A stretch of DNA of 43,623 bases, from the IMG/VR virus record IMGVR_UViG_3300011439_000031, positions 1 through 43,623 of that record; one strand, given 5' to 3'. Made by a program: the position numbers and the translations under genes. The DNA is from a virus (Duplodnaviria > Caudoviricetes). How positions within the stretch are numbered: position 1 is the first letter of the stretch; each line of letters starts with the position of its first letter. The notes under the pieces are model-generated. The model was not told where the DNA came from, made no database searches, and worked only from the letters and a program-made list of their open reading frames with translations. Positions 1-43,623 of this stretch are shown one piece after another.

Positions 1-676
1 CAGTATTCACACCAACCAGAACTCGTCCATCAGGCATCGTGAATTCGATGCGAGCCGGAGGCTTTGTCAGGTTGATTCCTGTCTCACGCATTGCCTTCGT
101 AAGTTCAGCAACCTTTTCGTACTGATCGTACTTAGCAACAACGTCGCCCAACTTCTCGAACTCGTCATCTTCAATCGACCAAGTTACGAATGAAATTGCG
201 CGAGGACCACGGGGACCAACAGCGCCTGTACGCTTTGAAGCCATCTTCATTCCATCGTTCTGACCGAAAGACTCGGCCATTTCGATGAGACTCTTCAGCT
301 TCTGATACAGACCGGAACGAGTCGAGGAAAGTTCCTTGACCTGCTCTTCCGAAAGATCGGGCTTCTCAACTTGCGGCTGAGCTTCCACCATTGCCGCAAC
401 CTTTTCTCCCAAAGTCTCGGAGAACTTGTTCTGCAATGCACGGATCAGACCGAAATAAACACCGATCTGAGTCTTCTCATCAGTTGCTTCCAACTGATCC
501 ACAAGTGCCGTAGTAATCGGCTCCCAACTTTCCTTCGCATCTTCGATCAGATCGTTGGTGATCTTCCGCTTACCTGCGGCCTTAGAATCAACGAGAAGAT
601 CGAGAGTTCCATCAATCTCGTCAATTGCTCGGTGAAGCTCGTCATGAGCTTCCATCAAGTTAAAAGTACCGGCCAT
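1..676 (-). CDS. Hypothetical protein, >225 aa, runs off the left window edge (absent from the ORF track)
   Basis: Hand translation from ATG at 676 (MAGTFNLMEAHDELHRAIDE...PDGRVLVGVNT) is stop-free to the edge; GAAAGG RBS and a promoter lie upstream. Confidence 0.85.
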   Translation of the reverse strand, partial: MAGTFNLMEAHDELHRAIDEIDGTLDLLVDSKAAGKRKITNDLIEDAKESWEPITTALVDQLEATDEKTQIGVYFGLIRALQNKFSETLGEKVAAMVEAQPQVEKPDLSEEQVKELSSTRSGLYQKLKSLIEMAESFGQNDGMKMASKRTGAVGPRGPRAISFVTWSIEDDEFEKLGDVVAKYDQYEKVAELTKAMRETGINLTKPPARIEFTMPDGRVLVGVNT

Positions 677-736
677 TTTGGATACTTACCTTTCATTTTG
701 ATATTTGAGTGAGGGTAGTCCCCTCGGGGTACGTCC

Positions 737-766
737 ATTATCTCACAGACGCTAGCACCCTGTCAA
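737..766 (-). promoter_or_regulatory. Sigma70/SigA-type promoter TTGACA-N18-GATAAT with TG extension
   Basis: -35 at 761-766 and -10 at 737-742 on the minus strand, upstream of the ORF starting at 676. Confidence 0.8.
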
Positions 767-811
767 GGGTTTTCTTGATAGTCTTTCACTAGGCTCGGTC
801 GCCATAGTGCT

Positions 812-1141
812 CTAGAAGTACTCTCGCTTGATAGTGGACTCGCCAACTTTAGTAGCTGAGTCGTGAATCTTATGACAAGGTTCACAACGCCAGTTCAAGA
901 TGCTTACGTCGTTGTCAAGTAGATCCTTAGTTTCGTGATCTGCTTGGAGACTGTACGAGAGAACTCTTTGTTCAGTTGGCCAGATTTCCTCAAAGAATTT
1001 AGGTGCATCCTTCGGAGGATTGATACTGGTCTTTCCGCAATCAACACAAGCAAAAAGCGTGTACGATTCGTACAGGGCCTTACGTGCTCGTCTCCTTCCT
1101 GTTGATCTTATGTCTTTAATGTTGCTCTCATTTTTAGTCAC
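812..1141 (-). CDS. HNH-like Zn-binding protein
   Basis: CVDC...ADH...N...CEPCH pattern typical of small HNH proteins. Confidence 0.55.
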   Translation of the reverse strand: MTKNESNIKDIRSTGRRRARKALYESYTLFACVDCGKTSINPPKDAPKFFEEIWPTEQRVLSYSLQADHETKDLLDNDVSILNWRCEPCHKIHDSATKVGESTIKREYF

Positions 1142-1460
1142 CGTTGTACTTCCATTTCATTTCAAATTGGCGACGGAACGCTGGAGAGTTCATGACATTT
1201 GGACGATAGCTACTTATGTGACAGAACGCAGAAGCGTAGCAATGTCCGTAACTAGGATGACCATGAATTACAGTCGTTTCATTGATTGGGAAATCCTTAT
1301 CCGTGTACGAGTGAGTTAGTTGTTCCATTGGAATATCAAAGAACTCATCAGTTAGAAACTCCACACAGAATACCTGCCGTACAGGTTGCTGCCAATCTTC
1401 TTTCTGATCAAACTTAGCTAGCAAAGCCTTTGACTCAGCTAGCAATCTCTTAACATCCAT
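1134..1460 (-). CDS. Hypothetical protein
   Basis: Part of the coupled leftward operon; AAGG RBS. Confidence 0.7.
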   Translation of the reverse strand: MDVKRLLAESKALLAKFDQKEDWQQPVRQVFCVEFLTDEFFDIPMEQLTHSYTDKDFPINETTVIHGHPSYGHCYASAFCHISSYRPNVMNSPAFRRQFEMKWKYNGD

Positions 1461-1633
1461 TACCTGATACCTTCCTTCATTAGTTTCTCAGCTAAGTCAG
1501 CGGCAAACCTTACGTAGCAAGGTTGTGTGAAATCGTTGTAGCGAAGTAAATTGAGGAGTGCTTTTGCTTCTAGCTTTGACAGCACTACTCCCTCAATTTG
1601 TTGATCTTCCTGGTTATAGATTACCGTTTTCAA
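1460..1633 (-). CDS. Small hypothetical protein (57 aa, TTG start; absent from the track)
   Basis: Hand translation MKTVIYNQEDQQ...MKEGIR; GAAAGG RBS; its TAA overlaps the next ATG. Confidence 0.6.
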   Translation of the reverse strand: MKTVIYNQEDQQIEGVVLSKLEAKALLNLLRYNDFTQPCYVRFAADLAEKLMKEGIR

Positions 1634-1709
1634 CTGGCAACCTTTCTAGGTAGTCGGCAAGCCAAATGCCGAAACAGAAACCCAATATGAATGCACAGTA
1701 GTACTTCAT
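1614..1709 (-). CDS. 31 aa hydrophobic peptide
   Basis: ATGA overlap with the stop of 1706..1987; MKYYCAFILGFCFGIWLADYLERL... Confidence 0.4.
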   Translation of the reverse strand: MKYYCAFILGFCFGIWLADYLERLPVENGNL

Positions 1710-1987
1710 GACGCCTTCCTCTTCCTTATCGGATGCAACTTCTGCATGATGATTGCGCGGTATTCTGCCTTAGTAAGTTTACCTGAGTTAGCGTAGTTAT
1801 CGGCGTACACGTACCTTCTAGAGTTCAGATCCCCGCGGAGGTTAATTGTATCTCTTCTTTGTGTGTTGCAACGCTCACATGCTACCCAGAAATACCAACC
1901 AAAGTCTGTCTTAGACGTACTGTCAATCTCGAACCAAGCGTGTCCAATTGTGCGACAGATATCGTGTGTAAGGTTACGTCGTTTCAT
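1706..1987 (-). CDS. Small Zn-binding hypothetical protein
   Basis: C-x4-H...C-x2-C motif; basic C-terminus. Confidence 0.7.
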   Translation of the reverse strand: MKRRNLTHDICRTIGHAWFEIDSTSKTDFGWYFWVACERCNTQRRDTINLRGDLNSRRYVYADNYANSGKLTKAEYRAIIMQKLHPIRKRKAS

Positions 1988-2300
1988 CTTCCCTCATTCC
2001 GTAGTAGATTAGTATTGATTTAACACTGAATTCATGAGCTTCTAGATAACGGCTTAGTCGCTCGTTATTAACAACTCGACAATGAGTTTCTAGTAACTCA
2101 CAAGGATAAGCGTCATCGTCATCAACTGGTGCTGCAATATGGTTCAAAGCAACAACAGCTTCTTGACTCCTAAACATGCTAGGGTATTTAACGGCCATGA
2201 CACCGATAACAGTAGATACTGTATCGCTGTATGTTCTACGGATTACTCCGTAGATACATCCTTCTGTTGGTTCCTTAAACTCGAGAAAATCTACCTTCAT
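1974..2300 (-). CDS. Hypothetical protein (likely start ATG 2300)
   Basis: GGAGG RBS before ATG 2300, directly after the upstream stop. Confidence 0.65.
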   Translation of the reverse strand: MKVDFLEFKEPTEGCIYGVIRRTYSDTVSTVIGVMAVKYPSMFRSQEAVVALNHIAAPVDDDDAYPCELLETHCRVVNNERLSRYLEAHEFSVKSILIYYGMREDETT

Positions 2301-2301
2301 C

Positions 2302-2559
2302 TTAGTCGTTCCTCCAATCGTTATCCTTAGCAATAGCTTGTTCAAGCATTTCTACTACAGCTGGTCCGATACATAGGATTGAACAAGCTACAATTCCCTT
2401 TACGAAAGGTCCAGTACCTTGTCCAAAGGCATCAACCCAATACCATCCATAAGGTGGTGCTAATGGACGGCGGCGCCTTGGAGAAGGAGACTCTGTTTCT
2501 GAGTTTCCTACTACTTTGCACTTAGGGTTATCACACTTAATAACAGTTATTTCAGCCAT
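2302..2559 (-). CDS. Zn-finger-like hypothetical protein
   Basis: CDNPKC...CSILC; AAGGAG RBS. Confidence 0.7.
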   Translation of the reverse strand: MAEITVIKCDNPKCKVVGNSETESPSPRRRRPLAPPYGWYWVDAFGQGTGPFVKGIVACSILCIGPAVVEMLEQAIAKDNDWRND

Positions 2560-2844
2560 TTAGATATGCTCCTTAACTAGACTTATGGCTTGCTCAACAA
2601 GTTGGTTAGCTTCTTCACGCAGTCGATATGCCTGTGCGTAAAAATCGTGGGCGGCTGTACGGTTCTCACGAGCTTTATCCCAGTAAACTAGGGCTCGCTT
2701 CTCATCTGTATTTGCGGCGCGATGGCGCTGTACAGCTTGCCTGTGCAATTCCTTACACTTATAGTAGTAACGAATTGCAGCTATAAGTACGATAGTTGTC
2801 ACTACGAATATTGCCCCGCTGGCGATATATACTTCAGTTTTCAT
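2560..2844 (-). CDS. Membrane-anchored helical protein
   Basis: N-terminal hydrophobic segment followed by a helical domain; ATGA coupling. Confidence 0.7.
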   Translation of the reverse strand: MKTEVYIASGAIFVVTTIVLIAAIRYYYKCKELHRQAVQRHRAANTDEKRALVYWDKARENRTAAHDFYAQAYRLREEANQLVEQAISLVKEHI

Positions 2845-3152
2845 AGTGCCTTTTCCAGAATGATCTTGATGACTTCCTTAGGAGTAACTCCTGCTTGCCA
2901 GTAGCCAAGAAAGTCGAATTCCTTGAAGCTCTCCAAGTACAGGTTATGCTTGAGTTCTAGTGCTGCTGTGATTCCTGCACAGTACTGGATGAATTCCCTT
3001 GGTTCAAGTGTTATCTCATGTACAGAATACTCCATAACTACATCACTGAAGTGATCCTGCCAATCATCAACTTCTCCTAGAGAGTTGAAGGGACCGTAGA
3101 AATTAGGTTCTGGGTCGTTCTTATCTCTTCTAGCTATGATTATGAAACTCAT
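2841..3152 (-). CDS. Hypothetical protein
   Basis: Coupled to both neighbours; GGAG RBS. Confidence 0.7.
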   Translation of the reverse strand: MSFIIIARRDKNDPEPNFYGPFNSLGEVDDWQDHFSDVVMEYSVHEITLEPREFIQYCAGITAALELKHNLYLESFKEFDFLGYWQAGVTPKEVIKIILEKAL

Positions 3153-3364
3153 TAGATTGCTCCCCTTCTAGGATAAAGGCTCATGTTTGCTTCTGTGAAA
3201 GCGTGACCGATCATCAGAACATTATTGCGATGGGATTTGTAAAGAAGCACGTTTACTTTAGGACATTCCTTATATGGATTTGGCCAAAGGTGATTCATCA
3301 TACCTCGGTGATAGAAATAGTCAGTCTTGAGTTGTTGAATGGCGGCTACCAATGTCTCAAACAT
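3152..3364 (-). CDS. Hypothetical protein
   Basis: Operon packing; GAGGG RBS. Confidence 0.6.
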   Translation of the reverse strand: MFETLVAAIQQLKTDYFYHRGMMNHLWPNPYKECPKVNVLLYKSHRNNVLMIGHAFTEANMSLYPRRGAI

Positions 3365-3365
3365 T

Positions 3366-3494
3366 TCACACCCTCTCTATGTCGTGAACTAGGTTACACT
3401 TCTCGCACCAATGGATACGGATACCTGTACCGTATCTCCAGGTGAGTTCGTGGTTCATGAACTTACACCACTTCTCTAGCAGAAACGCTTTCAT
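3366..3494 (-). CDS. 42 aa C-H-C-C Zn-finger-like peptide (absent from the track)
   Basis: MKAFLLEKWCKFMNHELTW...WCEKCNL; ATGA coupling; fills the gap exactly. Confidence 0.55.
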   Translation of the reverse strand: MKAFLLEKWCKFMNHELTWRYGTGIRIHWCEKCNLVHDIERV

Positions 3495-3661
3495 GACTCC
3501 CTCTCAAGTTGTTCGAGTTCATTTCTTTTTTCTAACTTAGCTAGACGATACTCTAGTTCGTTCATCTTTCTAGTATGATTTACAAGATGTTGTGATACAG
3601 CTTCTACCCAAGCTATTCTCGTCTTTCTCTCAAGTTGCTGCTGCTTACGCTTACTCACTAG
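3491..3661 (-). CDS. Small coiled-coil hypothetical protein (start uncertain)
   Basis: Track ORF 3491..3688; a start near the helicase stop is more likely. Confidence 0.5.
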   Translation of the reverse strand, partial: LVSKRKQQQLERKTRIAWVEAVSQHLVNHTRKMNELEYRLAKLEKRNELEQLERES

Positions 3662-5604
3662 ATCACACCTTCCAAGAAGTTTCTCCATTCGGAGGCCGGA
3701 CGGATTTCCTTGCTTTCCATGATGGACTCAAAGGCTTCACTCTTCTCATCCAACTTAGCCTGCATGAACAGGTCGATACTATCGTTGTTCTTCAAGTCAT
3801 ATACGATGACAGGCTCTGTCTGACCTTGCCTCCAAATGCGGCCAATTGCCTGCTCATTCCTTGCAGGACTCCACCACTTATCAATGAGAACTCCTGTTGC
3901 AGAACCACCAACCCAACGCTCAGGGTTCTTCTGAAGGTTAAGCCCTTCGCACATAGCCAAGTTCACACACAAGACGTCAATCTCTCCGGCCTGAAACTTC
4001 TTCTCGAAATCTCCGGCGTTCTTCGTGTCACCAAAGATAACTTCACACTTCTTGCCATTAGCGTCGCAACGACGCTTCACTTCATGCATTGGCTCATTGA
4101 AGGTACAAAAGACAACTACTTGATCGTCAGCGGCGTAGATAATATCCATCGTCTCATCGATCTTCGAGCTATCCTGGATATCCAACCTAACTTCGTGCTC
4201 GGTAACTGGATCGGTGATCTTGATACCTGCTGGCCATGAATTGATCTGACGCAAACGGGTTAATTGTGCGATGATGGCCGCAGCAGTCAGGGGGATTTGT
4301 CCCTGCTTATCAAGCCAGATAAAGAACTGGAAACGCATCTGCTCATACACCTTAGCTTGTTCGCTATTCATATCAAGCATACGTTGGATGATTGTAAGCT
4401 CAGGAAGTTCGAGCCCAACTTCCTTTCTGTTCCTACGAATCATCTGTCCCTTAAGTGCGGACTTAAGAATCTTCTCAGAATCAACTACCAACTGGAACTG
4501 TCCCGCAACACTTCTGTAGGAAGTGAACTGACGCTCGAATAGACGGAAATTCGGGAACTTATCGGGATCGAAGATGTGAAGGTAGCTCCACATTTCCTCA
4601 GGCTTATTCACCATTGGAGTACCAGAAAGGAACAGGTTGAATCGTGCATTATGGCACAGGTTCTTACAGGCTTCCCAGATCTTTGTTGGGCCTGAACTAT
4701 TCGCTCCACCCTTGAGCTTATGGACTTCATCAATTACGATGTAATCCCACGCTGTCTCATTGACCTTAGGAGTTGTACGAACAAACTCGTAGTTGACCAA
4801 GAGAATATCGACGCCGATACCCTCATACATATCGAGTAAGAAATTGCGATCGGACTCACTGACTGTAGACTTCAATGGAGTCATTACTTTGCAATCTGGC
4901 CACCAAGTCTTGATTTCTGCCGGAGTAGAACCAACCAAGCTTTTCTTCGTAAGCCACAGAACCTTTGGCTTCTTACCAGAATTTTGATCCTGATAAGTCT
5001 TGCTCAGAATGTACAGGGTAACGATTGTCTCGAATGTCTTACCAAGTCCCAGGTCATTTGCATTCAGGATACCGTTGCGGCCTTCATTGAAAGCGTTGAC
5101 GGTAAAGAGAATGTCGTCATGCTGGTACATATGGGCCTGGAAGTAAGCAGGGAAGTTCTGGCAGATAAGCTCCAACTCCTTTGAGAGTTGATCGAGAGTT
5201 TCGGCCTCGAGTTTTTGTGCATGAAGTTGTGCTTCCAACCTCGCACGCTCAGCAGCGGCCAGTCTTTCTTCTTCAAGCTTCCGCTCAATCTCTCGCATGG
5301 AAAGAGTCAGGTCGTTCTTCTTCTCTTGCAGCTTCAATAGCTTCTGCTCAAACTCCAAACGAAGTTGCTCTTGCAAAGTTGCCAAGTTGTCACGTTCACT
5401 TTTCAAAGTGGCGAACTGAGTTTCAAGATCAACGTTAACTGAGTTCTGCTGAAACGCAGGGAAGATTGCCTGCTGTACTGCATGATTAGGTGTAGGCCGT
5501 TTCGACTCAATAATTGCGATAGGCTTATTCTCTTCTAGAGCATCAAACTCCCCAGCAAGGGGATCATTTGCAGGCGGGATAGACTTAGGAATCTCGAAGT
5601 TCAC
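3658..5604 (-). CDS. SNF2-family (SF2) helicase/ATPase with N-terminal coiled coil
   Basis: DLGLGKT (motif I), IDEVH (II), LSGTP (III), EGLNLQ (V), QAIGRIWRQGQ (VI). Confidence 0.92.
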   Translation of the reverse strand: MNFEIPKSIPPANDPLAGEFDALEENKPIAIIESKRPTPNHAVQQAIFPAFQQNSVNVDLETQFATLKSERDNLATLQEQLRLEFEQKLLKLQEKKNDLTLSMREIERKLEEERLAAAERARLEAQLHAQKLEAETLDQLSKELELICQNFPAYFQAHMYQHDDILFTVNAFNEGRNGILNANDLGLGKTFETIVTLYILSKTYQDQNSGKKPKVLWLTKKSLVGSTPAEIKTWWPDCKVMTPLKSTVSESDRNFLLDMYEGIGVDILLVNYEFVRTTPKVNETAWDYIVIDEVHKLKGGANSSGPTKIWEACKNLCHNARFNLFLSGTPMVNKPEEMWSYLHIFDPDKFPNFRLFERQFTSYRSVAGQFQLVVDSEKILKSALKGQMIRRNRKEVGLELPELTIIQRMLDMNSEQAKVYEQMRFQFFIWLDKQGQIPLTAAAIIAQLTRLRQINSWPAGIKITDPVTEHEVRLDIQDSSKIDETMDIIYAADDQVVVFCTFNEPMHEVKRRCDANGKKCEVIFGDTKNAGDFEKKFQAGEIDVLCVNLAMCEGLNLQKNPERWVGGSATGVLIDKWWSPARNEQAIGRIWRQGQTEPVIVYDLKNNDSIDLFMQAKLDEKSEAFESIMESKEIRPASEWRNFLEGVI

Positions 5605-5762
5605 AGTTCCAACTCCATTTGCTCGGTATCATATGCAGGGGCATCGGTAGGATAATTGCAGAGACACTCTTCAAAGAGTTCGCCGCACTCTGAGCAACAC
5701 TTGTCACAATACTCATCGGACCTTAGGTCACTTACATGCTGACAGTTCATGATGACTTTCAA
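5601..5762 (-). CDS. 53 aa Cys-rich protein ending in QMELEL (absent from the track)
   Basis: Hand translation ...YCDKCCSECGELFEECLCNY...QMELEL; TTGA and GTGA couplings at the two ends. Confidence 0.6.
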   Translation of the reverse strand: MKVIMNCQHVSDLRSDEYCDKCCSECGELFEECLCNYPTDAPAYDTEQMELEL

Positions 5763-5953
5763 TCCCCTCTGTAGTGCCAAAGATCACCAAAGATCTCGGC
5801 GGCGTAGTTGAACTCTTCTTCTGTACAGATTCCCTCATGCTTAGCGTTAGCCCAGTAGGAATAACGTGAGCCGTAGTTAAAGCAAGATGGGGCGTTAACC
5901 CTTGCCCAATCATTGACACGAGTAGTCAGTTCTTTCCACTCAACGATGTTCAC
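5759..5953 (-). CDS. Hypothetical protein
   Basis: GTGA coupling; ends WHYRGD. Confidence 0.65.
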   Translation of the reverse strand: MNIVEWKELTTRVNDWARVNAPSCFNYGSRYSYWANAKHEGICTEEEFNYAAEIFGDLWHYRGD

Positions 5954-6171
5954 TTCTTCACCATCCTTACTTCAAAGAGACAGATAACCATCTCGGAATC
6001 GTATGCCTCGAAATGCCCGTACTCATCAGGAACTGAGAGAACAACGCAGTTCTCTTCTATAACTGAACCATCGGGGGTAACTGTGGAGAAAGTATCTCCA
6101 ACCTTCAGGTCAAGTTCGGCGATGGCAGCCCGAACTTCCTTGTCCCTCTTGTACCGCTCGTTCTTGTTCAC
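5950..6171 (-). CDS. Hypothetical protein (likely start GTG 6171)
   Basis: GTGA overlap with the stop of 6168..6830. Confidence 0.6.
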   Translation of the reverse strand: MNKNERYKRDKEVRAAIAELDLKVGDTFSTVTPDGSVIEENCVVLSVPDEYGHFEAYDSEMVICLFEVRMVKK

Positions 6172-6830
6172 AGTTCCACCATCTTTACTTTGTGTCCGTT
6201 GATTTCTGAAACTCCGGTGAACTTCTCGACAACATCCATGTAGGAGTTCGCCTCGAATTCGCACAGGCGTGCGGCGTGGTAGTAGTTGACAATTACCTCG
6301 CCATCAACCTCGAACAAATGCTCCATAGAACCTGACCGAGTTGAGTCGTTGTAGTTCCCAGAAACGGCAGGAATCAGGGGGAATTTATTGGGAGTCATCA
6401 GCTGCATTGCTGCACAGTATTGCTCGTACATCTTCCTCAACTTGATGTACATTTGGTGCAGACGCTTCTTCGAGAAACCGTTGTTCATACGTGACCGCAT
6501 TGATTCGTGGCGAATCGTGCCATCACAGAAGTCGGCAAGTTCAGCAAGTCTTGGTAAGACGTGGACGAGAACTTCTGGGATCTGTTCAGACAAACAATCG
6601 AGCATGTTTGAGACGATCACATCGGCAATCGCTTTAGCGTCTAAGTTCTTCTCAGCTTGTGCCCTGAACTTCAAGTTCAAGGAGTTGAGGGTACTCGTTG
6701 CGTTTAGTTGGGTACGAATCTCAGCGGCCTTTGCAACAACACTCCGAGCAAAGATCATCGGATCATCGAATGCAATAGAGGCGTCAACCTCGAATTCATC
6801 CCACGCAGTAGGTTTACGTGATTGTTCCAT
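6168..6830 (-). CDS. Hypothetical protein, first gene behind a strong promoter
   Basis: 220 aa ORF; GAGG RBS; consensus promoter upstream. Confidence 0.8.
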   Translation of the reverse strand: MEQSRKPTAWDEFEVDASIAFDDPMIFARSVVAKAAEIRTQLNATSTLNSLNLKFRAQAEKNLDAKAIADVIVSNMLDCLSEQIPEVLVHVLPRLAELADFCDGTIRHESMRSRMNNGFSKKRLHQMYIKLRKMYEQYCAAMQLMTPNKFPLIPAVSGNYNDSTRSGSMEHLFEVDGEVIVNYYHAARLCEFEANSYMDVVEKFTGVSEINGHKVKMVEL

Positions 6831-6875
6831 GTTTATTGGGATTTCCTCTCAATCAATATTTCTTCCCAGGAGGCA

Positions 6876-6904
6876 AGTATAACACGGATCCGGCCGAATG
6901 TCAA
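6876..6904 (-). promoter_or_regulatory. Near-consensus promoter TTGACA-N17-TATACT
   Basis: -35 at 6899-6904 and -10 at 6876-6881, with TG extension. Confidence 0.88.
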
Positions 6905-6912
6905 GCCTTTTT

Positions 6913-7710
6913 TTAATTCTCCCAAATCAGATCTTTATGCTTAAGGATATCCAAAGCAGCATTTGTATTTTCTTTATTACGATGTTTCTTAGGAACTGTG
7001 TAAGGTTTGAATGATTCTAGCACTTCATAACGTTTGTTTTGTGCCTGGAATATTGCGATCGCGGCCATAGCGTGTACTAGGATTTCACCCGCCAGTTCTA
7101 CATTTATTTCAACACTAGGTACTTGATCTAAATTATGGCTAAGATATGTTAGATAACTCATTACTTCATCACCACCATTAAAGTCTCTATTAGCTATAGC
7201 CTTTGGCATAACCATTCCACGCCATAGTGTGCCGTCTTCTTGAAAGCCGGCCTCATTTAACTCGCCCCATAATTCTTTAAACTTCTCTTTAGTTAAGCCT
7301 GCCCGAGTCTGTATTCCTTTAAACGGCATACCCTTCTTAGCCATTTCGTAAACAAGATGTAAGAGAGTTACTAACTCTGCCCTGTCGTTTCTCCATTCTT
7401 CTTTAGCAGTATCTATTAATTCTATTTCTCGACTAGCACGGTTAATAGTTGGTGAATCAAAAAGCTGTTTACTTCCTGTTTCCTTTTCCCACTTTCTAAT
7501 CTTTACTAATTCGTTAGCTACTTGTTGACCCGTTTTGTAGCCTACACGGTCAGCGATTTCTTGATTACTCATGTTAGGGTAATCGTTTTTTAACTGAATG
7601 ATTCTTTTCCACTTATCTTTAAGTGGTATCTCCATCTCTCCTGTTGCCTTGAAGTTTTCTAAGGCTTTAATGAAGTCACTTGGATTAGAACTAACTGGAT
7701 CAATCGGCAT
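6913..7710 (-). CDS. HTH DNA-binding protein, putative regulator
   Basis: MSNQEIADRVGYKTGQQVANEL resembles an HTH; AAGGAGG RBS; has its own promoter. Confidence 0.7.
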   Translation of the reverse strand: MPIDPVSSNPSDFIKALENFKATGEMEIPLKDKWKRIIQLKNDYPNMSNQEIADRVGYKTGQQVANELVKIRKWEKETGSKQLFDSPTINRASREIELIDTAKEEWRNDRAELVTLLHLVYEMAKKGMPFKGIQTRAGLTKEKFKELWGELNEAGFQEDGTLWRGMVMPKAIANRDFNGGDEVMSYLTYLSHNLDQVPSVEINVELAGEILVHAMAAIAIFQAQNKRYEVLESFKPYTVPKKHRNKENTNAALDILKHKDLIWEN

Positions 7711-7747
7711 AGATTACACCCTCCTTATGCGACGGCGGTAGGGGTCT

Positions 7748-7777
7748 ATTGTACCATAGAGGGTAGCTACTTGACTA
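7748..7777 (-). promoter_or_regulatory. Promoter TAGTCA-N18-TACAAT with extended -10
   Basis: TG-G-TACAAT with the hexamer at 7748-7753; same unusual -35 and spacing as the whiB promoter. Confidence 0.7.
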
Positions 7778-7780
7778 GCA

Positions 7781-7834
7781 CTTTCTTGATAGTTCTAAGT
7801 GGTTTTTCCTTTCTTGATAGTTCCAAGTGGTTTT
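7781..7834. repeat. 26-bp direct repeat x2 (CTTTCTTGATAGTTCYAAGTGGTTTT)
   Basis: 7781-7806 and 7809-7834 with one mismatch; the core TTTCTTGATAGT also occurs at 771-782. Confidence 0.9.
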
Positions 7835-7860
7835 AGGGCTGTTATGTTATAATGATGAAT

Positions 7861-7921
7861 GTTATACCTTACCCTTAACTTTTAGAGGCATAAGCCCAGG
7901 TCAGGGGGGGTGAGGTATAAC
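7861..7921. repeat. Inverted repeat GTTATACCTTACCC / GGGTGAGGTATAAC
   Basis: 14-bp arms with one G-T pair. Confidence 0.75.
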
Positions 7922-8179
7922 TCTGTTATGTTCAGACACTTCGTAACTGCTAACTGTAGTGTGTTTCTTTTACAAGAAAACATACACTAACAGTTGCAAA
8001 AATACCCAATGAAAGCCCAATAATTAGCCAGACCCCTGTACGAAACCAGCCGCCGAAAAACGTAAAGCTCACGCCGTAACATTTAATTCAATATAAGAGG
8101 CAATAATCAATTTAATTTAACCGAATAACAGCGACGGTCTTTCTCTGCTGAACGAACCGAGTAACTGCGACCCGCGCAG

Positions 8180-8217
8180 CGAAACTAAAGGGCCCGACTC
8201 TTTCGAGCCGAGCCCTT
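8180..8217 (-). terminator. Probable intrinsic terminator with GAAA tetraloop
   Basis: Minus strand AAGGGCTCGGCTC-GAAA-GAGTCGGGCCCTT then TAGTTT; the G-U pairs work only on the minus strand. Confidence 0.65.
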
Positions 8218-8336
8218 AAAGGGTTGGGTAGGGTAGGGGGTATTTCTGTCCCCCTACCCTCTTCGGGACCCACTACGCTAGATTCCCTAGGTATTTCTGG
8301 CCTAGTTCTAGTCGCTAATGATGACTCCAAGCTAGC

Positions 8337-8633
8337 TTAGAATTCTCCCGCTAGGGGATCATTCTCCACTACGATGGCTTCGACAACTGGCGTCGAATTC
8401 ACGTTAGGCTTGCGGATACGCTTTACCGTATCGCCCCTTGCGGGCTGCAATCCTTGCGCAATCAAATCAAATTGCGCATCGTGGAGCTTGCGAAGATCGC
8501 TCACGTAATCGCCCAGCGTATCGATATGCTTGGCAATCTGGGCAACCTCAGCGTCGCTACCATCCTTGAAGATTCCCGGGATCAATCGCCCATAGGCTTC
8601 AAATTTCGCCCGGAAAGTCTGCTTATCAGTCAT
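8337..8633 (-). CDS. Early hypothetical protein ending in NDPLAGEF
   Basis: Strong GGAGGTGA RBS; own promoter; downstream hairpins. Confidence 0.85.
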   Translation of the reverse strand: MTDKQTFRAKFEAYGRLIPGIFKDGSDAEVAQIAKHIDTLGDYVSDLRKLHDAQFDLIAQGLQPARGDTVKRIRKPNVNSTPVVEAIVVENDPLAGEF

Positions 8634-8786
8634 TAGTTCACCTCCCTTCGTCTGATCTAGTAGGAACGAAACTCTCCCTAACCTTGTTTCCCGGCCGTAG
8701 GTGGCGCCGTATCGGGAACCGCTTATTAGGCGGTATAGATCGTGCGGGCCTTGCGGACTCGGATGCCATGCGGTTTCGCTGAGAGA

Positions 8787-8816
8787 ATTATGCCCAGATC
8801 GCCGAAAGATTGTCCA
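8787..8816 (-). promoter_or_regulatory. Promoter TGGACA-N18-CATAAT
   Basis: -35 at 8811-8816 and -10 at 8787-8792; implies a ~145-nt leader before ATG 8633. Confidence 0.7.
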
Positions 8817-8826
8817 GATATTTCTT

Positions 8827-8842
8827 TGTGACGTCCGTCACA
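8827..8842. promoter_or_regulatory. CRP/GlxR-type site, perfect TGTGA-N6-TCACA
   Basis: TGTGACGTCCGTCACA. Confidence 0.8.
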
Positions 8843-8843
8843 C

Positions 8844-8877
8844 CAAACAAACGTTCGTCGATCGAACAAACGTTCGT
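8844..8877. promoter_or_regulatory. Two Gram-positive-type LexA (SOS) boxes
   Basis: CAAAC-AAAC-GTTCG (8844-8857) and TCGAAC-AAAC-GTTCGT (8862-8877) versus TCGAAC-N4-GTTCGA. Confidence 0.8.
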
Positions 8878-8893
8878 TGTGACAAATGTCACT
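8878..8893. promoter_or_regulatory. Second CRP/GlxR-type site
   Basis: TGTGA-CAAATG-TCACT, one mismatch. Confidence 0.7.
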
Positions 8894-8928
8894 TGACAAG
8901 CCTACCGAATAACTGCGACGCTGTCTTT

Positions 8929-8943
8929 TGAGAATGATTCTCA
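8929..8943. promoter_or_regulatory. Fur-family 7-1-7 box
   Basis: TGAGAAT-G-ATTCTCA perfect palindrome. Confidence 0.75.
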
Positions 8944-8948
8944 TTACC

Positions 8949-8989
8949 TGATAACGATTTCATGAGAACGATTTCTGAAATCGATTTCA
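8949..8989. promoter_or_regulatory. Three tandem LacI/GalR-family (cre-like) operators
   Basis: TGATAACGATTTCA, TGAGAACGATTTCT, TGAAATCGATTTCA: 14-mers with central CG; the last is a perfect palindrome. Confidence 0.7.
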
Positions 8990-9039
8990 AGCGAACCCAA
9001 TAACTGCGACCCGCCTGCGGCGTAATCTCTCCCGCGAGT

Positions 9040-9063
9040 AACTCAGCCCCGAAGGGCTGAGTT
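9040..9063 (-). other. Stable hairpin with C(UUCG)G loop on the minus strand
   Basis: AACTCAGCCC-TTCG-GGGCTGAGTT. Confidence 0.75.
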
Positions 9064-9186
9064 CTCCCGGCATCGGCACCAGCGCCAATCTTCGGCGCAT
9101 TCGTCGCACAAGCTGAACACGAATTGCGTGGAAGGTTTGGGCGGGGATTTCTCCCCGCCCTTCCCTTTCTCAGTCGATGTACTCAT
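9043..9186 (-). CDS. Possible 47 aa Cys-rich micro-protein (absent from the track)
   Basis: MSTSTEK...CDECAEDWRWCRC...; no clear RBS; overlaps hairpins. Confidence 0.35.
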   Translation of the reverse strand: MSTSTEKGKGGEKSPPKPSTQFVFSLCDECAEDWRWCRCRENSALRG

Positions 9187-9397
9187 CGACGTTCGAGCTG
9201 AGTGAAGCTCGGCACCAGCGCAAGTCGCGCTCGATCAGCTGAACAACGTTGCGCAGGGCATCGGCGTGCTTCTGCGCACGATTTGCCTTCTTGACGAACG
9301 CATCCCGCTCGACCTTCGCCGTGGCGAGATTCTCCGCCAGCTGATCGACAACCTCTTGCGTGATTGCGTCATCGTGGTAACGGTGGTTCAGGTACAT
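9170..9397 (-). CDS. Early hypothetical coiled-coil protein, GC-rich
   Basis: GAGAGGG RBS; first leftward gene; followed by a GAAA hairpin at 9139-9160. Confidence 0.8.
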   Translation of the reverse strand: MYLNHRYHDDAITQEVVDQLAENLATAKVERDAFVKKANRAQKHADALRNVVQLIERDLRWCRASLSSNVDEYID

Positions 9398-9472
9398 GGT
9401 TTGGTTTCCCTCTCAGGTTTGGTGTCGGCCTTTCCGACAAGGATTACTCTACTCCTTCAATGCGTCAATTCC

Positions 9473-9488
9473 GTTACGCCAATGTTAC
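9473..9488. promoter_or_regulatory. GlnR/MtrA-like (OmpR-family) direct repeat
   Basis: GTTAC-N6-GTTAC (GTAAC-N6-GTAAC on the minus strand). Confidence 0.5.
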
Positions 9489-9498
9489 GAGATGATGT

Positions 9499-9532
9499 CG
9501 GTTTATTATGCACCCCTCTGCATAAACATGAA
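9499..9532. promoter_or_regulatory. Tandem ARG-box-like (ArgR) site
   Basis: ...TTATTATGCA-CCCCTC-TGCATAAACATGAA versus TGCAT-N4-ATGCA at a 20-bp period; the first box matches only in its right half. Confidence 0.55.
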
Positions 9533-9534
9533 AT

Positions 9535-9554
9535 GAGAATGAGAACCATTCTCA
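9535..9554. promoter_or_regulatory. Fur-family box
   Basis: GAGAATGAGAACCATTCTC matches GATAATGATAATCATTATC at 15/19 positions. Confidence 0.7.
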
Positions 9555-9563
9555 ATTTCTAGG

Positions 9564-9601
9564 CTGACTGACTAATCAGTCAGTGACTGACGCGTCAGTC
9601 A
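9564..9601. promoter_or_regulatory. Two abutting palindromes resembling TetR-family operators
   Basis: CTGACTGA-CTAA-TCAGTCAG (9564-9583) and the perfect 18-mer TGACTGACGCGTCAGTCA (9584-9601). Confidence 0.55.
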
Positions 9602-9705
9602 GGATTGGTTGATCCCGCAACGAAAAAAGGCGACTAGACTTCGTTTTGTCTGGTAATATCACAGAAGTTTTTTCAGAAAAATTTCACTTTTTTTAAATTG
9701 AAAAC

Positions 9706-10422
9706 TTGCAAAACCTTCAAGAAACTGCTTTACTGGCACAAGTGGCTACCTCTTTCTCTGTACCCCCAATTCGAGTATCTGCAACACCCATAGAAGAACT
9801 CCCCAACCCGGATCGTCTTCTCTCAGACGAACGCTGGATGCAATTTATCACAGACCTAGAGTACACTTACTGGGATAGAGGGGAATACCTCTCCTCCCAA
9901 GATATGGCTGAACTCTACTCTCTAAAACTCGATGAAGCTGAAGCCCTTCTTTTAAAGGCTAACCCAGTCCTAGAAAAGCGCGGCTTACCTCCAACTACTC
10001 GTAAGACCTTGTTCAAGGATCAGTTCGATCCTATGTTCGTTCTAGCTGTGAACAAGCTCTCAGATCCAATGGATAAGAGAAGTAACGCTGTTAAACTAAA
10101 GGACCTAGGACTAAGCACTAAATCTTTCCAAGCTTACCTAAAACTGGAGAAGAACCGGAGTTACTACGAGCGTCGTCTTAGTGAAGCTTTTGAAACAACA
10201 GAGTACTCCGCTAAGACTTCACTCATGCGTAATATCGAGTCGGGAGATCTAAACTCCATCAAGTACTTCCATGAGTACACGGGCCGCTTCAACAGTACCG
10301 AGTCGACCGCTTTCAACTTCATCCTAGTTCTCCAAAAGGTGATGGAAATCTTGGCGCGGCATGTAGATCAGAAGGTTCTTGATTTGGTCGCCTCAGAGTT
10401 TGAGAAGGAAATCTCCGAGTGA
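9706..10422 (+). CDS. Putative terminase small subunit (start uncertain)
   Basis: First rightward gene; HTH-like segments and a C-terminal ...ESGDLNSIKYFHEYTGRF motif of the kind seen in TerS-like proteins. Confidence 0.55.
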   Translation: MQNLQETALLAQVATSFSVPPIRVSATPIEELPNPDRLLSDERWMQFITDLEYTYWDRGEYLSSQDMAELYSLKLDEAEALLLKANPVLEKRGLPPTTRKTLFKDQFDPMFVLAVNKLSDPMDKRSNAVKLKDLGLSTKSFQAYLKLEKNRSYYERRLSEAFETTEYSAKTSLMRNIESGDLNSIKYFHEYTGRFNSTESTAFNFILVLQKVMEILARHVDQKVLDLVASEFEKEISE

Positions 10423-10661
10423 CTAGAGCTAAAGTTCTTCTCTTGGGGGCGGCCTGTACACTTGCCGTGGCGGACTTCTCTCTAATAGCTGCCGAGGCAA
10501 TTACCAGTAAAACACCTAACGGTGTGCGAATCGAGTGCGTGTACGATTCCTGGAGCGACAGTTACTTCGTTATCTTCTCCAAGTGGAAAGACATCGAGGT
10601 AGTCCCTTATTCAGTTTGTCCCGATATGGAAAGGAAATGGATAGATGACAACGGAAACTAA
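10419..10661 (+). CDS. Hypothetical protein with N-terminal hydrophobic/signal segment
   Basis: GTGA coupling; hydrophobic N-terminus. Confidence 0.6.
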   Translation: MTRAKVLLLGAACTLAVADFSLIAAEAITSKTPNGVRIECVYDSWSDSYFVIFSKWKDIEVVPYSVCPDMERKWIDDNGN

Positions 10662-10971
10662 GGAAAAGGAAGTTAAGCCTGAAGATCGACCCCTTACTCC
10701 TGAGGAGAAGGCGGAGATTGCAGCTTATCAGGCTCAGAAGTCAAGGAACGAAGAGTTGGAGAAGTTGTCTAAGAAGACGGAAAAGCCTCGTTCAGGTGAT
10801 GAGCTTCTTGAGGCTGCTTACGTAGGACTCTCTCTTACTAATTCTGACCTTAAGGCTGAAATTGAGGCTTACTTCTACGGTAACGGTCGTTGGGAAGACC
10901 CAGCAAAGGCTGTTGACGAAGCAGATAAGGAAGCTGAGAAGCAGGCTAAGGAAAAGGCTGCTAAGGTTTAA
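10645..10971 (+). CDS. Charged hypothetical protein
   Basis: GAAAGGA RBS; E/K-rich. Confidence 0.75.
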   Translation: MTTETKEKEVKPEDRPLTPEEKAEIAAYQAQKSRNEELEKLSKKTEKPRSGDELLEAAYVGLSLTNSDLKAEIEAYFYGNGRWEDPAKAVDEADKEAEKQAKEKAAKV

Positions 10972-11043
10972 TTTCTCCCCGCTGGAGACTCCCCTTCCCT
11001 GGTAACCCGCCTCACAACGTGAACTAGGGAAGGGTGAGGGAGA

Positions 11044-11241
11044 GTGATGTCAACTGAGACACAGCTACTCTACGGAAACCTTCTATTACTACTCATTAAT
11101 ATCACTGTCCTTCTCTTCGCTCTCCACAAAATAACTAAGACAACGAAGAACTTCCTTCTCTTTATGAAAGACCTTAAAGACTTTTTAGAAAGAGAGATGC
11201 ACAATCATGCCGTGGACGACGAAGACAGCACTCCGTCATAA
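11044..11241 (+). CDS. Small single-TM membrane protein
   Basis: LLYGNLLLLLINITVLLFAL segment. Confidence 0.6.
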   Translation: MMSTETQLLYGNLLLLLINITVLLFALHKITKTTKNFLLFMKDLKDFLEREMHNHAVDDEDSTPS

Positions 11242-11356
11242 CAAGAACGCTAACGGCACCTGGGTTAAGATCGCTAACGGAGTCTTGAAAAAGGGTGGCG
11301 ACGACGCTAAGGCCATTAGAATTGCTAACGCCGCTATTAAAAAGATGAAGAAGTGA
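11207..11356 (+). CDS. 49 aa ChaB/YdaT-like small basic protein (absent from the track)
   Basis: MPWTTKTALRHNKNANGTWVKIANGVLKKGGDDAKAIRIANAAIKKMKK; GTGA overlap with the terminase start. Confidence 0.7.
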   Translation: MPWTTKTALRHNKNANGTWVKIANGVLKKGGDDAKAIRIANAAIKKMKK

Positions 11357-12870
11357 AAACTAAACAAGACGACGTAGTTTCAGTAGGGACACTCTCTAAA
11401 CAGATGTCGGCCGCCTTGAGACGAACTGCTCTGCGGCCCTCTATTCACGGCTACAAACCTCTCCCTCACCAAGAACGTTTCCATAACGACCCCCATAAGA
11501 TAAGGTTGTTCATTGGTGGAAACCGCTCAGGTAAAACTGTCGGCGGCGGTGCTGAGGCTGTAATGATGTTGGCTGGAATTCACCCTGTACGGACCCCTCT
11601 ATTTGGGGCGCCTGTACGTTTAAGAGGCGTTGGAGTCGACTTTGAATCAGGAATCAACCGAATCATGCTTCCAGAAATTGCCCGTTGGATTCCTCCAAGC
11701 CTTCTTAAAAACGGAAGCTGGGAAGATTCCTACGTTAGAGGCGAGCGTACCCTGTATCTTACAAACGGCTCTGTTATGGAATTTCTATCTAACGACCAGG
11801 ACGTAGAAAAGCACGCTGGTGTTAGTCGTCACGGTATTTGGATAGACGAAGAATGTGACCAAGAGATATATAACGAGAACTTAGCTCGTACAATCGACTC
11901 CAAAGGTCATATTTGGATGACTGTAACGCCGCTTCAGGAACTTTCTTGGACTTACGATAGAATTTACACCAAAGGTAAGGCAAACGACCCTAATATTGGC
12001 ATCCATGAGGTCTCAACAACAGAAAATCCCTACATTTCATCGGCTGAAATGGACATTATGATCGATGGAATGAGTGATGCAGAGAAGAAAGCAAGACTTA
12101 CAGGGGCCTATATTAGTCAATCTGGGACCATTTTTAAGCAAGTTTTGAAGCCAGAAGTGTTCATAGATCCAATTGTAAACACTGAAAAATGGCCCCTGTA
12201 CATGTCAAAATGGGGCTTTTTTGGCTGTTTAGACCACGGTTACACCAATCCTACAGCCTTTTATATCATTGCATTCGACGGCGAAGGAAGAATGGTTGTA
12301 TGTGATGAATACTACGAAAGGGGGAGAGTCGTCGAAGAAAATGCCGTTGCGATTCTATCAAGAATTCGACAGCTACGTCTCTCCGAGAAGCTACTATATA
12401 TCGTTGCTGACCCATCCATCAGGAACAAAGATCCTATTACGGGAACATCAATCCAAGCTGAATACGCTGAAGCGGGACTCTATCTTGGATTGGGAAATAA
12501 CGATGTGGATGCGGGGATAAATAGACTAAGTAACCGTTTCCGTAAGAAGCTACTCTTTGTTACCAAGGATTGTGAGAACTTAATCTGGGAACTTCCTCGT
12601 TATAGGTGGGACAAGTTCCAGAGCCGTAAAATAGCTGAGCGTCGTAACGCTAAAGAGAGTCCTCTTAAGAAGGACGATCACGGTATTGACGCTATTAGGT
12701 ACGGTGTAGTAAGTCGGCCAGCCTTGCCTGGCGAAGTAGAGTTTAAGTACGGGAACATTATTAATGCCCCTGTAGCACTTCACGGCGAACGTTTCGATGA
12801 AGACCTTTGGTCTAAAATGGGCGCTTCACAGGAAAAGTCTTTTGATGACACACTAGGAACGGAGTTTTAA
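11353..12870 (+). CDS. terL: Terminase large subunit
   Basis: Walker A GGNRSGKT, Walker B IWIDEE, motif III TVTP, nuclease LDHGYTNP...DHGIDAIRY. Confidence 0.95.
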   Translation: MKTKQDDVVSVGTLSKQMSAALRRTALRPSIHGYKPLPHQERFHNDPHKIRLFIGGNRSGKTVGGGAEAVMMLAGIHPVRTPLFGAPVRLRGVGVDFESGINRIMLPEIARWIPPSLLKNGSWEDSYVRGERTLYLTNGSVMEFLSNDQDVEKHAGVSRHGIWIDEECDQEIYNENLARTIDSKGHIWMTVTPLQELSWTYDRIYTKGKANDPNIGIHEVSTTENPYISSAEMDIMIDGMSDAEKKARLTGAYISQSGTIFKQVLKPEVFIDPIVNTEKWPLYMSKWGFFGCLDHGYTNPTAFYIIAFDGEGRMVVCDEYYERGRVVEENAVAILSRIRQLRLSEKLLYIVADPSIRNKDPITGTSIQAEYAEAGLYLGLGNNDVDAGINRLSNRFRKKLLFVTKDCENLIWELPRYRWDKFQSRKIAERRNAKESPLKKDDHGIDAIRYGVVSRPALPGEVEFKYGNIINAPVALHGERFDEDLWSKMGASQEKSFDDTLGTEF

Positions 12871-13352
12871 TGTTACCTGTTATTGTAGACAAACACTCAA
12901 TGCTTCCTCCAGCAACTTGCTTTAAGTGTCGTGGCGATCAGGGATCACCTAGGCTTTATTGGATGCACATGGGAGTTACATTAGACTTCGAGGGCGTCGT
13001 TTATTACTGTAATGAGTGCCTGTACGATATCGTCAAGGCTATGCCAGATAGTTTCGTACAGTCTCATATCGACAAGCTAATTCTAGCTTACGACGAGGAA
13101 ATCGAAGAGTATAAGATTAGGGATGAAACGGCTACGGCTGTACTGGCGCGCTTGCGCCATTTGGGTTTTGATACGGATAAACTACTAGATGAAGGCGATT
13201 ATGGACGAGATGATGGAGACGATTCTTCAGCAGAACCTGTATCTGATGAACGTCCTCGTGGAAAACAATTCCTTTTTGATGGGGATGAACCAGCGGTTGA
13301 TGAATCGGTTGTTTCCGGAAAGTTCCGAATCGGACAACTTGGAGACAAGTAG
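12870..13352 (+). CDS. Hypothetical protein with CxxC...CxxC and acidic tail
   Basis: CFKC...CNEC; TAATG coupling to terL. Confidence 0.7.
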   Translation: MLPVIVDKHSMLPPATCFKCRGDQGSPRLYWMHMGVTLDFEGVVYYCNECLYDIVKAMPDSFVQSHIDKLILAYDEEIEEYKIRDETATAVLARLRHLGFDTDKLLDEGDYGRDDGDDSSAEPVSDERPRGKQFLFDGDEPAVDESVVSGKFRIGQLGDK

Positions 13353-13473
13353 CTACGAACTTCCTTCTACGGAGCGTAATGAAGAGGAAGGTCAAGAGGG
13401 AACTATTTATCTCGGCCTTCTTCCTGAGACTGTGCTAGATGAACTAGCCGAGAAGGAGTTTGAGGATGCCTGA
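13189..13473 (+). CDS. Small acidic hypothetical protein preceding the portal
   Basis: Bridges to the portal start; overlaps the upstream ORF in another frame. Confidence 0.55.
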   Translation: MKAIMDEMMETILQQNLYLMNVLVENNSFLMGMNQRLMNRLFPESSESDNLETSSYELPSTERNEEEGQEGTIYLGLLPETVLDELAEKEFEDA

Positions 13474-15517
13474 TGAGGCTGTATCCAAAGAAGTAGCTTT
13501 TTGGCAGGCTGAGTACAAAAAGTGCAAGCAACTACGAGAGCCGTTTGAACGGCAATGGTACTTGAACCTTGCGTTCTATAACGGCAAGCAATATGTTAGC
13601 TGGATTCCAGCTAACTCTATTCTGTCTAATCAGCGGCTTATGGATCCTCCTGCACCCAGGTACCGTGTACGATATATCGGCAATAAAGTTAGGCCAGCTG
13701 TACGAATGGAGATTGCGAAACTAACGAAGGAAGAGCCTCAGTTTTACGTTGTTCCGGCTACTACTGAGCCGACAGATGTAATGGCGGCTCAGGTTAGTGA
13801 GGCAATTGCAGAGTACATTCTAGATGCTGCTCATTTTAATATCGCTCGCCGTCGCGCTGCGTTTTGGATGAGTATTTGTGGCACTTCCTTTATCTCCACC
13901 TATATTGAAGAAGATCAGGGAGAGGATATAACTAAGTGTAACATCTGTTACGACGACATTACTCCTTTCCATCTTTTCATTCCTAACCCTCAAGAACAGT
14001 CCATTGAAGAGCAGCCCTACGTTATCCGTGAACGGGCCATTCATGTAGATAAAGTTCAAGAGCAATATGGAATGAAGATAAATCCTTCGGCGATTACAGC
14101 AATTCCTGTGGATCAACGCTTCATGCAGGCAATTGGAATCAGGAATCAAGGACCGTCGATGGATATGGTGACTATGTGGGATATTTGGATTAAGCCCTGC
14201 ATTAAATATCCACAAGGAGGTTACATCGTTATTGCAGGGTCTAAAATCGTGTACGTAGAGCCTCCTATTCAAGATCCCATGTTGAGCCTAGTTGAAAGGC
14301 CACTAGACCTACTTGGTTTTACTCCGACTAGCTACCCATACAAACACGGCATGTTTCCTTTTGCTAAGTCTGAGCACGTTCCGTCTGGTGGTTTCTATGG
14401 CTTGTCGATTATTGAGGATATGATAGCTCCACAACGGGTATACAACCGTCAACGCTCATCCATCATTGAATCAAGTAATCTGACATCAAAGCCGCAGCTT
14501 GTTTACACGAAGGGATCAATTGATCCTAACAAAATCACTTCAGAGCCGGGGTTGCTCATCCCGGTTAACCCCGGCTTTGAAGCTCCTCACTACCTCGATA
14601 CTAAGCCAGTTTCTTCTTATGAAGAGAAGAACATTGAACTTACACTTACTGATCTTGATGATGCAGCGGGACAATACGAAGTAACTAAAGGTAGAACTCC
14701 TCCCGGAGTTGAAGCGGCTTCAGCAATTGCTTATCTTCAGGAAGAGAACGACTCTCGACTTCACACCACGATTGCATCAATTGAAGAAATGACTACTGTT
14801 ATCGGGATTCAAACACTAGAGTTAGTTCAAGAGTTCTGGCCGCCGGAGAAGATTCTAGCTGTTGTTTCTAAGGCTGGAGCTTTAGAGACACAGCAGTTTA
14901 TGAATGCCAACGTTATTGGCGGCACAGATATCAGAGTCGAGACAGGTTCTATGGCACCTAAGTCACGAACGGCTAGACAAGCTTTCATTACTGAGTTGAT
15001 GAAGCTTCAGTTGATTCCACCTGAAAAGGGACTTCGTTACTTGGAAATGTCCGAGACAAACCGCCTGTACGAAGAACTACAGGTCGATTCTAAGCAAGCT
15101 CGTCGTGAGAACGTTAAGATGGCACAAATGCAACAAGATCTTCAACAAATGCAGATGCAGCAAGCAACACAACAAGCTGGTATTGGACCATTAGCTGGTT
15201 TGCCTGGAATGGAACAAGAACCACAGGCGCCTGTACAATTGCCCATGTTTCCCATCAACCCTTGGGATAATAATGATATTCACCTGTACGAACACGGTTT
15301 GTACATGAAGTCGCAAGAATTTGAGACTTTGCCAGATGAGGTAAAGCAGGTTTTTATTACCCACTACATGCTCACTGAGCAGGCTATTTTAGGAGCGCAA
15401 TATGGCGCAGGAGTTCCAGGTGCCGAATACGATACCACCGGCACAGAGCAGCCCGCAGATGGACAGTCAGCCCCAAGTTCAAATGGACAGCCCCAGCCCG
15501 CAGGAAACACTGGGTGA
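13466..15517 (+). CDS. Portal protein (P22-like, podoviral type)
   Basis: ~680 aa after terL; AFYNGKQY, GFYGLSIIEDM...QRVYN and AASAI motifs; Q-rich C-terminus; ATG 13466 follows AAGGAG. Confidence 0.85.
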   Translation: MPDEAVSKEVAFWQAEYKKCKQLREPFERQWYLNLAFYNGKQYVSWIPANSILSNQRLMDPPAPRYRVRYIGNKVRPAVRMEIAKLTKEEPQFYVVPATTEPTDVMAAQVSEAIAEYILDAAHFNIARRRAAFWMSICGTSFISTYIEEDQGEDITKCNICYDDITPFHLFIPNPQEQSIEEQPYVIRERAIHVDKVQEQYGMKINPSAITAIPVDQRFMQAIGIRNQGPSMDMVTMWDIWIKPCIKYPQGGYIVIAGSKIVYVEPPIQDPMLSLVERPLDLLGFTPTSYPYKHGMFPFAKSEHVPSGGFYGLSIIEDMIAPQRVYNRQRSSIIESSNLTSKPQLVYTKGSIDPNKITSEPGLLIPVNPGFEAPHYLDTKPVSSYEEKNIELTLTDLDDAAGQYEVTKGRTPPGVEAASAIAYLQEENDSRLHTTIASIEEMTTVIGIQTLELVQEFWPPEKILAVVSKAGALETQQFMNANVIGGTDIRVETGSMAPKSRTARQAFITELMKLQLIPPEKGLRYLEMSETNRLYEELQVDSKQARRENVKMAQMQQDLQQMQMQQATQQAGIGPLAGLPGMEQEPQAPVQLPMFPINPWDNNDIHLYEHGLYMKSQEFETLPDEVKQVFITHYMLTEQAILGAQYGAGVPGAEYDTTGTEQPADGQSAPSSNGQPQPAGNTG

Positions 15518-16202
15518 GGGATTTCTTAGGGATATTCCTGAACAAGATCGCAATATCGTTCAGAAGTATATCAAGGATTGGGATGGTAACGTAACACGTA
15601 AGTTCCAATCCATCCACGAGCAATATCAACCTTACAAAGAACTGGGTAATTATGAGGAACTACAGCAAGCTATGGCTCTCAACCAGTATCTTCAGAATAA
15701 CCCAGTAGATTTTTATAACCACCTCCAGGAAACACTGGAAGAGATGAGAGAGCAAGGACTACTAGTGACAGACTACGAAGAAGAACCAGAATTTATCCCA
15801 CAAACAAGGTCTGTCGCTGAGGAAGAGCCCGACAGACTGTCTGCTGTTGAACAGCAGATGCAGCAATTTAAAGAGTGGCAAGAGCAGCAAGCTTATGCCG
15901 CTGAAGAAGCGGAACAGATGCAAGAACTTGACAATTTGATGGATCAGATGCATACTGTCCACGGAGATTTTGACGATGACTGGGTTCTTCTACAACTCAG
16001 TCGTGGAGCTACACCAGAACAAGCAATCGAAGGTTGGAACTCTCTACTCCAATCAAAGGTCAGCAGCTTTCAACGCAAGCCTATCCCAAATGTAATGGGA
16101 GGGAATGGTGCGATTTCTGGAAGCCAGGCAGACTTTGGAAAGATGAGTCGCGATGAAAGAATTGCCTTCGTTACTCAATCAATTCAAGCCGCCAATCAAT
16201 GA
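15402..16202 (+). CDS. Capsid scaffolding protein
   Basis: Acidic, Q/E-rich, helical; lies between portal and capsid. Confidence 0.75.
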   Translation: MAQEFQVPNTIPPAQSSPQMDSQPQVQMDSPSPQETLGEGFLRDIPEQDRNIVQKYIKDWDGNVTRKFQSIHEQYQPYKELGNYEELQQAMALNQYLQNNPVDFYNHLQETLEEMREQGLLVTDYEEEPEFIPQTRSVAEEEPDRLSAVEQQMQQFKEWQEQQAYAAEEAEQMQELDNLMDQMHTVHGDFDDDWVLLQLSRGATPEQAIEGWNSLLQSKVSSFQRKPIPNVMGGNGAISGSQADFGKMSRDERIAFVTQSIQAANQ

Positions 16203-16217
16203 AAGGACTGACCTAGA

Positions 16218-17423
16218 ATGGTCGCTACACTTACCTCTGCTCTCGGTATTCTTAAGGAAGTTTACGAGGGCGACATTAACAACCAGTTGAATGAGGAAAA
16301 GGTTCTCATGAAGAGAATCGAATCTTCGACTTCTGGTGTTTTTGAAAACGCTGGTGGTAAATACGTCGTTTTTCCAGTGAGGACCGCTCGTAACCAGGGT
16401 ATTTCATATCGTGCTGAGAATGCTCAGCTTGGTGCTGCTGGTCAGCAGGGTTACGCTTCCACACAGGAAATGCTTAAGTACGGCTACGGTCGCGTTAGGC
16501 TTACTGGTCAGCTTATGGAGTTGGCAGAAACCAACGCACAGGCATTTGCTAATGCAGCGGATGCTGAAATGTCTGGACTTAAGGAAGACGTTGTTAAGGA
16601 CTCCAACCGAATTGCTTGGGGAGCTTACCAAGGTACTGTGAACGTTACTGGTGTTATTTCCCGTGTAACAGCTGGTTCAGCAACTTCTACGGTTGCTGCT
16701 CCTACATTTGGATCAATTCAACCTGGAATGGTTATTGATATTGTTGATAACACAGGAACCCCTGTAGCGGGTGGAACTGCTCTTACTGTTACTGCTGCTG
16801 CTCCGTATGCAGGTAGCTTTACAGTTTCTGCAGCAGTTACTACAGTTACTGGTAACAACATCGTTCGTTCAGGCGATGCAAACCGTGAGCCAAATGGAAT
16901 TCTCGGTTTGGTTGGTAATACCGGTACAATCCATAACATTAACTCTGCAACAGCTGGTAATGAATACTGGCAGAGTTACGTTGATTCTACTACGACGACA
17001 CTTACTGAAGCTGCAATGATTCAGGCATGTGACGGAATTCGTCGTCTTGGTGGAAAGCGCCCAACGGCTATCTTTGCCTCCCTTGGTGTTCGTCGTGCGT
17101 ACTTTAACTTGATGACAAGTTTGCGTCGTTACAACGAGCCTAAGGAATTCAGTGGTGGTCTTATTGGTTTGGCGTTTAACTACGAAAAGGAACTCCCTGT
17201 CGTTTCTGACGTAGACGCTCCTGATAAGACGATGGTGTTTCTTTGTGAGCCGGAGATTAAGGAATATCGTACAAAGCCTTGGTACTTCGCTGCAAACGAT
17301 GGTTCCATCTTTAAGTACGTGATGGACTACGATGCTTGGGAAGTTCTTCTCAAGCAATATTGGCAGCTTGTTACGCATCAGCGTAACGCTCACGCAAAGA
17401 TGACGAACATCACAGAAGCCTAA
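16218..17423 (+). CDS. Major capsid protein
   Basis: 401 aa; LKEVY N-terminus and RNAHAKMTNI C-terminus typical of HK97-fold capsids; strong RBS; hairpin downstream. Confidence 0.88.
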   Translation: MVATLTSALGILKEVYEGDINNQLNEEKVLMKRIESSTSGVFENAGGKYVVFPVRTARNQGISYRAENAQLGAAGQQGYASTQEMLKYGYGRVRLTGQLMELAETNAQAFANAADAEMSGLKEDVVKDSNRIAWGAYQGTVNVTGVISRVTAGSATSTVAAPTFGSIQPGMVIDIVDNTGTPVAGGTALTVTAAAPYAGSFTVSAAVTTVTGNNIVRSGDANREPNGILGLVGNTGTIHNINSATAGNEYWQSYVDSTTTTLTEAAMIQACDGIRRLGGKRPTAIFASLGVRRAYFNLMTSLRRYNEPKEFSGGLIGLAFNYEKELPVVSDVDAPDKTMVFLCEPEIKEYRTKPWYFAANDGSIFKYVMDYDAWEVLLKQYWQLVTHQRNAHAKMTNITEA

Positions 17424-17439
17424 ATCTGGGCGTTATCCT

Positions 17440-17494
17440 GGGGAGAGTGTTAGGTTCGAGTTGCCACTTGACTAACACTCTCCCCTCCTTCTTT
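17440..17494 (+). terminator. Hairpin after the capsid gene (terminator or processing site)
   Basis: 14-bp stem GGGGAGAGTGTTAG/CTAACACTCTCCCC then TCCTTCTTT. Confidence 0.65.
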
Positions 17495-17505
17495 AAGGAG
17501 TATAA

Positions 17506-17748
17506 ATGAGTAATTTGGCGTCCTTGAACGCTAGTCGTGCTGCCCTTATCACACCTAATGATTCAGCTAATCTTCCTATGAGTGCTCATGCACTTTGGGT
17601 TGGTGGTTCTGGAAACATTAATCTCGTTACATCTGGTGGAGATACAATTCTTATTTCAGGTGTTTCTGCTGGCACGTATCTTAATATCCAGACAAGAAAA
17701 GTCCTTGCAACTAATACAACGGCCACTTTGATTGTAGGACTCTCTTAA
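17506..17748 (+). CDS. Head spike base protein (RcGTA Rcc01079-like)
   Basis: ITPND..L....ALWVGGSGNI.L....GD........AG..L.I....V.AT.TTAT.IV.L family pattern. Confidence 0.8.
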   Translation: MSNLASLNASRAALITPNDSANLPMSAHALWVGGSGNINLVTSGGDTILISGVSAGTYLNIQTRKVLATNTTATLIVGLS

Positions 17749-17750
17749 TT

Positions 17751-19727
17751 ATGACGGCACTAGGAATAGCCTTAGCTCAGCCCTTTAATAAGGGTGGCGG
17801 TGGTAGTATAGGATCAACTGATCCTTATATTCTTACTCTAAGTCCTAACACGGCTGTTACTAGTGCTTCCCCTCTTACTGTTACAGTTAATGGTCTTAGA
17901 TTTACAGCAACTTCAGTTGTGTACGCAGGTGCTGTAGCGTTGACAACTACATTTGTTAACGCTAATCAGCTTACTGCAAGTTACACACCTTCATCAGTAG
18001 GAACTTTTGCTTTTACTGTGCATGAAGGTGCTGTTATTTCTAACTCACGAGACTTTACTGTAACTGCTGTTCCATCACCTACAATCTCTACCTTGTCTCC
18101 AAATACTGCCCCCTCAAGTGCTTCTCCCCTTACTGTTACAGTTACTGGAACTAATTTTGTTGGTAGCTCGGTTGTGTACGCAGGTGCTGTTGCTCTAACA
18201 ACTACTTACGTTTCAGCTACAAGTTTGACTTGTAGTTACACTCCTGCTGTTGAGGGAACTGCCTCCTTTACCGTTCATAATGGTGCAGATATATCTAACT
18301 CACTAAACTTTACCATTACTTCTGGTAGTGCTTTTAATCCAGGCAGTATTGCAGGTCTACAGGAATGGTGGGATTCGGCTGATGTGTCGAGCTTCACTTT
18401 TTCGTCAGGTGTTGTTATTAGTCAGTGGCGAGATAAGAGTGGAAACGTTAAACATCTATCTCAAGGTGTTGTAGCTAATCAACCTACCCGTGATGGTGCA
18501 GGTCGTCCGTTTCCTACATACCATAACTTTGCCAGCAGATACATGGAATACATCGGATCTAGTGGTGTAAACGTTGGAACCGCTACAATTTTTATTGTAG
18601 GTGCTGAATATACTGAAGAAGTACTCTATGCAGGTTTTTTGTCATTACTTGGTGGTGCAGGTCAAAATGATACTGATAATGCTGGTTCTTTGTTGATAGG
18701 TGCTAGTAATTCTAGTTATCGACTCTCTGCTAGTAGAAATAATGGGGCTTCAGCTACTCCTGGAACTGGTCCTGTGCCATATGGAATACATCGGGCTGTA
18801 TTACGTCCTGATGGTAATATTAATGTCTATAATGATGGCTTAGCTATTTCATCGACACCTACATTTGGTCCATTCACAGTTGCTAACTTAAAAATTATTG
18901 TAGGTGATAGGTATTATTTAGGAGCACCTGCTGGTTCCTATCTTAACGGTGATATAGCTGAAATCCTTATTTATGATTCAGTCTTGTCAGCTGCTGATAT
19001 CGAACAAGTTGAAACTTATTTGAGAGCAAAGTGGGCTACTCCTGCTCCATTCGTTCCTACTGATATTGCTGGGTTGGCTGGTTGGTGGGATTCTAATGAT
19101 GCTTCTACCTTTACTTATTCAAGTGGGACTGTAGTTTCTGGGTGGAATGATAAATCTGGGAACGGTAAAAACATGGCTCAAGCTGTTGTGATAGAACAAC
19201 CTTCACGCAGCGGACTTCAAAACGCACTTCCTACCATTACTCATACCCCTAGTGGAAATCACTCTTTGAAAACAGCTAATGTTTCTATTGTGGCAACGAC
19301 TCCCTACACACTTTATCTTGCCTGTAGACCTAATCTTAAGTCATCATATCAAACAACTATTGTTGATACCGCTGACTTAGGTCGTCCAATACTTAGTAGT
19401 GATACAGCTAATGTTAAGCTTGATACTTTTGGTGGAAGCTTTCTCTGGCCGTGTGCTACAGCAGACGATCAGCCTCTCGTATATTCATTTGTTGTAGCAC
19501 CTAACCCAAACGGTAAAGCTTTTCGTAACGGGGTTCTAGTTAATTCAGCTAACCATAATGGGTGGGGAATTCAATTTGGACTTAGGACAGGTAAAATGCC
19601 TGCTCAAGAAACTTGGCGTTCGTTTTACCATAATTATTTTGAAATCCTTGCGTATAGCGGGGCACATACTACGGCTCAGCGTGAGTCAGTTGAGCAGTAT
19701 TTGAGAGCGAAGTGGGGCACACCATGA
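17751..19727 (+). CDS. Head fibre/spike with 2 IPT/TIG Ig domains and 2 LamG/ConA-like domains
   Basis: MTALGIAL N-terminus; duplicated LSPNTA...LTVTV.G..F...SVVY unit; duplicated WWDS.D...W.DKSGN...VE.YLRAKW unit. Confidence 0.75.
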   Translation: MTALGIALAQPFNKGGGGSIGSTDPYILTLSPNTAVTSASPLTVTVNGLRFTATSVVYAGAVALTTTFVNANQLTASYTPSSVGTFAFTVHEGAVISNSRDFTVTAVPSPTISTLSPNTAPSSASPLTVTVTGTNFVGSSVVYAGAVALTTTYVSATSLTCSYTPAVEGTASFTVHNGADISNSLNFTITSGSAFNPGSIAGLQEWWDSADVSSFTFSSGVVISQWRDKSGNVKHLSQGVVANQPTRDGAGRPFPTYHNFASRYMEYIGSSGVNVGTATIFIVGAEYTEEVLYAGFLSLLGGAGQNDTDNAGSLLIGASNSSYRLSASRNNGASATPGTGPVPYGIHRAVLRPDGNINVYNDGLAISSTPTFGPFTVANLKIIVGDRYYLGAPAGSYLNGDIAEILIYDSVLSAADIEQVETYLRAKWATPAPFVPTDIAGLAGWWDSNDASTFTYSSGTVVSGWNDKSGNGKNMAQAVVIEQPSRSGLQNALPTITHTPSGNHSLKTANVSIVATTPYTLYLACRPNLKSSYQTTIVDTADLGRPILSSDTANVKLDTFGGSFLWPCATADDQPLVYSFVVAPNPNGKAFRNGVLVNSANHNGWGIQFGLRTGKMPAQETWRSFYHNYFEILAYSGAHTTAQRESVEQYLRAKWGTP

Positions 19728-20140
19728 CCGTTACTATTGAAACACTTTCTCAAACAGATGGTTGGAAAGTGCTTCCAACTGAACAAGAAGCACTTGACTA
19801 CTGTGATTTGACGTGGGCGGCCATTCTTTATGTCATGCCAGATGAACGTATCCCAACTGAACTTCTTGCACTTTTTACAGTGTTTCTTATTACTGTAACT
19901 GAAGCGGGCGGCGATGTACGTTCTGTGCCAGGTGACGTAGTTAAGTCTGTTTCAGTTGTACCGTTTCTTGGTTTGAATCATCTTAGTGAAGTTGTCTATG
20001 ATGGCGGTGAATCGCGAAAGTGGGCAATTCCACGTCAGACTCTAACTGGTGAATGGGCTGTACCGTGTTTAGCAGGGTTTGATACTGGCGGCCCAGAACC
20101 TGAATGGCCCGAACTTCCAGAGCCAGAGTCTGCTCCATGA
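19724..20140 (+). CDS. Hypothetical protein
   Basis: ATGA coupling at 19724. Confidence 0.7.
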   Translation: MTVTIETLSQTDGWKVLPTEQEALDYCDLTWAAILYVMPDERIPTELLALFTVFLITVTEAGGDVRSVPGDVVKSVSVVPFLGLNHLSEVVYDGGESRKWAIPRQTLTGEWAVPCLAGFDTGGPEPEWPELPEPESAP

Positions 20141-20643
20141 GTAATTACTACGATCCAGGAACTGGAAATTACGTCGTTGTTGATGGCATGATTGTAGAGC
20201 GCGATGCTCTCTCAATTGCTGAACGTCTTAAGGACTACGATCCAAACTTGGAAATTATGTGTTTGGACTCCGATATGGAGTTTCACGAAATGAGTGATGC
20301 TCCGTTTGTAATCTGCTGTCGTCGTGAAGACGGCTCCCTGTACAAAATTTTTGAGGCGTGGGAACTGGATGAGAGGATTATTGAAAGAGTTGCTATGGCA
20401 GATGGCGCTCGCATCAATATCTTTAATCACGCTGTGGCTCTTGAAACAGCTAAGCGTAAAGAAATTCAAGATCGCTATAATGAAAAGCACCTAGAGAACA
20501 CGGATCAGTTTATACACGCTATGTTGTCTAAAAAGAACACTTATACACTTCATAATTCTGAGGGCGAGCTAGTTCGTGTTCATGGTGATAAACCCCCTAC
20601 TCAAGTCAGTTCAGAAAAATCCATTCACAGTTTGGGAGACTAG
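20137..20643 (+). CDS. Hypothetical morphogenesis protein
   Basis: ATGA coupling at 20137. Confidence 0.7.
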   Translation: MSNYYDPGTGNYVVVDGMIVERDALSIAERLKDYDPNLEIMCLDSDMEFHEMSDAPFVICCRREDGSLYKIFEAWELDERIIERVAMADGARINIFNHAVALETAKRKEIQDRYNEKHLENTDQFIHAMLSKKNTYTLHNSEGELVRVHGDKPPTQVSSEKSIHSLGD

Positions 20644-20647
20644 GTAA

Positions 20648-21130
20648 ATGGCTGCACACGTTTTTAACGTCGCTTTGGGGCGCTGTGTTGAACTTCATAG
20701 GAGAGCTAAGACTCAAGATGCTTTTTGGGCTGGTAACTGTCTCTGCGTAGCTGTTTTAGCAGCTGCTGGTCTGGAATCTGACGCTATTCTTCTTGATAAG
20801 GACTGGCTAGGTGACGTAGTTGTTGGAACTACAAACTTAGTTACAAATACAACAGTTCCCAAAATTATTCCAGCTGCTGATCTAACTTCTCCTGCTCCAA
20901 ACAATGCAACAGATGTTTTTCCTCTGGATATGGTAGATATTGCTTTTGGAACAGTAAATGCTGGGGATACTTGGTCTAAGGTTTTGGTTTGTTGGAGTCC
21001 TAATGGTACTATGGGTCAACTAGGTGCTATTGTTCCAATGACAATGCACGATGTTAATATTGTTCCAGATGGATCTACTATTACAATTCAAATTCCAGCT
21101 GCTGGCTATTTCCAAGCCGGTCAATGTTAA
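20648..21130 (+). CDS. Virion structural protein, paralog A
   Basis: VFNVALGRCVELH...GLESDAILLDK...HDVNIVPDGSTITIQI...GYFQA. Confidence 0.8.
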   Translation: MAAHVFNVALGRCVELHRRAKTQDAFWAGNCLCVAVLAAAGLESDAILLDKDWLGDVVVGTTNLVTNTTVPKIIPAADLTSPAPNNATDVFPLDMVDIAFGTVNAGDTWSKVLVCWSPNGTMGQLGAIVPMTMHDVNIVPDGSTITIQIPAAGYFQAGQC

Positions 21131-21140
21131 AGGAGAAGTC

Positions 21141-21617
21141 GTGGCTTCATCTGTATTCAATATTGCTAAAGGACGTGCTGTTGAACTTCATGCTATGGCA
21201 ATTGGCGGTGGTCCTACCTCTGCCTGTCTAGTTGTGGCTGCAATTTCAGCTACAGGTTTAGAGACTGATGCTGTTCTTCTTGATAAGGTCACTTTGGCTG
21301 ATGTAGTTGCAGGGACTACAAACCTTGCTGCCAATACCACAGTTCAAGTCGTTGACACTCCTATTCCTAGTTCACCGGACGATACAAATAACTGGATTAG
21401 ACTTGATCTAACTGACGTCAACTTTGGTGCGGTTATTGCTGGTGACCCTTGGGCTAAGGTTGTCATCGGTTTTAATCCTACACTTGCAACAGCTGCAACT
21501 AACCATGCAAGTACTATCCCGATTTCCCTTCACGATATTGCTATTACTCCTGACGGTTCTACTATTATTATCCAGATCAACGCACTTGGCTATTTTCAGG
21601 CGAATGAATGCCCGTAG
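21141..21617 (+). CDS. Virion structural protein, paralog B (start GTG 21141)
   Basis: AAGGAG RBS; VFNIAKGRAVELH...GLETDAVLLDK...HDIAITPDGSTIIIQI...GYFQA. Confidence 0.8.
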   Translation: MASSVFNIAKGRAVELHAMAIGGGPTSACLVVAAISATGLETDAVLLDKVTLADVVAGTTNLAANTTVQVVDTPIPSSPDDTNNWIRLDLTDVNFGAVIAGDPWAKVVIGFNPTLATAATNHASTIPISLHDIAITPDGSTIIIQINALGYFQANECP

Positions 21618-24600
21618 TTCCTATTCAGCAAGCCCTTGAACAAGATCGGGCTCGGGATACTCCCAGCTTCCACCCTCTTATTCAACAGGCTCTTGAAAAG
21701 GATCTAGCTAATAATGTAACTGTACAGTTTACAAAGATTCCTAAGTTTGTTTTAATTCAGCAGGCCTTAGAACGTAACTCGGCTCAGAACTCATCGGGTT
21801 CTAAGTTTGTTCTAATTCAGCAGGCCTTGGAGCGTAACTTAACTCAAGACCCACAGTTTATTAAGTCTGTAACGTTAAGTCAAGCTAGTGAAGCTAACGT
21901 AGCTCAGAACGTAACTAGGTTCGTCTTTCCTCCTAAGATTGTTTTAGTTGAACAGGCGCTTGAAAAGGACTTAGCTCAGAGTGTAACTTTCCAGTTTACT
22001 CTGATTCCAAAGTTTGTTTTAATTCAGCAGGCGTTAGAAAAGGACGCTTCTCAAGATGTAATTAGGTATATTTTTCCTCCTACAATTGTTCCTGTTCAGC
22101 AAGCTCTAGAAAAGAACGTTGCTCAGACTGTAACTTTCCAGCTTACACTGACACCGAAGTTTGTTCTTATTCAACAGGCTCTCGAAAAAGGTGTAGCTCA
22201 AGATGTTACACTTGGTAGGACGTACCTACTTCAACAAGCTCTTGAAAAAGATCAATCTCAGGACTTCTCATTTAGTAAGTCTACTAGTGTTCAACAAGCG
22301 GTTGAAAGTAACCAAACTTATGATGTAGCTAGGTTTATCCAGCCTCCAAAACTCGTAGCTATAACACAGGCTCTTGAAAAAGATGCTTCTCAAAATGTAA
22401 CTTTCTCATTTACTCTATCTCCAAAATTCTTCCTTCTTGAACAAGCTCTTGAGCGTAACCAATCTCAAGACGTTGCGCGCTACGTTATACCTCCTAAGAA
22501 TGTTTTAGTTGAACAAGCAGTTGAACGAAACCAAGCTTATACTGTAACTGCACAATTTACTTTAACACCTAAGTTAATTTTAGTTGCACAAGCAGTTGAG
22601 AGGAACTTAGCACAAAATGTAGAACTTGCTAAGTCTACTCCAATCGAACAAGCAGAAGAATCTAACGTAGCTCAGAATGTTACGTTTGCTAGATCTACAC
22701 CGATTCAACAGGCTTTTGAGGGTAACCAGACTTATGACGTAATTAGATTTATTCTTCCTCCTAAGCTTATCTTGGTTCAACAAGCTCTTGAAAAGAACGC
22801 TTCCCAAGATGTAACTGCACAGTTTATTTTATCGCCAAAGTTTGTTTTAATTCAGCAGGCTCTTGAAGCTAACTTATCTCAGGATGTAATTAGGTATATA
22901 CAGCCTACTAAGGTTGTTCCAGTTGAGCAAGCAATAGAGCGTAACCTAGCTCAAAATGTAACTGCTCAACTTACTCTAACACCTAAGCTAGTTTTAATTG
23001 ATCAATCACTTGAAAAGAACTTAGCTCAAAACGTAGCCTTTACTAGAGCTAAGTCAATTGAACAGGCTATTGAAGCTAACGTAGCCCAAGATGTAATTCG
23101 GTACGTACAGCCTTCAACGAATGTTTTAATACAGCAAGCATTTGAAAATAACGTAGCTCGTGATGTAAATCTTCTACCTTCTAAGAACGTTCTACTTCAA
23201 CAAGCCATAGAACGAAATCTTGCTCAAAACGTAACTGCTTTAATAAAGCCAGCTCTAGTAATAGAGCAAGCTTTTGAGGGCAACATAGCTCGCGATTTAA
23301 CTGAGTTTACACCGCCACTAACTCCTATTGAACAAGCGTTTGAAAGTAACGTAGCTTATAATTTAGTTCAGGTACCTTCTACACTTGTTCCTATCCAACA
23401 GGCTTTTGAAAAGAACGCTGCTCTTGATGTAGCTCAACCTGTTCCTTTCCCAATCGAACAGGCGTTTGAAGGTGACGTAGCTCGAAACGTAGTTGGTCTT
23501 GTACAGGCTGCTAAACTTGTTCTTATTCAGCAAGCTTTTGAAGCTAACCTAGCTCGGGACTTCGGTCAACCTAGTTACTTTACAATCCAGCAAGCGTTTG
23601 AACGTAACCTAGCGTTTGATTTTCCAATCAAGGTTGTCTCGATTGAGACAGCGTTTGAAGGTGATCTAGCTAGAGATGTAAGTCTACCTAGACTAACTCT
23701 TATAGAGCAGGCATTTGAAAAGAACGTAGCTCAGAATCTGGTCTTTTCCTTCAGTGGCAAGGTTGCTTTAATTCAGCAGGCTTTTGAAGGTGACGTAGCT
23801 CAGAATCTTGGCAAGTTTGTACAGCAAACTCTTCTTGAAACTGCACATGAAGGCAACTTCGCTTTTGAAGTAACACAATATATAATAGAGACGCTTCACG
23901 GTTCCTGGTTCTCTGATCTTTATCACGCCATAGGTTGGCAAAGTAAGATCTCTTCAATTGGTTCAGTAAGTGATCTTTATCACGCAATAACACTGAAGGG
24001 TAGCGTTAAACTTCCAGCTTGGTTGAGTGACGTTTACCCTGCTGTTGGAGTTAAATCAAAAGTCTACTCTCAAGAAATTGTTAGAGTTACAGCCTTCCTA
24101 GTGAGTGCTCTTGAACAAGCGTTTGAAAACGATGTAGCTCAGAACCTAGCAAACCCAGTTCCTCAAATTATCTCACTAACTCAAGCTCTTGAAAGAGGCT
24201 TGTCTAGAGATGTAGCTCATCTGCTTCCAGATGTTGTTTTAATTGAACAAGCAGAAGAACAGAACGTAGCTTTAAGCATAACGTTTATGTTCCCAAGGGT
24301 TGTTGTAATTCAACAGGCTTTGGAAAAAGATGTAGCTCAGAACGTAATAAGGTACGCACCAGTCACCGTTCTAATTCAACAGGCATTTGAAAAAGATGTA
24401 GCTCAAAATGTAGTTCACCTGTTCCACAACGTACTGCTAGAACAGGCAGTTGAACGAAACCAAGCCCTTAATATAGGTCAGGGTAGTTATAAGGTTATTG
24501 AAATAGCTAAAGAAAATAACCTAGCTCTTGATCTAATTAAGAAACCTCTCTTTACCATAAGCCAGGCTCTTGAAAGAAACCTAGCTCAAAACTTAGTACA

Positions 24601-24811
24601 ACGGCCAGTCATACCGCAGCAGCTTCTTATAGAAACTGCACATGAAGGTAATTTTACTTTCACCATAAGTAAGTCTGAAATAACTAAGTCTAAGTACGGT
24701 TGGATTTCTGATGTTTATCACGCTATTGGATGGAGCTCTCGTATATCTTCGGATGAGAGTTCTACACTGGATATTTATTCGGGAGTACGGACTAAGAGTA
24801 AGGTGCATTAA
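21608..24811 (+). CDS. 1067 aa tandem-repeat protein (43 x IQQALEKNxAQNV-like), putative fibre/filament component
   Basis: Repeats counted by eye; lies in the structural operon. Confidence 0.8.
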   Translation: MPVVPIQQALEQDRARDTPSFHPLIQQALEKDLANNVTVQFTKIPKFVLIQQALERNSAQNSSGSKFVLIQQALERNLTQDPQFIKSVTLSQASEANVAQNVTRFVFPPKIVLVEQALEKDLAQSVTFQFTLIPKFVLIQQALEKDASQDVIRYIFPPTIVPVQQALEKNVAQTVTFQLTLTPKFVLIQQALEKGVAQDVTLGRTYLLQQALEKDQSQDFSFSKSTSVQQAVESNQTYDVARFIQPPKLVAITQALEKDASQNVTFSFTLSPKFFLLEQALERNQSQDVARYVIPPKNVLVEQAVERNQAYTVTAQFTLTPKLILVAQAVERNLAQNVELAKSTPIEQAEESNVAQNVTFARSTPIQQAFEGNQTYDVIRFILPPKLILVQQALEKNASQDVTAQFILSPKFVLIQQALEANLSQDVIRYIQPTKVVPVEQAIERNLAQNVTAQLTLTPKLVLIDQSLEKNLAQNVAFTRAKSIEQAIEANVAQDVIRYVQPSTNVLIQQAFENNVARDVNLLPSKNVLLQQAIERNLAQNVTALIKPALVIEQAFEGNIARDLTEFTPPLTPIEQAFESNVAYNLVQVPSTLVPIQQAFEKNAALDVAQPVPFPIEQAFEGDVARNVVGLVQAAKLVLIQQAFEANLARDFGQPSYFTIQQAFERNLAFDFPIKVVSIETAFEGDLARDVSLPRLTLIEQAFEKNVAQNLVFSFSGKVALIQQAFEGDVAQNLGKFVQQTLLETAHEGNFAFEVTQYIIETLHGSWFSDLYHAIGWQSKISSIGSVSDLYHAITLKGSVKLPAWLSDVYPAVGVKSKVYSQEIVRVTAFLVSALEQAFENDVAQNLANPVPQIISLTQALERGLSRDVAHLLPDVVLIEQAEEQNVALSITFMFPRVVVIQQALEKDVAQNVIRYAPVTVLIQQAFEKDVAQNVVHLFHNVLLEQAVERNQALNIGQGSYKVIEIAKENNLALDLIKKPLFTISQALERNLAQNLVQRPVIPQQLLIETAHEGNFTFTISKSEITKSKYGWISDVYHAIGWSSRISSDESSTLDIYSGVRTKSKVH

Positions 24812-25107
24812 TGGGAGTTATTAGAGATATCTTTGCTGGTAACACGGCCGTGATCGATATTACTTTTGTACCTACACCAGGGTTTCCTGATGTTACTGGT
24901 CTGACTCTTAGAATTGAGAACCCTCTTAAGATTGAAGCTGCCGCTAGCATTGCACAAATAAGTACAAATTTCTTTAAGGGAACTTACAACATTCCAGATG
25001 GTGGTCCTAATGGTGTTTGGATCTATCGTTGGGAAAGTACAGCCAGCCCTGATCTAGCTGGCGAACAGAAGTTTAATGTAGTTGGTGCCTCAGTTCAAAA
25101 CCCATAG
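24811..25107 (+). CDS. Small beta-rich (Ig-like) structural protein
   Basis: G.W.YRW motif; TAATG coupling. Confidence 0.65.
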   Translation: MGVIRDIFAGNTAVIDITFVPTPGFPDVTGLTLRIENPLKIEAAASIAQISTNFFKGTYNIPDGGPNGVWIYRWESTASPDLAGEQKFNVVGASVQNP

Positions 25108-25115
25108 GAGCTATT

Positions 25116-25733
25116 ATGGATACTCTTATTCTAATCCGAAAAGTACAACGCTCCTTTGGTGATGACAACTCTATCTTCATTAAAACTGATGATATTTTGG
25201 ACTGGATTAATGATGCACAGCTACAGATTGTTAGGGAGACGAACTGTCTAATTGAAGAAGTCTTTGTTCCAGCCAATAGCTTTCCTTGGACTCTTCCCAA
25301 TAACTTTCTTAAAACGGCTAGAGTTCTTTACGGCGGGAAGTCTCTTCCTTATATCCCTGTTGAGACACTTGATTCTCAAACTACTGATCTTATGAATACA
25401 GCTGTACCTGCTTACTTCTATTTCATTAAAGAGGAGATGAGGCTGTACCCGGCGGCTGTACCGACAGATCTTGTAAGTGTTACTATCCAGTACGCTAAAC
25501 TTCCAATTATGTTGACAGCGGCGGCAGAACAATTGACTGTTCCAAATGTTTATCATGAAGATATAGTTCGTTTTTGTCTCGCCCGCGCACATGAGCGTAA
25601 CGAAAACTACAGGGGTATGGAAATAGCTATGGCTGAATTCTCCTCTCGTATCTCTGATAGAATTGATGAGACAGATGTACAGGATGAGGTTTACTCCACT
25701 ATTCGTGACGATCCTTTCTGGGTAGGCTTCTAA
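25116..25733 (+). CDS. Head-tail adaptor (podoviral)
   Basis: ILDWINDAQ..I, LYP.., and P..YHEDIV.F.LARA motifs; ~200 aa, precedes the nozzle-like gene. Confidence 0.7.
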   Translation: MDTLILIRKVQRSFGDDNSIFIKTDDILDWINDAQLQIVRETNCLIEEVFVPANSFPWTLPNNFLKTARVLYGGKSLPYIPVETLDSQTTDLMNTAVPAYFYFIKEEMRLYPAAVPTDLVSVTIQYAKLPIMLTAAAEQLTVPNVYHEDIVRFCLARAHERNENYRGMEIAMAEFSSRISDRIDETDVQDEVYSTIRDDPFWVGF

Positions 25734-27487
25734 TGATTTATGGCGAAGAGTCAGAACCTATTGACTTCTCTCAAGGTCTTTGGCTAAGTGATAGTCCTGA
25801 TCTACATACAGGTTTCTGTTCTGTTCTTAAGAATCTCTTTGTAACGCCTATAGGTTCTTTGATTATTCGTCCTGGCTTTATGCAAGCCTTCCTAGGTGTA
25901 CGGACATTTGCTATAGCTCAGTCGGGTCAGCAAATTTCAATGGGAGGCATTCTTAATTATAGGTCGGCTTCTTACTACCCTCGGTACGTTACTAAGATGG
26001 TCCCTCTTATTCCTAATGACTCGATTAAGAATGCTCCCATTCTATTTGAGCCGCATAAGAGTAACTACGATCCATCAGTCGCCTCAGGGAACTACGATGT
26101 TCGTATAGTGAATTCGGCAATTGCTACTGCCGGTCAGGCACCTGTAGTTAGTAACTATTTCTGGAGTCTAACAGATAAATATCCAACTAGTAACTACGCC
26201 CAGTATAAAGATAAAATTTATGCTTGGTGGGAGAGTGTGGGGGTCGGCGTTGTTTCTAACTGGGACTTTACTACTTCTAATCCTCGTACTCTTACTAGAA
26301 CCCTAGTACCTACTTCACCAGCTAACCAAGCGTCACAGCTTTCTTTTAACGCCTATCTGGACGTTTATAAGGATCGACTCTTCTTGACTGTTGGTAATCG
26401 AGTGTACTTTACAGAAACGGCTGCTCCTGGTGGCTATCCTGAGACGTGGGATATTGCCGTTAACTTCTTTACACTCCCTGTACCAACCGTGTACAAGACT
26501 TTCGTCTTTAATAACATCCTGTACTTCTTTACAAGTTTAGGTATCTGGACTCTTCAAGTTAATGGTCCTCCTGAGTCTTGGATTCTTAAGCTGCTCACTC
26601 CTACAGTAAGTGTTACTCATGAACAAGCTATTTGTCTGAACACGACAACCTTTTATTATACTCAGGGGAACGCTGTATATGCTTACAACGGCGGCCAGGA
26701 GTACGTGAAGATTTCTGATCCTATTGAAGAGTACTTGGAGGAGGTACATTCTATAGGAGTTTTCGCTTTTGAAGATGGTTGCTTAGTTAGTACGCAGAAA
26801 TACAAACCTTCTACGGCTGATCCTACTAAAGCAACTATTGACTCCACACGAGTATTCTATTTTAATAAAAACGTGTGGACTGAAATTACGATGTTTGAGG
26901 CTGCACTAAACCCTCTTCTTATTATCATTGGATCGGCTGTACAGGTCGCTGCCGATATTTCAAATCAACGCCCCACAACTTACTTTACCTATCTAACTGG
27001 CCGTGACTCAGCTATGTTTATCGGTACAGCCTTTGTAGATAGGGACCATCATATGGGTGATGGTAATTTTATTCAATCTCCTTATAACTATGATACAGAT
27101 AGGGCTAACGAAGCTCTTCAAAGCTGGGAGTTTGCAGTTAGTTTTAACCCTGCTTTCAATAAAGAGAAGCGTGTTAAGTACGGGTACATGGATATTCTGA
27201 GCAAGGAACTGGACTACGAAGTTGAGTTCCAACTGAACATAGAAGGAAAGGGCTACTTCTCTAGTAAACACGTCGTGTTAGAGAAAGAAAGCCCTACAAA
27301 CGATAACTCTTTCAATATTCAGTTCCCTGTTGATAACTACGCTCGTCGTCTTGATATCAAAACTAAGGGAGAAATTACTTGGAGTGGACTTGTTAAGATT
27401 CCTATTAAAACTTCTCCAATTGAAATCAAGAGAATGATGCTTGTCTATAACACTGGTAGATCAGAGGAAAAATATGTCGCTGGATGA
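25733..27487 (+). CDS. Tail nozzle/stabilisation protein (P22 gp10 / T7 gp12-like)
   Basis: DFSQGL...N.FV...GSL..RPG N-terminus; beta-propeller-like YKDRLF...NRVYF. Confidence 0.65.
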   Translation: MIYGEESEPIDFSQGLWLSDSPDLHTGFCSVLKNLFVTPIGSLIIRPGFMQAFLGVRTFAIAQSGQQISMGGILNYRSASYYPRYVTKMVPLIPNDSIKNAPILFEPHKSNYDPSVASGNYDVRIVNSAIATAGQAPVVSNYFWSLTDKYPTSNYAQYKDKIYAWWESVGVGVVSNWDFTTSNPRTLTRTLVPTSPANQASQLSFNAYLDVYKDRLFLTVGNRVYFTETAAPGGYPETWDIAVNFFTLPVPTVYKTFVFNNILYFFTSLGIWTLQVNGPPESWILKLLTPTVSVTHEQAICLNTTTFYYTQGNAVYAYNGGQEYVKISDPIEEYLEEVHSIGVFAFEDGCLVSTQKYKPSTADPTKATIDSTRVFYFNKNVWTEITMFEAALNPLLIIIGSAVQVAADISNQRPTTYFTYLTGRDSAMFIGTAFVDRDHHMGDGNFIQSPYNYDTDRANEALQSWEFAVSFNPAFNKEKRVKYGYMDILSKELDYEVEFQLNIEGKGYFSSKHVVLEKESPTNDNSFNIQFPVDNYARRLDIKTKGEITWSGLVKIPIKTSPIEIKRMMLVYNTGRSEEKYVAG

Positions 27488-27914
27488 GATTAAGCTGAAA
27501 GCTAAGCCTCTTGATGAGACTTCTCATGATAATCCAGAACTTCATTTTATCGGTGGCTCTCTTCTGCAACCTACTTTCGTTACAGACGTCGTTGCTGGTC
27601 AATCTAGTTTTGTAGGAGTTCGTCCAGCAGCAGCTAGAGAAGATCATGTACACGGAATGGCTGGAGCTACTACTTGGGACGTAGAAGCTACAGAAGATAG
27701 TGTAACTATTAATGGTCCTGTAATTCTAGACTACTTAATGGTTGGTGACGTAGTTCTTATGAAGAGTGGATCTAAAGTCCGGAGATTTAAGATTTCATCG
27801 TTACCAGTAATGCACGAAGACCATACTTTCTTTAATGTTACAGAGACTCTTTCTATAGGTGATCCATTTGAAGCTAGCGATCCTATCTCTATTGACTTCT
27901 ATCTAGTAGGTTAA
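27474..27914 (+). CDS. Hypothetical tail-associated protein
   Basis: GAGG RBS before ATG 27474; AREDHVH motif as seen in fibre proteins. Confidence 0.55.
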   Translation: MSLDEIKLKAKPLDETSHDNPELHFIGGSLLQPTFVTDVVAGQSSFVGVRPAAAREDHVHGMAGATTWDVEATEDSVTINGPVILDYLMVGDVVLMKSGSKVRRFKISSLPVMHEDHTFFNVTETLSIGDPFEASDPISIDFYLVG

Positions 27915-27915
27915 A

Positions 27916-28164
27916 ATGCCTTTTTCTGGACTAGACCGTGTAGCTGCTCAGAGACTTAAGCGTCCTCGTCCACTTGACGGGAACAATAAACGTGCTACAA
28001 TGGCAAGAGGAAAGCCTGTATATAGACTGGGTTCTCCTAACCCAGCAGGATCGAATCAACATAACCCTAGTCAAATGGGTCCATCAATGACGGAACGTTT
28101 TGGACCTAGTTCTTTTGAAGAACTAGCCAGACTTTCAGCTATTAAACTAAGGGGTCATTCATGA
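27916..28164 (+). CDS. Small basic hypothetical protein
   Basis: Operon packing. Confidence 0.6.
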   Translation: MPFSGLDRVAAQRLKRPRPLDGNNKRATMARGKPVYRLGSPNPAGSNQHNPSQMGPSMTERFGPSSFEELARLSAIKLRGHS

Positions 28165-28397
28165 CAGAGCCTACAGCAATTGCTGATGATCTTCTTCCTG
28201 AGGATGCTTATGACGCAGGTGATCCTTTTCATGAGCGCCTAGATGTACTTGAAAGAGCTATTAAGTCTTATATACTTAATCCAGATCCAATTCGACGGCG
28301 ACCTCTCCTAAACCTTCTAGATAAGTTGCAAGATGAATCTCTTATCTTTATTGATAGGTTAACAGAGGCTCGTGCAGAAATGATGAAGGGGCGTTAA
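28161..28397 (+). CDS. Hypothetical protein
   Basis: ATGA coupling. Confidence 0.65.
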   Translation: MTEPTAIADDLLPEDAYDAGDPFHERLDVLERAIKSYILNPDPIRRRPLLNLLDKLQDESLIFIDRLTEARAEMMKGR

Positions 28398-28398
28398 G

Positions 28399-29286
28399 AT
28401 GGGCTCCCGTTACCTTACAGATTTAGATGATGTATGTCGTCGTACAGGGTATCCTGTAGTTGAAGTAGGAAGTGCAAAGAGTACACCTGGTGATGCTTGG
28501 AAGAGTCGTTCTCGTAGTTCTGGTGGTTATGATTCTGGTAAACCAAATCATATTATTGCGCACCACACGGCCGGACCTAGCGATGGTTGGAAACTTGCTA
28601 ACTATCTTGTTTTTGACCACTCTGATCGCCCTTGTGCTAATATTAGTTTGATGCGTGATGGTGCAATTTACGTACAGGCTGGGGGCGCATCTAATCACGC
28701 TGGTACAGGTCAAGACCCTTGTTCTCCTAATGTCACTAGCGATGATTACATGAACTCGCAGTCAATTGGAATTGAAGCTGCAAACTTAGGTGACGGTGAA
28801 ACTTGGCCTAGTAAACAACTTGATAGCTACGTTAGGCTTTGTGGTGAGTTGTGTAAGGCTTATGATATTCCAGTTGAAAGAATTCACTCTCACTTTGAAT
28901 GGGCACCTGATAGAAAAGTAGATCCAGCTGGACCACCTAAGTACGCCTCAGGTGGAAATAAGTGGGATATGAATGCTTTTCGTCGTGACGTTGCTGATTA
29001 TCTAAATGGAGACTTACCTCCTCCTGACCCCGATGATTTTGAAACTGAAACAGTTACTATGGAGCTTCCTAATCTTAAAAAGGGAGACCGTGGTGATGCA
29101 GTAAAGCGTATGCAGCATCTTCTTGCAGCCGCTGGTTATCTGGAAGAAAACCCCAATTATTTCGATGGAGATTGGGGTAACGTAACTGAAGAAGCTAAGA
29201 TCGCTTTTGATGTTGCTCACGGATTGACTCCTTCTCCACCGTCCGATTGTGGACCTAAATCATGGAAGGTTTTGCTCGATGGCTGA
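28399..29286 (+). CDS. Endolysin: Amidase_2 N-acetylmuramoyl-L-alanine amidase plus peptidoglycan-binding domain
   Basis: IIAHHTAG, NHAG, SIGIEA, HFEWAPDRKVDP; C-terminal LKKGDRGDAVKRMQ..L...DGDWG..T. Confidence 0.9.
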   Translation: MGSRYLTDLDDVCRRTGYPVVEVGSAKSTPGDAWKSRSRSSGGYDSGKPNHIIAHHTAGPSDGWKLANYLVFDHSDRPCANISLMRDGAIYVQAGGASNHAGTGQDPCSPNVTSDDYMNSQSIGIEAANLGDGETWPSKQLDSYVRLCGELCKAYDIPVERIHSHFEWAPDRKVDPAGPPKYASGGNKWDMNAFRRDVADYLNGDLPPPDPDDFETETVTMELPNLKKGDRGDAVKRMQHLLAAAGYLEENPNYFDGDWGNVTEEAKIAFDVAHGLTPSPPSDCGPKSWKVLLDG

Positions 29287-29803
29287 AAAAATGGTTAAAC
29301 CAAAGATGAAGGGTCGTCGCCCTCTTATGCCTCTGGATAAGAAGAGTCTACCTTCTGCTAGCGATATGGCTAGATCAAAGGCTAACGCTCGTTCTGCTGT
29401 AGTTTCAGGACTTCCTAATAGAACTGGTCCTCCGGCTCCAACTACTCCTGAACTTGATTATCAGAAGAAGAGGCGTGAAGCTTATGGTCGGGGAGAAAAT
29501 CCTGATCTGACTACTAAGCCTTATGAAAAGCCTCCGTCTAATATGGAAAAAATGCCTACAATTACTCCAGGCTATGCTCCTGGTAAAATGATTTCTACTA
29601 AGCCTACACCGACAACTAGACTTACCCCTAAGCCTTTGCCTTCTGGCCAAGACTTGCCGATGTCTATTAGTCCTCCTCCTTACGGAACAGCAACTAAGAA
29701 GGTCAAGCGTTCTTCTCCCAGAGGTTTGAGTGGAGTTAAAGGTAAGGCTCTTCTGGCAGAACTTGCTAAGAAGAAGTTGAAGATGAGAGGCCAGGGAGGC
29801 TGA
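29279..29803 (+). CDS. Basic, Pro/Lys-rich low-complexity protein
   Basis: Operon packing; composition. Confidence 0.6.
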   Translation: MAEKMVKPKMKGRRPLMPLDKKSLPSASDMARSKANARSAVVSGLPNRTGPPAPTTPELDYQKKRREAYGRGENPDLTTKPYEKPPSNMEKMPTITPGYAPGKMISTKPTPTTRLTPKPLPSGQDLPMSISPPPYGTATKKVKRSSPRGLSGVKGKALLAELAKKKLKMRGQGG

Positions 29804-29804
29804 A

Positions 29805-30500
29805 ATGCCCATTAGTGGAGAGTTTGCTACAGCCCTCCAACGACTTCTAGAGAAGTTGCAGCAGGATCAGGCTGAGATTGATTTCCAGGAACAGATTAAG
29901 CGTAGACTGTTTGGAACTCAGGAAAGTCAGTTGAATGAGGCTCATCCACTAGCTTTGCGTACCTCTAATCAGAACCTTGCAGATCGTGGACTTGTTCAGT
30001 CTGGAATTGGCCTAGGTCAGCATGGCAACATTAATCGTGCTTTCATGGAAAATCTAGCTGGCCTTCGTCAAGAGAACACTGAAGATCTTTCTAGCTTTGC
30101 TAAGCAGAGACTCTCTAACCAGGCTACTTATAACTGGAACTTTGCTGATCTTCAACGTCAGTGGGCACAGAGTGAAGCAGAAAAAGCAGCTACAGGGATG
30201 CTAGGTAATCCTAATCCGGTTGCTCCAACCGCTCCTGCTGTAACTCCCCCTGCTGCTACTGGAGTTATTCCTGGAGTTCCTAAGACTAAGCCTCGAACAA
30301 TTACTCCTAAGAAGCCTACTCCTAAGAAACCAGTTAAAAAGGTAGTTCCTACAGGTGAGCAAATTAAGCCTAGGCCCCTAGGTAATACAGGTGGTAAGCC
30401 TGCTGGACTCACTTCTGGACTTATCATTGATAAGATTAAGCAACAAGGTGCTAAGAACTTTAAGAACAAGCCAGTTATTGGAGCAAGGGGTGGCTACTAA
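29805..30500 (+). CDS. Putative internal virion/ejection protein
   Basis: LADRGLVQSGI motif; Q-rich helical region; basic tail; GGAGG RBS. Confidence 0.6.
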   Translation: MPISGEFATALQRLLEKLQQDQAEIDFQEQIKRRLFGTQESQLNEAHPLALRTSNQNLADRGLVQSGIGLGQHGNINRAFMENLAGLRQENTEDLSSFAKQRLSNQATYNWNFADLQRQWAQSEAEKAATGMLGNPNPVAPTAPAVTPPAATGVIPGVPKTKPRTITPKKPTPKKPVKKVVPTGEQIKPRPLGNTGGKPAGLTSGLIIDKIKQQGAKNFKNKPVIGARGGY

Positions 30501-31840
30501 TGCCTACTAAGAAAAAGGAACCGTTGCCGCCGTATGATCCATATAGCGGTACAGTTTCTGCTCCTGGAAAAAACCAACTTCAACCACCCTTTAAGGTAAC
30601 AAACACAACTAAGGGTCCAGTTAGAAGTAAGGACCTTATCCCTAATCCTAAATTGGCTGCTGGTATTAAGCAAGCTAACGCTAGACATGATTATCTAACT
30701 CCAGAACTAGCTGCGGCTATTAAACGACAAACTGAACACGCTCCCACGTATAAGTCTGGTGGACTTTCTCCTGAGTTTATTAAGGAGCAGTCAACAGCAT
30801 CGGCTCAGAGGCTAGCTAATAAAATTCTATCAGCTGTTGCAAGTACTTCTCAAGGTGGCGGAGGCGGCGGAAGTAAACCAAAGAGTAGTGGAGGTACTAA
30901 AAAGAAGAACACAGGTACAGGAAGTAAAGGTGGACCTGCTGCTCCGGCCGCTCCATCTGGTCCTAGTGTAACTGATCTTATTAATGATATGTATGATAAG
31001 TTGCTAGCTGAAATTGGTACACAACAGACTAATACGCTTGGTGATTATGATGCTACTAAGGCTACAATCACTAATCAGTATAAGACAGCACAACAAGACC
31101 TGTACGCTAAGTACCAGGCTACACAAAACCCTCTAGCCGCACAGGCAGCTAATCTTGGAGTTGACTACGGTAACTCTTCAATTAACGCTACACAAGATGC
31201 CGCCATGAAGAGACTTCAGGAAACTGGTGACCTTAGTTTGACTAGTGATCTAAGTTACTTGGACAAGATGAAGTTGATGCAAGAGCAAAGCTTTGGTGCT
31301 CTAAAGACTGGTTCTCTACAAGAGAAGGCAGATGCTCAGCTACAATATCAGATGTATTTGCAACAACTTGCCGCAGAAGCTGCTAAGGCTAAATCAGGTG
31401 GTGGAGGGGGCGGAGGTTCAAAAAGAAAGGGTGGCGGTGGAGGTTCTGGTGGAAGTGGTGGAGTAAAGAGTTCTGCTACTTCAACTTCTACCTCAGTTGA
31501 TACTGGAATCAACTCTTTGATTGCTGATCTTATTGCTCAAGGTGATTATGAAGGTGCAGCTTCTGTTCAAAGAGGTTATGATATTCAGCAAGGTGGCGCT
31601 CTAGGAGCAGCTACTAAAGCTAGTACGTACACGCCTGGCAAGGTTACTAAGGTTAAAACTAATACCTCTCGTAACTCTGCCATTACTTCAATTAAAAATG
31701 CTGGTCAGACAGCTAGAAATACTAAGGCTAAGGCGGCTGCTGATCGAGCTGAGAAGGATCGTCAACTTTATCGGTCAATCGCTAAGGGCTACGGTGGAGT
31801 CTTCACTACCAGTACTGTTAAACACACAGGTAAGCCGTAA
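30500..31840 (+). CDS. Putative internal virion/ejection protein
   Basis: A/Q/G-rich with poly-Gly linkers; position in the operon. Confidence 0.6.
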   Translation: MPTKKKEPLPPYDPYSGTVSAPGKNQLQPPFKVTNTTKGPVRSKDLIPNPKLAAGIKQANARHDYLTPELAAAIKRQTEHAPTYKSGGLSPEFIKEQSTASAQRLANKILSAVASTSQGGGGGGSKPKSSGGTKKKNTGTGSKGGPAAPAAPSGPSVTDLINDMYDKLLAEIGTQQTNTLGDYDATKATITNQYKTAQQDLYAKYQATQNPLAAQAANLGVDYGNSSINATQDAAMKRLQETGDLSLTSDLSYLDKMKLMQEQSFGALKTGSLQEKADAQLQYQMYLQQLAAEAAKAKSGGGGGGGSKRKGGGGGSGGSGGVKSSATSTSTSVDTGINSLIADLIAQGDYEGAASVQRGYDIQQGGALGAATKASTYTPGKVTKVKTNTSRNSAITSIKNAGQTARNTKAKAAADRAEKDRQLYRSIAKGYGGVFTTSTVKHTGKP

Positions 31841-31844
31841 CTAA

Positions 31845-34800
31845 ATGGGTGCTGTCCAAGATCGTGAGAAAGCTTTCCAAGATGCGTTTAATACCATGCT
31901 TGGAAATAAGATCGGACGTCCACTCAAGCCGTACAAGAACTACCAGCCGTCAGAGAAAGTACGAGCCGATCTAAACAAAATTCTTATTGAAGGAGCTAAG
32001 GCACAAAAAGAAATCCTAGCTGGACCTAAGCGTCGAACGTCAGCTAGTGCAGGTAAAAAATCTGAACTCACTCCTGAACAGAAGTCAGCCCGTCAAAAGC
32101 AATTTCTTAAGGACTCTAAGGTTACTAAAGAAGGTAACCGTTCTTTCTTTGATAAGTTTAAGGACGTTGTAGGACGTGGCCTGAACCTAATTTCGCGACC
32201 GGGATTTACAGTTACAGGAGCCCTGTACGAGCAAGCTAAAGCTATGGCCGAGGGTGAACCTTTCTGGTCTACTCTTGATGAAGTAGCTTATGGTGGTTGG
32301 AGAGGTTTATCAGGACAAGCACAACACGGTGCTGGCGACGTTCTCAGAGAAAAGAAGAAGGGCTACAACTATAAGGGCGGCGGTATAGGTGGCTTTATAA
32401 ATGAAGCTGCTCGTATTGGAAGTTTGCCTGTAGATTTTCTTGGCGCCGCTGCTACTGTTAGTAATCAACTACCTAAGGGTTGGCAAGTTAATTTCGATCG
32501 TGCCATTGGCTTAATTGGCGATGTAGGTTACGACCCGCTAACTTGGACAGGTGCAGGAGCAGTTGGTAAAGCTAGAAATGTAGCTGGAGCAACTGGCAGA
32601 CAAGCCTTTGAAGAAGGTGCGGGTAGAGTTGTAAGAGACGCAGTAGAAGGTGCTGGCCACAGTCGCTCTATTGCTGATGACGTTGTAAACGCTATTGTTC
32701 CTAGAGTTGATGAAGTAAGTCTAGATATTGGCAGAGGCGCACAAAAGACTAAGACTCTAGGACGTCGCCAAATCATAGATCAAGTTCCAGACGTTACGGG
32801 GGAGGCTGTACGAACTCGAATCCTTGAACCTGTACGTACTAAGATGGAACAGATTACGAGCACGATGAAGTTGAATCGTACTCCTAATCAAAACGTCATT
32901 AGAGGCTGGCTACACGCTGATCCCAACTTTAGAAACGTCTATGATAAGTTCGTTACTAACGCACAGCAGATGGCTACGCATCCAGGAGCACTTGATATTG
33001 ATGATGCTCTGAGACTGAGTTTAGAACAATTCTCTACTGAAATTGCTCCCCACATCGATGATATTGTTGACGTAGTTAGATCTGGACTTAAGAGTAACCT
33101 AATCACGGCGCCCGGTATTAAGGTTGGTGGCAAGGTAGTTGCAACCTCTGACAGAATGGGGTCTGCACTTAACAGAATTGCTGACAAGATAGCTGAAGGT
33201 CCGCTCGATGAGATGATGAAGAGTTTGTCTTATGGGCGAGGTAACCCAGGTGTCTCTCTTGGAATGGGTGGTGTTACTCGTTCAGAACTAACTCATACCT
33301 TCAAGCAACTGTTTAGAGAAGTTGAACTACGTGGCAAGTCAGTAATTAAGGAAGATGCTAGAGTAATTCAAGAAGCCTTGCAAGACGGTGTACAGCTTGC
33401 TGACCCAATCTTGGAAGGACACAGAGTTTGGCTTCGTCAGAAGTATGATGAAATCTTTGCTCTAGAAGAAGCATACGGCCTGCGTACAAGTAACTCTGTT
33501 GTTGCTAATAATCGTCGTCTAAGTGATTACGTGTACACTAATCTTAAGTCTAACTCTAAGTCAACTAGAGAACTTAGAGATGCTATGAGAAAGAGTGTTA
33601 AGCAGCACGGAGATTACAGAAACTTCACACTAACTGATCTGCAAGCCGCTGGAGCTAAGCCGGAGACAAACGCCTTCAACAACTTACTAGCTCGACAGAT
33701 TAAGGCTAACAGAGATATTGCACCAATCCACTTTGCACGTCAGATAAATGAGAAGTTTGGTATTAAGGGTACACTTTCACACAACGAGATAGTTCGCCGT
33801 AAGCTGATTCCAGTTAGTGCGGATAGTAGAGAGTTGCCACCTAGTCTCGCAGCTTCTCTACGTCCTGGTGAGAAGATGTACCTCACCAAAGAGAGTCACG
33901 AAATTCTAAAGAGGTACAGAACGTTTGCTGAGACAGGCTCTAAGGAACACCAAGCTCTTCTGCACTCAGTGGATTACGTCACAGGTAAGTTCAAGCGACT
34001 TAGCACCCTGTACTACCCTTCATTCCATATCCGTAACTTCATTGGGGATATGTATATGGGAGCTATTGATGGGGTTGGTGTACGAGACTACCTTAAGATC
34101 TTTAACAAGTGGAATAAGAGAGCATCTAGCACTATCTCAATTGGTGGGACTCAGCATTCCTTTAGTGATCTAGTTGAACTGTACGAACGCAATCTTTCGT
34201 CGTCTGGTCACTTTCTACAAGAGATTGGTGAGACTCCTCTCTTTAAGGGTAAGCGTATTAGTGGACGTGTAGGAGACTGGGCTGAGAAGAGAGAGGATTT
34301 TGGTCGTTTCACTCACTTCACTCATGCTCTAGATGAGGAGATGAAACACAACCTTACTAAGTACACTGATCCTGCAAAGGCGTGGGATAAATCCGTACAG
34401 GCAGCAACGTACAGGGTTAATAAGTATAAGTTCGATTACTCTGCTTTAACGAACCTGGAACAGAAGTACATTAAGAGAATCATTCCGTTCTATACGTATC
34501 CTCGTAAGGCACTATCAACACTCGCAGAAGCTACTTTAATCTCGCCACGAATTCTATCTAACACAGCACACGGCATTATTAACTGGCAACAATACGCCGA
34601 TAAAAATAACCCTGGCTTTGATCCTATTGGAATGCCAGGATGGATGCGCGACTCTCCCTTTATTCCATTTGGAGGCGGAGCAGCACCGCTAGGTATGGAT
34701 GTTGGTGGTCTTCTTCCAATGCAGGGTGCTACGGACTGGATGCAAAATCCTATGTCCAATATTAACCCGCTCTTCCGTGGAGTTTCAGACCTAGCTTATA

Positions 34801-35180
34801 ATGAAAACCCCTTTACGCACCAAGACGTGAAGAACCCGATTGACGTAGTTCTACAGAACCTTCGTCCCGTTAATGAGTACAAGCGTCTTACTAAGGACGC
34901 CCCACCTGTTGTTAAAATCTCTAATATCCTGGGTATTCCTATTAGGAAAGCCACTCAGGGACAACAGGATGCTCAGATTAATAGCCTTCTTTTCAAGGCT
35001 AAGGGACAAGTTACTAAACTAGATACTCGCGGCATGGAACAGGGATACCACGTTTACTACAGTGAGCGTAAGGATGGTATTGACGTTCGTATTGAGGACG
35101 TTAATACCGGGAAGGTTACAGCTTATCAGACTATTCCTGAGGCTGAGGAAGCTCTAAATAAACTTCTTGCCGGAAAGTAA
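31845..35180 (+). CDS. Large internal virion/ejection protein
   Basis: 1111 aa; DPLTW, FHIRNFIG and KFDYS.LT..E...KRIIPFY motifs typical of podoviral large polyvalent/ejection proteins. Confidence 0.7.
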   Translation: MGAVQDREKAFQDAFNTMLGNKIGRPLKPYKNYQPSEKVRADLNKILIEGAKAQKEILAGPKRRTSASAGKKSELTPEQKSARQKQFLKDSKVTKEGNRSFFDKFKDVVGRGLNLISRPGFTVTGALYEQAKAMAEGEPFWSTLDEVAYGGWRGLSGQAQHGAGDVLREKKKGYNYKGGGIGGFINEAARIGSLPVDFLGAAATVSNQLPKGWQVNFDRAIGLIGDVGYDPLTWTGAGAVGKARNVAGATGRQAFEEGAGRVVRDAVEGAGHSRSIADDVVNAIVPRVDEVSLDIGRGAQKTKTLGRRQIIDQVPDVTGEAVRTRILEPVRTKMEQITSTMKLNRTPNQNVIRGWLHADPNFRNVYDKFVTNAQQMATHPGALDIDDALRLSLEQFSTEIAPHIDDIVDVVRSGLKSNLITAPGIKVGGKVVATSDRMGSALNRIADKIAEGPLDEMMKSLSYGRGNPGVSLGMGGVTRSELTHTFKQLFREVELRGKSVIKEDARVIQEALQDGVQLADPILEGHRVWLRQKYDEIFALEEAYGLRTSNSVVANNRRLSDYVYTNLKSNSKSTRELRDAMRKSVKQHGDYRNFTLTDLQAAGAKPETNAFNNLLARQIKANRDIAPIHFARQINEKFGIKGTLSHNEIVRRKLIPVSADSRELPPSLAASLRPGEKMYLTKESHEILKRYRTFAETGSKEHQALLHSVDYVTGKFKRLSTLYYPSFHIRNFIGDMYMGAIDGVGVRDYLKIFNKWNKRASSTISIGGTQHSFSDLVELYERNLSSSGHFLQEIGETPLFKGKRISGRVGDWAEKREDFGRFTHFTHALDEEMKHNLTKYTDPAKAWDKSVQAATYRVNKYKFDYSALTNLEQKYIKRIIPFYTYPRKALSTLAEATLISPRILSNTAHGIINWQQYADKNNPGFDPIGMPGWMRDSPFIPFGGGAAPLGMDVGGLLPMQGATDWMQNPMSNINPLFRGVSDLAYNENPFTHQDVKNPIDVVLQNLRPVNEYKRLTKDAPPVVKISNILGIPIRKATQGQQDAQINSLLFKAKGQVTKLDTRGMEQGYHVYYSERKDGIDVRIEDVNTGKVTAYQTIPEAEEALNKLLAGK

Positions 35181-35342
35181 TAGTCTGTACGCCCCTGTGT
35201 TGTAGCCAGATATAAACACTCACTAGCGGGCTGTACGTCGCTCTACGGTCATTCTAGGCCCCTCTGGCGACCCCTCTGAGCAGGTCTTATGCGGTATGTC
35301 CTCGACCATGTGTGCTAGTGACATCACTATACAAGTTGCCTA

Positions 35343-35372
35343 TAGTCAACTGCCTATCCTATGTGGTATAAT
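35343..35372 (+). promoter_or_regulatory. whiB promoter TAGTCA-N18-TATAAT, predicted leaderless transcript
   Basis: TGTGG-TATAAT with the hexamer at 35367-35372; ATG 35379 falls at the expected +1. Confidence 0.75.
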
Positions 35373-35378
35373 AGGGGC

Positions 35379-35927
35379 ATGTCCGGACGAGACTATTCTT
35401 GGAGGGACGACAGCTTGTGCAAACTGCTGCATCTAGACCCTCAAATTTTCTATGCTTCTGAACGACAACCTCAACTTCGCGCTCAGGCAAAGGAGGTATG
35501 TAAACGTTGTGGTGTTAAACAAGAGTGTTTAGAAAACGCTCTAAGAAATGAAGAGTTTGGAATATGGGGAGGGATGGATGAGCATGAACGATCTAATTAC
35601 CGCGTGAACCGGTACCTAGCGGCAAGGCGTGAAGAACTTTCACAGCGTAGTAAACAGCGTGAGCAACAGCATCTTGAGAGTGTGTCCCTTTCTTCCCCGG
35701 TACGTATTTTAATCCCGCCCATCCGAAACCCATTGGCTTTATCGCCGGCTCCTGTAGAACAAACTTTCGATCTTCCATCTCTGCTACACCTTGTATTAGA
35801 CCGATCACCCGTACAGGTTCCATCGAGTTCCAATCAAAAGCCCCTGTACGAGCGCGGTTCGGCCGAACTAGAAAGTTCTCGCATATTACTACATCGCATT
35901 CTTTTACCAACTGTAGTACCTGGTTAG
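35379..35927 (+). CDS. whiB: WhiB-family Fe-S transcription factor with long C-terminal extension
   Basis: W...LC...F...AKEVCKRCGVKQECLENAL...FGIWGG...ER; start reassigned to ATG 35379. Confidence 0.9.
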   Translation: MSGRDYSWRDDSLCKLLHLDPQIFYASERQPQLRAQAKEVCKRCGVKQECLENALRNEEFGIWGGMDEHERSNYRVNRYLAARREELSQRSKQREQQHLESVSLSSPVRILIPPIRNPLALSPAPVEQTFDLPSLLHLVLDRSPVQVPSSSNQKPLYERGSAELESSRILLHRILLPTVVPG

Positions 35928-36036
35928 CCTTAATCTCACGAATTTGATCTGTGTGAAGTAGAGTTAGTTTCTTATCCTCTAGTTCTACTAGAGCTACGCC
36001 GGTTGTCTTTCCTGGGTCGAATGCGAGCAGTTTCAT
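35593..36036 (-). CDS. RuvC-like Holliday junction resolvase
   Basis: LLAFDPGKTTGVA, VVICE.F, HSQDAVAHA. Confidence 0.8.
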   Translation of the reverse strand: MKLLAFDPGKTTGVALVELEDKKLTLLHTDQIREIKANQVLQLVKECDVVICENFLVRPNRARTGAFDWNSMEPVRVIGLIQGVAEMEDRKFVLQEPAIKPMGFGWAGLKYVPGKKGTHSQDAVAHAVYYAVKVLHALPLGTGSRGN

Positions 36037-36334
36037 CTAGTCCTTTTATTTTTGGTTCTACTACTTTCAGTATCTCTTCTGCTAACTCATAAGTAAGTTC
36101 ATGAGTTATTATACTCAAAAGTTCCTCTGGACCCATAGCTTGTATTACCTGATTAGATATGTTTACTTCTGTTTTAATAGACGTGTAGCCAATATGATCT
36201 TGCCAGTCTGGGAAGTTTTCATTTAACCAGTCTATCCCTTCTTGATCCATAGAAACTAACTGAATAGAGCCAGTTACTCTAACCATATCCATATCAAATA
36301 CGTTATGTTGATCTACTTGGCCCTTAATAGTCAC
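35972..36334 (-). CDS. Hypothetical protein
   Basis: Operon packing. Confidence 0.6.
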   Translation of the reverse strand: MTIKGQVDQHNVFDMDMVRVTGSIQLVSMDQEGIDWLNENFPDWQDHIGYTSIKTEVNISNQVIQAMGPEELLSIITHELTYELAEEILKVVEPKIKGLDETARIRPRKDNRRSSSRTRG

Positions 36335-36338
36335 GGCT

Positions 36339-36719
36339 TTAACATTTCCTTGCTGTTGTCCAGGCTCTCCAGCCTTGGGTCTTGTAGATTAAGAGTGCCG
36401 CTTTCAAGTTACGACGTGGATTATATAGGTCGTGTGGGAAACGAATAATTCCCTTTTTCATCAGATATTTGTTGTTGGCACCATTAATTTGAGCTAACCC
36501 TCTTGACCCGCCATGCGGGTCATTTCCATTATATGCCCTAGGATTTCCACGACTCTCTCTACTTATGATACAGGACAACCTGTGCCATTGTGAACTCTTC
36601 CAACCAACTGCTAAAGCTGTACTTCTCCATCGGGAGGCTAAAGGATAATGAGCCTCAGCTTCATTTGCGGGTACTACTAGACACGTACTTAATACTAGCC
36701 CGGTTATTAGTTTCTTCAA
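36339..36719 (-). CDS. Secreted lytic transglycosylase (SLT/Rpf-like lysozyme fold)
   Basis: Signal peptide ending AEA; CIISRES.GNP, SRGLAQIN, LYNP..N..AA..IY...GWRAW. Confidence 0.85.
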   Translation of the reverse strand: MKKLITGLVLSTCLVVPANEAEAHYPLASRWRSTALAVGWKSSQWHRLSCIISRESRGNPRAYNGNDPHGGSRGLAQINGANNKYLMKKGIIRFPHDLYNPRRNLKAALLIYKTQGWRAWTTARKC

Positions 36720-38365
36720 TTTAGTCTCTTTCTGTCGGTTGTGAACCTTAAGTCAAAGATCGGCTCAGTCCACTCTTCACAAATTTGTTGGGCTTTTTTA
36801 ACTTCATCTTCTGAACTGACTTGCAACCAAACACTGTCATGTACTTGGCAACGCTGATCGAAGCCAGCTTCTTCTAGTTTTATCATTGAACGTTTCACTA
36901 TCTCGAAAGCTCCACCTTGGATAAGAGAATTAAATGCTTTCCGGTGCTCGTATTGCTGTTTGAAATGGCGACGGCGACCACCCCACATTTGAACCCAATT
37001 CAGTTCATCAGCGGCCCGTTCTGCCCTGTACATGCACTTAAATAGCTCCCTGTACAGTTCCTTGTACTTCTTCAAGTACTTAGATGCTGTCTGCTCTGAG
37101 ACTCCAAGTTGCTGAGATAACTTTCTTTGTGAGCCACCGTAGATAATCAGAAAGTTGATGGTCTTTGCATCTTGTCTGGAAATTCCCAGTTCATTAGCTG
37201 TGGTCTGATGCACGTCACCTTCGGCCTTGAATGTTTCAAGCAATCCAGGCTCTTCTGAATACACGGCTGCAAGTCGCATCTCAATATTCTTATAGTCAAT
37301 CTCCCACAACTGGTAACCCGGATCAGGCAGGAATAGTTTTTTAACCTTTCCGTCTCTGGGTATCTGTTGTAGATTTGGATCTGCGCAAGATAGACGACCC
37401 GTAACCGTCCCATGTTGTTTAAACCCCGCATGAAGTCTGCCATCAGATTTAGTCATTTCTAGGTAGGGAATGTAATAGCCCGTTAGCTGCTTATTAAGCT
37501 TCCTAAACTCTAGAATTAAACCACAGATAGGATGATTAGAAGTTTCTAGAAAGTCGTCATTCACTTGTGCTCGCCCTGTTGGTGTACGTGTGAGTACCTT
37601 CAATCCTAGACCAAAAGGCGGCTCGTCAAATAGCTTCTGTTGAAGAGTATTTGACTTAGCTGGGTCAAAGCCAATCAGAGAGATTAGTTCCTTAAGTCTC
37701 TCTTCACAACGAATTTTTAGTTCAGCCGCCATCTTCCTATCTACCAACATACCCCGTTCTTCAAGACGCTGTAAGACTAGAAGGAACTCTCTATCTACTT
37801 TCCATACTTCCTCGTACTCTAGGAAATACGGCTTTAGCTTATGGTATAGGTCTAGTGTAATCCTAGCGTCTTGCTTAGCATAACGAGCCATAGCAAATGA
37901 GGGAACGTCGTTCCATTTAACTGACTTCATAAGTTTAGCCATAGCTAAGTCTTTACCTACACCAAGTAACTCCGTGGCTAGATCCTCTAGGCTGTAGCCA
38001 AATAACTTGTTCTCATCAATGAGATGAGCCATCAGCATTGTATCATAGAACTCTTTAGGAGGCTGTACACCTGCCTTCTTCAAGATTTGTAGGTCGAACT
38101 TAGCGTTATGAAAGACTACTGGAACATTCAAAGAACTAAGTAGGTCTGCAGGCGGCTGTACGTTTTGCTCGTTTTTTATCATCCACGTTTCGTGACGTAC
38201 AGGTATGTAGAACTCTTCGTCATCAGTCGCTAAAGCTATTCCCATACAGTAACGTTCGTTCCAATTATTAGTCCAGTTCGTCTCAGTATCACAACTTACC
38301 TCTGAGATTGAACCTGTCAGCTTCTCCTGTAGGACTCTCAGTAGTTCCAAGTCGTTGACCAACAC
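36716..38365 (-). CDS. polA: Family A DNA polymerase with 3'-5' exonuclease
   Basis: DTET, FHNAKFD, YAKQD; TGRLS..PNLQQIP, DYKNIEMR, R..AKTINF..IYG, QVHDS. Confidence 0.95.
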   Translation of the reverse strand: MLVNDLELLRVLQEKLTGSISEVSCDTETNWTNNWNERYCMGIALATDDEEFYIPVRHETWMIKNEQNVQPPADLLSSLNVPVVFHNAKFDLQILKKAGVQPPKEFYDTMLMAHLIDENKLFGYSLEDLATELLGVGKDLAMAKLMKSVKWNDVPSFAMARYAKQDARITLDLYHKLKPYFLEYEEVWKVDREFLLVLQRLEERGMLVDRKMAAELKIRCEERLKELISLIGFDPAKSNTLQQKLFDEPPFGLGLKVLTRTPTGRAQVNDDFLETSNHPICGLILEFRKLNKQLTGYYIPYLEMTKSDGRLHAGFKQHGTVTGRLSCADPNLQQIPRDGKVKKLFLPDPGYQLWEIDYKNIEMRLAAVYSEEPGLLETFKAEGDVHQTTANELGISRQDAKTINFLIIYGGSQRKLSQQLGVSEQTASKYLKKYKELYRELFKCMYRAERAADELNWVQMWGGRRRHFKQQYEHRKAFNSLIQGGAFEIVKRSMIKLEEAGFDQRCQVHDSVWLQVSSEDEVKKAQQICEEWTEPIFDLRFTTDRKRLN

Positions 38366-39929
38366 TTCTCACCTCAAAAGTTAGGTTTTCAGTTCTTCTA
38401 ATAGGTAGTTCAAATAGAGGACCAAAGCGATTCTTTAACACTTTAAAGTTCAGCAGGCTACCTTCGCCGTACAGGGAGATAACAGTACTGGCTACAGTCA
38501 ACGGATACATAGCCCCGTAGCTATCTTTAAGAGTCGGGCCATCTTTAGCATCATAACTAGTCTTTGTAACGTGATGGATAAAGATAACTGCTGAGTCTCC
38601 ACTCACTTGAATTATTGAATCAACGGCCTGCTTAAGTAGTTCTTCATCCTTAAGACTTGGAACCATCTGGACCAAACTGTCTACTATGAACAAGTGAGGT
38701 TTGTATTTATCTAACAAAGTTCTTATTGACTGTAAGCCATGAGTGATTTCAGGAAAGGCTAGAGTGAAGTTATCTCCTCCCTTGATACCACTTAGTCCTT
38801 TGTGTTGTTTCTCCAAGAAAACCCTTAATAAAGTCCTGTGTATCTCCTTGGAGAAGAAGAGAACTTTTATTGGTTCTTGTCCTTCACCGGAAAACACCGG
38901 TTGACCTGCTGCTAGTAACCGTCCAAGCCATAATCCTAGTTGAGTTTTACCTACACCTGGCTGACCTACTAAGACTCCCATCTCACCCGCTGGAAGTAAC
39001 CCTGGAATGATCCAGTGAATATCAGGCTCTTGTAAGGCTAGCAACTCTGTCAGGGAGTAAGCTTCTACCTGTAGTGCAGAAACAATTGGCAGTATGACCT
39101 TAGCTGCGATACTAGCTAACCGCTCCAATCGGTCATTTCTATCAGCGTACTTTCGTACTCGCTCGTCTAAAACGTACAGGGTGCTGAAGATTTCTTGTTC
39201 TTCAAAACCCATCCGAGCTAAATCGGCAGCTACTTTAAAGTAAAAGGTAGACCTGTCGCCTTCCTTTACTTGATACTTCTCAACACGTCGAGTTATATCA
39301 AGAGGAAGTCGAGACTTAAGAGCCGACCAATCTAGAACATCTGCCGCTATAAAGACCTTTGGCTTAGCTATTATTCGCTCAGCACTATCAAAGTCTTTAG
39401 TCGAATGTACAGAGGTTAGATCGATCTTCAGAATGGTAACAGGTACAGGCTCCCCACTTTTGTAATTGAAAGTCTCAGGTGGGCGAAGTACACGGTTAGC
39501 ATTCCAACAAGCAATGTCGGCATCTAGATGATGGGCAAGGCGAAAGGTAACTTCTTCAATAGCCGCTACCTCAGTAAGAGTCTCAACTTTCCAGTAACAG
39601 TGAATATTTTGGACTCCCGAACTCTGGATCATTAAATCCGGCTCAGGGATTCCCTTCCAATCACCAGTAAAGTTACCATCAAACTCACACCAAACAACTT
39701 GTGTACTCTGGACTTCCTCTCGAAGTCCAGAGCGTTTATTGAAGAGACTAGTACCTATGTGTACATCTGCTACACGACTTTGTGTGCGGATAAAGTCAGT
39801 GAGTTCTCTCTGTTGACGAGGCCACTCAAACCATTCGGTTTTCCATTCGCCGTTAGGTCTAGTTGGTACATAGACATGGCCTACATTCTTACCATAGAGA
39901 AAGTCTAAGTAGGTCTCTAGTTCTTTCAC
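38289..39929 (-). CDS. Primase-helicase (RepB-like primase plus RecA-fold AAA_25 helicase)
   Basis: VWCEFD, SSG..N.HCYW, NRVLRPPETFN; GQPGVGKT, IVDS, IHH, KNRFGP. Confidence 0.85.
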   Translation of the reverse strand: MKELETYLDFLYGKNVGHVYVPTRPNGEWKTEWFEWPRQQRELTDFIRTQSRVADVHIGTSLFNKRSGLREEVQSTQVVWCEFDGNFTGDWKGIPEPDLMIQSSGVQNIHCYWKVETLTEVAAIEEVTFRLAHHLDADIACWNANRVLRPPETFNYKSGEPVPVTILKIDLTSVHSTKDFDSAERIIAKPKVFIAADVLDWSALKSRLPLDITRRVEKYQVKEGDRSTFYFKVAADLARMGFEEQEIFSTLYVLDERVRKYADRNDRLERLASIAAKVILPIVSALQVEAYSLTELLALQEPDIHWIIPGLLPAGEMGVLVGQPGVGKTQLGLWLGRLLAAGQPVFSGEGQEPIKVLFFSKEIHRTLLRVFLEKQHKGLSGIKGGDNFTLAFPEITHGLQSIRTLLDKYKPHLFIVDSLVQMVPSLKDEELLKQAVDSIIQVSGDSAVIFIHHVTKTSYDAKDGPTLKDSYGAMYPLTVASTVISLYGEGSLLNFKVLKNRFGPLFELPIRRTENLTFEVRSVGQRLGTTESPTGEADRFNLRGKL

Positions 39930-39930
39930 G

Positions 39931-40188
39931 TCACTCTTCTAACTCCTGTCTATAAACATAAACATCTGGACGATTATAAAGTAACTGATAGGCTAAACAT
40001 TCTGCCGTATCAGATACATTAAAACGAATCTTCTTATATCGTATAAATGAATCAGGATCATTATCCTGGTCGTAAAATCTAGCCGTAAAGTTAGTGTAGA
40101 CAGGTATGTAGATATGAGTAACCCTATAGGGACATTCCATACTCTGAATTATGTCATCATCCCTAGAAAGAAGAATGCATAAAGGCAT
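39931..40188 (-). CDS. Hypothetical protein (likely start ATG 40188)
   Basis: Start follows the stop of the small membrane ORF. Confidence 0.5.
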   Translation of the reverse strand: MPLCILLSRDDDIIQSMECPYRVTHIYIPVYTNFTARFYDQDNDPDSFIRYKKIRFNVSDTAECLAYQLLYNRPDVYVYRQELEE

Positions 40189-40189
40189 A

Positions 40190-40330
40190 TCATCTCTTGA
40201 TAATCCAGATGAGCAGAGCGATAATCGCCAGCACAACAAGGACTACTATTAGAAGGTTGGTAGTACCAGTAGTTTCAGCAAGTACACTAGACTGCAAACC
40301 AAAGAACAGGGCGAAGATTGCCTGAATCAT
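40190..40330 (-). CDS. 46 aa membrane protein (absent from the track)
   Basis: MIQAIFALFFGLQSSVLAETTGTTNLLIVVLVVLAIIALLIWIIKR; GGAG RBS; ATGA coupling. Confidence 0.7.
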   Translation of the reverse strand: MIQAIFALFFGLQSSVLAETTGTTNLLIVVLVVLAIIALLIWIIKR

Positions 40331-40500
40331 TTAACTCTCCTTATATTACGACGAAACCAACAACGGAATCGTCCTTTGCGAGTTGATTTATCTATGAACT
40401 TAACAGCCTTTCCGTCCTTAGTTATTAAGGCTCCTGGATCAGTTGGGTCATACCAACCTTTTAGGTTTGGTAAATCTTTTGGAGACCACTCTTTATTCAT
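40327..40500 (-). CDS. 57 aa protein resembling the start of a LamG-like fibre domain (absent from the track)
   Basis: MNKEWSPKDLPNLKGWYDPTDPGALITKDGKAVKFIDKSTRK...; ATGA coupling at both ends. Confidence 0.65.
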   Translation of the reverse strand: MNKEWSPKDLPNLKGWYDPTDPGALITKDGKAVKFIDKSTRKGRFRCWFRRNIRRVK

Positions 40501-40763
40501 GGACGCGATTCTCTCAACTCTGTGATAATGACTCCTGCCAATTGTTCTGGCAAATCTAATTTACGGATTGCACGCCAAGTCGCTGCATCTTGTTCTGCTG
40601 CCTCAGCAACACTCAACCACTGCATCGCCATAGTACGTACCGTTTCAGGATCAAGCTGCCCAACCATTAATATACCATTAGTGGCATTAGTGGCAACAGT
40701 CACGAACGGCTCACCCTTTTCGTTAACACCAGATGTAAGATTTACAGCTTGAAGTTCATTCAT
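40497..40763 (-). CDS. Hypothetical protein
   Basis: 88 aa ORF whose start abuts the tRNA-like element. Confidence 0.7.
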   Translation of the reverse strand: MNELQAVNLTSGVNEKGEPFVTVATNATNGILMVGQLDPETVRTMAMQWLSVAEAAEQDAATWRAIRKLDLPEQLAGVIITELRESRP

Positions 40764-40845
40764 AGTGAAGGCGGCAGGAATCGAACCTGCATAGAAACTC
40801 CTGTTGGCGGGGAGTATCTCCTATATTACACCAGTAATCGCCCTC
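40763..40845 (-). ncRNA. tRNA-like / tmRNA-TLD-like RNA with G3-U70 and no canonical anticodon arm
   Basis: GAGGGCG/CGCCTTC acceptor stem, T arm GCAGG-TTCGATT-CCTGC, 3' ACTA. Confidence 0.7.
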
Positions 40846-40849
40846 AGGT

Positions 40850-40899
40850 GAGGGAAGGTAGAAGAAACCTGAGAGGTGGCTGAACTTCTACCTTCCCTC
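40850..40899. repeat. 15-bp perfect inverted repeat downstream of the SSB gene
   Basis: GAGGGAAGGTAGAAG-N20-CTTCTACCTTCCCTC. Confidence 0.85.
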
Positions 40900-40929
40900 G
40901 ATCTATTTATTCACATAGAAAGGGTCCAG

Positions 40930-41349
40930 TCAAAACGGCTGATCTTCTGTTTGGAAGGGAAGGATAAAGTACGAAATGCGGTTCTGCTTCCTATCTGGAT
41001 CACGGTTATCTGGACGAACGCCAACATGGGCCTCAAAGTTACGGCCAATCATATCCTCGTCGTCCAACTCAAAATCATCTTCCAAAGGTGCGCCCATAAT
41101 GGCTTCGCACATCACCCTTGCATATGGAAGCTGATCGCCGAGCAAACCCTGGAAATGAAGAACACGGCGTCCCTCATATTCCCCGCTGGTAACTTCAAAC
41201 ACGCAATGAGCAACCTTCTGATTTGGGTTGTTCGCTGCATCCTTAACCTTGAAGTCGGAAACTACCAGTTCGTAGTCTGCCTCAGGAATAGGAAGAAACC
41301 CTCCCTGTGTTGGCCGATCTACCCCGCTGAAATTCAAATTAATTGCCAT
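40930..41349 (-). CDS. Single-stranded DNA-binding protein (DUF669-like)
   Basis: F.PIPEADY, FEVTSGEYEGRR, acidic tail EDQPF; adjacent to the AAA ATPase. Confidence 0.75.
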   Translation of the reverse strand: MAINLNFSGVDRPTQGGFLPIPEADYELVVSDFKVKDAANNPNQKVAHCVFEVTSGEYEGRRVLHFQGLLGDQLPYARVMCEAIMGAPLEDDFELDDEDMIGRNFEAHVGVRPDNRDPDRKQNRISYFILPFQTEDQPF

Positions 41350-41351
41350 GA

Positions 41352-42038
41352 CTAGATTTGCTCCTTGAAGATAGTGTCAAAAGTGGGATTGGTTAGTGAT
41401 TCAGTTATGTTGAGTCTGTTCTTGGCAAAGTACTTGCCCTGACTGTTGAAATGCATTACTTGCTCTAGAGCTTTGTTAGCTCCAGACCTTAACTCGACAT
41501 AGGCAACTACATTAATAAGTCCACCTATGGCGTCCCGTAACCTTGGTGTTAGGTCGGGTAAGATTGCTGTGATACGCTTTGTCTCGTCGTCTATGAATAC
41601 TTTCTCATGTGCGATAATTATAACGTGGCGCTCGCACATTTGCAACTCATAGAACAACTCGTCCATAACGTTGCCAGAACGTCGGTAGTCCGCTTGATAA
41701 GGGAGATACACGTCACGGCTTGAGTTCTTCCTTGCTGCTTCAAGCATTTGTTCCGAAAGTTGGAAGATCTGTAACCGTGTAGCTGTGTCAAAGACTAGTG
41801 TCTCGTATGGTCCTTTCAAGAAGATCTTGACGGCATCCTGTACATCTTTCATAGATTTAGGCTTGACGTGTTCTATGTGGCCCATTCCTATGTGACGTAA
41901 CGTATCGGTACTTCGTTCCATATCTATCCAGAAAGGGTTAGGGGCTGTACTGGCGAACGTCGTTTTTCGAGTCCCTCCCTTTCCGTAGATCATAGCCTTA
42001 AAGAACTCTAGGCTATCGTCAATCTTTTCTACTTTCAA
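41352..42038 (-). CDS. AAA_24 / Sak4-like ATPase
   Basis: IYGKGGTRKTTFA, IDME, LVFDT, IIAHE, AKNR. Confidence 0.8.
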   Translation of the reverse strand: MKVEKIDDSLEFFKAMIYGKGGTRKTTFASTAPNPFWIDMERSTDTLRHIGMGHIEHVKPKSMKDVQDAVKIFLKGPYETLVFDTATRLQIFQLSEQMLEAARKNSSRDVYLPYQADYRRSGNVMDELFYELQMCERHVIIIAHEKVFIDDETKRITAILPDLTPRLRDAIGGLINVVAYVELRSGANKALEQVMHFNSQGKYFAKNRLNITESLTNPTFDTIFKEQI

Positions 42039-42280
42039 GTATCTACTTCCTCTCCGTAGGTCAAAAAGACCTCGTGGATCGTGATCTTCTTACCGTTAGC
42101 TCTATATTCCTCAATTCTGTGGAATCCCTGCTCCAGTTCTACTTCCAAGACTAGGGATGACGAATCTGGGTACTCGATTGTCACCTTGCTTACTGCTCTT
42201 GTCTGTAGGGGTACTTTCTTTGTTAGTTTCTTGGGTGCTAGGTTCAGTCCCGGTAGTTGGAGTTGTTGGTAGTTGGACAC
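42035..42280 (-). CDS. Hypothetical protein overlapping the nuclease tail
   Basis: AAGGA RBS before GTG; TTGA coupling to the ATPase. Confidence 0.6.
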   Translation of the reverse strand: MSNYQQLQLPGLNLAPKKLTKKVPLQTRAVSKVTIEYPDSSSLVLEVELEQGFHRIEEYRANGKKITIHEVFLTYGEEVDT

Positions 42281-43166
42281 TGTAATTCCTTGTAATTTTC
42301 TCGTAGGAGGATCGGATTAGATCCCCAGTTGGGAAACCTCTTAGTGCTAGGTCACAGATTGGATTGTACTGACACGCTGTACAGTGTTCACCGTAGTTTT
42401 CTACTGGTGGCATGTTTAACATTCTATCTGCTTGCTCTAACAAATACTCCCAATACCTACGAATCGAGTGCTCCGTATGTTGGTGTCGAAGAAGCTTGAA
42501 TCGTTCTTCGATAGGCGGAGGAGTTCGCTTGTAGTTGTACGAGTTGACGTAGTTAATCTCAACATCCAGCGCCATTTCTCCACTAATTTGCCAGTACACG
42601 GCGCTGTAGAAAAGAAGCTGTGGGTTGAGCTTTAGTTTACCCTGATGCCAGTTCTTCGGTTGTGCTCCTGTCTTGTGATCCCTTACACGAAGTCTACCTT
42701 GTCTATCCCTATAAATCAAGTCTGCGTAACCATTTAGGATAACTTCTTTGCCACTTGGTAGAGTGACTTGGTACTCTAGGAAATCCTCTACTTCAAGGAC
42801 TTTGATTCCACGATCAATATTAGGCGACTGAAACTTTACGTAGTCCCGAACCATCCGAGTAACGAGAGCTACAAGCTCTACGTTCTCTGTTGTGATTTCA
42901 TCAAAGCTACGTTTCAGACGAGAGTCCATGTAGTCAATTACAAACTGACTACCTGGCTTCTGCCCTTCCCTAAGTAGTTGGTAGTACACATGGAGTAGTT
43001 CGTGGAAGTAACCTCCTATTTCAAAAACTCTTCTTGTGCCTGGTCGCTTGATCTTCTGTATATACCCGAATTCCCACTCTTTTGAACATGAGATCCAGGT
43101 TGACATTTGGCTTGGACTTATCCTGGGTAAATCTTCTGTCGTTACCATTTCCTGTTGTGCAACCAA
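42111..43166 (-). CDS. PD-(D/E)XK (Cas4/RecB-like) exonuclease
   Basis: ISPSQ....C, G..FHE, GYADL...RDHKTG, QLLFY, C..C.Y..IC. Confidence 0.88.
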   Translation of the reverse strand: MVAQQEMVTTEDLPRISPSQMSTWISCSKEWEFGYIQKIKRPGTRRVFEIGGYFHELLHVYYQLLREGQKPGSQFVIDYMDSRLKRSFDEITTENVELVALVTRMVRDYVKFQSPNIDRGIKVLEVEDFLEYQVTLPSGKEVILNGYADLIYRDRQGRLRVRDHKTGAQPKNWHQGKLKLNPQLLFYSAVYWQISGEMALDVEINYVNSYNYKRTPPPIEERFKLLRHQHTEHSIRRYWEYLLEQADRMLNMPPVENYGEHCTACQYNPICDLALRGFPTGDLIRSSYEKITRNYSVQLPTTPTTGTEPSTQETNKESTPTDKSSKQGDNRVPRFVIPSLGSRTGAGIPQN

Positions 43167-43230
43167 TCTTTAATAGCGCAAATTGAAATATACAGGATGA
43201 TGACTCCTATTGAGTATGTTCCTGCGTACA

Positions 43231-43443
43231 TTACAGTTCCTCATCTAGTAGCCTATGAAGATGAGTTAGGTGTTCATGGAACTCGTCGTGTAAGGCTGTA
43301 GGAGAGAACTGATCTCTAATATCTAACAAGAGAGCAACACCACATCTCTTACACGTAATGATACCTACACGGCCGCCCTCACTTGTAAAGGCAGCTACGT
43401 CGCTGTAGTTTGGATCTGAGTCGTGACTAGCTTTCTCGACCAT
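43231..43443 (-). CDS. Small Zn-binding hypothetical protein
   Basis: CKRCG...H...H. Confidence 0.6.
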   Translation of the reverse strand: MVEKASHDSDPNYSDVAAFTSEGGRVGIITCKRCGVALLLDIRDQFSPTALHDEFHEHLTHLHRLLDEEL

Positions 43444-43446
43444 GAG

Positions 43447-43623
43447 CTAAACCGACAGCGAATTAGAGTTGATACCGGCCTGATAATTGTAGAACTCTTG
43501 CATCTGAGTCACGAACCATTCAGCAACGTTCTTACGATCTTGTAGATCATAAATACCAAATCGTCCAAACTCTTGTGAATGACGAGAACTCATCCAATTC
43601 ATAACCTCTTCTACCTTGATACC
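43447..43623 (-). CDS. Partial ORF entering from the right window edge
   Basis: Stop-free frame GIKVEEVMNW...NSLSV-TAG. Confidence 0.55.
   Translation of the reverse strand, partial: GIKVEEVMNWMSSRHSQEFGRFGIYDLQDRKNVAEWFVTQMQEFYNYQAGINSNSLSV

Follow-up and report, generated by a model that had tools for sequence, protein, structure and literature searches.

The stretch of DNA analysed here (the window, 43,623 nucleotides) is a complete 43.6-kb podovirus-like phage genome with a GC content of 44.1%, and the phage is probably actinobacterial. It encodes a WhiB protein and a terminase, and no tRNA genes were found in the window. A family A DNA polymerase gene (PolA; 36716..38365, minus strand) adjoins the gene for a predicted primase-helicase of 546 aa (38289..39929, minus strand), which comprises an AEP domain, a helix bundle and an AAA_25 (RepA-like) helicase. 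On the minus strand, the AEP catalytic domain (residues 1–184), assigned by a structure-model match, occupies 39378..39929, the predicted helix-bundle domain (residues ~201–285) occupies 39075..39329, and the codon for R239, a residue discussed below, lies at 39213..39215.

Dispersed over 225..39180 on both strands is a graded word, S-C-T-G-T-A-C-R, of which CCTGTACG is the peak and strongest form and whose copies, read on the template strand, are likely priming sites. An earlier note had listed 21 copies of CCTGTACG and 10 further copies of CTGTACG, and all of these coordinates proved exact. The 11 plus-strand copies of CCTGTACG are found at 225..232 (antisense within the ORF at 2-676), at 8035..8042 (the sole intergenic copy), at 11584, 11611, 13019, 15064 and 15283 (11584..15290, from terminase to portal, where the minus strand is without CCTGTAC), at 31099, 32222 and 32829 (31099..32836) and at 35843..35850 in the WhiB gene. 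The 10 minus-strand copies are found at 1069 and 1378 (1069..1385), at 28441 and 28671 (28441..28678, antisense in the endolysin), at 34394, 34408 and 35810 (34394..35817) and at 38196, 38468 and 39173 (38196..39180, in the polymerase and primase genes). It is also correct, as had been claimed, that the copies lie inside genes (20 of 21) and in different reading frames (five of six frame/orientation classes are occupied). The claimed absence of strand bias holds overall but not locally, the minus strand having an 18.5-kb gap free of CCTGTAC (P ~0.001); genes at 15.4–19.7 kb contain no CTGTAC at all.

The abundance of the word is not reproduced by any of the null models applied. Dinucleotide shuffling yields a mean of 0.77 copies of CCTGTACG (maximum 4 in 100 shuffles), Markov models of order 2, 3 and 4 predict 1.2, 2.1 and 4.0 copies, and CCTGTACG is the top octamer of the window at Markov orders 1–3. 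When synonymous codons are shuffled within each gene (n = 300), the 20 genic copies compare with 2.0 ± 1.3 (maximum 6). The dinucleotide and codon nulls, run separately, thus both stay far below the approximately 20 copies that the earlier note had set as the benchmark for a shuffle. Shorter forms are more numerous (CTGTAC 78, CCTGTAC 40, CCTGTACG 21), and the density of CCTGTAC(G) is approximately one per kilobase, both strands included. The T-G-T-A-C core tolerates almost no change (in C-n-GTAC, n is T 78 times and each other base 15–18 times), the flanks favour C/G and G/A, and the word differs from its own reverse complement.

The primase-helicase was modelled with a pLDDT of 91.5. Its AEP domain matches the S-2L PrimPol (6zp9; VIA Z 18.8, rmsd 2.6, 169 aligned residues) and RepB' (3h20; VIA Z 17.1, rmsd 3.0, 173 aligned), and the best match to the helix bundle, which is nevertheless weak, is pRN1 (6gt7; Z 6.1, rmsd 4.1, 93 aligned). 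Sequence comparisons yielded fainter matches: a PDB sequence-profile search recovered only a weak S-2L match, the PriCT_1 match to the helix bundle is below cut-off, RepB_primase matches weakly in 5 of 18 relatives, and the RepA match is weak (E 0.04). At the level of the alignment, the acidic, His and Arg residues of the catalytic motifs (E82/D84, H110, D138 and R149) are invariant or nearly so in the 18 relatives and R226 and S227 are invariant, and the spacing D225-R226-S227...G241 equals that of D308-R309-S310...G324 in pRN1. On the model, the protein is an AEP primase-helicase with a RepB'/S-2L PrimPol-like fold and a weakly matched pRN1-type helix bundle.

The word family co-occurs with this primase family and is absent from the usable controls. 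A hexamer of the form N-T-G-T-x-y ranks first or second of all hexamers under the codon shuffle in 10 of 11 primase-bearing genomes, among them 8 of the 9 that were picked by primase homology alone, a set that spans several host phyla (hosts including Arthrobacter, Serratia, Pseudomonas and Clostridium) and several morphotypes; in Azira it ranks only 29. The family is found with podo-, sipho- and myovirus-type heads and unrelated head/tail modules, and also in phages where no WhiB is annotated. In Nonagon, whose 89 listed features include no polymerase, CCTGTGCT occurs 19 times versus 1.8 expected. Genomes with homologues of the PolA, SNF2, Sak4 or exonuclease of the window, but with another primase or none, served as controls; N-T-G-T-x-y ranks 19–102 in these five genomes without the primase family and S-2L, so that none of six usable controls carries the word family. 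A seventh, STP12, did have it, but was left out because its record, 70–80% identical to Lebethron, is incomplete and does not contain the primase region. A metagenome search for close kin of the primase returned a single contig, which has the length of the window and is 100% identical, and two closely related genomes, L003 and L004, are fragmentary and give no match to the primase.

At the level of sequence, the sixth base of the word tracks one column of the primase helix bundle, that of R239 in the window, an observation that is new here. The column is E or D in 50 of 50 genomes labelled GTnG and R, S and S in three others (a count that omits Shocker), and it is the only one of 64 conserved primase columns that is changed in all three exceptions. 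Among automatic calls for 62 genomes, 21 of them weak, the 41 clear ones comprise 35 E/D with G, one E with A, three R with C and two S with A. All 49 aligned new loci have E, and the 13 with clear calls all have G, the other 36 calls being weak. Jojan60 and Anansi, which form a separate clade, have R at this column and CTGTGC and GTGTGC as top words. Five genomes other than the window have R; of these, Satis yielded no call, and Nonagon and CMP1 agree solely for 7–8-mers, the hexamer call of CMP1 being a weak AG. Shocker has E together with CTGTAAAG as its top word and also contains evenly spaced CTGTCG, and is therefore ambiguous; a promoter role for CTGTAAAG was ruled out, its copies being dispersed through genes. 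In Strzyga (D), both GG (73/40) and GC (59/31) are enriched. Because the genomes are related and include near-duplicates, the covariation rests on approximately three independent changes. By residue spacing taken from published papers, column 239 corresponds to K322 of pRN1, which touches base 7, while the covariation concerns base 6. These patterns suggest that the specificity of such primases is likely readable from the genome word.

Spacing of the word is even on the plus strand in 6 of 11 relatives (P<0.05), and in several relatives it is the most even among hexamers of like count. The window's own sites are unevenly spaced (CV 0.96–1.85), and only 1–2 of 44–47 face a site of a relative in aligned genes. 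Compared with L003 and L004, 8 of 15 sites are conserved versus 28% for all hexamers, but these sites are too few, and overlap too much, to carry weight. Conversion of CTGTAG to CTGTAC in place was ruled out (0–2 cases per comparison).

We propose, with a probability of roughly 0.8, that CCTGTACG and its graded variants are the template sites of the phage's RepB'/pRN1-type primase, likely maintained by selection at approximately one per kilobase. The arrangement of the word agrees with C-T-[GTG]-C, the template on which pRN1 primes. If the pRN1 mechanism applies, the helix bundle would contact single-stranded template at G-T-A and at the bases on its 3' side. The T immediately 5' of G-T-A would template the first nucleotide (A) and the C's the following ones (G), and the primer would then be extended by PolA. 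The earlier note had suggested a site for a DNA-handling protein; a DNA-level site of this kind is supported, while its likely reader, the primase, was absent from the options offered there.

The strongest competitor is that the word serves another protein of the replication module (the Cas4-like exonuclease, Sak4, SNF2 helicase, resolvase or PolA), for example as a Chi-like recombination signal that merely travels with the primase. Chi-type sites are likewise non-palindromic and dispersed, most carriers encode those genes too, and a linked gene remains a candidate because the primase travels with the replication module. We nevertheless consider this unlikely, since the controls chosen through PolA, SNF2, Sak4 and exonuclease homology lack the word family and the covarying residue sits in the primase helix bundle, the column test having covered primase columns. 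A HIP1-like mutational sink, one of the options in the earlier note, which would arise from methylation, deamination or biased repair and have no selected function, is very improbable. Although CGTACG is absent (0 vs 5.4 expected) where TGTACG is enriched, and strong avoidance also affects several restriction-like words, CGTACG is likewise absent from two relatives whose words differ, and no methyltransferase was found among the 57 ORFs of the window. Moreover, the enrichment requires the 5' C's and is non-palindromic, the word recurs at even intervals along each strand in relatives, its sixth base tracks a primase residue, and one word family extends over several host phyla, unlike a host repair bias. 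We give equally little weight to a packaging, nicking or transcription-factor site (WhiB, stoperator-like), despite the WhiB and terminase genes and the 14 of 20 genic copies on the sense strand (six are antisense), given the single intergenic copy, the rarity of positions shared with relatives, and a word family that occurs without annotated WhiB; packaging, another suggestion of the earlier note, is unlikely because phages with podo-, sipho- and myovirus-type heads all carry the family. Finally, codon or codon-pair bias (Leu-Tyr-Glu, Pro-Val-Arg) is refuted, in agreement with the earlier reading of a DNA-level signal: although nine copies read x-Leu-Tyr-x and five Pro-Val-Arg, the codon shuffle yields just 2.0 copies, CTGTAC is enriched in sense (39/10.2) and antisense (31/13.8) alike, and the Leu codon on which the word draws, CTG, is a rare one (128 of the 1166 for Leu).

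If the word is indeed the priming site, its history may be legible as well. In the lineage of the window, a near-universal Glu at residue 239 would have been replaced by Arg, with CTGTAC preferred from then on instead of CTGTAG, and new sites would subsequently have been built at new positions in the genome. A broader joint reading, on which we are evenly divided, is that residues 239 and 261 form a readable code. Residue 239 would set the base after the GT-x triplet (G with Glu or Asp, C with Arg, A with Ser), the state of residue 261, Tyr or Phe, would bias C against A at the third base of the triplet, and each phage of this widespread primase family would have a map of priming sites in its genes, spelled in the word that suits its enzyme. 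The map of the window might still be under reconstruction; possible signs are its irregular spacing, an excess of CCTGTAG that would be a remnant of the older word, and the long branch of its primase (in a quick tree where long-branch placement is unsure). The choice of start sites by AEP primases is understood for only a few enzymes. If the reading is true, the specificity of many uncharacterised primases could be taken from word counts, which would also single out the determining residues and make a one-residue swap a direct test, the strong signature in the cultured phages Jasmine, Anansi, Muddy, Serbin and Lebethron would be explained, and priming needs would shape codon choice genome-wide.

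In the literature covered, mostly without subscription papers and supplements, we found neither genome-wide enrichment of such words nor a residue code. The HIP1 element of cyanobacteria is also a genome-wide over-represented octamer that occurs in all frames, and is a palindrome tied to methylation, whereas the window word is asymmetric and tracks a phage primase. The gp4 primase of T7 is of the DnaG type, carries a zinc-binding domain and has a fold unrelated to that of the window primase. Its sites, 5'-(G/T)2GTC-3', are short phage priming words spread through the genome (PMC12839067), as is proposed for the window word. The S-2L PrimPol is the best structural match to the catalytic domain, but its helix bundle fails the profile of the window primase family (E 0.08) and its genome lacks the word family (rank 23). 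The NrS-1 primase-polymerase, a phage helix-bundle primase although distant in fold (Z 6.0), recognises GTGA/GTGG and begins its primer at the base on the 5' side of this motif, and the available text reports neither genome-wide enrichment nor a specificity-changing residue (PMC8718748). In closeness of catalytic fold, RepB' of RSF1010 is second only to S-2L; it initiates at the T of GTG in two single-copy 40-nt hairpin sites (PMC8567376). However, its primase and RepA helicase are separate, while those of the window are fused, and in place of the ssiA/ssiB pattern, in which each strand has a single 40-nt hairpin site at the origin, the window has dozens of short dispersed copies with unrelated flanks. 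The pRN1 protein ORF904 shares with the window primase an AEP domain, a helix bundle (a predicted one in the window), the D-R-S...G spacing and the C-T-[GTN]-N layout (PMC13469122, PMC2965215), and it is described as priming on C1-T2-[G3-T4-G5]-C6-T7, with C1 pairing with dGTP and K322 touching the template 3' of GTG (PMC13469122). The two systems differ in that pRN1 has Lys where the window has Arg and the window helicase is AAA_25/RepA-like, and in the triplet itself, which is GTG in pRN1 and GTA in the window, where the word is longer and extends genome-wide on both strands.

The dispersed octamer CCTGTACG is a real feature of the window. All 21 copies reported in the earlier note and all 10 additional copies of CTGTACG were found where it had placed them, and the excess that it claimed holds under every Markov or shuffle null: 0.77 copies are expected from dinucleotide shuffles, 1.2–4.0 from Markov models of orders 2–4, and 2.0 ± 1.3 from a per-gene synonymous-codon shuffle, compared to 20 observed within genes. 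The signal is a graded word (78 copies of CTGTAC, 40 of CCTGTAC) with its maximum at the octamer, and it is enriched in both gene orientations; any substitution in the T-G-T-A-C core leaves 0–4 copies, while the flanks tolerate C/G and G/A. The minus strand includes an 18.5-kb gap free of CCTGTAC. Positions 15402–19727 (the genes for scaffold and capsid and the large virion gene that follows them) contain no CTGTAC but 8 copies of CTGTAG, the word of most relatives.

We consider it probable, at roughly four chances in five, that this is the recognition word of the helix-bundle AEP primase (38289..39929, minus strand), that is, a presumed priming site. Nine phages were chosen through the primase, eight from its match list at 22–27% identity plus Jojan60. 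A hexamer of the form N-T-G-T-x-y, a class comprising ~3% of all hexamers, ranks first or second against codon shuffles in eight of them, the exception being Azira (29th), and likewise in the window and MW202795. The controls were S-2L and six phages picked by homology to the window’s PolA, SNF2, Sak4 or exonuclease; such hexamers rank only 19–102 in S-2L and five of the six. The sixth, STP12, where the rank is 1st, is closely related to Lebethron, and the STP12 record is without the primase-holding region. Labelled complete, that record (OR754314) is missing ~9 kb found in Lebethron, a stretch that takes in most of the primase gene. In GenBank records of cultured phages (L163 and L096, among others) the primase-helicase is often annotated as a “RecA-like DNA recombinase”.

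Relatives carry sister words with a common T-G-T core. MW202795 has 28 copies of CCTGTAGG (1.1 expected), and the top words in 80 capsid-linked and 10 polymerase-linked loci are mostly CTGTAG, with groups of CTGTAA and CTGTGG; CTGTCG is found in additional primase-bearing loci, and CCTGTAC reaches its highest density in the window’s two closest fragments. Shocker (MW507126) carries evenly spaced CTGTCG together with CTGTAAAG. The latter, as CTGTAAAG(G), is a second dispersed word with 45 copies versus about 0.1 expected, and has 25 copies within 20.8 kb of locus L235; in both it lies within genes on both strands, and it is absent from the relatives L054 and L234. Shocker also has 25 copies of TAGGGTA clustered near gene boundaries. 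In Bacillus phage BSTP12, which encodes a different primase of 967 aa, the top word is CTGCGG (45 versus 11.7), the most evenly spaced among 465 hexamers of like count; this may be a case of the same principle, here with GCG as the triplet.

The sixth base of the word changes with one residue of the helix bundle. In an alignment of 54 primases (Shocker set aside from the column count, GTnG labels assigned by the analyst), column 239 is Glu or Asp in 50 of 50 GTnG-labelled genomes; the window, with GTAC, has Arg there, and two genomes with GTAA have Ser. Column 239 is the sole one of 64 conserved columns altered in all three non-GTnG genomes. The top word of Jojan60, CTGTGC, was noted before its column 239 was checked and found to be Arg. 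A residue–base rule fixed before seven further phages were analyzed fits Anansi (R, GTGTGC), Muddy and MW202455 (both D, GTGTGG); Nonagon and CMP1 (R) agree at the 7–8-mer level only, Strzyga (D) has mixed words, and Satis (R) yielded no word call from 50 of 187 kb. Automatic calls over 62 genomes were weak in 21 and clear in 41, namely E/D with G in 35, E with A in one (Shocker), R with C in three and S with A in two. Among 51 new loci, the 49 that could be aligned all have Glu, and the sixth base is G in 13/13 clear and 24/36 weak calls. Because the genomes are related, the covariation amounts to about three independent changes. Pairing of a carboxylate with G and a guanidinium with C is chemically reasonable at exposed base edges. 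At base 5, C versus A tends to go with Tyr versus Phe in a second column, 261 (in the new loci, Tyr in 4/4 GTC calls and Phe in 8/9 GTA calls); the window, with Tyr and GTA, is a misfit.

In 6 of 11 relatives the plus-strand sites, 0.5–1.4 kb apart, are spaced more evenly than expected at random, and often more evenly than any other hexamer of like count. Of the 80 capsid-anchored loci, 34 were selected for a clear word; in these, 114 plus-strand and 46 minus-strand sites lie 4–10 kb upstream of the capsid gene, an excess on the strand that is also favored in the window, which would fit replication forks leaving the left end. Even spacing was not found among the window’s sites, and comparison with site positions in relatives gave 0–2 matches among 22–47 sites. 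Together with a mild excess of CCTGTAG (16 versus 7.7) and the long branch of the window’s primase in a quick tree (1.57 versus a median of 0.47), this suggests a word switch followed by incomplete rebuilding of the sites; the same features could also reflect weaker selection. Word carriers span podo-, sipho- and myovirus types and several host phyla, which argues against a packaging-protein site, one of the earlier note’s proposals, and against WhiB or a single host system as the reader.

The window, an entire virus record of 43.6 kb, carries genes for a terminase, P22-like portal, capsid, endolysin, WhiB and resolvase, as well as PolA, the primase-helicase, Sak4, an exonuclease and an SNF2 helicase. 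Its closest named relatives are MW202795 and three phages of actinobacteria, Shocker, Jasmine and DS1; together with WhiB they suggest an actinobacterial host. Words strongly avoided relative to codon shuffles, CGTACG (0), TTCGAA (0), CAGTGC (0), CACTGC (1), CAGCTC (3), GAGATC, TGATCA, CTGCAG, GGATCC and ACGCG, suggest restriction pressure from several host systems. Three plus-strand copies of TAACTGCGAC (8153–9014; at 8162, 8910 and 9001), near the divergence of the two gene arms, may be an operator or part of an origin. Positions 20648–21617 (plus strand) contain a tandem pair of paralogous genes from one unknown family (phrog_26662). Among the virion genes, 21608–24811 (plus strand) encodes a 1067-aa protein with >30 imperfect repeats of ~20–25 residues, for which no convincing family match was found; this gene is the source of several other frequent 8–10-mers.

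Priming sites are of a known kind; what is new is a genome-wide map with a residue-linked word change, on which searches of mostly open-access literature found nothing. The structure model of primase residues 1–285 (pLDDT 91.5) matches S-2L PrimPol (Z 18.8) and RepB' of RSF1010 (Z 17.1); its match to the pRN1 helix bundle is weak (Z 6.1). The pRN1 bundle binds the template C1-T2-G3-T4-G5-C6-T7, with dGTP pairing with C1 and K322 contacting T7 (PMC13469122), and pRN1 and RepB' both keep D308, S310 and G324 (PMC2965215). The window’s D225-R226-S227 and G241 have spacing identical to the pRN1 motif residues, and therefore R239 corresponds to K322. NrS-1 primes at GTGA/GTGG, starting at the nucleotide that precedes the motif on its 5' side (PMC8718748), whereas RepB' starts at the T within GTG (PMC8567376), so the start base for the window’s word is uncertain. 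Placed in the pRN1 frame, the word reads C-C-T-[GTA]-C-G.

What the first reader, a model, noticed from the sequence alone, without database searches (positions are those of the whole stretch)
8827..8989. Packed array of operators for several unrelated host transcription factors (array 1)
Seen: in 163 bp lie TGTGA-N6-TCACA (8827-8842), two (G)AAC-N4-GTTC boxes (8844-8857, 8862-8877), TGTGA-N6-TCACT (8878-8893), TGAGAAT-G-ATTCTCA (8929-8943) and three TGA-CG-centred 14-mers (8949-8989), several separated by only 0-5 bp. Known: these match the consensus for CRP/GlxR, Gram-positive LexA, Fur-family and LacI/CcpA-family operators; the phage encodes none of these proteins in this window. Inference: relative to the nearest promoter (+1 ~8780) the CRP sites sit at about -54 and -105 and the LexA boxes at about -64 to -97, which are not canonical activating or repressing positions. 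This looks like a deliberate landing pad for host regulators. Candidate roles: a DNA sponge that derepresses SOS, metal and carbon regulons as genomes replicate; a protein-binding ratchet or shield on the first-ejected DNA; or a multi-input sensor of host state.
Basis: partly seen in the sequence, partly recalled or inferred. Interest (0 to 1): 0.92.

Follow-up and report, generated by a model that had tools for sequence, protein, structure and literature searches.

The report
Host-regulator collar at phage genome ends
An actinobacterial phage, its relatives and several unrelated phages pack near-perfect copies of bacterial regulator binding sites (SOS, zinc, cAMP, sugar and TetR types) into gene-free DNA beside a predicted genome end, where bound host proteins would most likely form a protective collar rather than a genetic switch.

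Summary
The sites are real: 8 consensus hits in 163 bp, against at most 2 in 150 simulated genomes. Exact copies occur in bacteria before Zur-type zinc genes and recA/dnaE-type genes. An 18-mer from a second array (9473-9601) sits before tetR genes. CRP is enriched; LacI is weak. Relatives from two studies keep the boxes while replacing the neighbouring gene. Nine of 39 family loci carry such clusters with different regulator sets, against 0 of 39 control stretches. The window is a Jasminevirus-like actinobacterial podophage; both arrays lie in a predicted terminal repeat (about 7889-9634), upstream of the -35 of the outermost early promoters. Unrelated T7-terminase and phi29-size phages have LexA+Fur-type arrays beside their packaging genes or ends. 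Best reading (0.3): an occupancy collar that shields end-proximal DNA and the first promoters from host end-processing. A repressor sponge (0.25) is close behind. Binding, host and function are untested. The scan noted similar arrays before on other DNA (e1-5922822, e1-5838732). Ten literature searches found only single-regulator precedents.

The parts
8827..8842 (.). CRP-type box 1 (perfect, extended TGTGAC-N4-GTCACA), centre -54.5 from P1
   Evidence: extended form in 7 of 60 actinobacterial genomes (9 sites) against 0 control sites, one unpublished genome left out; unchanged in relatives
8844..8876 (.). Two LexA (SOS)-type boxes in direct repeat, centres -70.5 and -89.5
   Evidence: exact 14-mer of box 2 in 17 of 299 genomes against 5 control hits (two unpublished left out); neighbours include recA (2) and a DnaE-type polymerase (1) among 17 loci; change 8845 A>G in run X2 makes box 1 equal to box 2
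8878..8893 (.). CRP-type box 2; CRP-LexA-LexA-CRP centres are spaced 16-19-16 bp
   Evidence: the only change in relatives (8887) falls in the spacer
8910..8919 (+). Phage-type polar motif TAACTGCGAC (also 8162, 9001; variant 8126); likely a terminase or end signal
   Evidence: not enriched in actinobacterial genomes (19 against 27 control hits); related GCGA motif conserved before terS in relatives
8927..8945 (.). Zur-type (Fur family) box
   Evidence: exact 19-mer in about 130 GTDB stretches against about 4 expected (my arithmetic); 5 of 8 actinobacterial loci scanned lie before ZnuA/ABC-3, L33, S14 or CobW genes; invariant in relatives
8949..8989 (.). Three LacI-type boxes, 14 and 13 bp apart (weak assignment)
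   Evidence: pattern in 6 of 301 genomes against 4 control hits; 1 hit before a lacI gene and 1 before an altronate dehydratase; in study P3 box 2 moves to consensus while box 3 loses the shared base
8787..8816 (-). Predicted early promoter P1 (-35 TGGACA, 18 nt, -10 CATAAT)
8337..8633 (-). 98-aa early gene of a family that fills the first-gene slot in relatives; function unknown
   Evidence: helical model of low confidence (pLDDT 59); no Pfam hit
9040..9160 (.). Two GC-rich hairpins (9040-9063, 9139-9160), likely terminators that keep transcription out of array 1
   Evidence: function inferred
9170..9397 (-). Variable 75-aa ORF, replaced or not covered in relatives
   Evidence: X2 joint 9014-9400 with 380 other letters
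9400..9452 (-). Conserved leader and likely -10 (TAGAGT, 9451-9446) of outermost early promoter P2
   Evidence: conserved island in X2-X5; -10 read by eye, -35 poor; script preferred another -10
9473..9601 (.). Array 2: GTTAC-N6-GTTAC (9473-9488) and a 20-bp palindrome (9506-9525), both unassigned and replaced in relatives; Zur/Fur-type box (9534-9554); TetR-type palindromes (9564-9601)
   Evidence: the 18-mer 9584-9601 occurs in 62 GTDB stretches (about 9 expected) and 29 of 32 size-selected neighbouring ORFs are TetR
9609..9634 (+). Family end motif (TTGATCCC..GCGAC); predicted right edge of the terminal repeat
   Evidence: both elements in 8 of 34 relatives before terS; contigs of X4 and X5 stop at 9634, which strain bubbles could also cause
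7889..7904 (+). Predicted left edge of the terminal repeat (GGTCAG 11 nt inside, as at Jasmine's deposited left end)
   Evidence: X2 contig starts at 7887 and X4 likeness at 7890
9742..10422 (+). Terminase small subunit (likely start 9742)
   Evidence: phrog_24579; homologs

Best explanation
The array is a conserved cluster of host-regulator operator sequences in gene-free DNA near the predicted genome end, and it most likely works by occupancy: abundant host regulators would coat the stretch between the DNA end and the first early promoters and would slow host end-processing nucleases until transcription and end-joining begin. Shown: the boxes, their enrichment, their match to bacterial regulons, their conservation and reshuffling, and their place upstream of the -35. 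Inferred: that host proteins bind them; that 7889-9634 is a terminal repeat whose right edge is the physical end and, in this family, enters first; that array 1 is a duplicated inner copy of the unit 'gene-promoter-array-GCGAC'; and that the benefit is shielding.
For: Regulator identity is interchangeable. Window: CRP, LexA, Zur, LacI, TetR. L429: LexA, Zur-like, TetR. L427: four LexA. L397: three IdeR-like. L399/L402: Zur and IdeR-like. L390: DnaA and LexA. Short contigs of other phages join the LexA pair to the TetR boxes in inverted order, or two Zur boxes. At 7 confidently called promoters all boxes but one lie at -54 to -290 with no fixed phase; the exception is a weak LexA-like match formed by a -10 itself. 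A box often sits within about 10-20 bp of the end motif (window, L003, L019, L378, L428). The near-consensus internal early promoter at 6904 and the other gaps have no array. Sites are near-symmetric consensus and variants keep or improve them. Both window arrays, and both in L392, end in a GCGAC-type motif. In a LexA+Fur scan, 20 of the 24 non-coding-artefact loci are arrays (plus L506, Zur-rich); those identified lie beside terminase or packaging genes, and in G347 178-292 bp from a true end. No array held an NrdR-like box in 30 loci (recalled consensus).
Against: No binding, nuclease or infection data; ends not mapped from reads. Array 1 itself is 650-810 bp inside the predicted end, and single boxes stand before internal promoters in L392, L390 and L009. 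In G347 the array is at the end opposite the early genes, and such small genomes are usually capped by terminal protein (recalled). RecBCD can evict bound proteins (recalled). Jasmine, Shocker, DS1 and Clostridium phage CS229P1 show no clear array, and 30 of 39 relatives fall under three boxes, many because the locus may not reach the region. Gene-free, non-transcribed DNA is concentrated near ends anyway, so position alone does not separate this from a sponge.
Confidence: 0.3

Rival explanations
1. Repressor sponge: as genomes replicate, the high-affinity sites would titrate LexA, Zur/IdeR, LacI/TetR, CRP or DnaA and derepress repair, metal-uptake and catabolic genes. They would sit upstream of promoters only because that DNA is not transcribed.
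For: Near-perfect, multiplied sites; avoidance of promoter cores; most targets are repressors; array at the non-early end of G347; LexA is the most enriched class upstream of terL (28 against 12 hits).
Against: No NrdR-like boxes in arrays; other gene-free zones of the window (7711-8336, 35181-35360) lack boxes; the TetR box marks a local regulator and is rare (2 of 60 genomes, one unpublished left out); only 1-2 copies exist early; SOS induction could wake prophages (recalled).
Confidence: 0.25
2. Counter-silencing or insulation: bound regulators would keep Lsr2-type silencers off the first promoters of an AT-rich (44% GC) genome.
For: Inserted GntR operators counter-silence CgpS, and IdeR relieves Lsr2 at bfrB (PMC7002338, PMC8406272 passages). 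The first-gene slot holds an Lsr2-domain protein in Jasmine and L018, which lack boxes there. The most AT-rich stretch (9600-9750, 32-34% GC) borders array 2.
Against: In that paper counter-silencing worked within about -15 to +10 of the silencer peak near the start site, and DNA more than 89 bp upstream was not needed. P1 lies in 49-58% GC DNA. Lsr2 passed the cut-off in 4 of 41 phylum genomes. Host Lsr2 helps many mycobacteriophages (PMC10066036). Firmicutes-type small phages have arrays too.
Confidence: 0.15
3. Host-state sensor: CRP would activate P1 and LexA, Zur and LacI would tune it, delaying or speeding lysis as CtrA or Spo0A sites do.
For: Symmetric CRP-LexA-LexA-CRP block; CRP at about -63 before a weak -35 in L439 and -68.5 in L009; a GTTAC repeat overlapping the poor -35 region of P2; precedents in PMC9437464.
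Against: Regulator sets and distances are not conserved; repressor boxes miss the promoter core; the GTTAC repeat is replaced in relatives; no integrase or repressor among scanned ORFs.
Confidence: 0.12
4. Entry ratchet or pause, as proposed for DnaA boxes in the T5 injection-stop region: host proteins would grip the leading DNA until host RNA polymerase pulls the genome in.
For: Inward host-type promoters just inside the predicted leading end and no phage RNA polymerase found; DnaA boxes near the other repeat edge in L003, L390, L443; T5 model (10.1101/866236; in silico only).
Against: Ejection force is highest at the start (recalled); G347 array is at the non-early end; no DnaA box in the window stretch scanned.
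Confidence: 0.1

Closest known systems
CtrA sites in the terminal repeats or gap regions of lytic Alphaproteobacteria phages (PMC9437464, passages)
   Same: Host-regulator sites concentrated in terminal repeats and intergenic gaps of lytic phages, arisen independently several times.
   Different: One master regulator controlling phage genes there; here five or more unrelated regulator classes, interchangeable between relatives and outside promoter cores.
Spo0A boxes of Bacillus phage phi29; LexA boxes of GIL01 and CTX (as summarised in PMC9437464)
   Same: Phage DNA carries operators for a regulator that it does not encode.
   Different: Those are promoter-associated switches for one regulator; these boxes lie at -54 to -290 with no fixed phase.
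Phage T5 injection-stop region with eight DnaA boxes (10.1101/866236, abstract, introduction, methods and passages; PMC13250531, passages)
   Same: Host-protein sites in gene-free DNA of a terminal repeat, with a proposed non-regulatory role.
   Different: T5 has long inverted repeats and a two-step entry; the word LexA does not occur in that preprint; the window has no DnaA box there and its arrays abut the terS-side edge.
Disruptive counter-silencing of Lsr2/CgpS by GntR or IdeR (PMC7002338, PMC8406272, passages)
   Same: A repressor's operator acts by occupancy, whatever the regulator.
   Different: Effective positions lie near the start site; these arrays are upstream and reach the predicted DNA end.
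Jasminevirus (Arthrobacter phage Jasmine, NC_041875)
   Same: Gene order, WhiB, DNA polymerase A, terL 31%, major capsid 35%, terminal repeat holding the first early gene.
   Different: Jasmine's repeat is 1330 bp with an Lsr2-domain gene and no clear array; this phage has another first gene and two arrays.

Membership tests
Zur (Fur-family) operator | Box found before zinc-uptake and zinc-free ribosomal genes in the host phylum | tested here: met
   5 of 8 actinobacterial loci with the exact 19-mer
LexA SOS box (Gram-positive type) | Enriched in host phylum and placed before SOS genes | tested here: met
   17 of 299 genomes against 5 control hits; recA twice and one DnaE-type gene among 17 loci, most others unassigned
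CRP/GlxR box | Palindrome enriched over control in actinobacterial genomes | tested here: met
   9 sites in 7 of 60 genomes against 0; neighbours not checked; the name is recalled
LacI-family operator | Enriched and placed before lacI or sugar genes | tested here: inconclusive
   6 hits against 4 controls; 2 of 6 fit
TetR-family operator (array 2) | Exact palindrome next to a tetR gene | tested here: met
   29 of 32 size-selected ORFs from 62 loci; in one Nocardioides genome it is the core of 18 repeated palindromes instead
All operator classes | Binding by the host protein | not testable with these tools
   needs EMSA, ChIP or pull-down
Phage switches run by a host regulator (CtrA, Spo0A, LexA types) | One regulator conserved across relatives | tested here: not met
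   regulator sets differ
Phage switches run by a host regulator (CtrA, Spo0A, LexA types) | Sites overlap promoter elements or hold a fixed activating position | tested here: not met
   -54 to -290, variable, at 7 called promoters
T5 injection-stop region | Ordered DnaA boxes within long inverted repeats | tested here: not met
   no DnaA box upstream of terL in the window stretch scanned; present in L003, L390, L443 without the T5 order being checked
T5 injection-stop region | Two-step injection needing A1 and A2 | not tested
   no targeted search; none named
Lsr2 counter-silencer | Operator at the silencer nucleation site near the start site | tested here: not met
   nearest box -54.5; P1 in 49-58% GC DNA; the true Lsr2 peak is unknown
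Lsr2 counter-silencer | Host encodes Lsr2 | tested here: inconclusive
   host unknown; 4 of 41 phylum genomes over the cut-off
Titration site (repressor sponge) | Several strong sites in non-transcribed DNA | tested here: met
   transcription itself is predicted
Titration site (repressor sponge) | Derepression of host regulons | not testable with these tools
   no RNA data
Jasminevirus-type long terminal repeat | Physical ends bounding the region | tested here: inconclusive
   synteny, GGTCAG offset and contig stops at 7887 and 9634 agree; only contigs, no raw reads

The most novel reading that the evidence does not exclude
Many unrelated lytic phages have independently evolved a borrowed end cap: a modular, swappable array of operators for abundant host regulators that builds a protein collar on linear phage DNA near its end, with no phage protein and no regulatory logic, and protects it from host end-processing and end-triggered immunity.
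Probability: 0.3. Interest if true: 0.9.

Novelty: new variant of a known kind. Interest (0 to 1): 0.76.

Why it matters
Host-regulator sites on phage DNA are known as one-regulator switches. Here five or more regulator classes are packed, swapped and reordered across a family and recur in unrelated phages, and their placement does not fit switching. If occupancy is the point, this is a protein-free way to protect or handle phage DNA ends, or a DNA sponge that rewires host regulons. Either can be tested with one 160-bp fragment. It would also give a testable frame for the long-open role of host-protein boxes in the T5 injection-stop region, and the operator types could help assign hosts and map genome ends of uncultured phages.

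Tried and rejected
Structured RNA: no Rfam hit, no tRNA. One phage protein binding all sites: five different palindrome geometries; no matching domain in scanned ORFs; the 265-aa ORF has only a sub-threshold HTH lead and may bind the phage-type motif. Coding artefact: ORFs over the array (8701-8931, 8726-8944) are broken by indels in study P3. TAACTGCGAC as a host motif: not enriched. DNA-level search of isolates: nothing meaningful. Composite patterns with 0 hits. In one search, 56 of 80 loci were a T4-type terminase coding stretch and 3 were other chance hits (read by eye). The metagenome scan added few close relatives. Host: WhiB and endolysin searches gave only Actinomycetota; the Nocardioides lead failed (2 of 41 family genomes). 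Contig depth in X2 (12-13 inside, 3.5-8 outside) fits a terminal repeat but also two collapsed strains, so it is not counted. No RNA holder listed. The strict promoter scan missed most promoters; the looser one gave 7 confident calls of 20 zones. The fold of the 98-aa protein was too poor for a fold search. I first took the L535/L521 group for cos phages; their terminase is T7-like. Literature: searches returned 0 papers; some searches returned only the single-regulator or silencing papers cited. No supplements were read.

Full report
WHAT THE WINDOW IS. The window is a whole 43,623-bp phage record. It encodes terminase, portal, major capsid, an SU10-type adaptor, an amidase, WhiB, DNA polymerase A, a PD-(D/E)XK nuclease and an SNF2 helicase. 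Its closest isolates are Arthrobacter phage Jasmine, Microbacterium phage Shocker and Cellulosimicrobium phage DS1 (terL about 31%, capsid 34-38%), with the same gene order. Jasmine and Shocker have terminal repeats of 1330 and 484 bp that hold the first leftward gene. The host is therefore likely an actinobacterium; searches did not narrow it.

THE OBSERVATION. With recalled consensus patterns, 8 hits fall in 163 bp; 150 simulated genomes reached at most 2. The patterns were chosen after seeing the sites, so the independent tests below matter more.

ARE THEY HOST OPERATORS? Exact strings were looked up in bacterial genomes. The 19-mer at 8927-8945 occurs in about 130 GTDB stretches against about 4 by uniform chance. 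I scanned 40 of 167 neighbouring ORFs. In 5 of 8 actinobacterial loci they are ZnuA/ABC-3, L33, S14 or CobW genes, the pattern of a Zur regulon (regulon content recalled); elsewhere they include TonB, FeoB and Fur genes. The LexA-type 14-mer is in 17 of 299 actinobacterial genomes against 5 control hits. Of 17 loci, two precede recA, one a DnaE-type polymerase and two an ExoX-like domain gene; most others are unassigned. The extended CRP form gives 9 sites in 7 of 60 genomes against 0. The LacI pattern is weak: 6 against 4, with one hit before a lacI gene. A second array lies at 9473-9601. Its 18-mer palindrome occurs in 62 stretches (about 9 expected), and 29 of 32 size-selected neighbours are TetR proteins. 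None of these regulators was found among the phage ORFs scanned.

SELECTION. Contigs from two independent studies (X2; X3-X5) cover the region. They keep 8770-9014, 9400-9452 and 9533-9602, while the ORF at 9170-9397 is replaced or uncovered and 9453-9532 is replaced. Within array 1, changes fall outside boxes, in a CRP spacer (8887), make LexA box 1 equal to box 2 (8845), or shift strength from LacI box 3 to box 2 through their shared base (8966, 8976, 8981). The TetR boxes of array 2 vary more in study P3. Short contigs of other phages carry the same modules reordered or inverted.

FAMILY. Of 45 loci with terL identity of 37% or more and at least 2.5 kb upstream, 6 were dropped as redundant. 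Nine of 39 have three or more boxes in 300 bp, against 0 of 39 downstream controls and 1 of 780 shuffles (motif set post hoc; L399 and L402 are close kin). Thirty do not, some because the locus may not reach the region. Regulator sets differ. The layout is constant where it can be read: early gene, leftward promoter, array, then a conserved TTGATCCC..GCGA motif before terS (both elements in 8 of 34 relatives). At 7 confidently called promoters the boxes lie at -54 to -290 with no phase, apart from one weak match made by a -10 itself. In L427, L399, L402 and L403 more leftward genes lie between array and terS, and a GCGA-type motif follows the array in three of them (by eye). In L392 the first gene is duplicated and each copy has its own array. 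The window's two arrays likely arose the same way, since both end in GCGAC.

GENOME ENDS. Three hints bound a repeat of about 7889-9634. Synteny with Jasmine is one. GGTCAG lies 11 nt inside Jasmine's left end and at 7899 here. Contigs start at 7887 and stop at 9634, just after GCGAC. Strain bubbles could explain the contig stops, so the ends are predicted, not shown. If right, array 2 is 33-160 bp and array 1 is 650-810 bp inside the end whose promoters point inward, which by analogy with T7 and T5 (recalled) would enter first.

UNRELATED PHAGES. A LexA+Fur pattern scan of IMG/VR gave 80 loci: 56 a coding artefact, 3 chance, 14 a group of small phages (contigs of 9-18 kb), 6 other arrays and one Zur-rich region near a terL relative. 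The identified ones sit beside T7-like or other terminases or a phi29-type packaging ATPase; L482 is unplaced. In complete record G347 the boxes are 178-292 bp from one physical end, but that is the end opposite the early genes, which counts against a leading-end-only role. The related isolate CS229P1 has no such boxes. The pattern itself selected for LexA and Fur.

MECHANISM. What is conserved is dense, strong, interchangeable operators outside promoter cores and near an end. That fits a role that needs occupancy, not logic. I favour a collar that slows end-processing nucleases (0.3). Boxes run up to the end motif, the strong internal promoter at 6904 and other gaps have none, and NrdR-like boxes, the obvious sponge target, are missing from arrays in 30 loci. 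A sponge (0.25) explains the same placement by non-transcribed space and fits G347 at least as well. Counter-silencing (0.15) has precedent (PMC7002338 and PMC8406272, passages; a lac/lambda-repressor paper seen only as a reference title), and Jasmine and L018 have an Lsr2-domain first gene without boxes. But the distances are wrong by that paper's rules, and host Lsr2 helps mycobacteriophages (PMC10066036, passages). A sensor (0.12) and a ratchet (0.1) fit less well. No step from binding onward is shown.

WHAT IS KNOWN. CtrA sites cluster in terminal repeats of lytic caulophages, and Spo0A and LexA sites act as switches (PMC9437464, passages). DnaA boxes in the T5 repeat have a proposed entry role (10.1101/866236, first part and passages; PMC13250531, passages). 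PMC8612146 and PMC7302621 (passages) note Lsr2 genes in terminal repeats but no arrays in the passages seen. Ten searches found no multi-regulator array; subscription journals and supplements were not covered. Two earlier notes of this scan describe similar arrays on other DNA; they are leads, not support.

VERDICT. A real, selected, family-wide and convergent array of host-regulator operators near phage genome ends; a new variant of host-site co-option, possibly a new end-protection principle. Interest 0.76.

Noticed in passing
window 8340-8363 and 5542-5565 (minus strand): The 98-aa early protein ends in the same 8 residues (NDPLAGEF) that stand near the N-terminus of the SNF2 helicase; possibly a shared docking motif.
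   Followed up: no
window 8337-8633; L003, L009, L019, L378, L390, L392, L428, L439, L443: Unnamed family of first-early proteins: a long helix plus a basic RKP/GR tail; duplicated in L392 and L009; the same slot holds an Lsr2-domain protein in Jasmine and L018.
   Followed up: partly
window 7890-8190: AT-rich, A-tract-bearing non-coding stretch, highly conserved in relatives with no recognised host boxes; relatives have DnaA boxes or iteron-like repeats in the matching zone. Possible origin or left-end signal.
   Followed up: partly
window 7728, 8126, 8162, 8910, 9001, 9630: Polar GCGAC-type motif repeated on one strand across the predicted repeat, not host-enriched; candidate terminase box or cut signal.
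   Followed up: partly
window 21608-24811: 1067-aa virion-region ORF built of dozens of 60-75-nt repeats, no PHROG hit.
   Followed up: no
window 40764-40790: Short stretch resembling a tRNA arm on the minus strand; ARAGORN finds no tRNA.
   Followed up: partly
G003 (L167, L178, L221, L223): In Nocardioides eburneus the TetR-type 18-mer is the core of 18 repeated palindromes, unlike 40 other family genomes.
   Followed up: partly
L462, L499 and 12 like loci, first 330 bp; G347: Small phi29-type phages related to Clostridium phage CS229P1 carry two LexA-type and two Fur-type boxes near the packaging-gene end; the outer 200 bp might hold a small RNA gene.
   Followed up: partly
L482:2850-3150; L521:2860-3090; L535:2890-3050; L507:1-150: Further dense LexA/Fur/DnaA/IdeR-like arrays in unrelated phages.
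   Followed up: partly
L427:1225-1255; L392:3039, 4157; L428: Recurrent unassigned palindrome TTGCG-N2-CGCAA inside arrays.
   Followed up: no

Follow-up and report, generated by a model that had tools for sequence, protein, structure and literature searches.

Gene layout and the array in the divergent gap

The window, by which we mean the whole stretch of 43,623 nucleotides analyzed, is a complete 43.6-kb genome with terminase, portal, capsid, DNA polymerase, primase-helicase and WhiB genes. It represents an entire actinophage of podovirus-like type with a distant relationship to Arthrobacter phage Jasmine. Among cultured phages, capsid comparison (34–38% identity) links it to Arthrobacter podoviruses of cluster AV, Microbacterium phage Shocker and Cellulosimicrobium phage DS1; since these are actinophages, the host is probably an actinobacterium. 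Jasmine, Shocker and DS1 share the gene layout of the window, although terminase is 31% and capsid 34–38% identical. With 31% identity in terminase, 35% in capsid and no Lsr2 domain among the early genes scanned, the phage falls outside Jasminevirus and cluster AV. Scans of 59 phage proteins gave no integrase match and no repressor gene, and no gene of the TetR, Fur or ArgR families was seen among the phage proteins scanned. A family-specific terminase pattern matched 119 stretches in viral contigs and none in 185,579 prokaryote genomes, so that no prophage form was found, which is consistent with a lytic life.

Array 2 occupies the gap that separates a leftward 75-aa gene from the divergent, rightward gene for the terminase small subunit, whose length from 9742 equals that of its homologue P0001 (226 aa) (Table 1). 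A preliminary description of this DNA had proposed that the design of array 1 recurs here directly upstream of a small early gene, and the 75-aa gene does lie directly downstream. A search with its protein matched only itself, making it an orphan without a homologue, and a homology search with the 98-aa early protein gave nothing above lead level. The GC3 of the first early gene, compared with 0.38–0.42 in the late and replication genes, points in a genome of 0.44 GC to a GC-richer host.

Table 1. Features of array 2, the predicted genome end and the neighboring genes; negative positions are relative to the predicted leftward start
Feature	Position	Strand	Remarks
Second early gene, 98 aa	8337–8633	-	Loose family of clade first genes
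Array 1: CRP-, LexA- and Zur-like boxes	8827–8990	.	Upstream of promoter 8816–8787
Small early gene, 75 aa, first inward from predicted end	9170–9397	-	GC3 0.75
6-bp hairpin at predicted leader 5′ end	9423–9439	-	Kept in three runs of relatives
Predicted −10 hexamer, leftward early promoter	9446–9451	-	Start near 9439
Direct repeat, 5 bp with 6-bp spacer, GlnR/MtrA-box-like	9473–9488	-	Centered near −41
Pair of 18-bp ARG-like boxes with 2-bp spacing, as in ArgR operators	9497–9534	.	Centered near −76
Palindrome, 7-bp arms, 6-bp spacer, inside ARG-like pair	9506–9525
Zur-type box	9534–9554 (15-bp core 9540–9554)	.	Near −108
Putative TetR-family operator 1, palindrome 18/20	9564–9583	.	Near −134
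Putative TetR-family operator 2, perfect 18-bp palindrome 18/18	9584–9601	.	Near −153
Motif A, clade-conserved right-edge element	9607–9634	+	Predicted right end of terminal repeat 9634
Weak palindrome, 4-bp arms	9608–9621
Predicted sigma-A-type promoter, terminase small subunit	9706–9734	+	Leaderless start 9742; same layout in relatives
Terminase small subunit	9742–10422	+	Weak PHROG match

In relatives, the first leftward gene is preceded by a sigma-A-like promoter and then a leader hairpin. The −10 hexamer of the window was placed by hand from this layout and from the end, at 9452, of a block conserved in three runs of close relatives (X2, X3 and X4). A canonical −35 element at 17-bp spacing is absent, and a promoter scan returned no site in array 2. 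On the other side of the gap, the terminase small subunit appears to be leaderless and expressed from a host-type promoter (9706–9742), as in L135, L115 and L147, which is odd for a packaging gene.

All elements listed in the preliminary description of 9473–9625 were recovered at their coordinates. Between 9473 and 9601 the boxes tile approximately 112 of 129 bp, nearly edge to edge. The region 9473–9625 contains six centers of exact palindromes with arms of at least 7 bp, three of which arise as by-products where two repeats abut, and is the densest 153-bp segment of the genome. Dinucleotide shuffles of the region (2000) gave a mean of 0.09 centers and a maximum of 2, and 12 whole-genome shuffles gave at most 2 per 153 bp; in the genome itself, other clusters of at least three centers occur only in and immediately beside array 1. 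Taken singly, the GTTAC-type direct repeat (one in the genome, approximately one expected) and the weak palindrome at 9608–9621 (three in the genome) are at chance level. Array 2 is no GC dip, as GC is 0.49 at 9398–9472, 0.44 at 9473–9625 and 0.44 genome-wide, and the AT-rich part of the gap (9626–9741, GC 0.32) lies mostly beyond the predicted genome end. Searches of the window for Rfam families and for tRNAs returned none.

Two further features of the early region may be mentioned. The C-terminal eight residues of the 98-aa protein (8337–8633) recur near the start of the helicase (3658–5604, repeat D4) and may be a docking motif. A one-directional repeat of 10–17 bp (8120–8175, 8906–8922, 8997–9013 and 9035–9051), with a core similar to the latter half of motif A, is found at the far end of early units in the window, L097, L098, L115, L010 and L003; it is possibly the site of a phage protein or a rightward phage promoter.

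Matches to host operators

The preliminary description read these elements as operators for host regulators. Its ArgR, Fur-family and TetR-family assignments hold in tests against host genomes, but its FadR/lipid link, an iron-responsive Fur and an operator at the last palindrome were rejected or found no support.

For the Fur-family box, the family stands and the metal changes. Positions 9535–9553 match the Fur consensus at 15 of 19 positions, the second-best match in the genome after 8930. The actinobacterial Zur box is described in Streptomyces as a 15-bp motif of 7-1-7 form (PMC5472717); 9540–9554 differs from it at one weakly conserved position, and 8929–8943 in array 1 matches it fully. 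The array 2 core has matches in 9 of 251 actinobacterial genomes (reversed control, 0), and is present exactly in L340, L342 and L343. Seven of the nine host loci adjoin ZupT-, AztC/ZnuA-, AztD- or ZigA-like genes for zinc uptake or chaperones, as judged from 39 of 56 ORFs scanned with most matches below curated cut-offs; at one locus, the top match of a neighbor was a manganese carrier. Given the motif fit and the zinc genes, we rejected the iron-Fur reading of 9535–9553 in favor of Zur.

In actinobacteria, the ArgR operator is described as a pair of 18-bp ARG boxes with 2 bp between them (PMC3293853). We built a model de novo from sequences upstream of argC, using 25 of 30 and leaving out the five from unpublished genomes; it ranks 9497–9534 first in the window at 18.3 bits, with the next site at 7.9, which upholds an ArgR-like assignment. 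Host training sites score −8.9 to 41.0 bits (median 27.1), and the model also finds array sites in L145, L135, L133 and L204 (14.0–21.9 bits), against a background elsewhere of up to 12.1. Alone, the inner palindrome is unspecific, as one of its four exact host matches precedes argC. The pair spans approximately −58 to −95 of the predicted start and does not overlap the promoter, as an ArgR site on a repressed promoter would.

The 20-bp pattern of TetR box 1 occurs in an estimated 320 or so stretches of the bacterial genome collection, as extrapolated from 25 of its 64 parts, compared with approximately 9 expected by chance if base frequencies are equal. Among the 80 loci with flanks, 42 (41 without L218) have a TetR_N domain encoded in an adjoining ORF, in agreement with the proposed family, and TetR-type palindromes precede TetR genes also at L205 and L207. 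In 46 Actinomycetes genomes, the core has four sites versus three for the control, arguing against a class-wide regulon. A comparison with Bacillus subtilis FadR had suggested a lipid link, but only 2 of 22 actinobacterial loci (L234 and L245) adjoin beta-oxidation genes. Amine-catabolism-like neighbors are commoner there; three loci lie beside carbon-nitrogen hydrolases, four beside Rieske oxygenases, one beside an amine oxidase and one beside an aldehyde dehydrogenase. In Thermoleophilia and uncultured Actinomycetes, the box appears to belong to an undescribed carbon-nitrogen hydrolase/Rieske oxygenase regulon with a BetI-type regulator (L219, L220, L229, L234, L248, L261, L268 and L281).

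The GlnR/MtrA assignment fares less evenly. This box is described as a 5+6+5 direct repeat (S. venezuelae consensus, PMC10704036; also PMC9151340), and the minus strand of 9473–9488 fits the S. venezuelae consensus. The pattern has 11 matches versus 2 for the control in 46 genomes, 2 of the 11 being from unpublished genomes. However, the host loci are mixed: among nine checked (31 of 40 ORFs), one site precedes a nitrogen gene (glutamate synthase), two resemble 16S rRNA and the remainder lie by sugar carriers, hpf, an acyl-CoA ligase, a ROK pair and one unknown.

Box exchange among relatives and the predicted genome end

Our survey of the family covered 51 non-redundant loci with at least 2 kb upstream of terminase. 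Loci with at least 38% terminase identity often carry a palindrome-filled gap of 250–400 bp; in a sister clade (terminase 33–37%), the gap is approximately 30 bp and without an array there. Motif matches number 19 in 12,217 bp of switch gaps versus 67 in 423,025 bp elsewhere, a count that is indicative only, as the gene caller was rough (it miscalled several gaps, including that of the window) and some motifs were tuned on the same loci. Searches with the array pattern gave no match in viral contigs and seven in metagenomes, comprising one relative (L204), the window's own DNA (L206, excluded from the comparison) and five bacterial sequences; a single-sequence search with terminase gave two loci, too short to reach the array.

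The preliminary description had proposed comparing box content among related phages, and the sets differ both between relatives and between strains. L010 has CRP- and IdeR-like boxes, L154 has two DasR-like boxes and L204 has four TetR boxes plus an ARG-like one; further relatives have CRP-, LexA- or IdeR-like boxes at the same spot. The labels CRP, LexA, IdeR, DasR and DnaA on boxes of relatives are putative and follow consensus motifs. In X2, X3 and X4 (the latter two from one study), 9453–9532 is replaced by 83 other letters with both flanks kept, and in X3 and X4 TetR box 2 is replaced as well. The Zur box is unchanged in all three.

Position is more constant than identity. In 24 hand-chosen units, 36 of 42 recognized boxes are centered at least 50 bp upstream of the predicted start; one of the remaining six is at −41, four lie over the core promoter and one is downstream. 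Most boxes lie 50–240 bp upstream of the predicted early promoters rather than on them, and repressors bound at least 50 bp upstream of a start are not generally known to block polymerase. The proposal that the arrays sample host signals loses ground, since box identity is swapped among relatives and most boxes are too far upstream for ordinary repression. Arrays of the same kind are also found farther from the end, at 0.7 kb in the window and at up to 3 kb in L097, and a promoter-like site follows each of them.

Two other observations concern the relatives. DnaA-box-like sites lie approximately 1–2 kb inward of the array, beside short tandem repeats, in L003 (34190–34450), L098 and L115; none was found in the array of the window. 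In L099, L113, L152, L154 and L085, early proteins of 240–270 aa have an N-terminal half that by eye resembles that of the Lsr2-like protein of Jasmine, without the Lsr2 DNA-binding domain, and are possible silencer antagonists.

Where does the genome end? Motif A lies at the right edge of the gap in 12 of 13 members of the window's clade (support 0.98), and motif B marks this edge in nine uncultured relatives. Jasmine is described as having a 1,330-bp direct terminal repeat (PMC5513430), which we verified in its sequence: the Lsr2-like gene, which reads leftward, lies inside the repeat, whose end is 26 bp beyond motif B and immediately precedes the first rightward gene. The 484-bp repeat of Shocker ends 32 bp after motif B. 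In Jasmine, Shocker and DS1, a conserved element precedes the repeat end, which lies just left of the first gene read rightward, and we predict this arrangement here. Three independent contigs from close relatives stop together, an X4 record at 9634 and an X2 record and L204 at 28 and 27 bp, respectively, from the start of motif A. Other close-relative records run through 9634, as a terminal repeat would allow, and contigs also break at strain branches. From the three contigs and the analogy with Jasmine, we infer that 9634 is quite likely the right end of the genome. In T7, early genes lie at the end that enters first. As the early genes of the window read inward from 9634, this end, by analogy, probably enters the cell first.

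The weak palindrome at 9608–9621, previously listed as a last operator, is probably part of the genome-end signal, given motif A, the three contig stops and the matching repeat end of Jasmine. The palindrome has lost its right half in X2, X3 and L204, which speaks against the operator reading, and it lies within the motif A end element. Contig depths in X2 are higher over 7887–9776 than outside, but were set aside, per-contig depth being no copy number. A candidate left boundary of the terminal repeat is 7781–7921, where a pair of 26-bp direct repeats, together with an inverted repeat rich in GC, resembles the short repeats and hairpin around the left end of Jasmine.

Possible roles of the array

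What could such an array do? Our leading, though still tentative, reading from the sequence is that array 2 is an occupancy platform that helps the first early promoter to fire. Host regulators, whichever are present, would bind the operator strip at the DNA end that likely enters first, and the bound proteins would contact RNA polymerase; alternatively, they would break up Lsr2-type silencing of the AT-richer phage DNA. The signals of the array 2 regulators are unrelated and share no common condition. This, along with the dense tiling, the free exchange and duplication of boxes and their upstream position, fits occupancy better than it fits logic. As related phages swap sites freely, the phage probably recruits host proteins for its first genes. 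Both variants have parallels: Zur is reported to activate from upstream sites through the alphaCTD (PMC9371925; PMC5472717), and a repressor bound in a silenced promoter can reportedly counter-silence an Lsr2-like protein (PMC7002338).

Relief of silencing is suggested by the low genome GC, the GC3 of the first gene, the Lsr2-like first gene of Jasmine and the lower GC described for phages that encode Lsr2 (PMC8612146). Jasmine (45.9% GC) is described with this gene inside its terminal repeat (PMC5513430), whereas the first gene of the window is an orphan; by eye, Jasmine has no clear array upstream of its first promoter despite its low GC. As in the CgpS study (PMC7002338), a bound repressor could switch a promoter on, with occupancy outweighing identity. 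However, that system is engineered and has a single site, within a GC dip and close to the silencer peak, and distant sites are described as giving mostly low output; array 2 is natural, with many sites reaching to −153, three of five boxes beyond −100 and no dip near the start site. A report that host Lsr2 helps mycobacteriophage infection (PMC10066036) also counts against silencing relief. It is conceivable, but doubtful, that a low-GC lytic actinophage family tiles its first-entering DNA with interchangeable operators so that occupancy by host repressors keeps a xenogeneic silencer off the first promoters, a non-coding and protein-free device whose place in Jasmine would be taken by the Lsr2-like protein.

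A different possibility, which we regard as unlikely, is a multi-input sensor, with each regulator gating early expression by zinc, arginine, nitrogen or DNA damage and timing lysis as Spo0A does for phi29. Single-regulator precedents are described: Spo0A sites in Bacillus phage phi29, CtrA sites in phages of Alphaproteobacteria ("lytic deferment") and LexA sites in several phages (PMC9437464), all of which, like the window, carry a host operator near promoters without a phage gene for the regulator. The GlnR/MtrA-like repeat near −41, where the −35 element is missing, and the unchanged Zur box would fit. But lytic deferment involves one regulator, conserved in a phage group, and a clear signal, whereas the arrays combine four or more unrelated ones, tiled, swapped between close strains and mostly upstream of the core promoter. 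Duplicated boxes also contribute no logic, and the scans that gave no repressor or integrase gene and no prophage form count against a sensor as well.

Because the array abuts the predicted genome end, host proteins on naked entering DNA might also block exonucleases, end-sensing defenses or back-sliding. Here too occupancy, not identity, would matter, but this role seems rather unlikely, as equal arrays lie inward before promoter-like sites and Shocker and DS1, which are GC-richer and by eye have short gaps, manage without one. The injection-stop repeat region of phage T5, a non-coding, palindrome-rich stretch of terminal-repeat DNA with host-type sites, is similar to array 2, and proposals akin to shielding or ratcheting have reportedly been made for it; we know of no two-step injection of the T5 type in the window's family.

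It is improbable that replicated copies of the array serve as decoys, drawing off host repressors so that regulons such as those for zinc uptake and arginine synthesis become derepressed. Near-perfect, duplicated sites, most of them for repressors, and two copies per genome if the array is within the terminal repeat would suit a decoy, for which position relative to a promoter would be irrelevant. However, arrays recur just upstream of early promoters rather than at arbitrary places, the TetR site marks no class-wide regulon and Zur is described as abundant (PMC5472717). That the boxes are not host sites at all, being instead phage-protein operators, packaging signals or RNA hairpins, is very improbable. 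Both strands of the region do fold well (z −4.7 and −5.3), as any palindrome cluster would, and 9607–9634 probably serves in packaging or marks the end. However, the boxes match host operators that adjoin their own regulons, the phage proteins scanned include none of the TetR, Fur or ArgR families, the palindromes differ from strain to strain whereas the end element is shared across the clade, and the region lies upstream of the predicted transcript start.

Co-option of a single host regulator by phages is already established (PMC9437464). Among the largely open-access papers searched, none was found that describes shuffled arrays for several regulators in phage terminal repeats, though supplementary motif lists for cluster AV phages could hold such sites. 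Phages are known to borrow host regulators singly; here, members of an entire clade retain reshuffled sets of putative host operators at their probable genome end. Box sets may help to assign hosts to uncultured phages. If box identity counts, lytic phages would integrate several host signals; if, as we tentatively favor, occupancy counts, the arrays would represent a new route by which foreign DNA escapes silencing or survives entry.

Follow-up and report, generated by a model that had tools for sequence, protein, structure and literature searches.

A tRNA-like element abutting a phage start codon and its probable relation to a family of compact alanine-type tRNA mimics

Known tRNA-like RNAs and the element in the window

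Several described RNAs come close to the element reported here, and they are compared with it as far as the available text of each source goes. Allo-tRNAs and irregular tRNAs (Mukai et al., PMC5389517) resemble it in having a tRNA-Sec-like D stem with a tetraloop and, in some cases, G3:U70; they have been reported near toxin-antitoxin loci, and some are unused in translation. They differ in their 8/4 or 9/3 acceptor branch and long variable arm, where the element has a 7/5 branch and no variable arm. No antisense partner is described in the part of that text compared, and the irregular 7/5 tRNAs in its supplementary figures may hold related sequences. The C4 RNA of phages P1 and P7 is a cloverleaf that RNase P cuts out of a phage transcript, and its loops are used for pairing (PMC5320573). 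Unlike C4, the element has a true T arm and an alanine acceptor, and Rfam gave no C4 match at E values up to 10. The YrlA Y RNA is a tRNA mimic with D and T arms that occurs in actinophages, but its acceptor is closed by a loop lying between its T and D arms and it goes with Ro60 (PMC4201824); the element keeps tRNA order, and the 47 ORFs scanned in the window included no Ro60 gene.

The window, that is the whole stretch of DNA analysed, is the complete 43,623-base record IMGVR_UViG_3300011439_000031 and belongs to a tailed phage. Among the 47 ORFs scanned are genes for a terminase, a P22-like portal, an amidase, WhiB, a family A polymerase, a primase, a Sak4-like annealase and an exonuclease, and the phage WhiB suggests that the host is an actinobacterium. 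On the minus strand, the element is flanked by an SSB-like gene and an 88-aa ORF (Table 1). Elsewhere in the window, a 1067-aa ORF (21608-24811, plus strand) without PHROG match contains at least 30 degenerate repeats of about 20-25 codons each, and a tandem pair of phrog_26662 paralogues (20648-21617, plus strand) is 71% alike across 122 nt.

Table 1. Features in and around the element, in window positions
Feature	Position	Strand	Description
Upstream gene	40930..41349	-	weak single-strand DNA-binding protein match; behind Sak4-like annealase
Upstream hairpin	40850..40899	-	perfect 15 bp, 20-nt loop; ends 4 nt before G1
tRNA-like element	40766..40845	-	80 nt, from G1 (40845) to discriminator A73 (40766)
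Acceptor 5' strand (G1, A2, G3)	40839..40845	-	partner strand 40773-40767; 7/7 pairs including G3·U70 and A2-U71
D hairpin	40825..40838	-	5 bp fully paired, UGGU tetraloop, directly on acceptor without linker
Middle arm	40791..40824	-	34 nt: 6 bp, 3-nt bulge, 5 bp, 9-nt loop (40810-40802)
T arm	40774..40790	-	5/5 bp, loop UUCGAUU
Anti-SD	40815-40811	-	paired to internal SD by outer helix of middle arm
Internal Shine-Dalgarno (SD) site	40798..40802	-	predicted buried; four 3' bases with p unpaired <=0.01; duplex -6.6 kcal/mol
10-codon internal ORF	40760..40792	-	through T arm and acceptor; TGA overlaps ATG of 88-aa gene by 4 nt
88-aa ORF	40497..40763	-	conserved phage ORF, no known family, without SD of its own
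Next two ORFs after 88-aa ORF	40500-40327, 40330-40190	-	each coupled via 4-nt overlap

The element is a genuine tRNA mimic. On re-reading, the sequence and coordinates quoted in the preliminary description proved correct, and folding confirmed the parts it had listed, the 7-bp acceptor with G3·U70 and A73, the perfect T arm and the bulged arm with a 9-nt loop. It had not weighed the paired D hairpin on the acceptor, the A2-U71 pair, the ability of U(-1) to pair with A73 as a possible eighth acceptor pair, or the 15-bp hairpin upstream. The variable loop is absent, and in place of an encoded CCA there is C-U-A at 40765-40763, where the last A is indeed, as had been seen, the A of the next gene's ATG. 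The minimum free energy of the element is -30.4 kcal/mol (z -2.46, 91 nt), and z improves to -4.41 once the upstream hairpin is included. A loose cloverleaf descriptor gave 1 match in the real window as compared to 5 across 200 dinucleotide-shuffled copies of it.

That this is no ordinary tRNA, as had been claimed, also agrees with the results: ARAGORN made no call, and Rfam gave nothing at gathering score, the best weak match being tRNA-Sec with 25.9 bits against a cut-off of 47. The element lacks the 2-nt linker, 5-bp anticodon stem, 7-nt loop with U33 and variable loop of canonical tRNAs, as well as the 8/5, 8/4 or 9/3 branch and long variable arm of tRNA-Sec and allo-tRNAs. An archaeal-type intron in the middle arm is ruled out by the single bulge and the bacterial host. 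Of the identity elements of alanyl-tRNA synthetase (AlaRS), G3·U70, A73 and G4-C69 are present, and also G1-C72; missing are G20, the D loop being UGGU, and G2-C71, a listed bacterial alanine element, while it is G3·U70 that AlaRS relies on (PMC9976931). The proposed alanine identity thus holds for the main elements G3·U70 and A73 but not for position 2-71, which is A-U rather than G-C.

A compact family with G3·U70

Relatives were collected by pattern scans of IMG/VR, JGI metagenomes and GTDB followed by a structural descriptor filter; some scan patterns were loose, and most of their listed matches failed the descriptor. Two phylum samples were pattern-searched, with matches in 13/401 and 3/401 genomes, centre genomes counted in. 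Of the distinct compact elements that passed the filter, at least 77 have G3·U70/A73 and at least 51 do not. From the 77 we removed 8 tag-less tmRNA domains, 8 elements with an alanine UGC anticodon and 4 odd rows, leaving 57 rows; further removal of a tmRNA domain, L756, gives at least 56 elements with that of the window counted in, and counts out of 57 rows still hold L756. G3·U70 was imposed by most of the patterns, and L076, L127, L132 and L050 were recovered without that constraint.

The family is defined by a 7-bp acceptor with G3·U70/A73, a linker of 0-2 nt, a D stem of 3-6 bp with a UGGN tetraloop, and no variable loop, and it is typically built of a UGGU D hairpin on the acceptor and an arm of about 8 bp with mostly an 8-nt loop. 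The window element has the acceptor, the linker, the D stem and tetraloop and the missing variable loop of this definition. Covariation in the acceptor, D and T stems is circular, because the descriptor imposed pairing there. In the middle arm, where pairing was not imposed, double-sided changes occur at 8/8 pairs, and 72% of the cells are paired. A pattern without pairing rule gave a D stem of at least 4 pairs together with an acceptor of at least 6 in 15/21 matches, or in 10/16 without the five centre-genome matches. The loop could be anchored on Y-U in 36 of the 54 members of normal arm length, and among these 36 an A is found at the seventh position of the 8-nt register in 30 and a purine at the sixth in only about 15, all counted among the matches listed.

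According to the source records, the family occurs in Patescibacteria, Planctomycetota, Gemmatimonadota, Eremiobacterota, Acidimicrobiales and others. Some host genomes hold several copies of the element, an intact tmRNA is also present in 5/5 family host genomes tested, and several of the phage copies adjoin ordinary tRNA genes. No conserved protein neighbour was found among 78 ORFs scanned. In Rfam searches of eleven loci, family members reached only sub-threshold tmRNA or tRNA-Sec scores, and ARAGORN called 11/34 G3·U70 elements (33 loci, among the matches listed), several of them as Arg, Ser, His or Stop. Two members were compared by BLAST with plasmids and cultured phages, and no match covered the full length; a covariance search was run on 151 genomes from the same class as G002 and, with 32 candidates scored per genome, was insensitive. 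In a literature search that left most subscription papers outside, we found no description of such a build, or of a tRNA-like RNA with an antisense antidote. As judged from sequence and predicted structure, the family is a class of tRNA look-alikes that is absent from Rfam and that ARAGORN misses or misnames, and it is to this class that the element in the window points.

A covariance model of the compact-D family (R1), which was not trained on the element, gave it 46.6 bits and an E value of 1.2e-10 in a search of the window, where the second-best match had 9.6 bits. Twelve held-out family matches scored 38.8-68.7 bits on R1; such a score alone is no proof of membership, as 77-nt matches that fail the compact descriptor, presumably ordinary tRNA-Ala, reach 51.8 bits.

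The scans also returned phage tRNAs with a shifted junction, which have a 4-bp D hairpin with a tetraloop and a 7-8-bp anticodon stem but a normal 7-nt loop. Many of them lie in tRNA arrays; some have Met/Gln loops (L015, L024, L077, L226, L315, L340) and others Ala UGC (L235, L296, L299, L167, L203, L683, L771). They are possible ancestors of the family. In the phage members L703/L256 and L740 the loop can be read as UUA (tRNA-Stop according to ARAGORN), and these are candidate alanine-inserting ochre suppressors in a 7-nt register. Compact-D RNAs with neither G3·U70 nor a normal anticodon loop were also observed (L079, L112, L113, L130; L012, L019, L028, L039, L069). One family member (L543:2501-2570) lies just downstream of selA, abutting a 15-bp hairpin, and upstream of a gene that we take to be selB from an N-terminal motif. 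The partnerless members L658/L155, L519 and L543 have, as in the window, a perfect hairpin of 12-15 bp 0-3 nt upstream.

Antisense partners of the family

Many family members have an 11-27-nt complement of the loop and 5' strand of their arm at most about 150 nt away. The complement is laid out as a gene, starting a few bases after a -10 box and ending before a hairpin and a U run, and its orientation to the element can be tandem, convergent or divergent. With a strict rule (complement score of at least 11, -10 box and terminator), a partner was found for 16/77 G3·U70 elements as compared to 0/51 other compact elements, among the matches listed, and for 1/150 sampled ordinary tRNAs; the tested compact-D RNAs without G3·U70 gave no antisense partner. 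A looser rule gave a partner in 22/42 non-viral and 1/15 viral members among the matches listed (Fisher p 0.002, on rows that are phylogenetically non-independent and with L756 still in the viral set). The partnered elements are mostly bacterial rather than phage copies. At L532, L642/L782, L779 and L791 a downstream partial copy repeats the acceptor ends and not the loop, and a convergent RNA there would target the acceptor and CCA.

The type VIII pairs creTA and SdsR-RyeA resemble the partnered members in being neighbouring small RNA genes, on either strand, with one complementary to the other (PMC10767807). This likeness is one of gene layout only and fits 16/77 elements listed; the window copy is partnerless. 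The family also differs from C4 here, its complement being a small gene of its own with a -10 box and terminator and not the ribosome-binding site of an mRNA. To our knowledge, there is no tRNA-shaped toxin in creTA or SdsR-RyeA.

Expanded anticodon loops mark +1-frameshifting tRNAs, and those of the SufB2 type are similar to the family in its 8-nt register (10.1101/2020.12.31.424971). In the available text of that source they derive by mutation from normal tRNAs and keep a normal core, whereas the family has a shifted junction of D hairpin and arm, alanine identity and mostly non-alanine triplets. Because AlaRS relies on G3·U70, and because of what expanded loops mark, we infer that the partnered members are a candidate RNA-RNA toxin-antitoxin pair. 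It is conceivable, although somewhat doubtful as a whole, that the family is a new all-RNA toxin-antitoxin system in which an alanine-charged mimic with an expanded loop is set against an antisense antidote, that the copies of lytic phages lack the antidote, and that the window copy was disarmed and became a translational switch. The toxin would be a stable tRNA mimic, charged with alanine and exposing a non-alanine triplet in its expanded loop, that poisons translation by miscoding or +1 frameshifting. As antidote, a short antisense RNA would invade the toxin loop with its 5' end, and loops and antidotes would co-vary in the manner of incompatibility groups. In the window phage, disarming would have come about by lengthening of the arm, followed by reuse of the copy as a switch. 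Should the partnered copies prove to be toxin-antitoxin pairs, nature would here be using a mis-charged tRNA with an expanded loop as a toxin, and natural scaffolds for quadruplet decoding might be drawn from them.

The window copy and its possible roles

The window copy departs from the family in several respects. Its middle arm is 34 nt as compared to 22-27 nt in 54/57 family rows, and it has A2-U71 where 54/57 rows have G-C; 20/57 rows encode CCA and the window copy does not (all among the matches listed). U33 is absent, and the loop does not open with Y-U as in the family. No antisense partner was found within 250 nt (score 9.6, null mean 9.4) or anywhere in the contig (12.1, with 12.1-16.7 for shuffled queries). 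No terminal repeat was found in the 43,623-base contig, which may therefore be only part of the genome, and a partner may lie at a distance. A duplex candidate at 9813 (minus strand) was no outlier. Sigma70-like sites near the element are at chance level (9 as compared to 7.4 ± 2.7) with none adjoining, and a cis-antisense transcript is not claimed. All stems are intact, despite a sequence remote from that of every other member. The element is probably a partnerless and altered relative of the compact alanine-type family, the relation being a structural one.

The extra helix that makes the arm longer than that of the family is the SD/anti-SD helix. Among 23 starts the 88-aa gene has the weakest SD (+1.4 kcal/mol), and the internal ORF a typical one (-6.6); an arm refolded so as to free the SD is 4.6 kcal/mol less stable (-25.0 as compared to -29.6). 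This SD/ORF arrangement was noticed after the fact and is without a formal null. We tentatively favour, at somewhat less than even chances, that the element is a processing signal for RNase P and RNase Z and a translational gate in cis, with the recombination genes on one side and those that precede the primase on the other. The folded precursor would hide both SD and AUG and thereby keep the coupled gene chain off. A cut by host RNase P before G1 would leave the upstream mRNA with an end capped by the 15-bp hairpin, and an RNase Z cut after A73 would produce an mRNA whose leader is 2 nt long. RNase Z cleaves behind the discriminator, and leaderless mRNAs are translated well by actinobacteria. 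The earlier suggestion of a processing signal that creates a nearly leaderless mRNA is thus plausible, given the 2-nt leader and the weakest SD of the 23 starts. Alternatively, the refolded arm would free the SD and ribosomes would enter via the small ORF. Pairing of U(-1) with A73 could shift the cleavage. A precedent for the release is the cloverleaf C4 RNA, which RNase P frees from the P1/P7 phage transcript (PMC5320573).

The released RNA would probably gain CCA and some alanine. Decoding would not be expected, with 16 stacked pairs in the D hairpin and middle arm (about 12 in the family) and no U33; since such a long arm without U33 should not decode, this would explain why the window copy needs no antisense partner. 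If the gate reading is true, a tRNA-like RNA has been reused as mRNA punctuation and as a gate for ribosome entry. What counts against the cis gate is that G3·U70 and A73 are retained, though a cis signal needs neither.

No such element was present in any of the 17 phage loci searched that carry a homologue of the 88-aa gene (best 17 bits; an eighteenth, L802, was left out, its upstream sequence being the same as that of L801), so it is not a conserved control of this gene. Relatives of the element were not obtained by BLAST against GenBank phages, where the element and the SSB/Sak4 region gave only T-arm matches or none, nor through alignment of the SSB-like protein, among 38 candidate loci. 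The element is known from one lineage, and no divergent relative with it was obtained. Only one independent sequencing run, X2, spans the element, and it is identical there; the match in runs X3/X4 is limited to 34 nt around the T arm, X8 gave no matching sequence, and no RNA run is listed for it, which has no bearing on expression. A contig of X7 (depth 2.7) leaves the window sequence 3 nt before G1 with an 11-nt loose end, which suggests a relative that has the hairpin and other sequence where the element starts. The upstream hairpin has no listed difference in two low-depth contigs of soil relatives.

The retained G3·U70 and A73, together with G1-C72 and G4-C69, would suit an action in trans, in which the RNA is excised, given CCA and alanylated, and then binds AlaRS, EF-Tu or host defence enzymes directed at tRNA acceptors as a decoy or effector that does not decode, the overlap with the ORF being only an insertion site. 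The missing CCA is normal for the family, as the count above shows, and the phage copies are mostly partnerless (1/15 viral members with a partner vs 22/42 non-viral, among the matches listed) and in several cases adjoin tRNA genes. We still consider this unlikely, since the bacterial alanine element G2-C71 (PMC9976931), which is G-C in nearly all family rows, is replaced by A2-U71, and since none of the sigma70-like sites of the region, at chance level as they are, is next to the element.

There is only a small chance that the copy is active and unneutralised as an RNA toxin of the kind proposed for the family, charged with alanine and miscoding or +1 frameshifting, and that a lytic phage turns it against host translation. 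The window loop fits the 8-nt register of the family (A at the seventh position in 30/36 Y-U-anchored members listed), and expanded loops are typical of +1-frameshifting tRNAs (10.1101/2020.12.31.424971). The arm is about 4 bp longer than that of the family, with a 3-nt bulge and no U33, so the loop should miss the decoding site, and the toxicity of the family is itself only inferred.

Antisense control similar to that of C4, in which processing frees RNA loops that pair with another phage transcript, also seems quite improbable. The loop of the upstream hairpin (40876-40865) contains a 12-nt perfect complement of the SD region 9420-9409 (minus strand) of a 75-aa ORF (9397-9170), any such 12-nt genome match occurring in 223/5000 shuffled loops, and the loop of the element matches 9 nt of a hairpin (9160-9139, minus strand) right behind this ORF. 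The pairing was found after several looks, two further 12-nt matches from the same 165-nt region lie at unremarkable places, the 9-nt site is inside a GC-rich stem, and the best match of the middle arm in the genome does not exceed those of shuffled queries.

It is just as improbable that the element is an inert orphan, recently inserted or decaying and with no current function. It is partnerless, departs from the family consensus at several points and is absent beside homologous genes, but every stem is fully paired despite the large divergence from other members.

Comparison with tag-less tmRNA domains

The preliminary description had also seen in the element a minimal tmRNA and a possible SmpB decoy. 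The tag-less tmRNA of mycobacteriophage DS6A (PMC4131195; PMC11915505) is similar in being about 80 nt long and phage-borne, with a G3·U70/A73 acceptor, a T arm and no tag frame. From the same pattern scans we obtained at least 21 distinct tag-less tmRNA domains of the DS6A type, 79-84 nt long, whose D loop, UGGUUUCGAC, is unpaired and which share a GGA(C) linker; among the matches listed, the motifs UGGUU.GAC and GGA are invariant. The unpaired D loop ending UUCGAC and the GGA(C) linker, as judged on this scanned set and not on DS6A itself, set these domains apart from the element, which has neither motif, and the linker is deleted when it is aligned to a covariance model of the domains (R2). 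The element scored 32.0 bits on R2 as compared to its 46.6 on R1. Six held-out tag-less tmRNA domains scored 49.7-68.1 bits on R2 and 25.6-46.6 on R1, with R2 above R1 in 6/6, and R1 was above R2 in 12/12 of the held-out family matches. Even with the tmRNA-like acceptor and T loop, the length of about 80 nt and the precedent of DS6A (PMC4131195, PMC11915505), a tag-less tmRNA domain acting as an SmpB decoy is therefore highly improbable, as the D hairpin is paired, UUCGAC and the GGAC linker are missing, and the R2 score is far below the held-out range.

The tag-less tmRNA domains were observed on phage contigs (L764, L679, L685, L668, L711, L714, L717, L768 and others) and at two bacterial loci, the cyanobacterial L554 and L595. 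Streptomyces phages such as BRock have similar tag-less tmRNA-type matches, which are unannotated.
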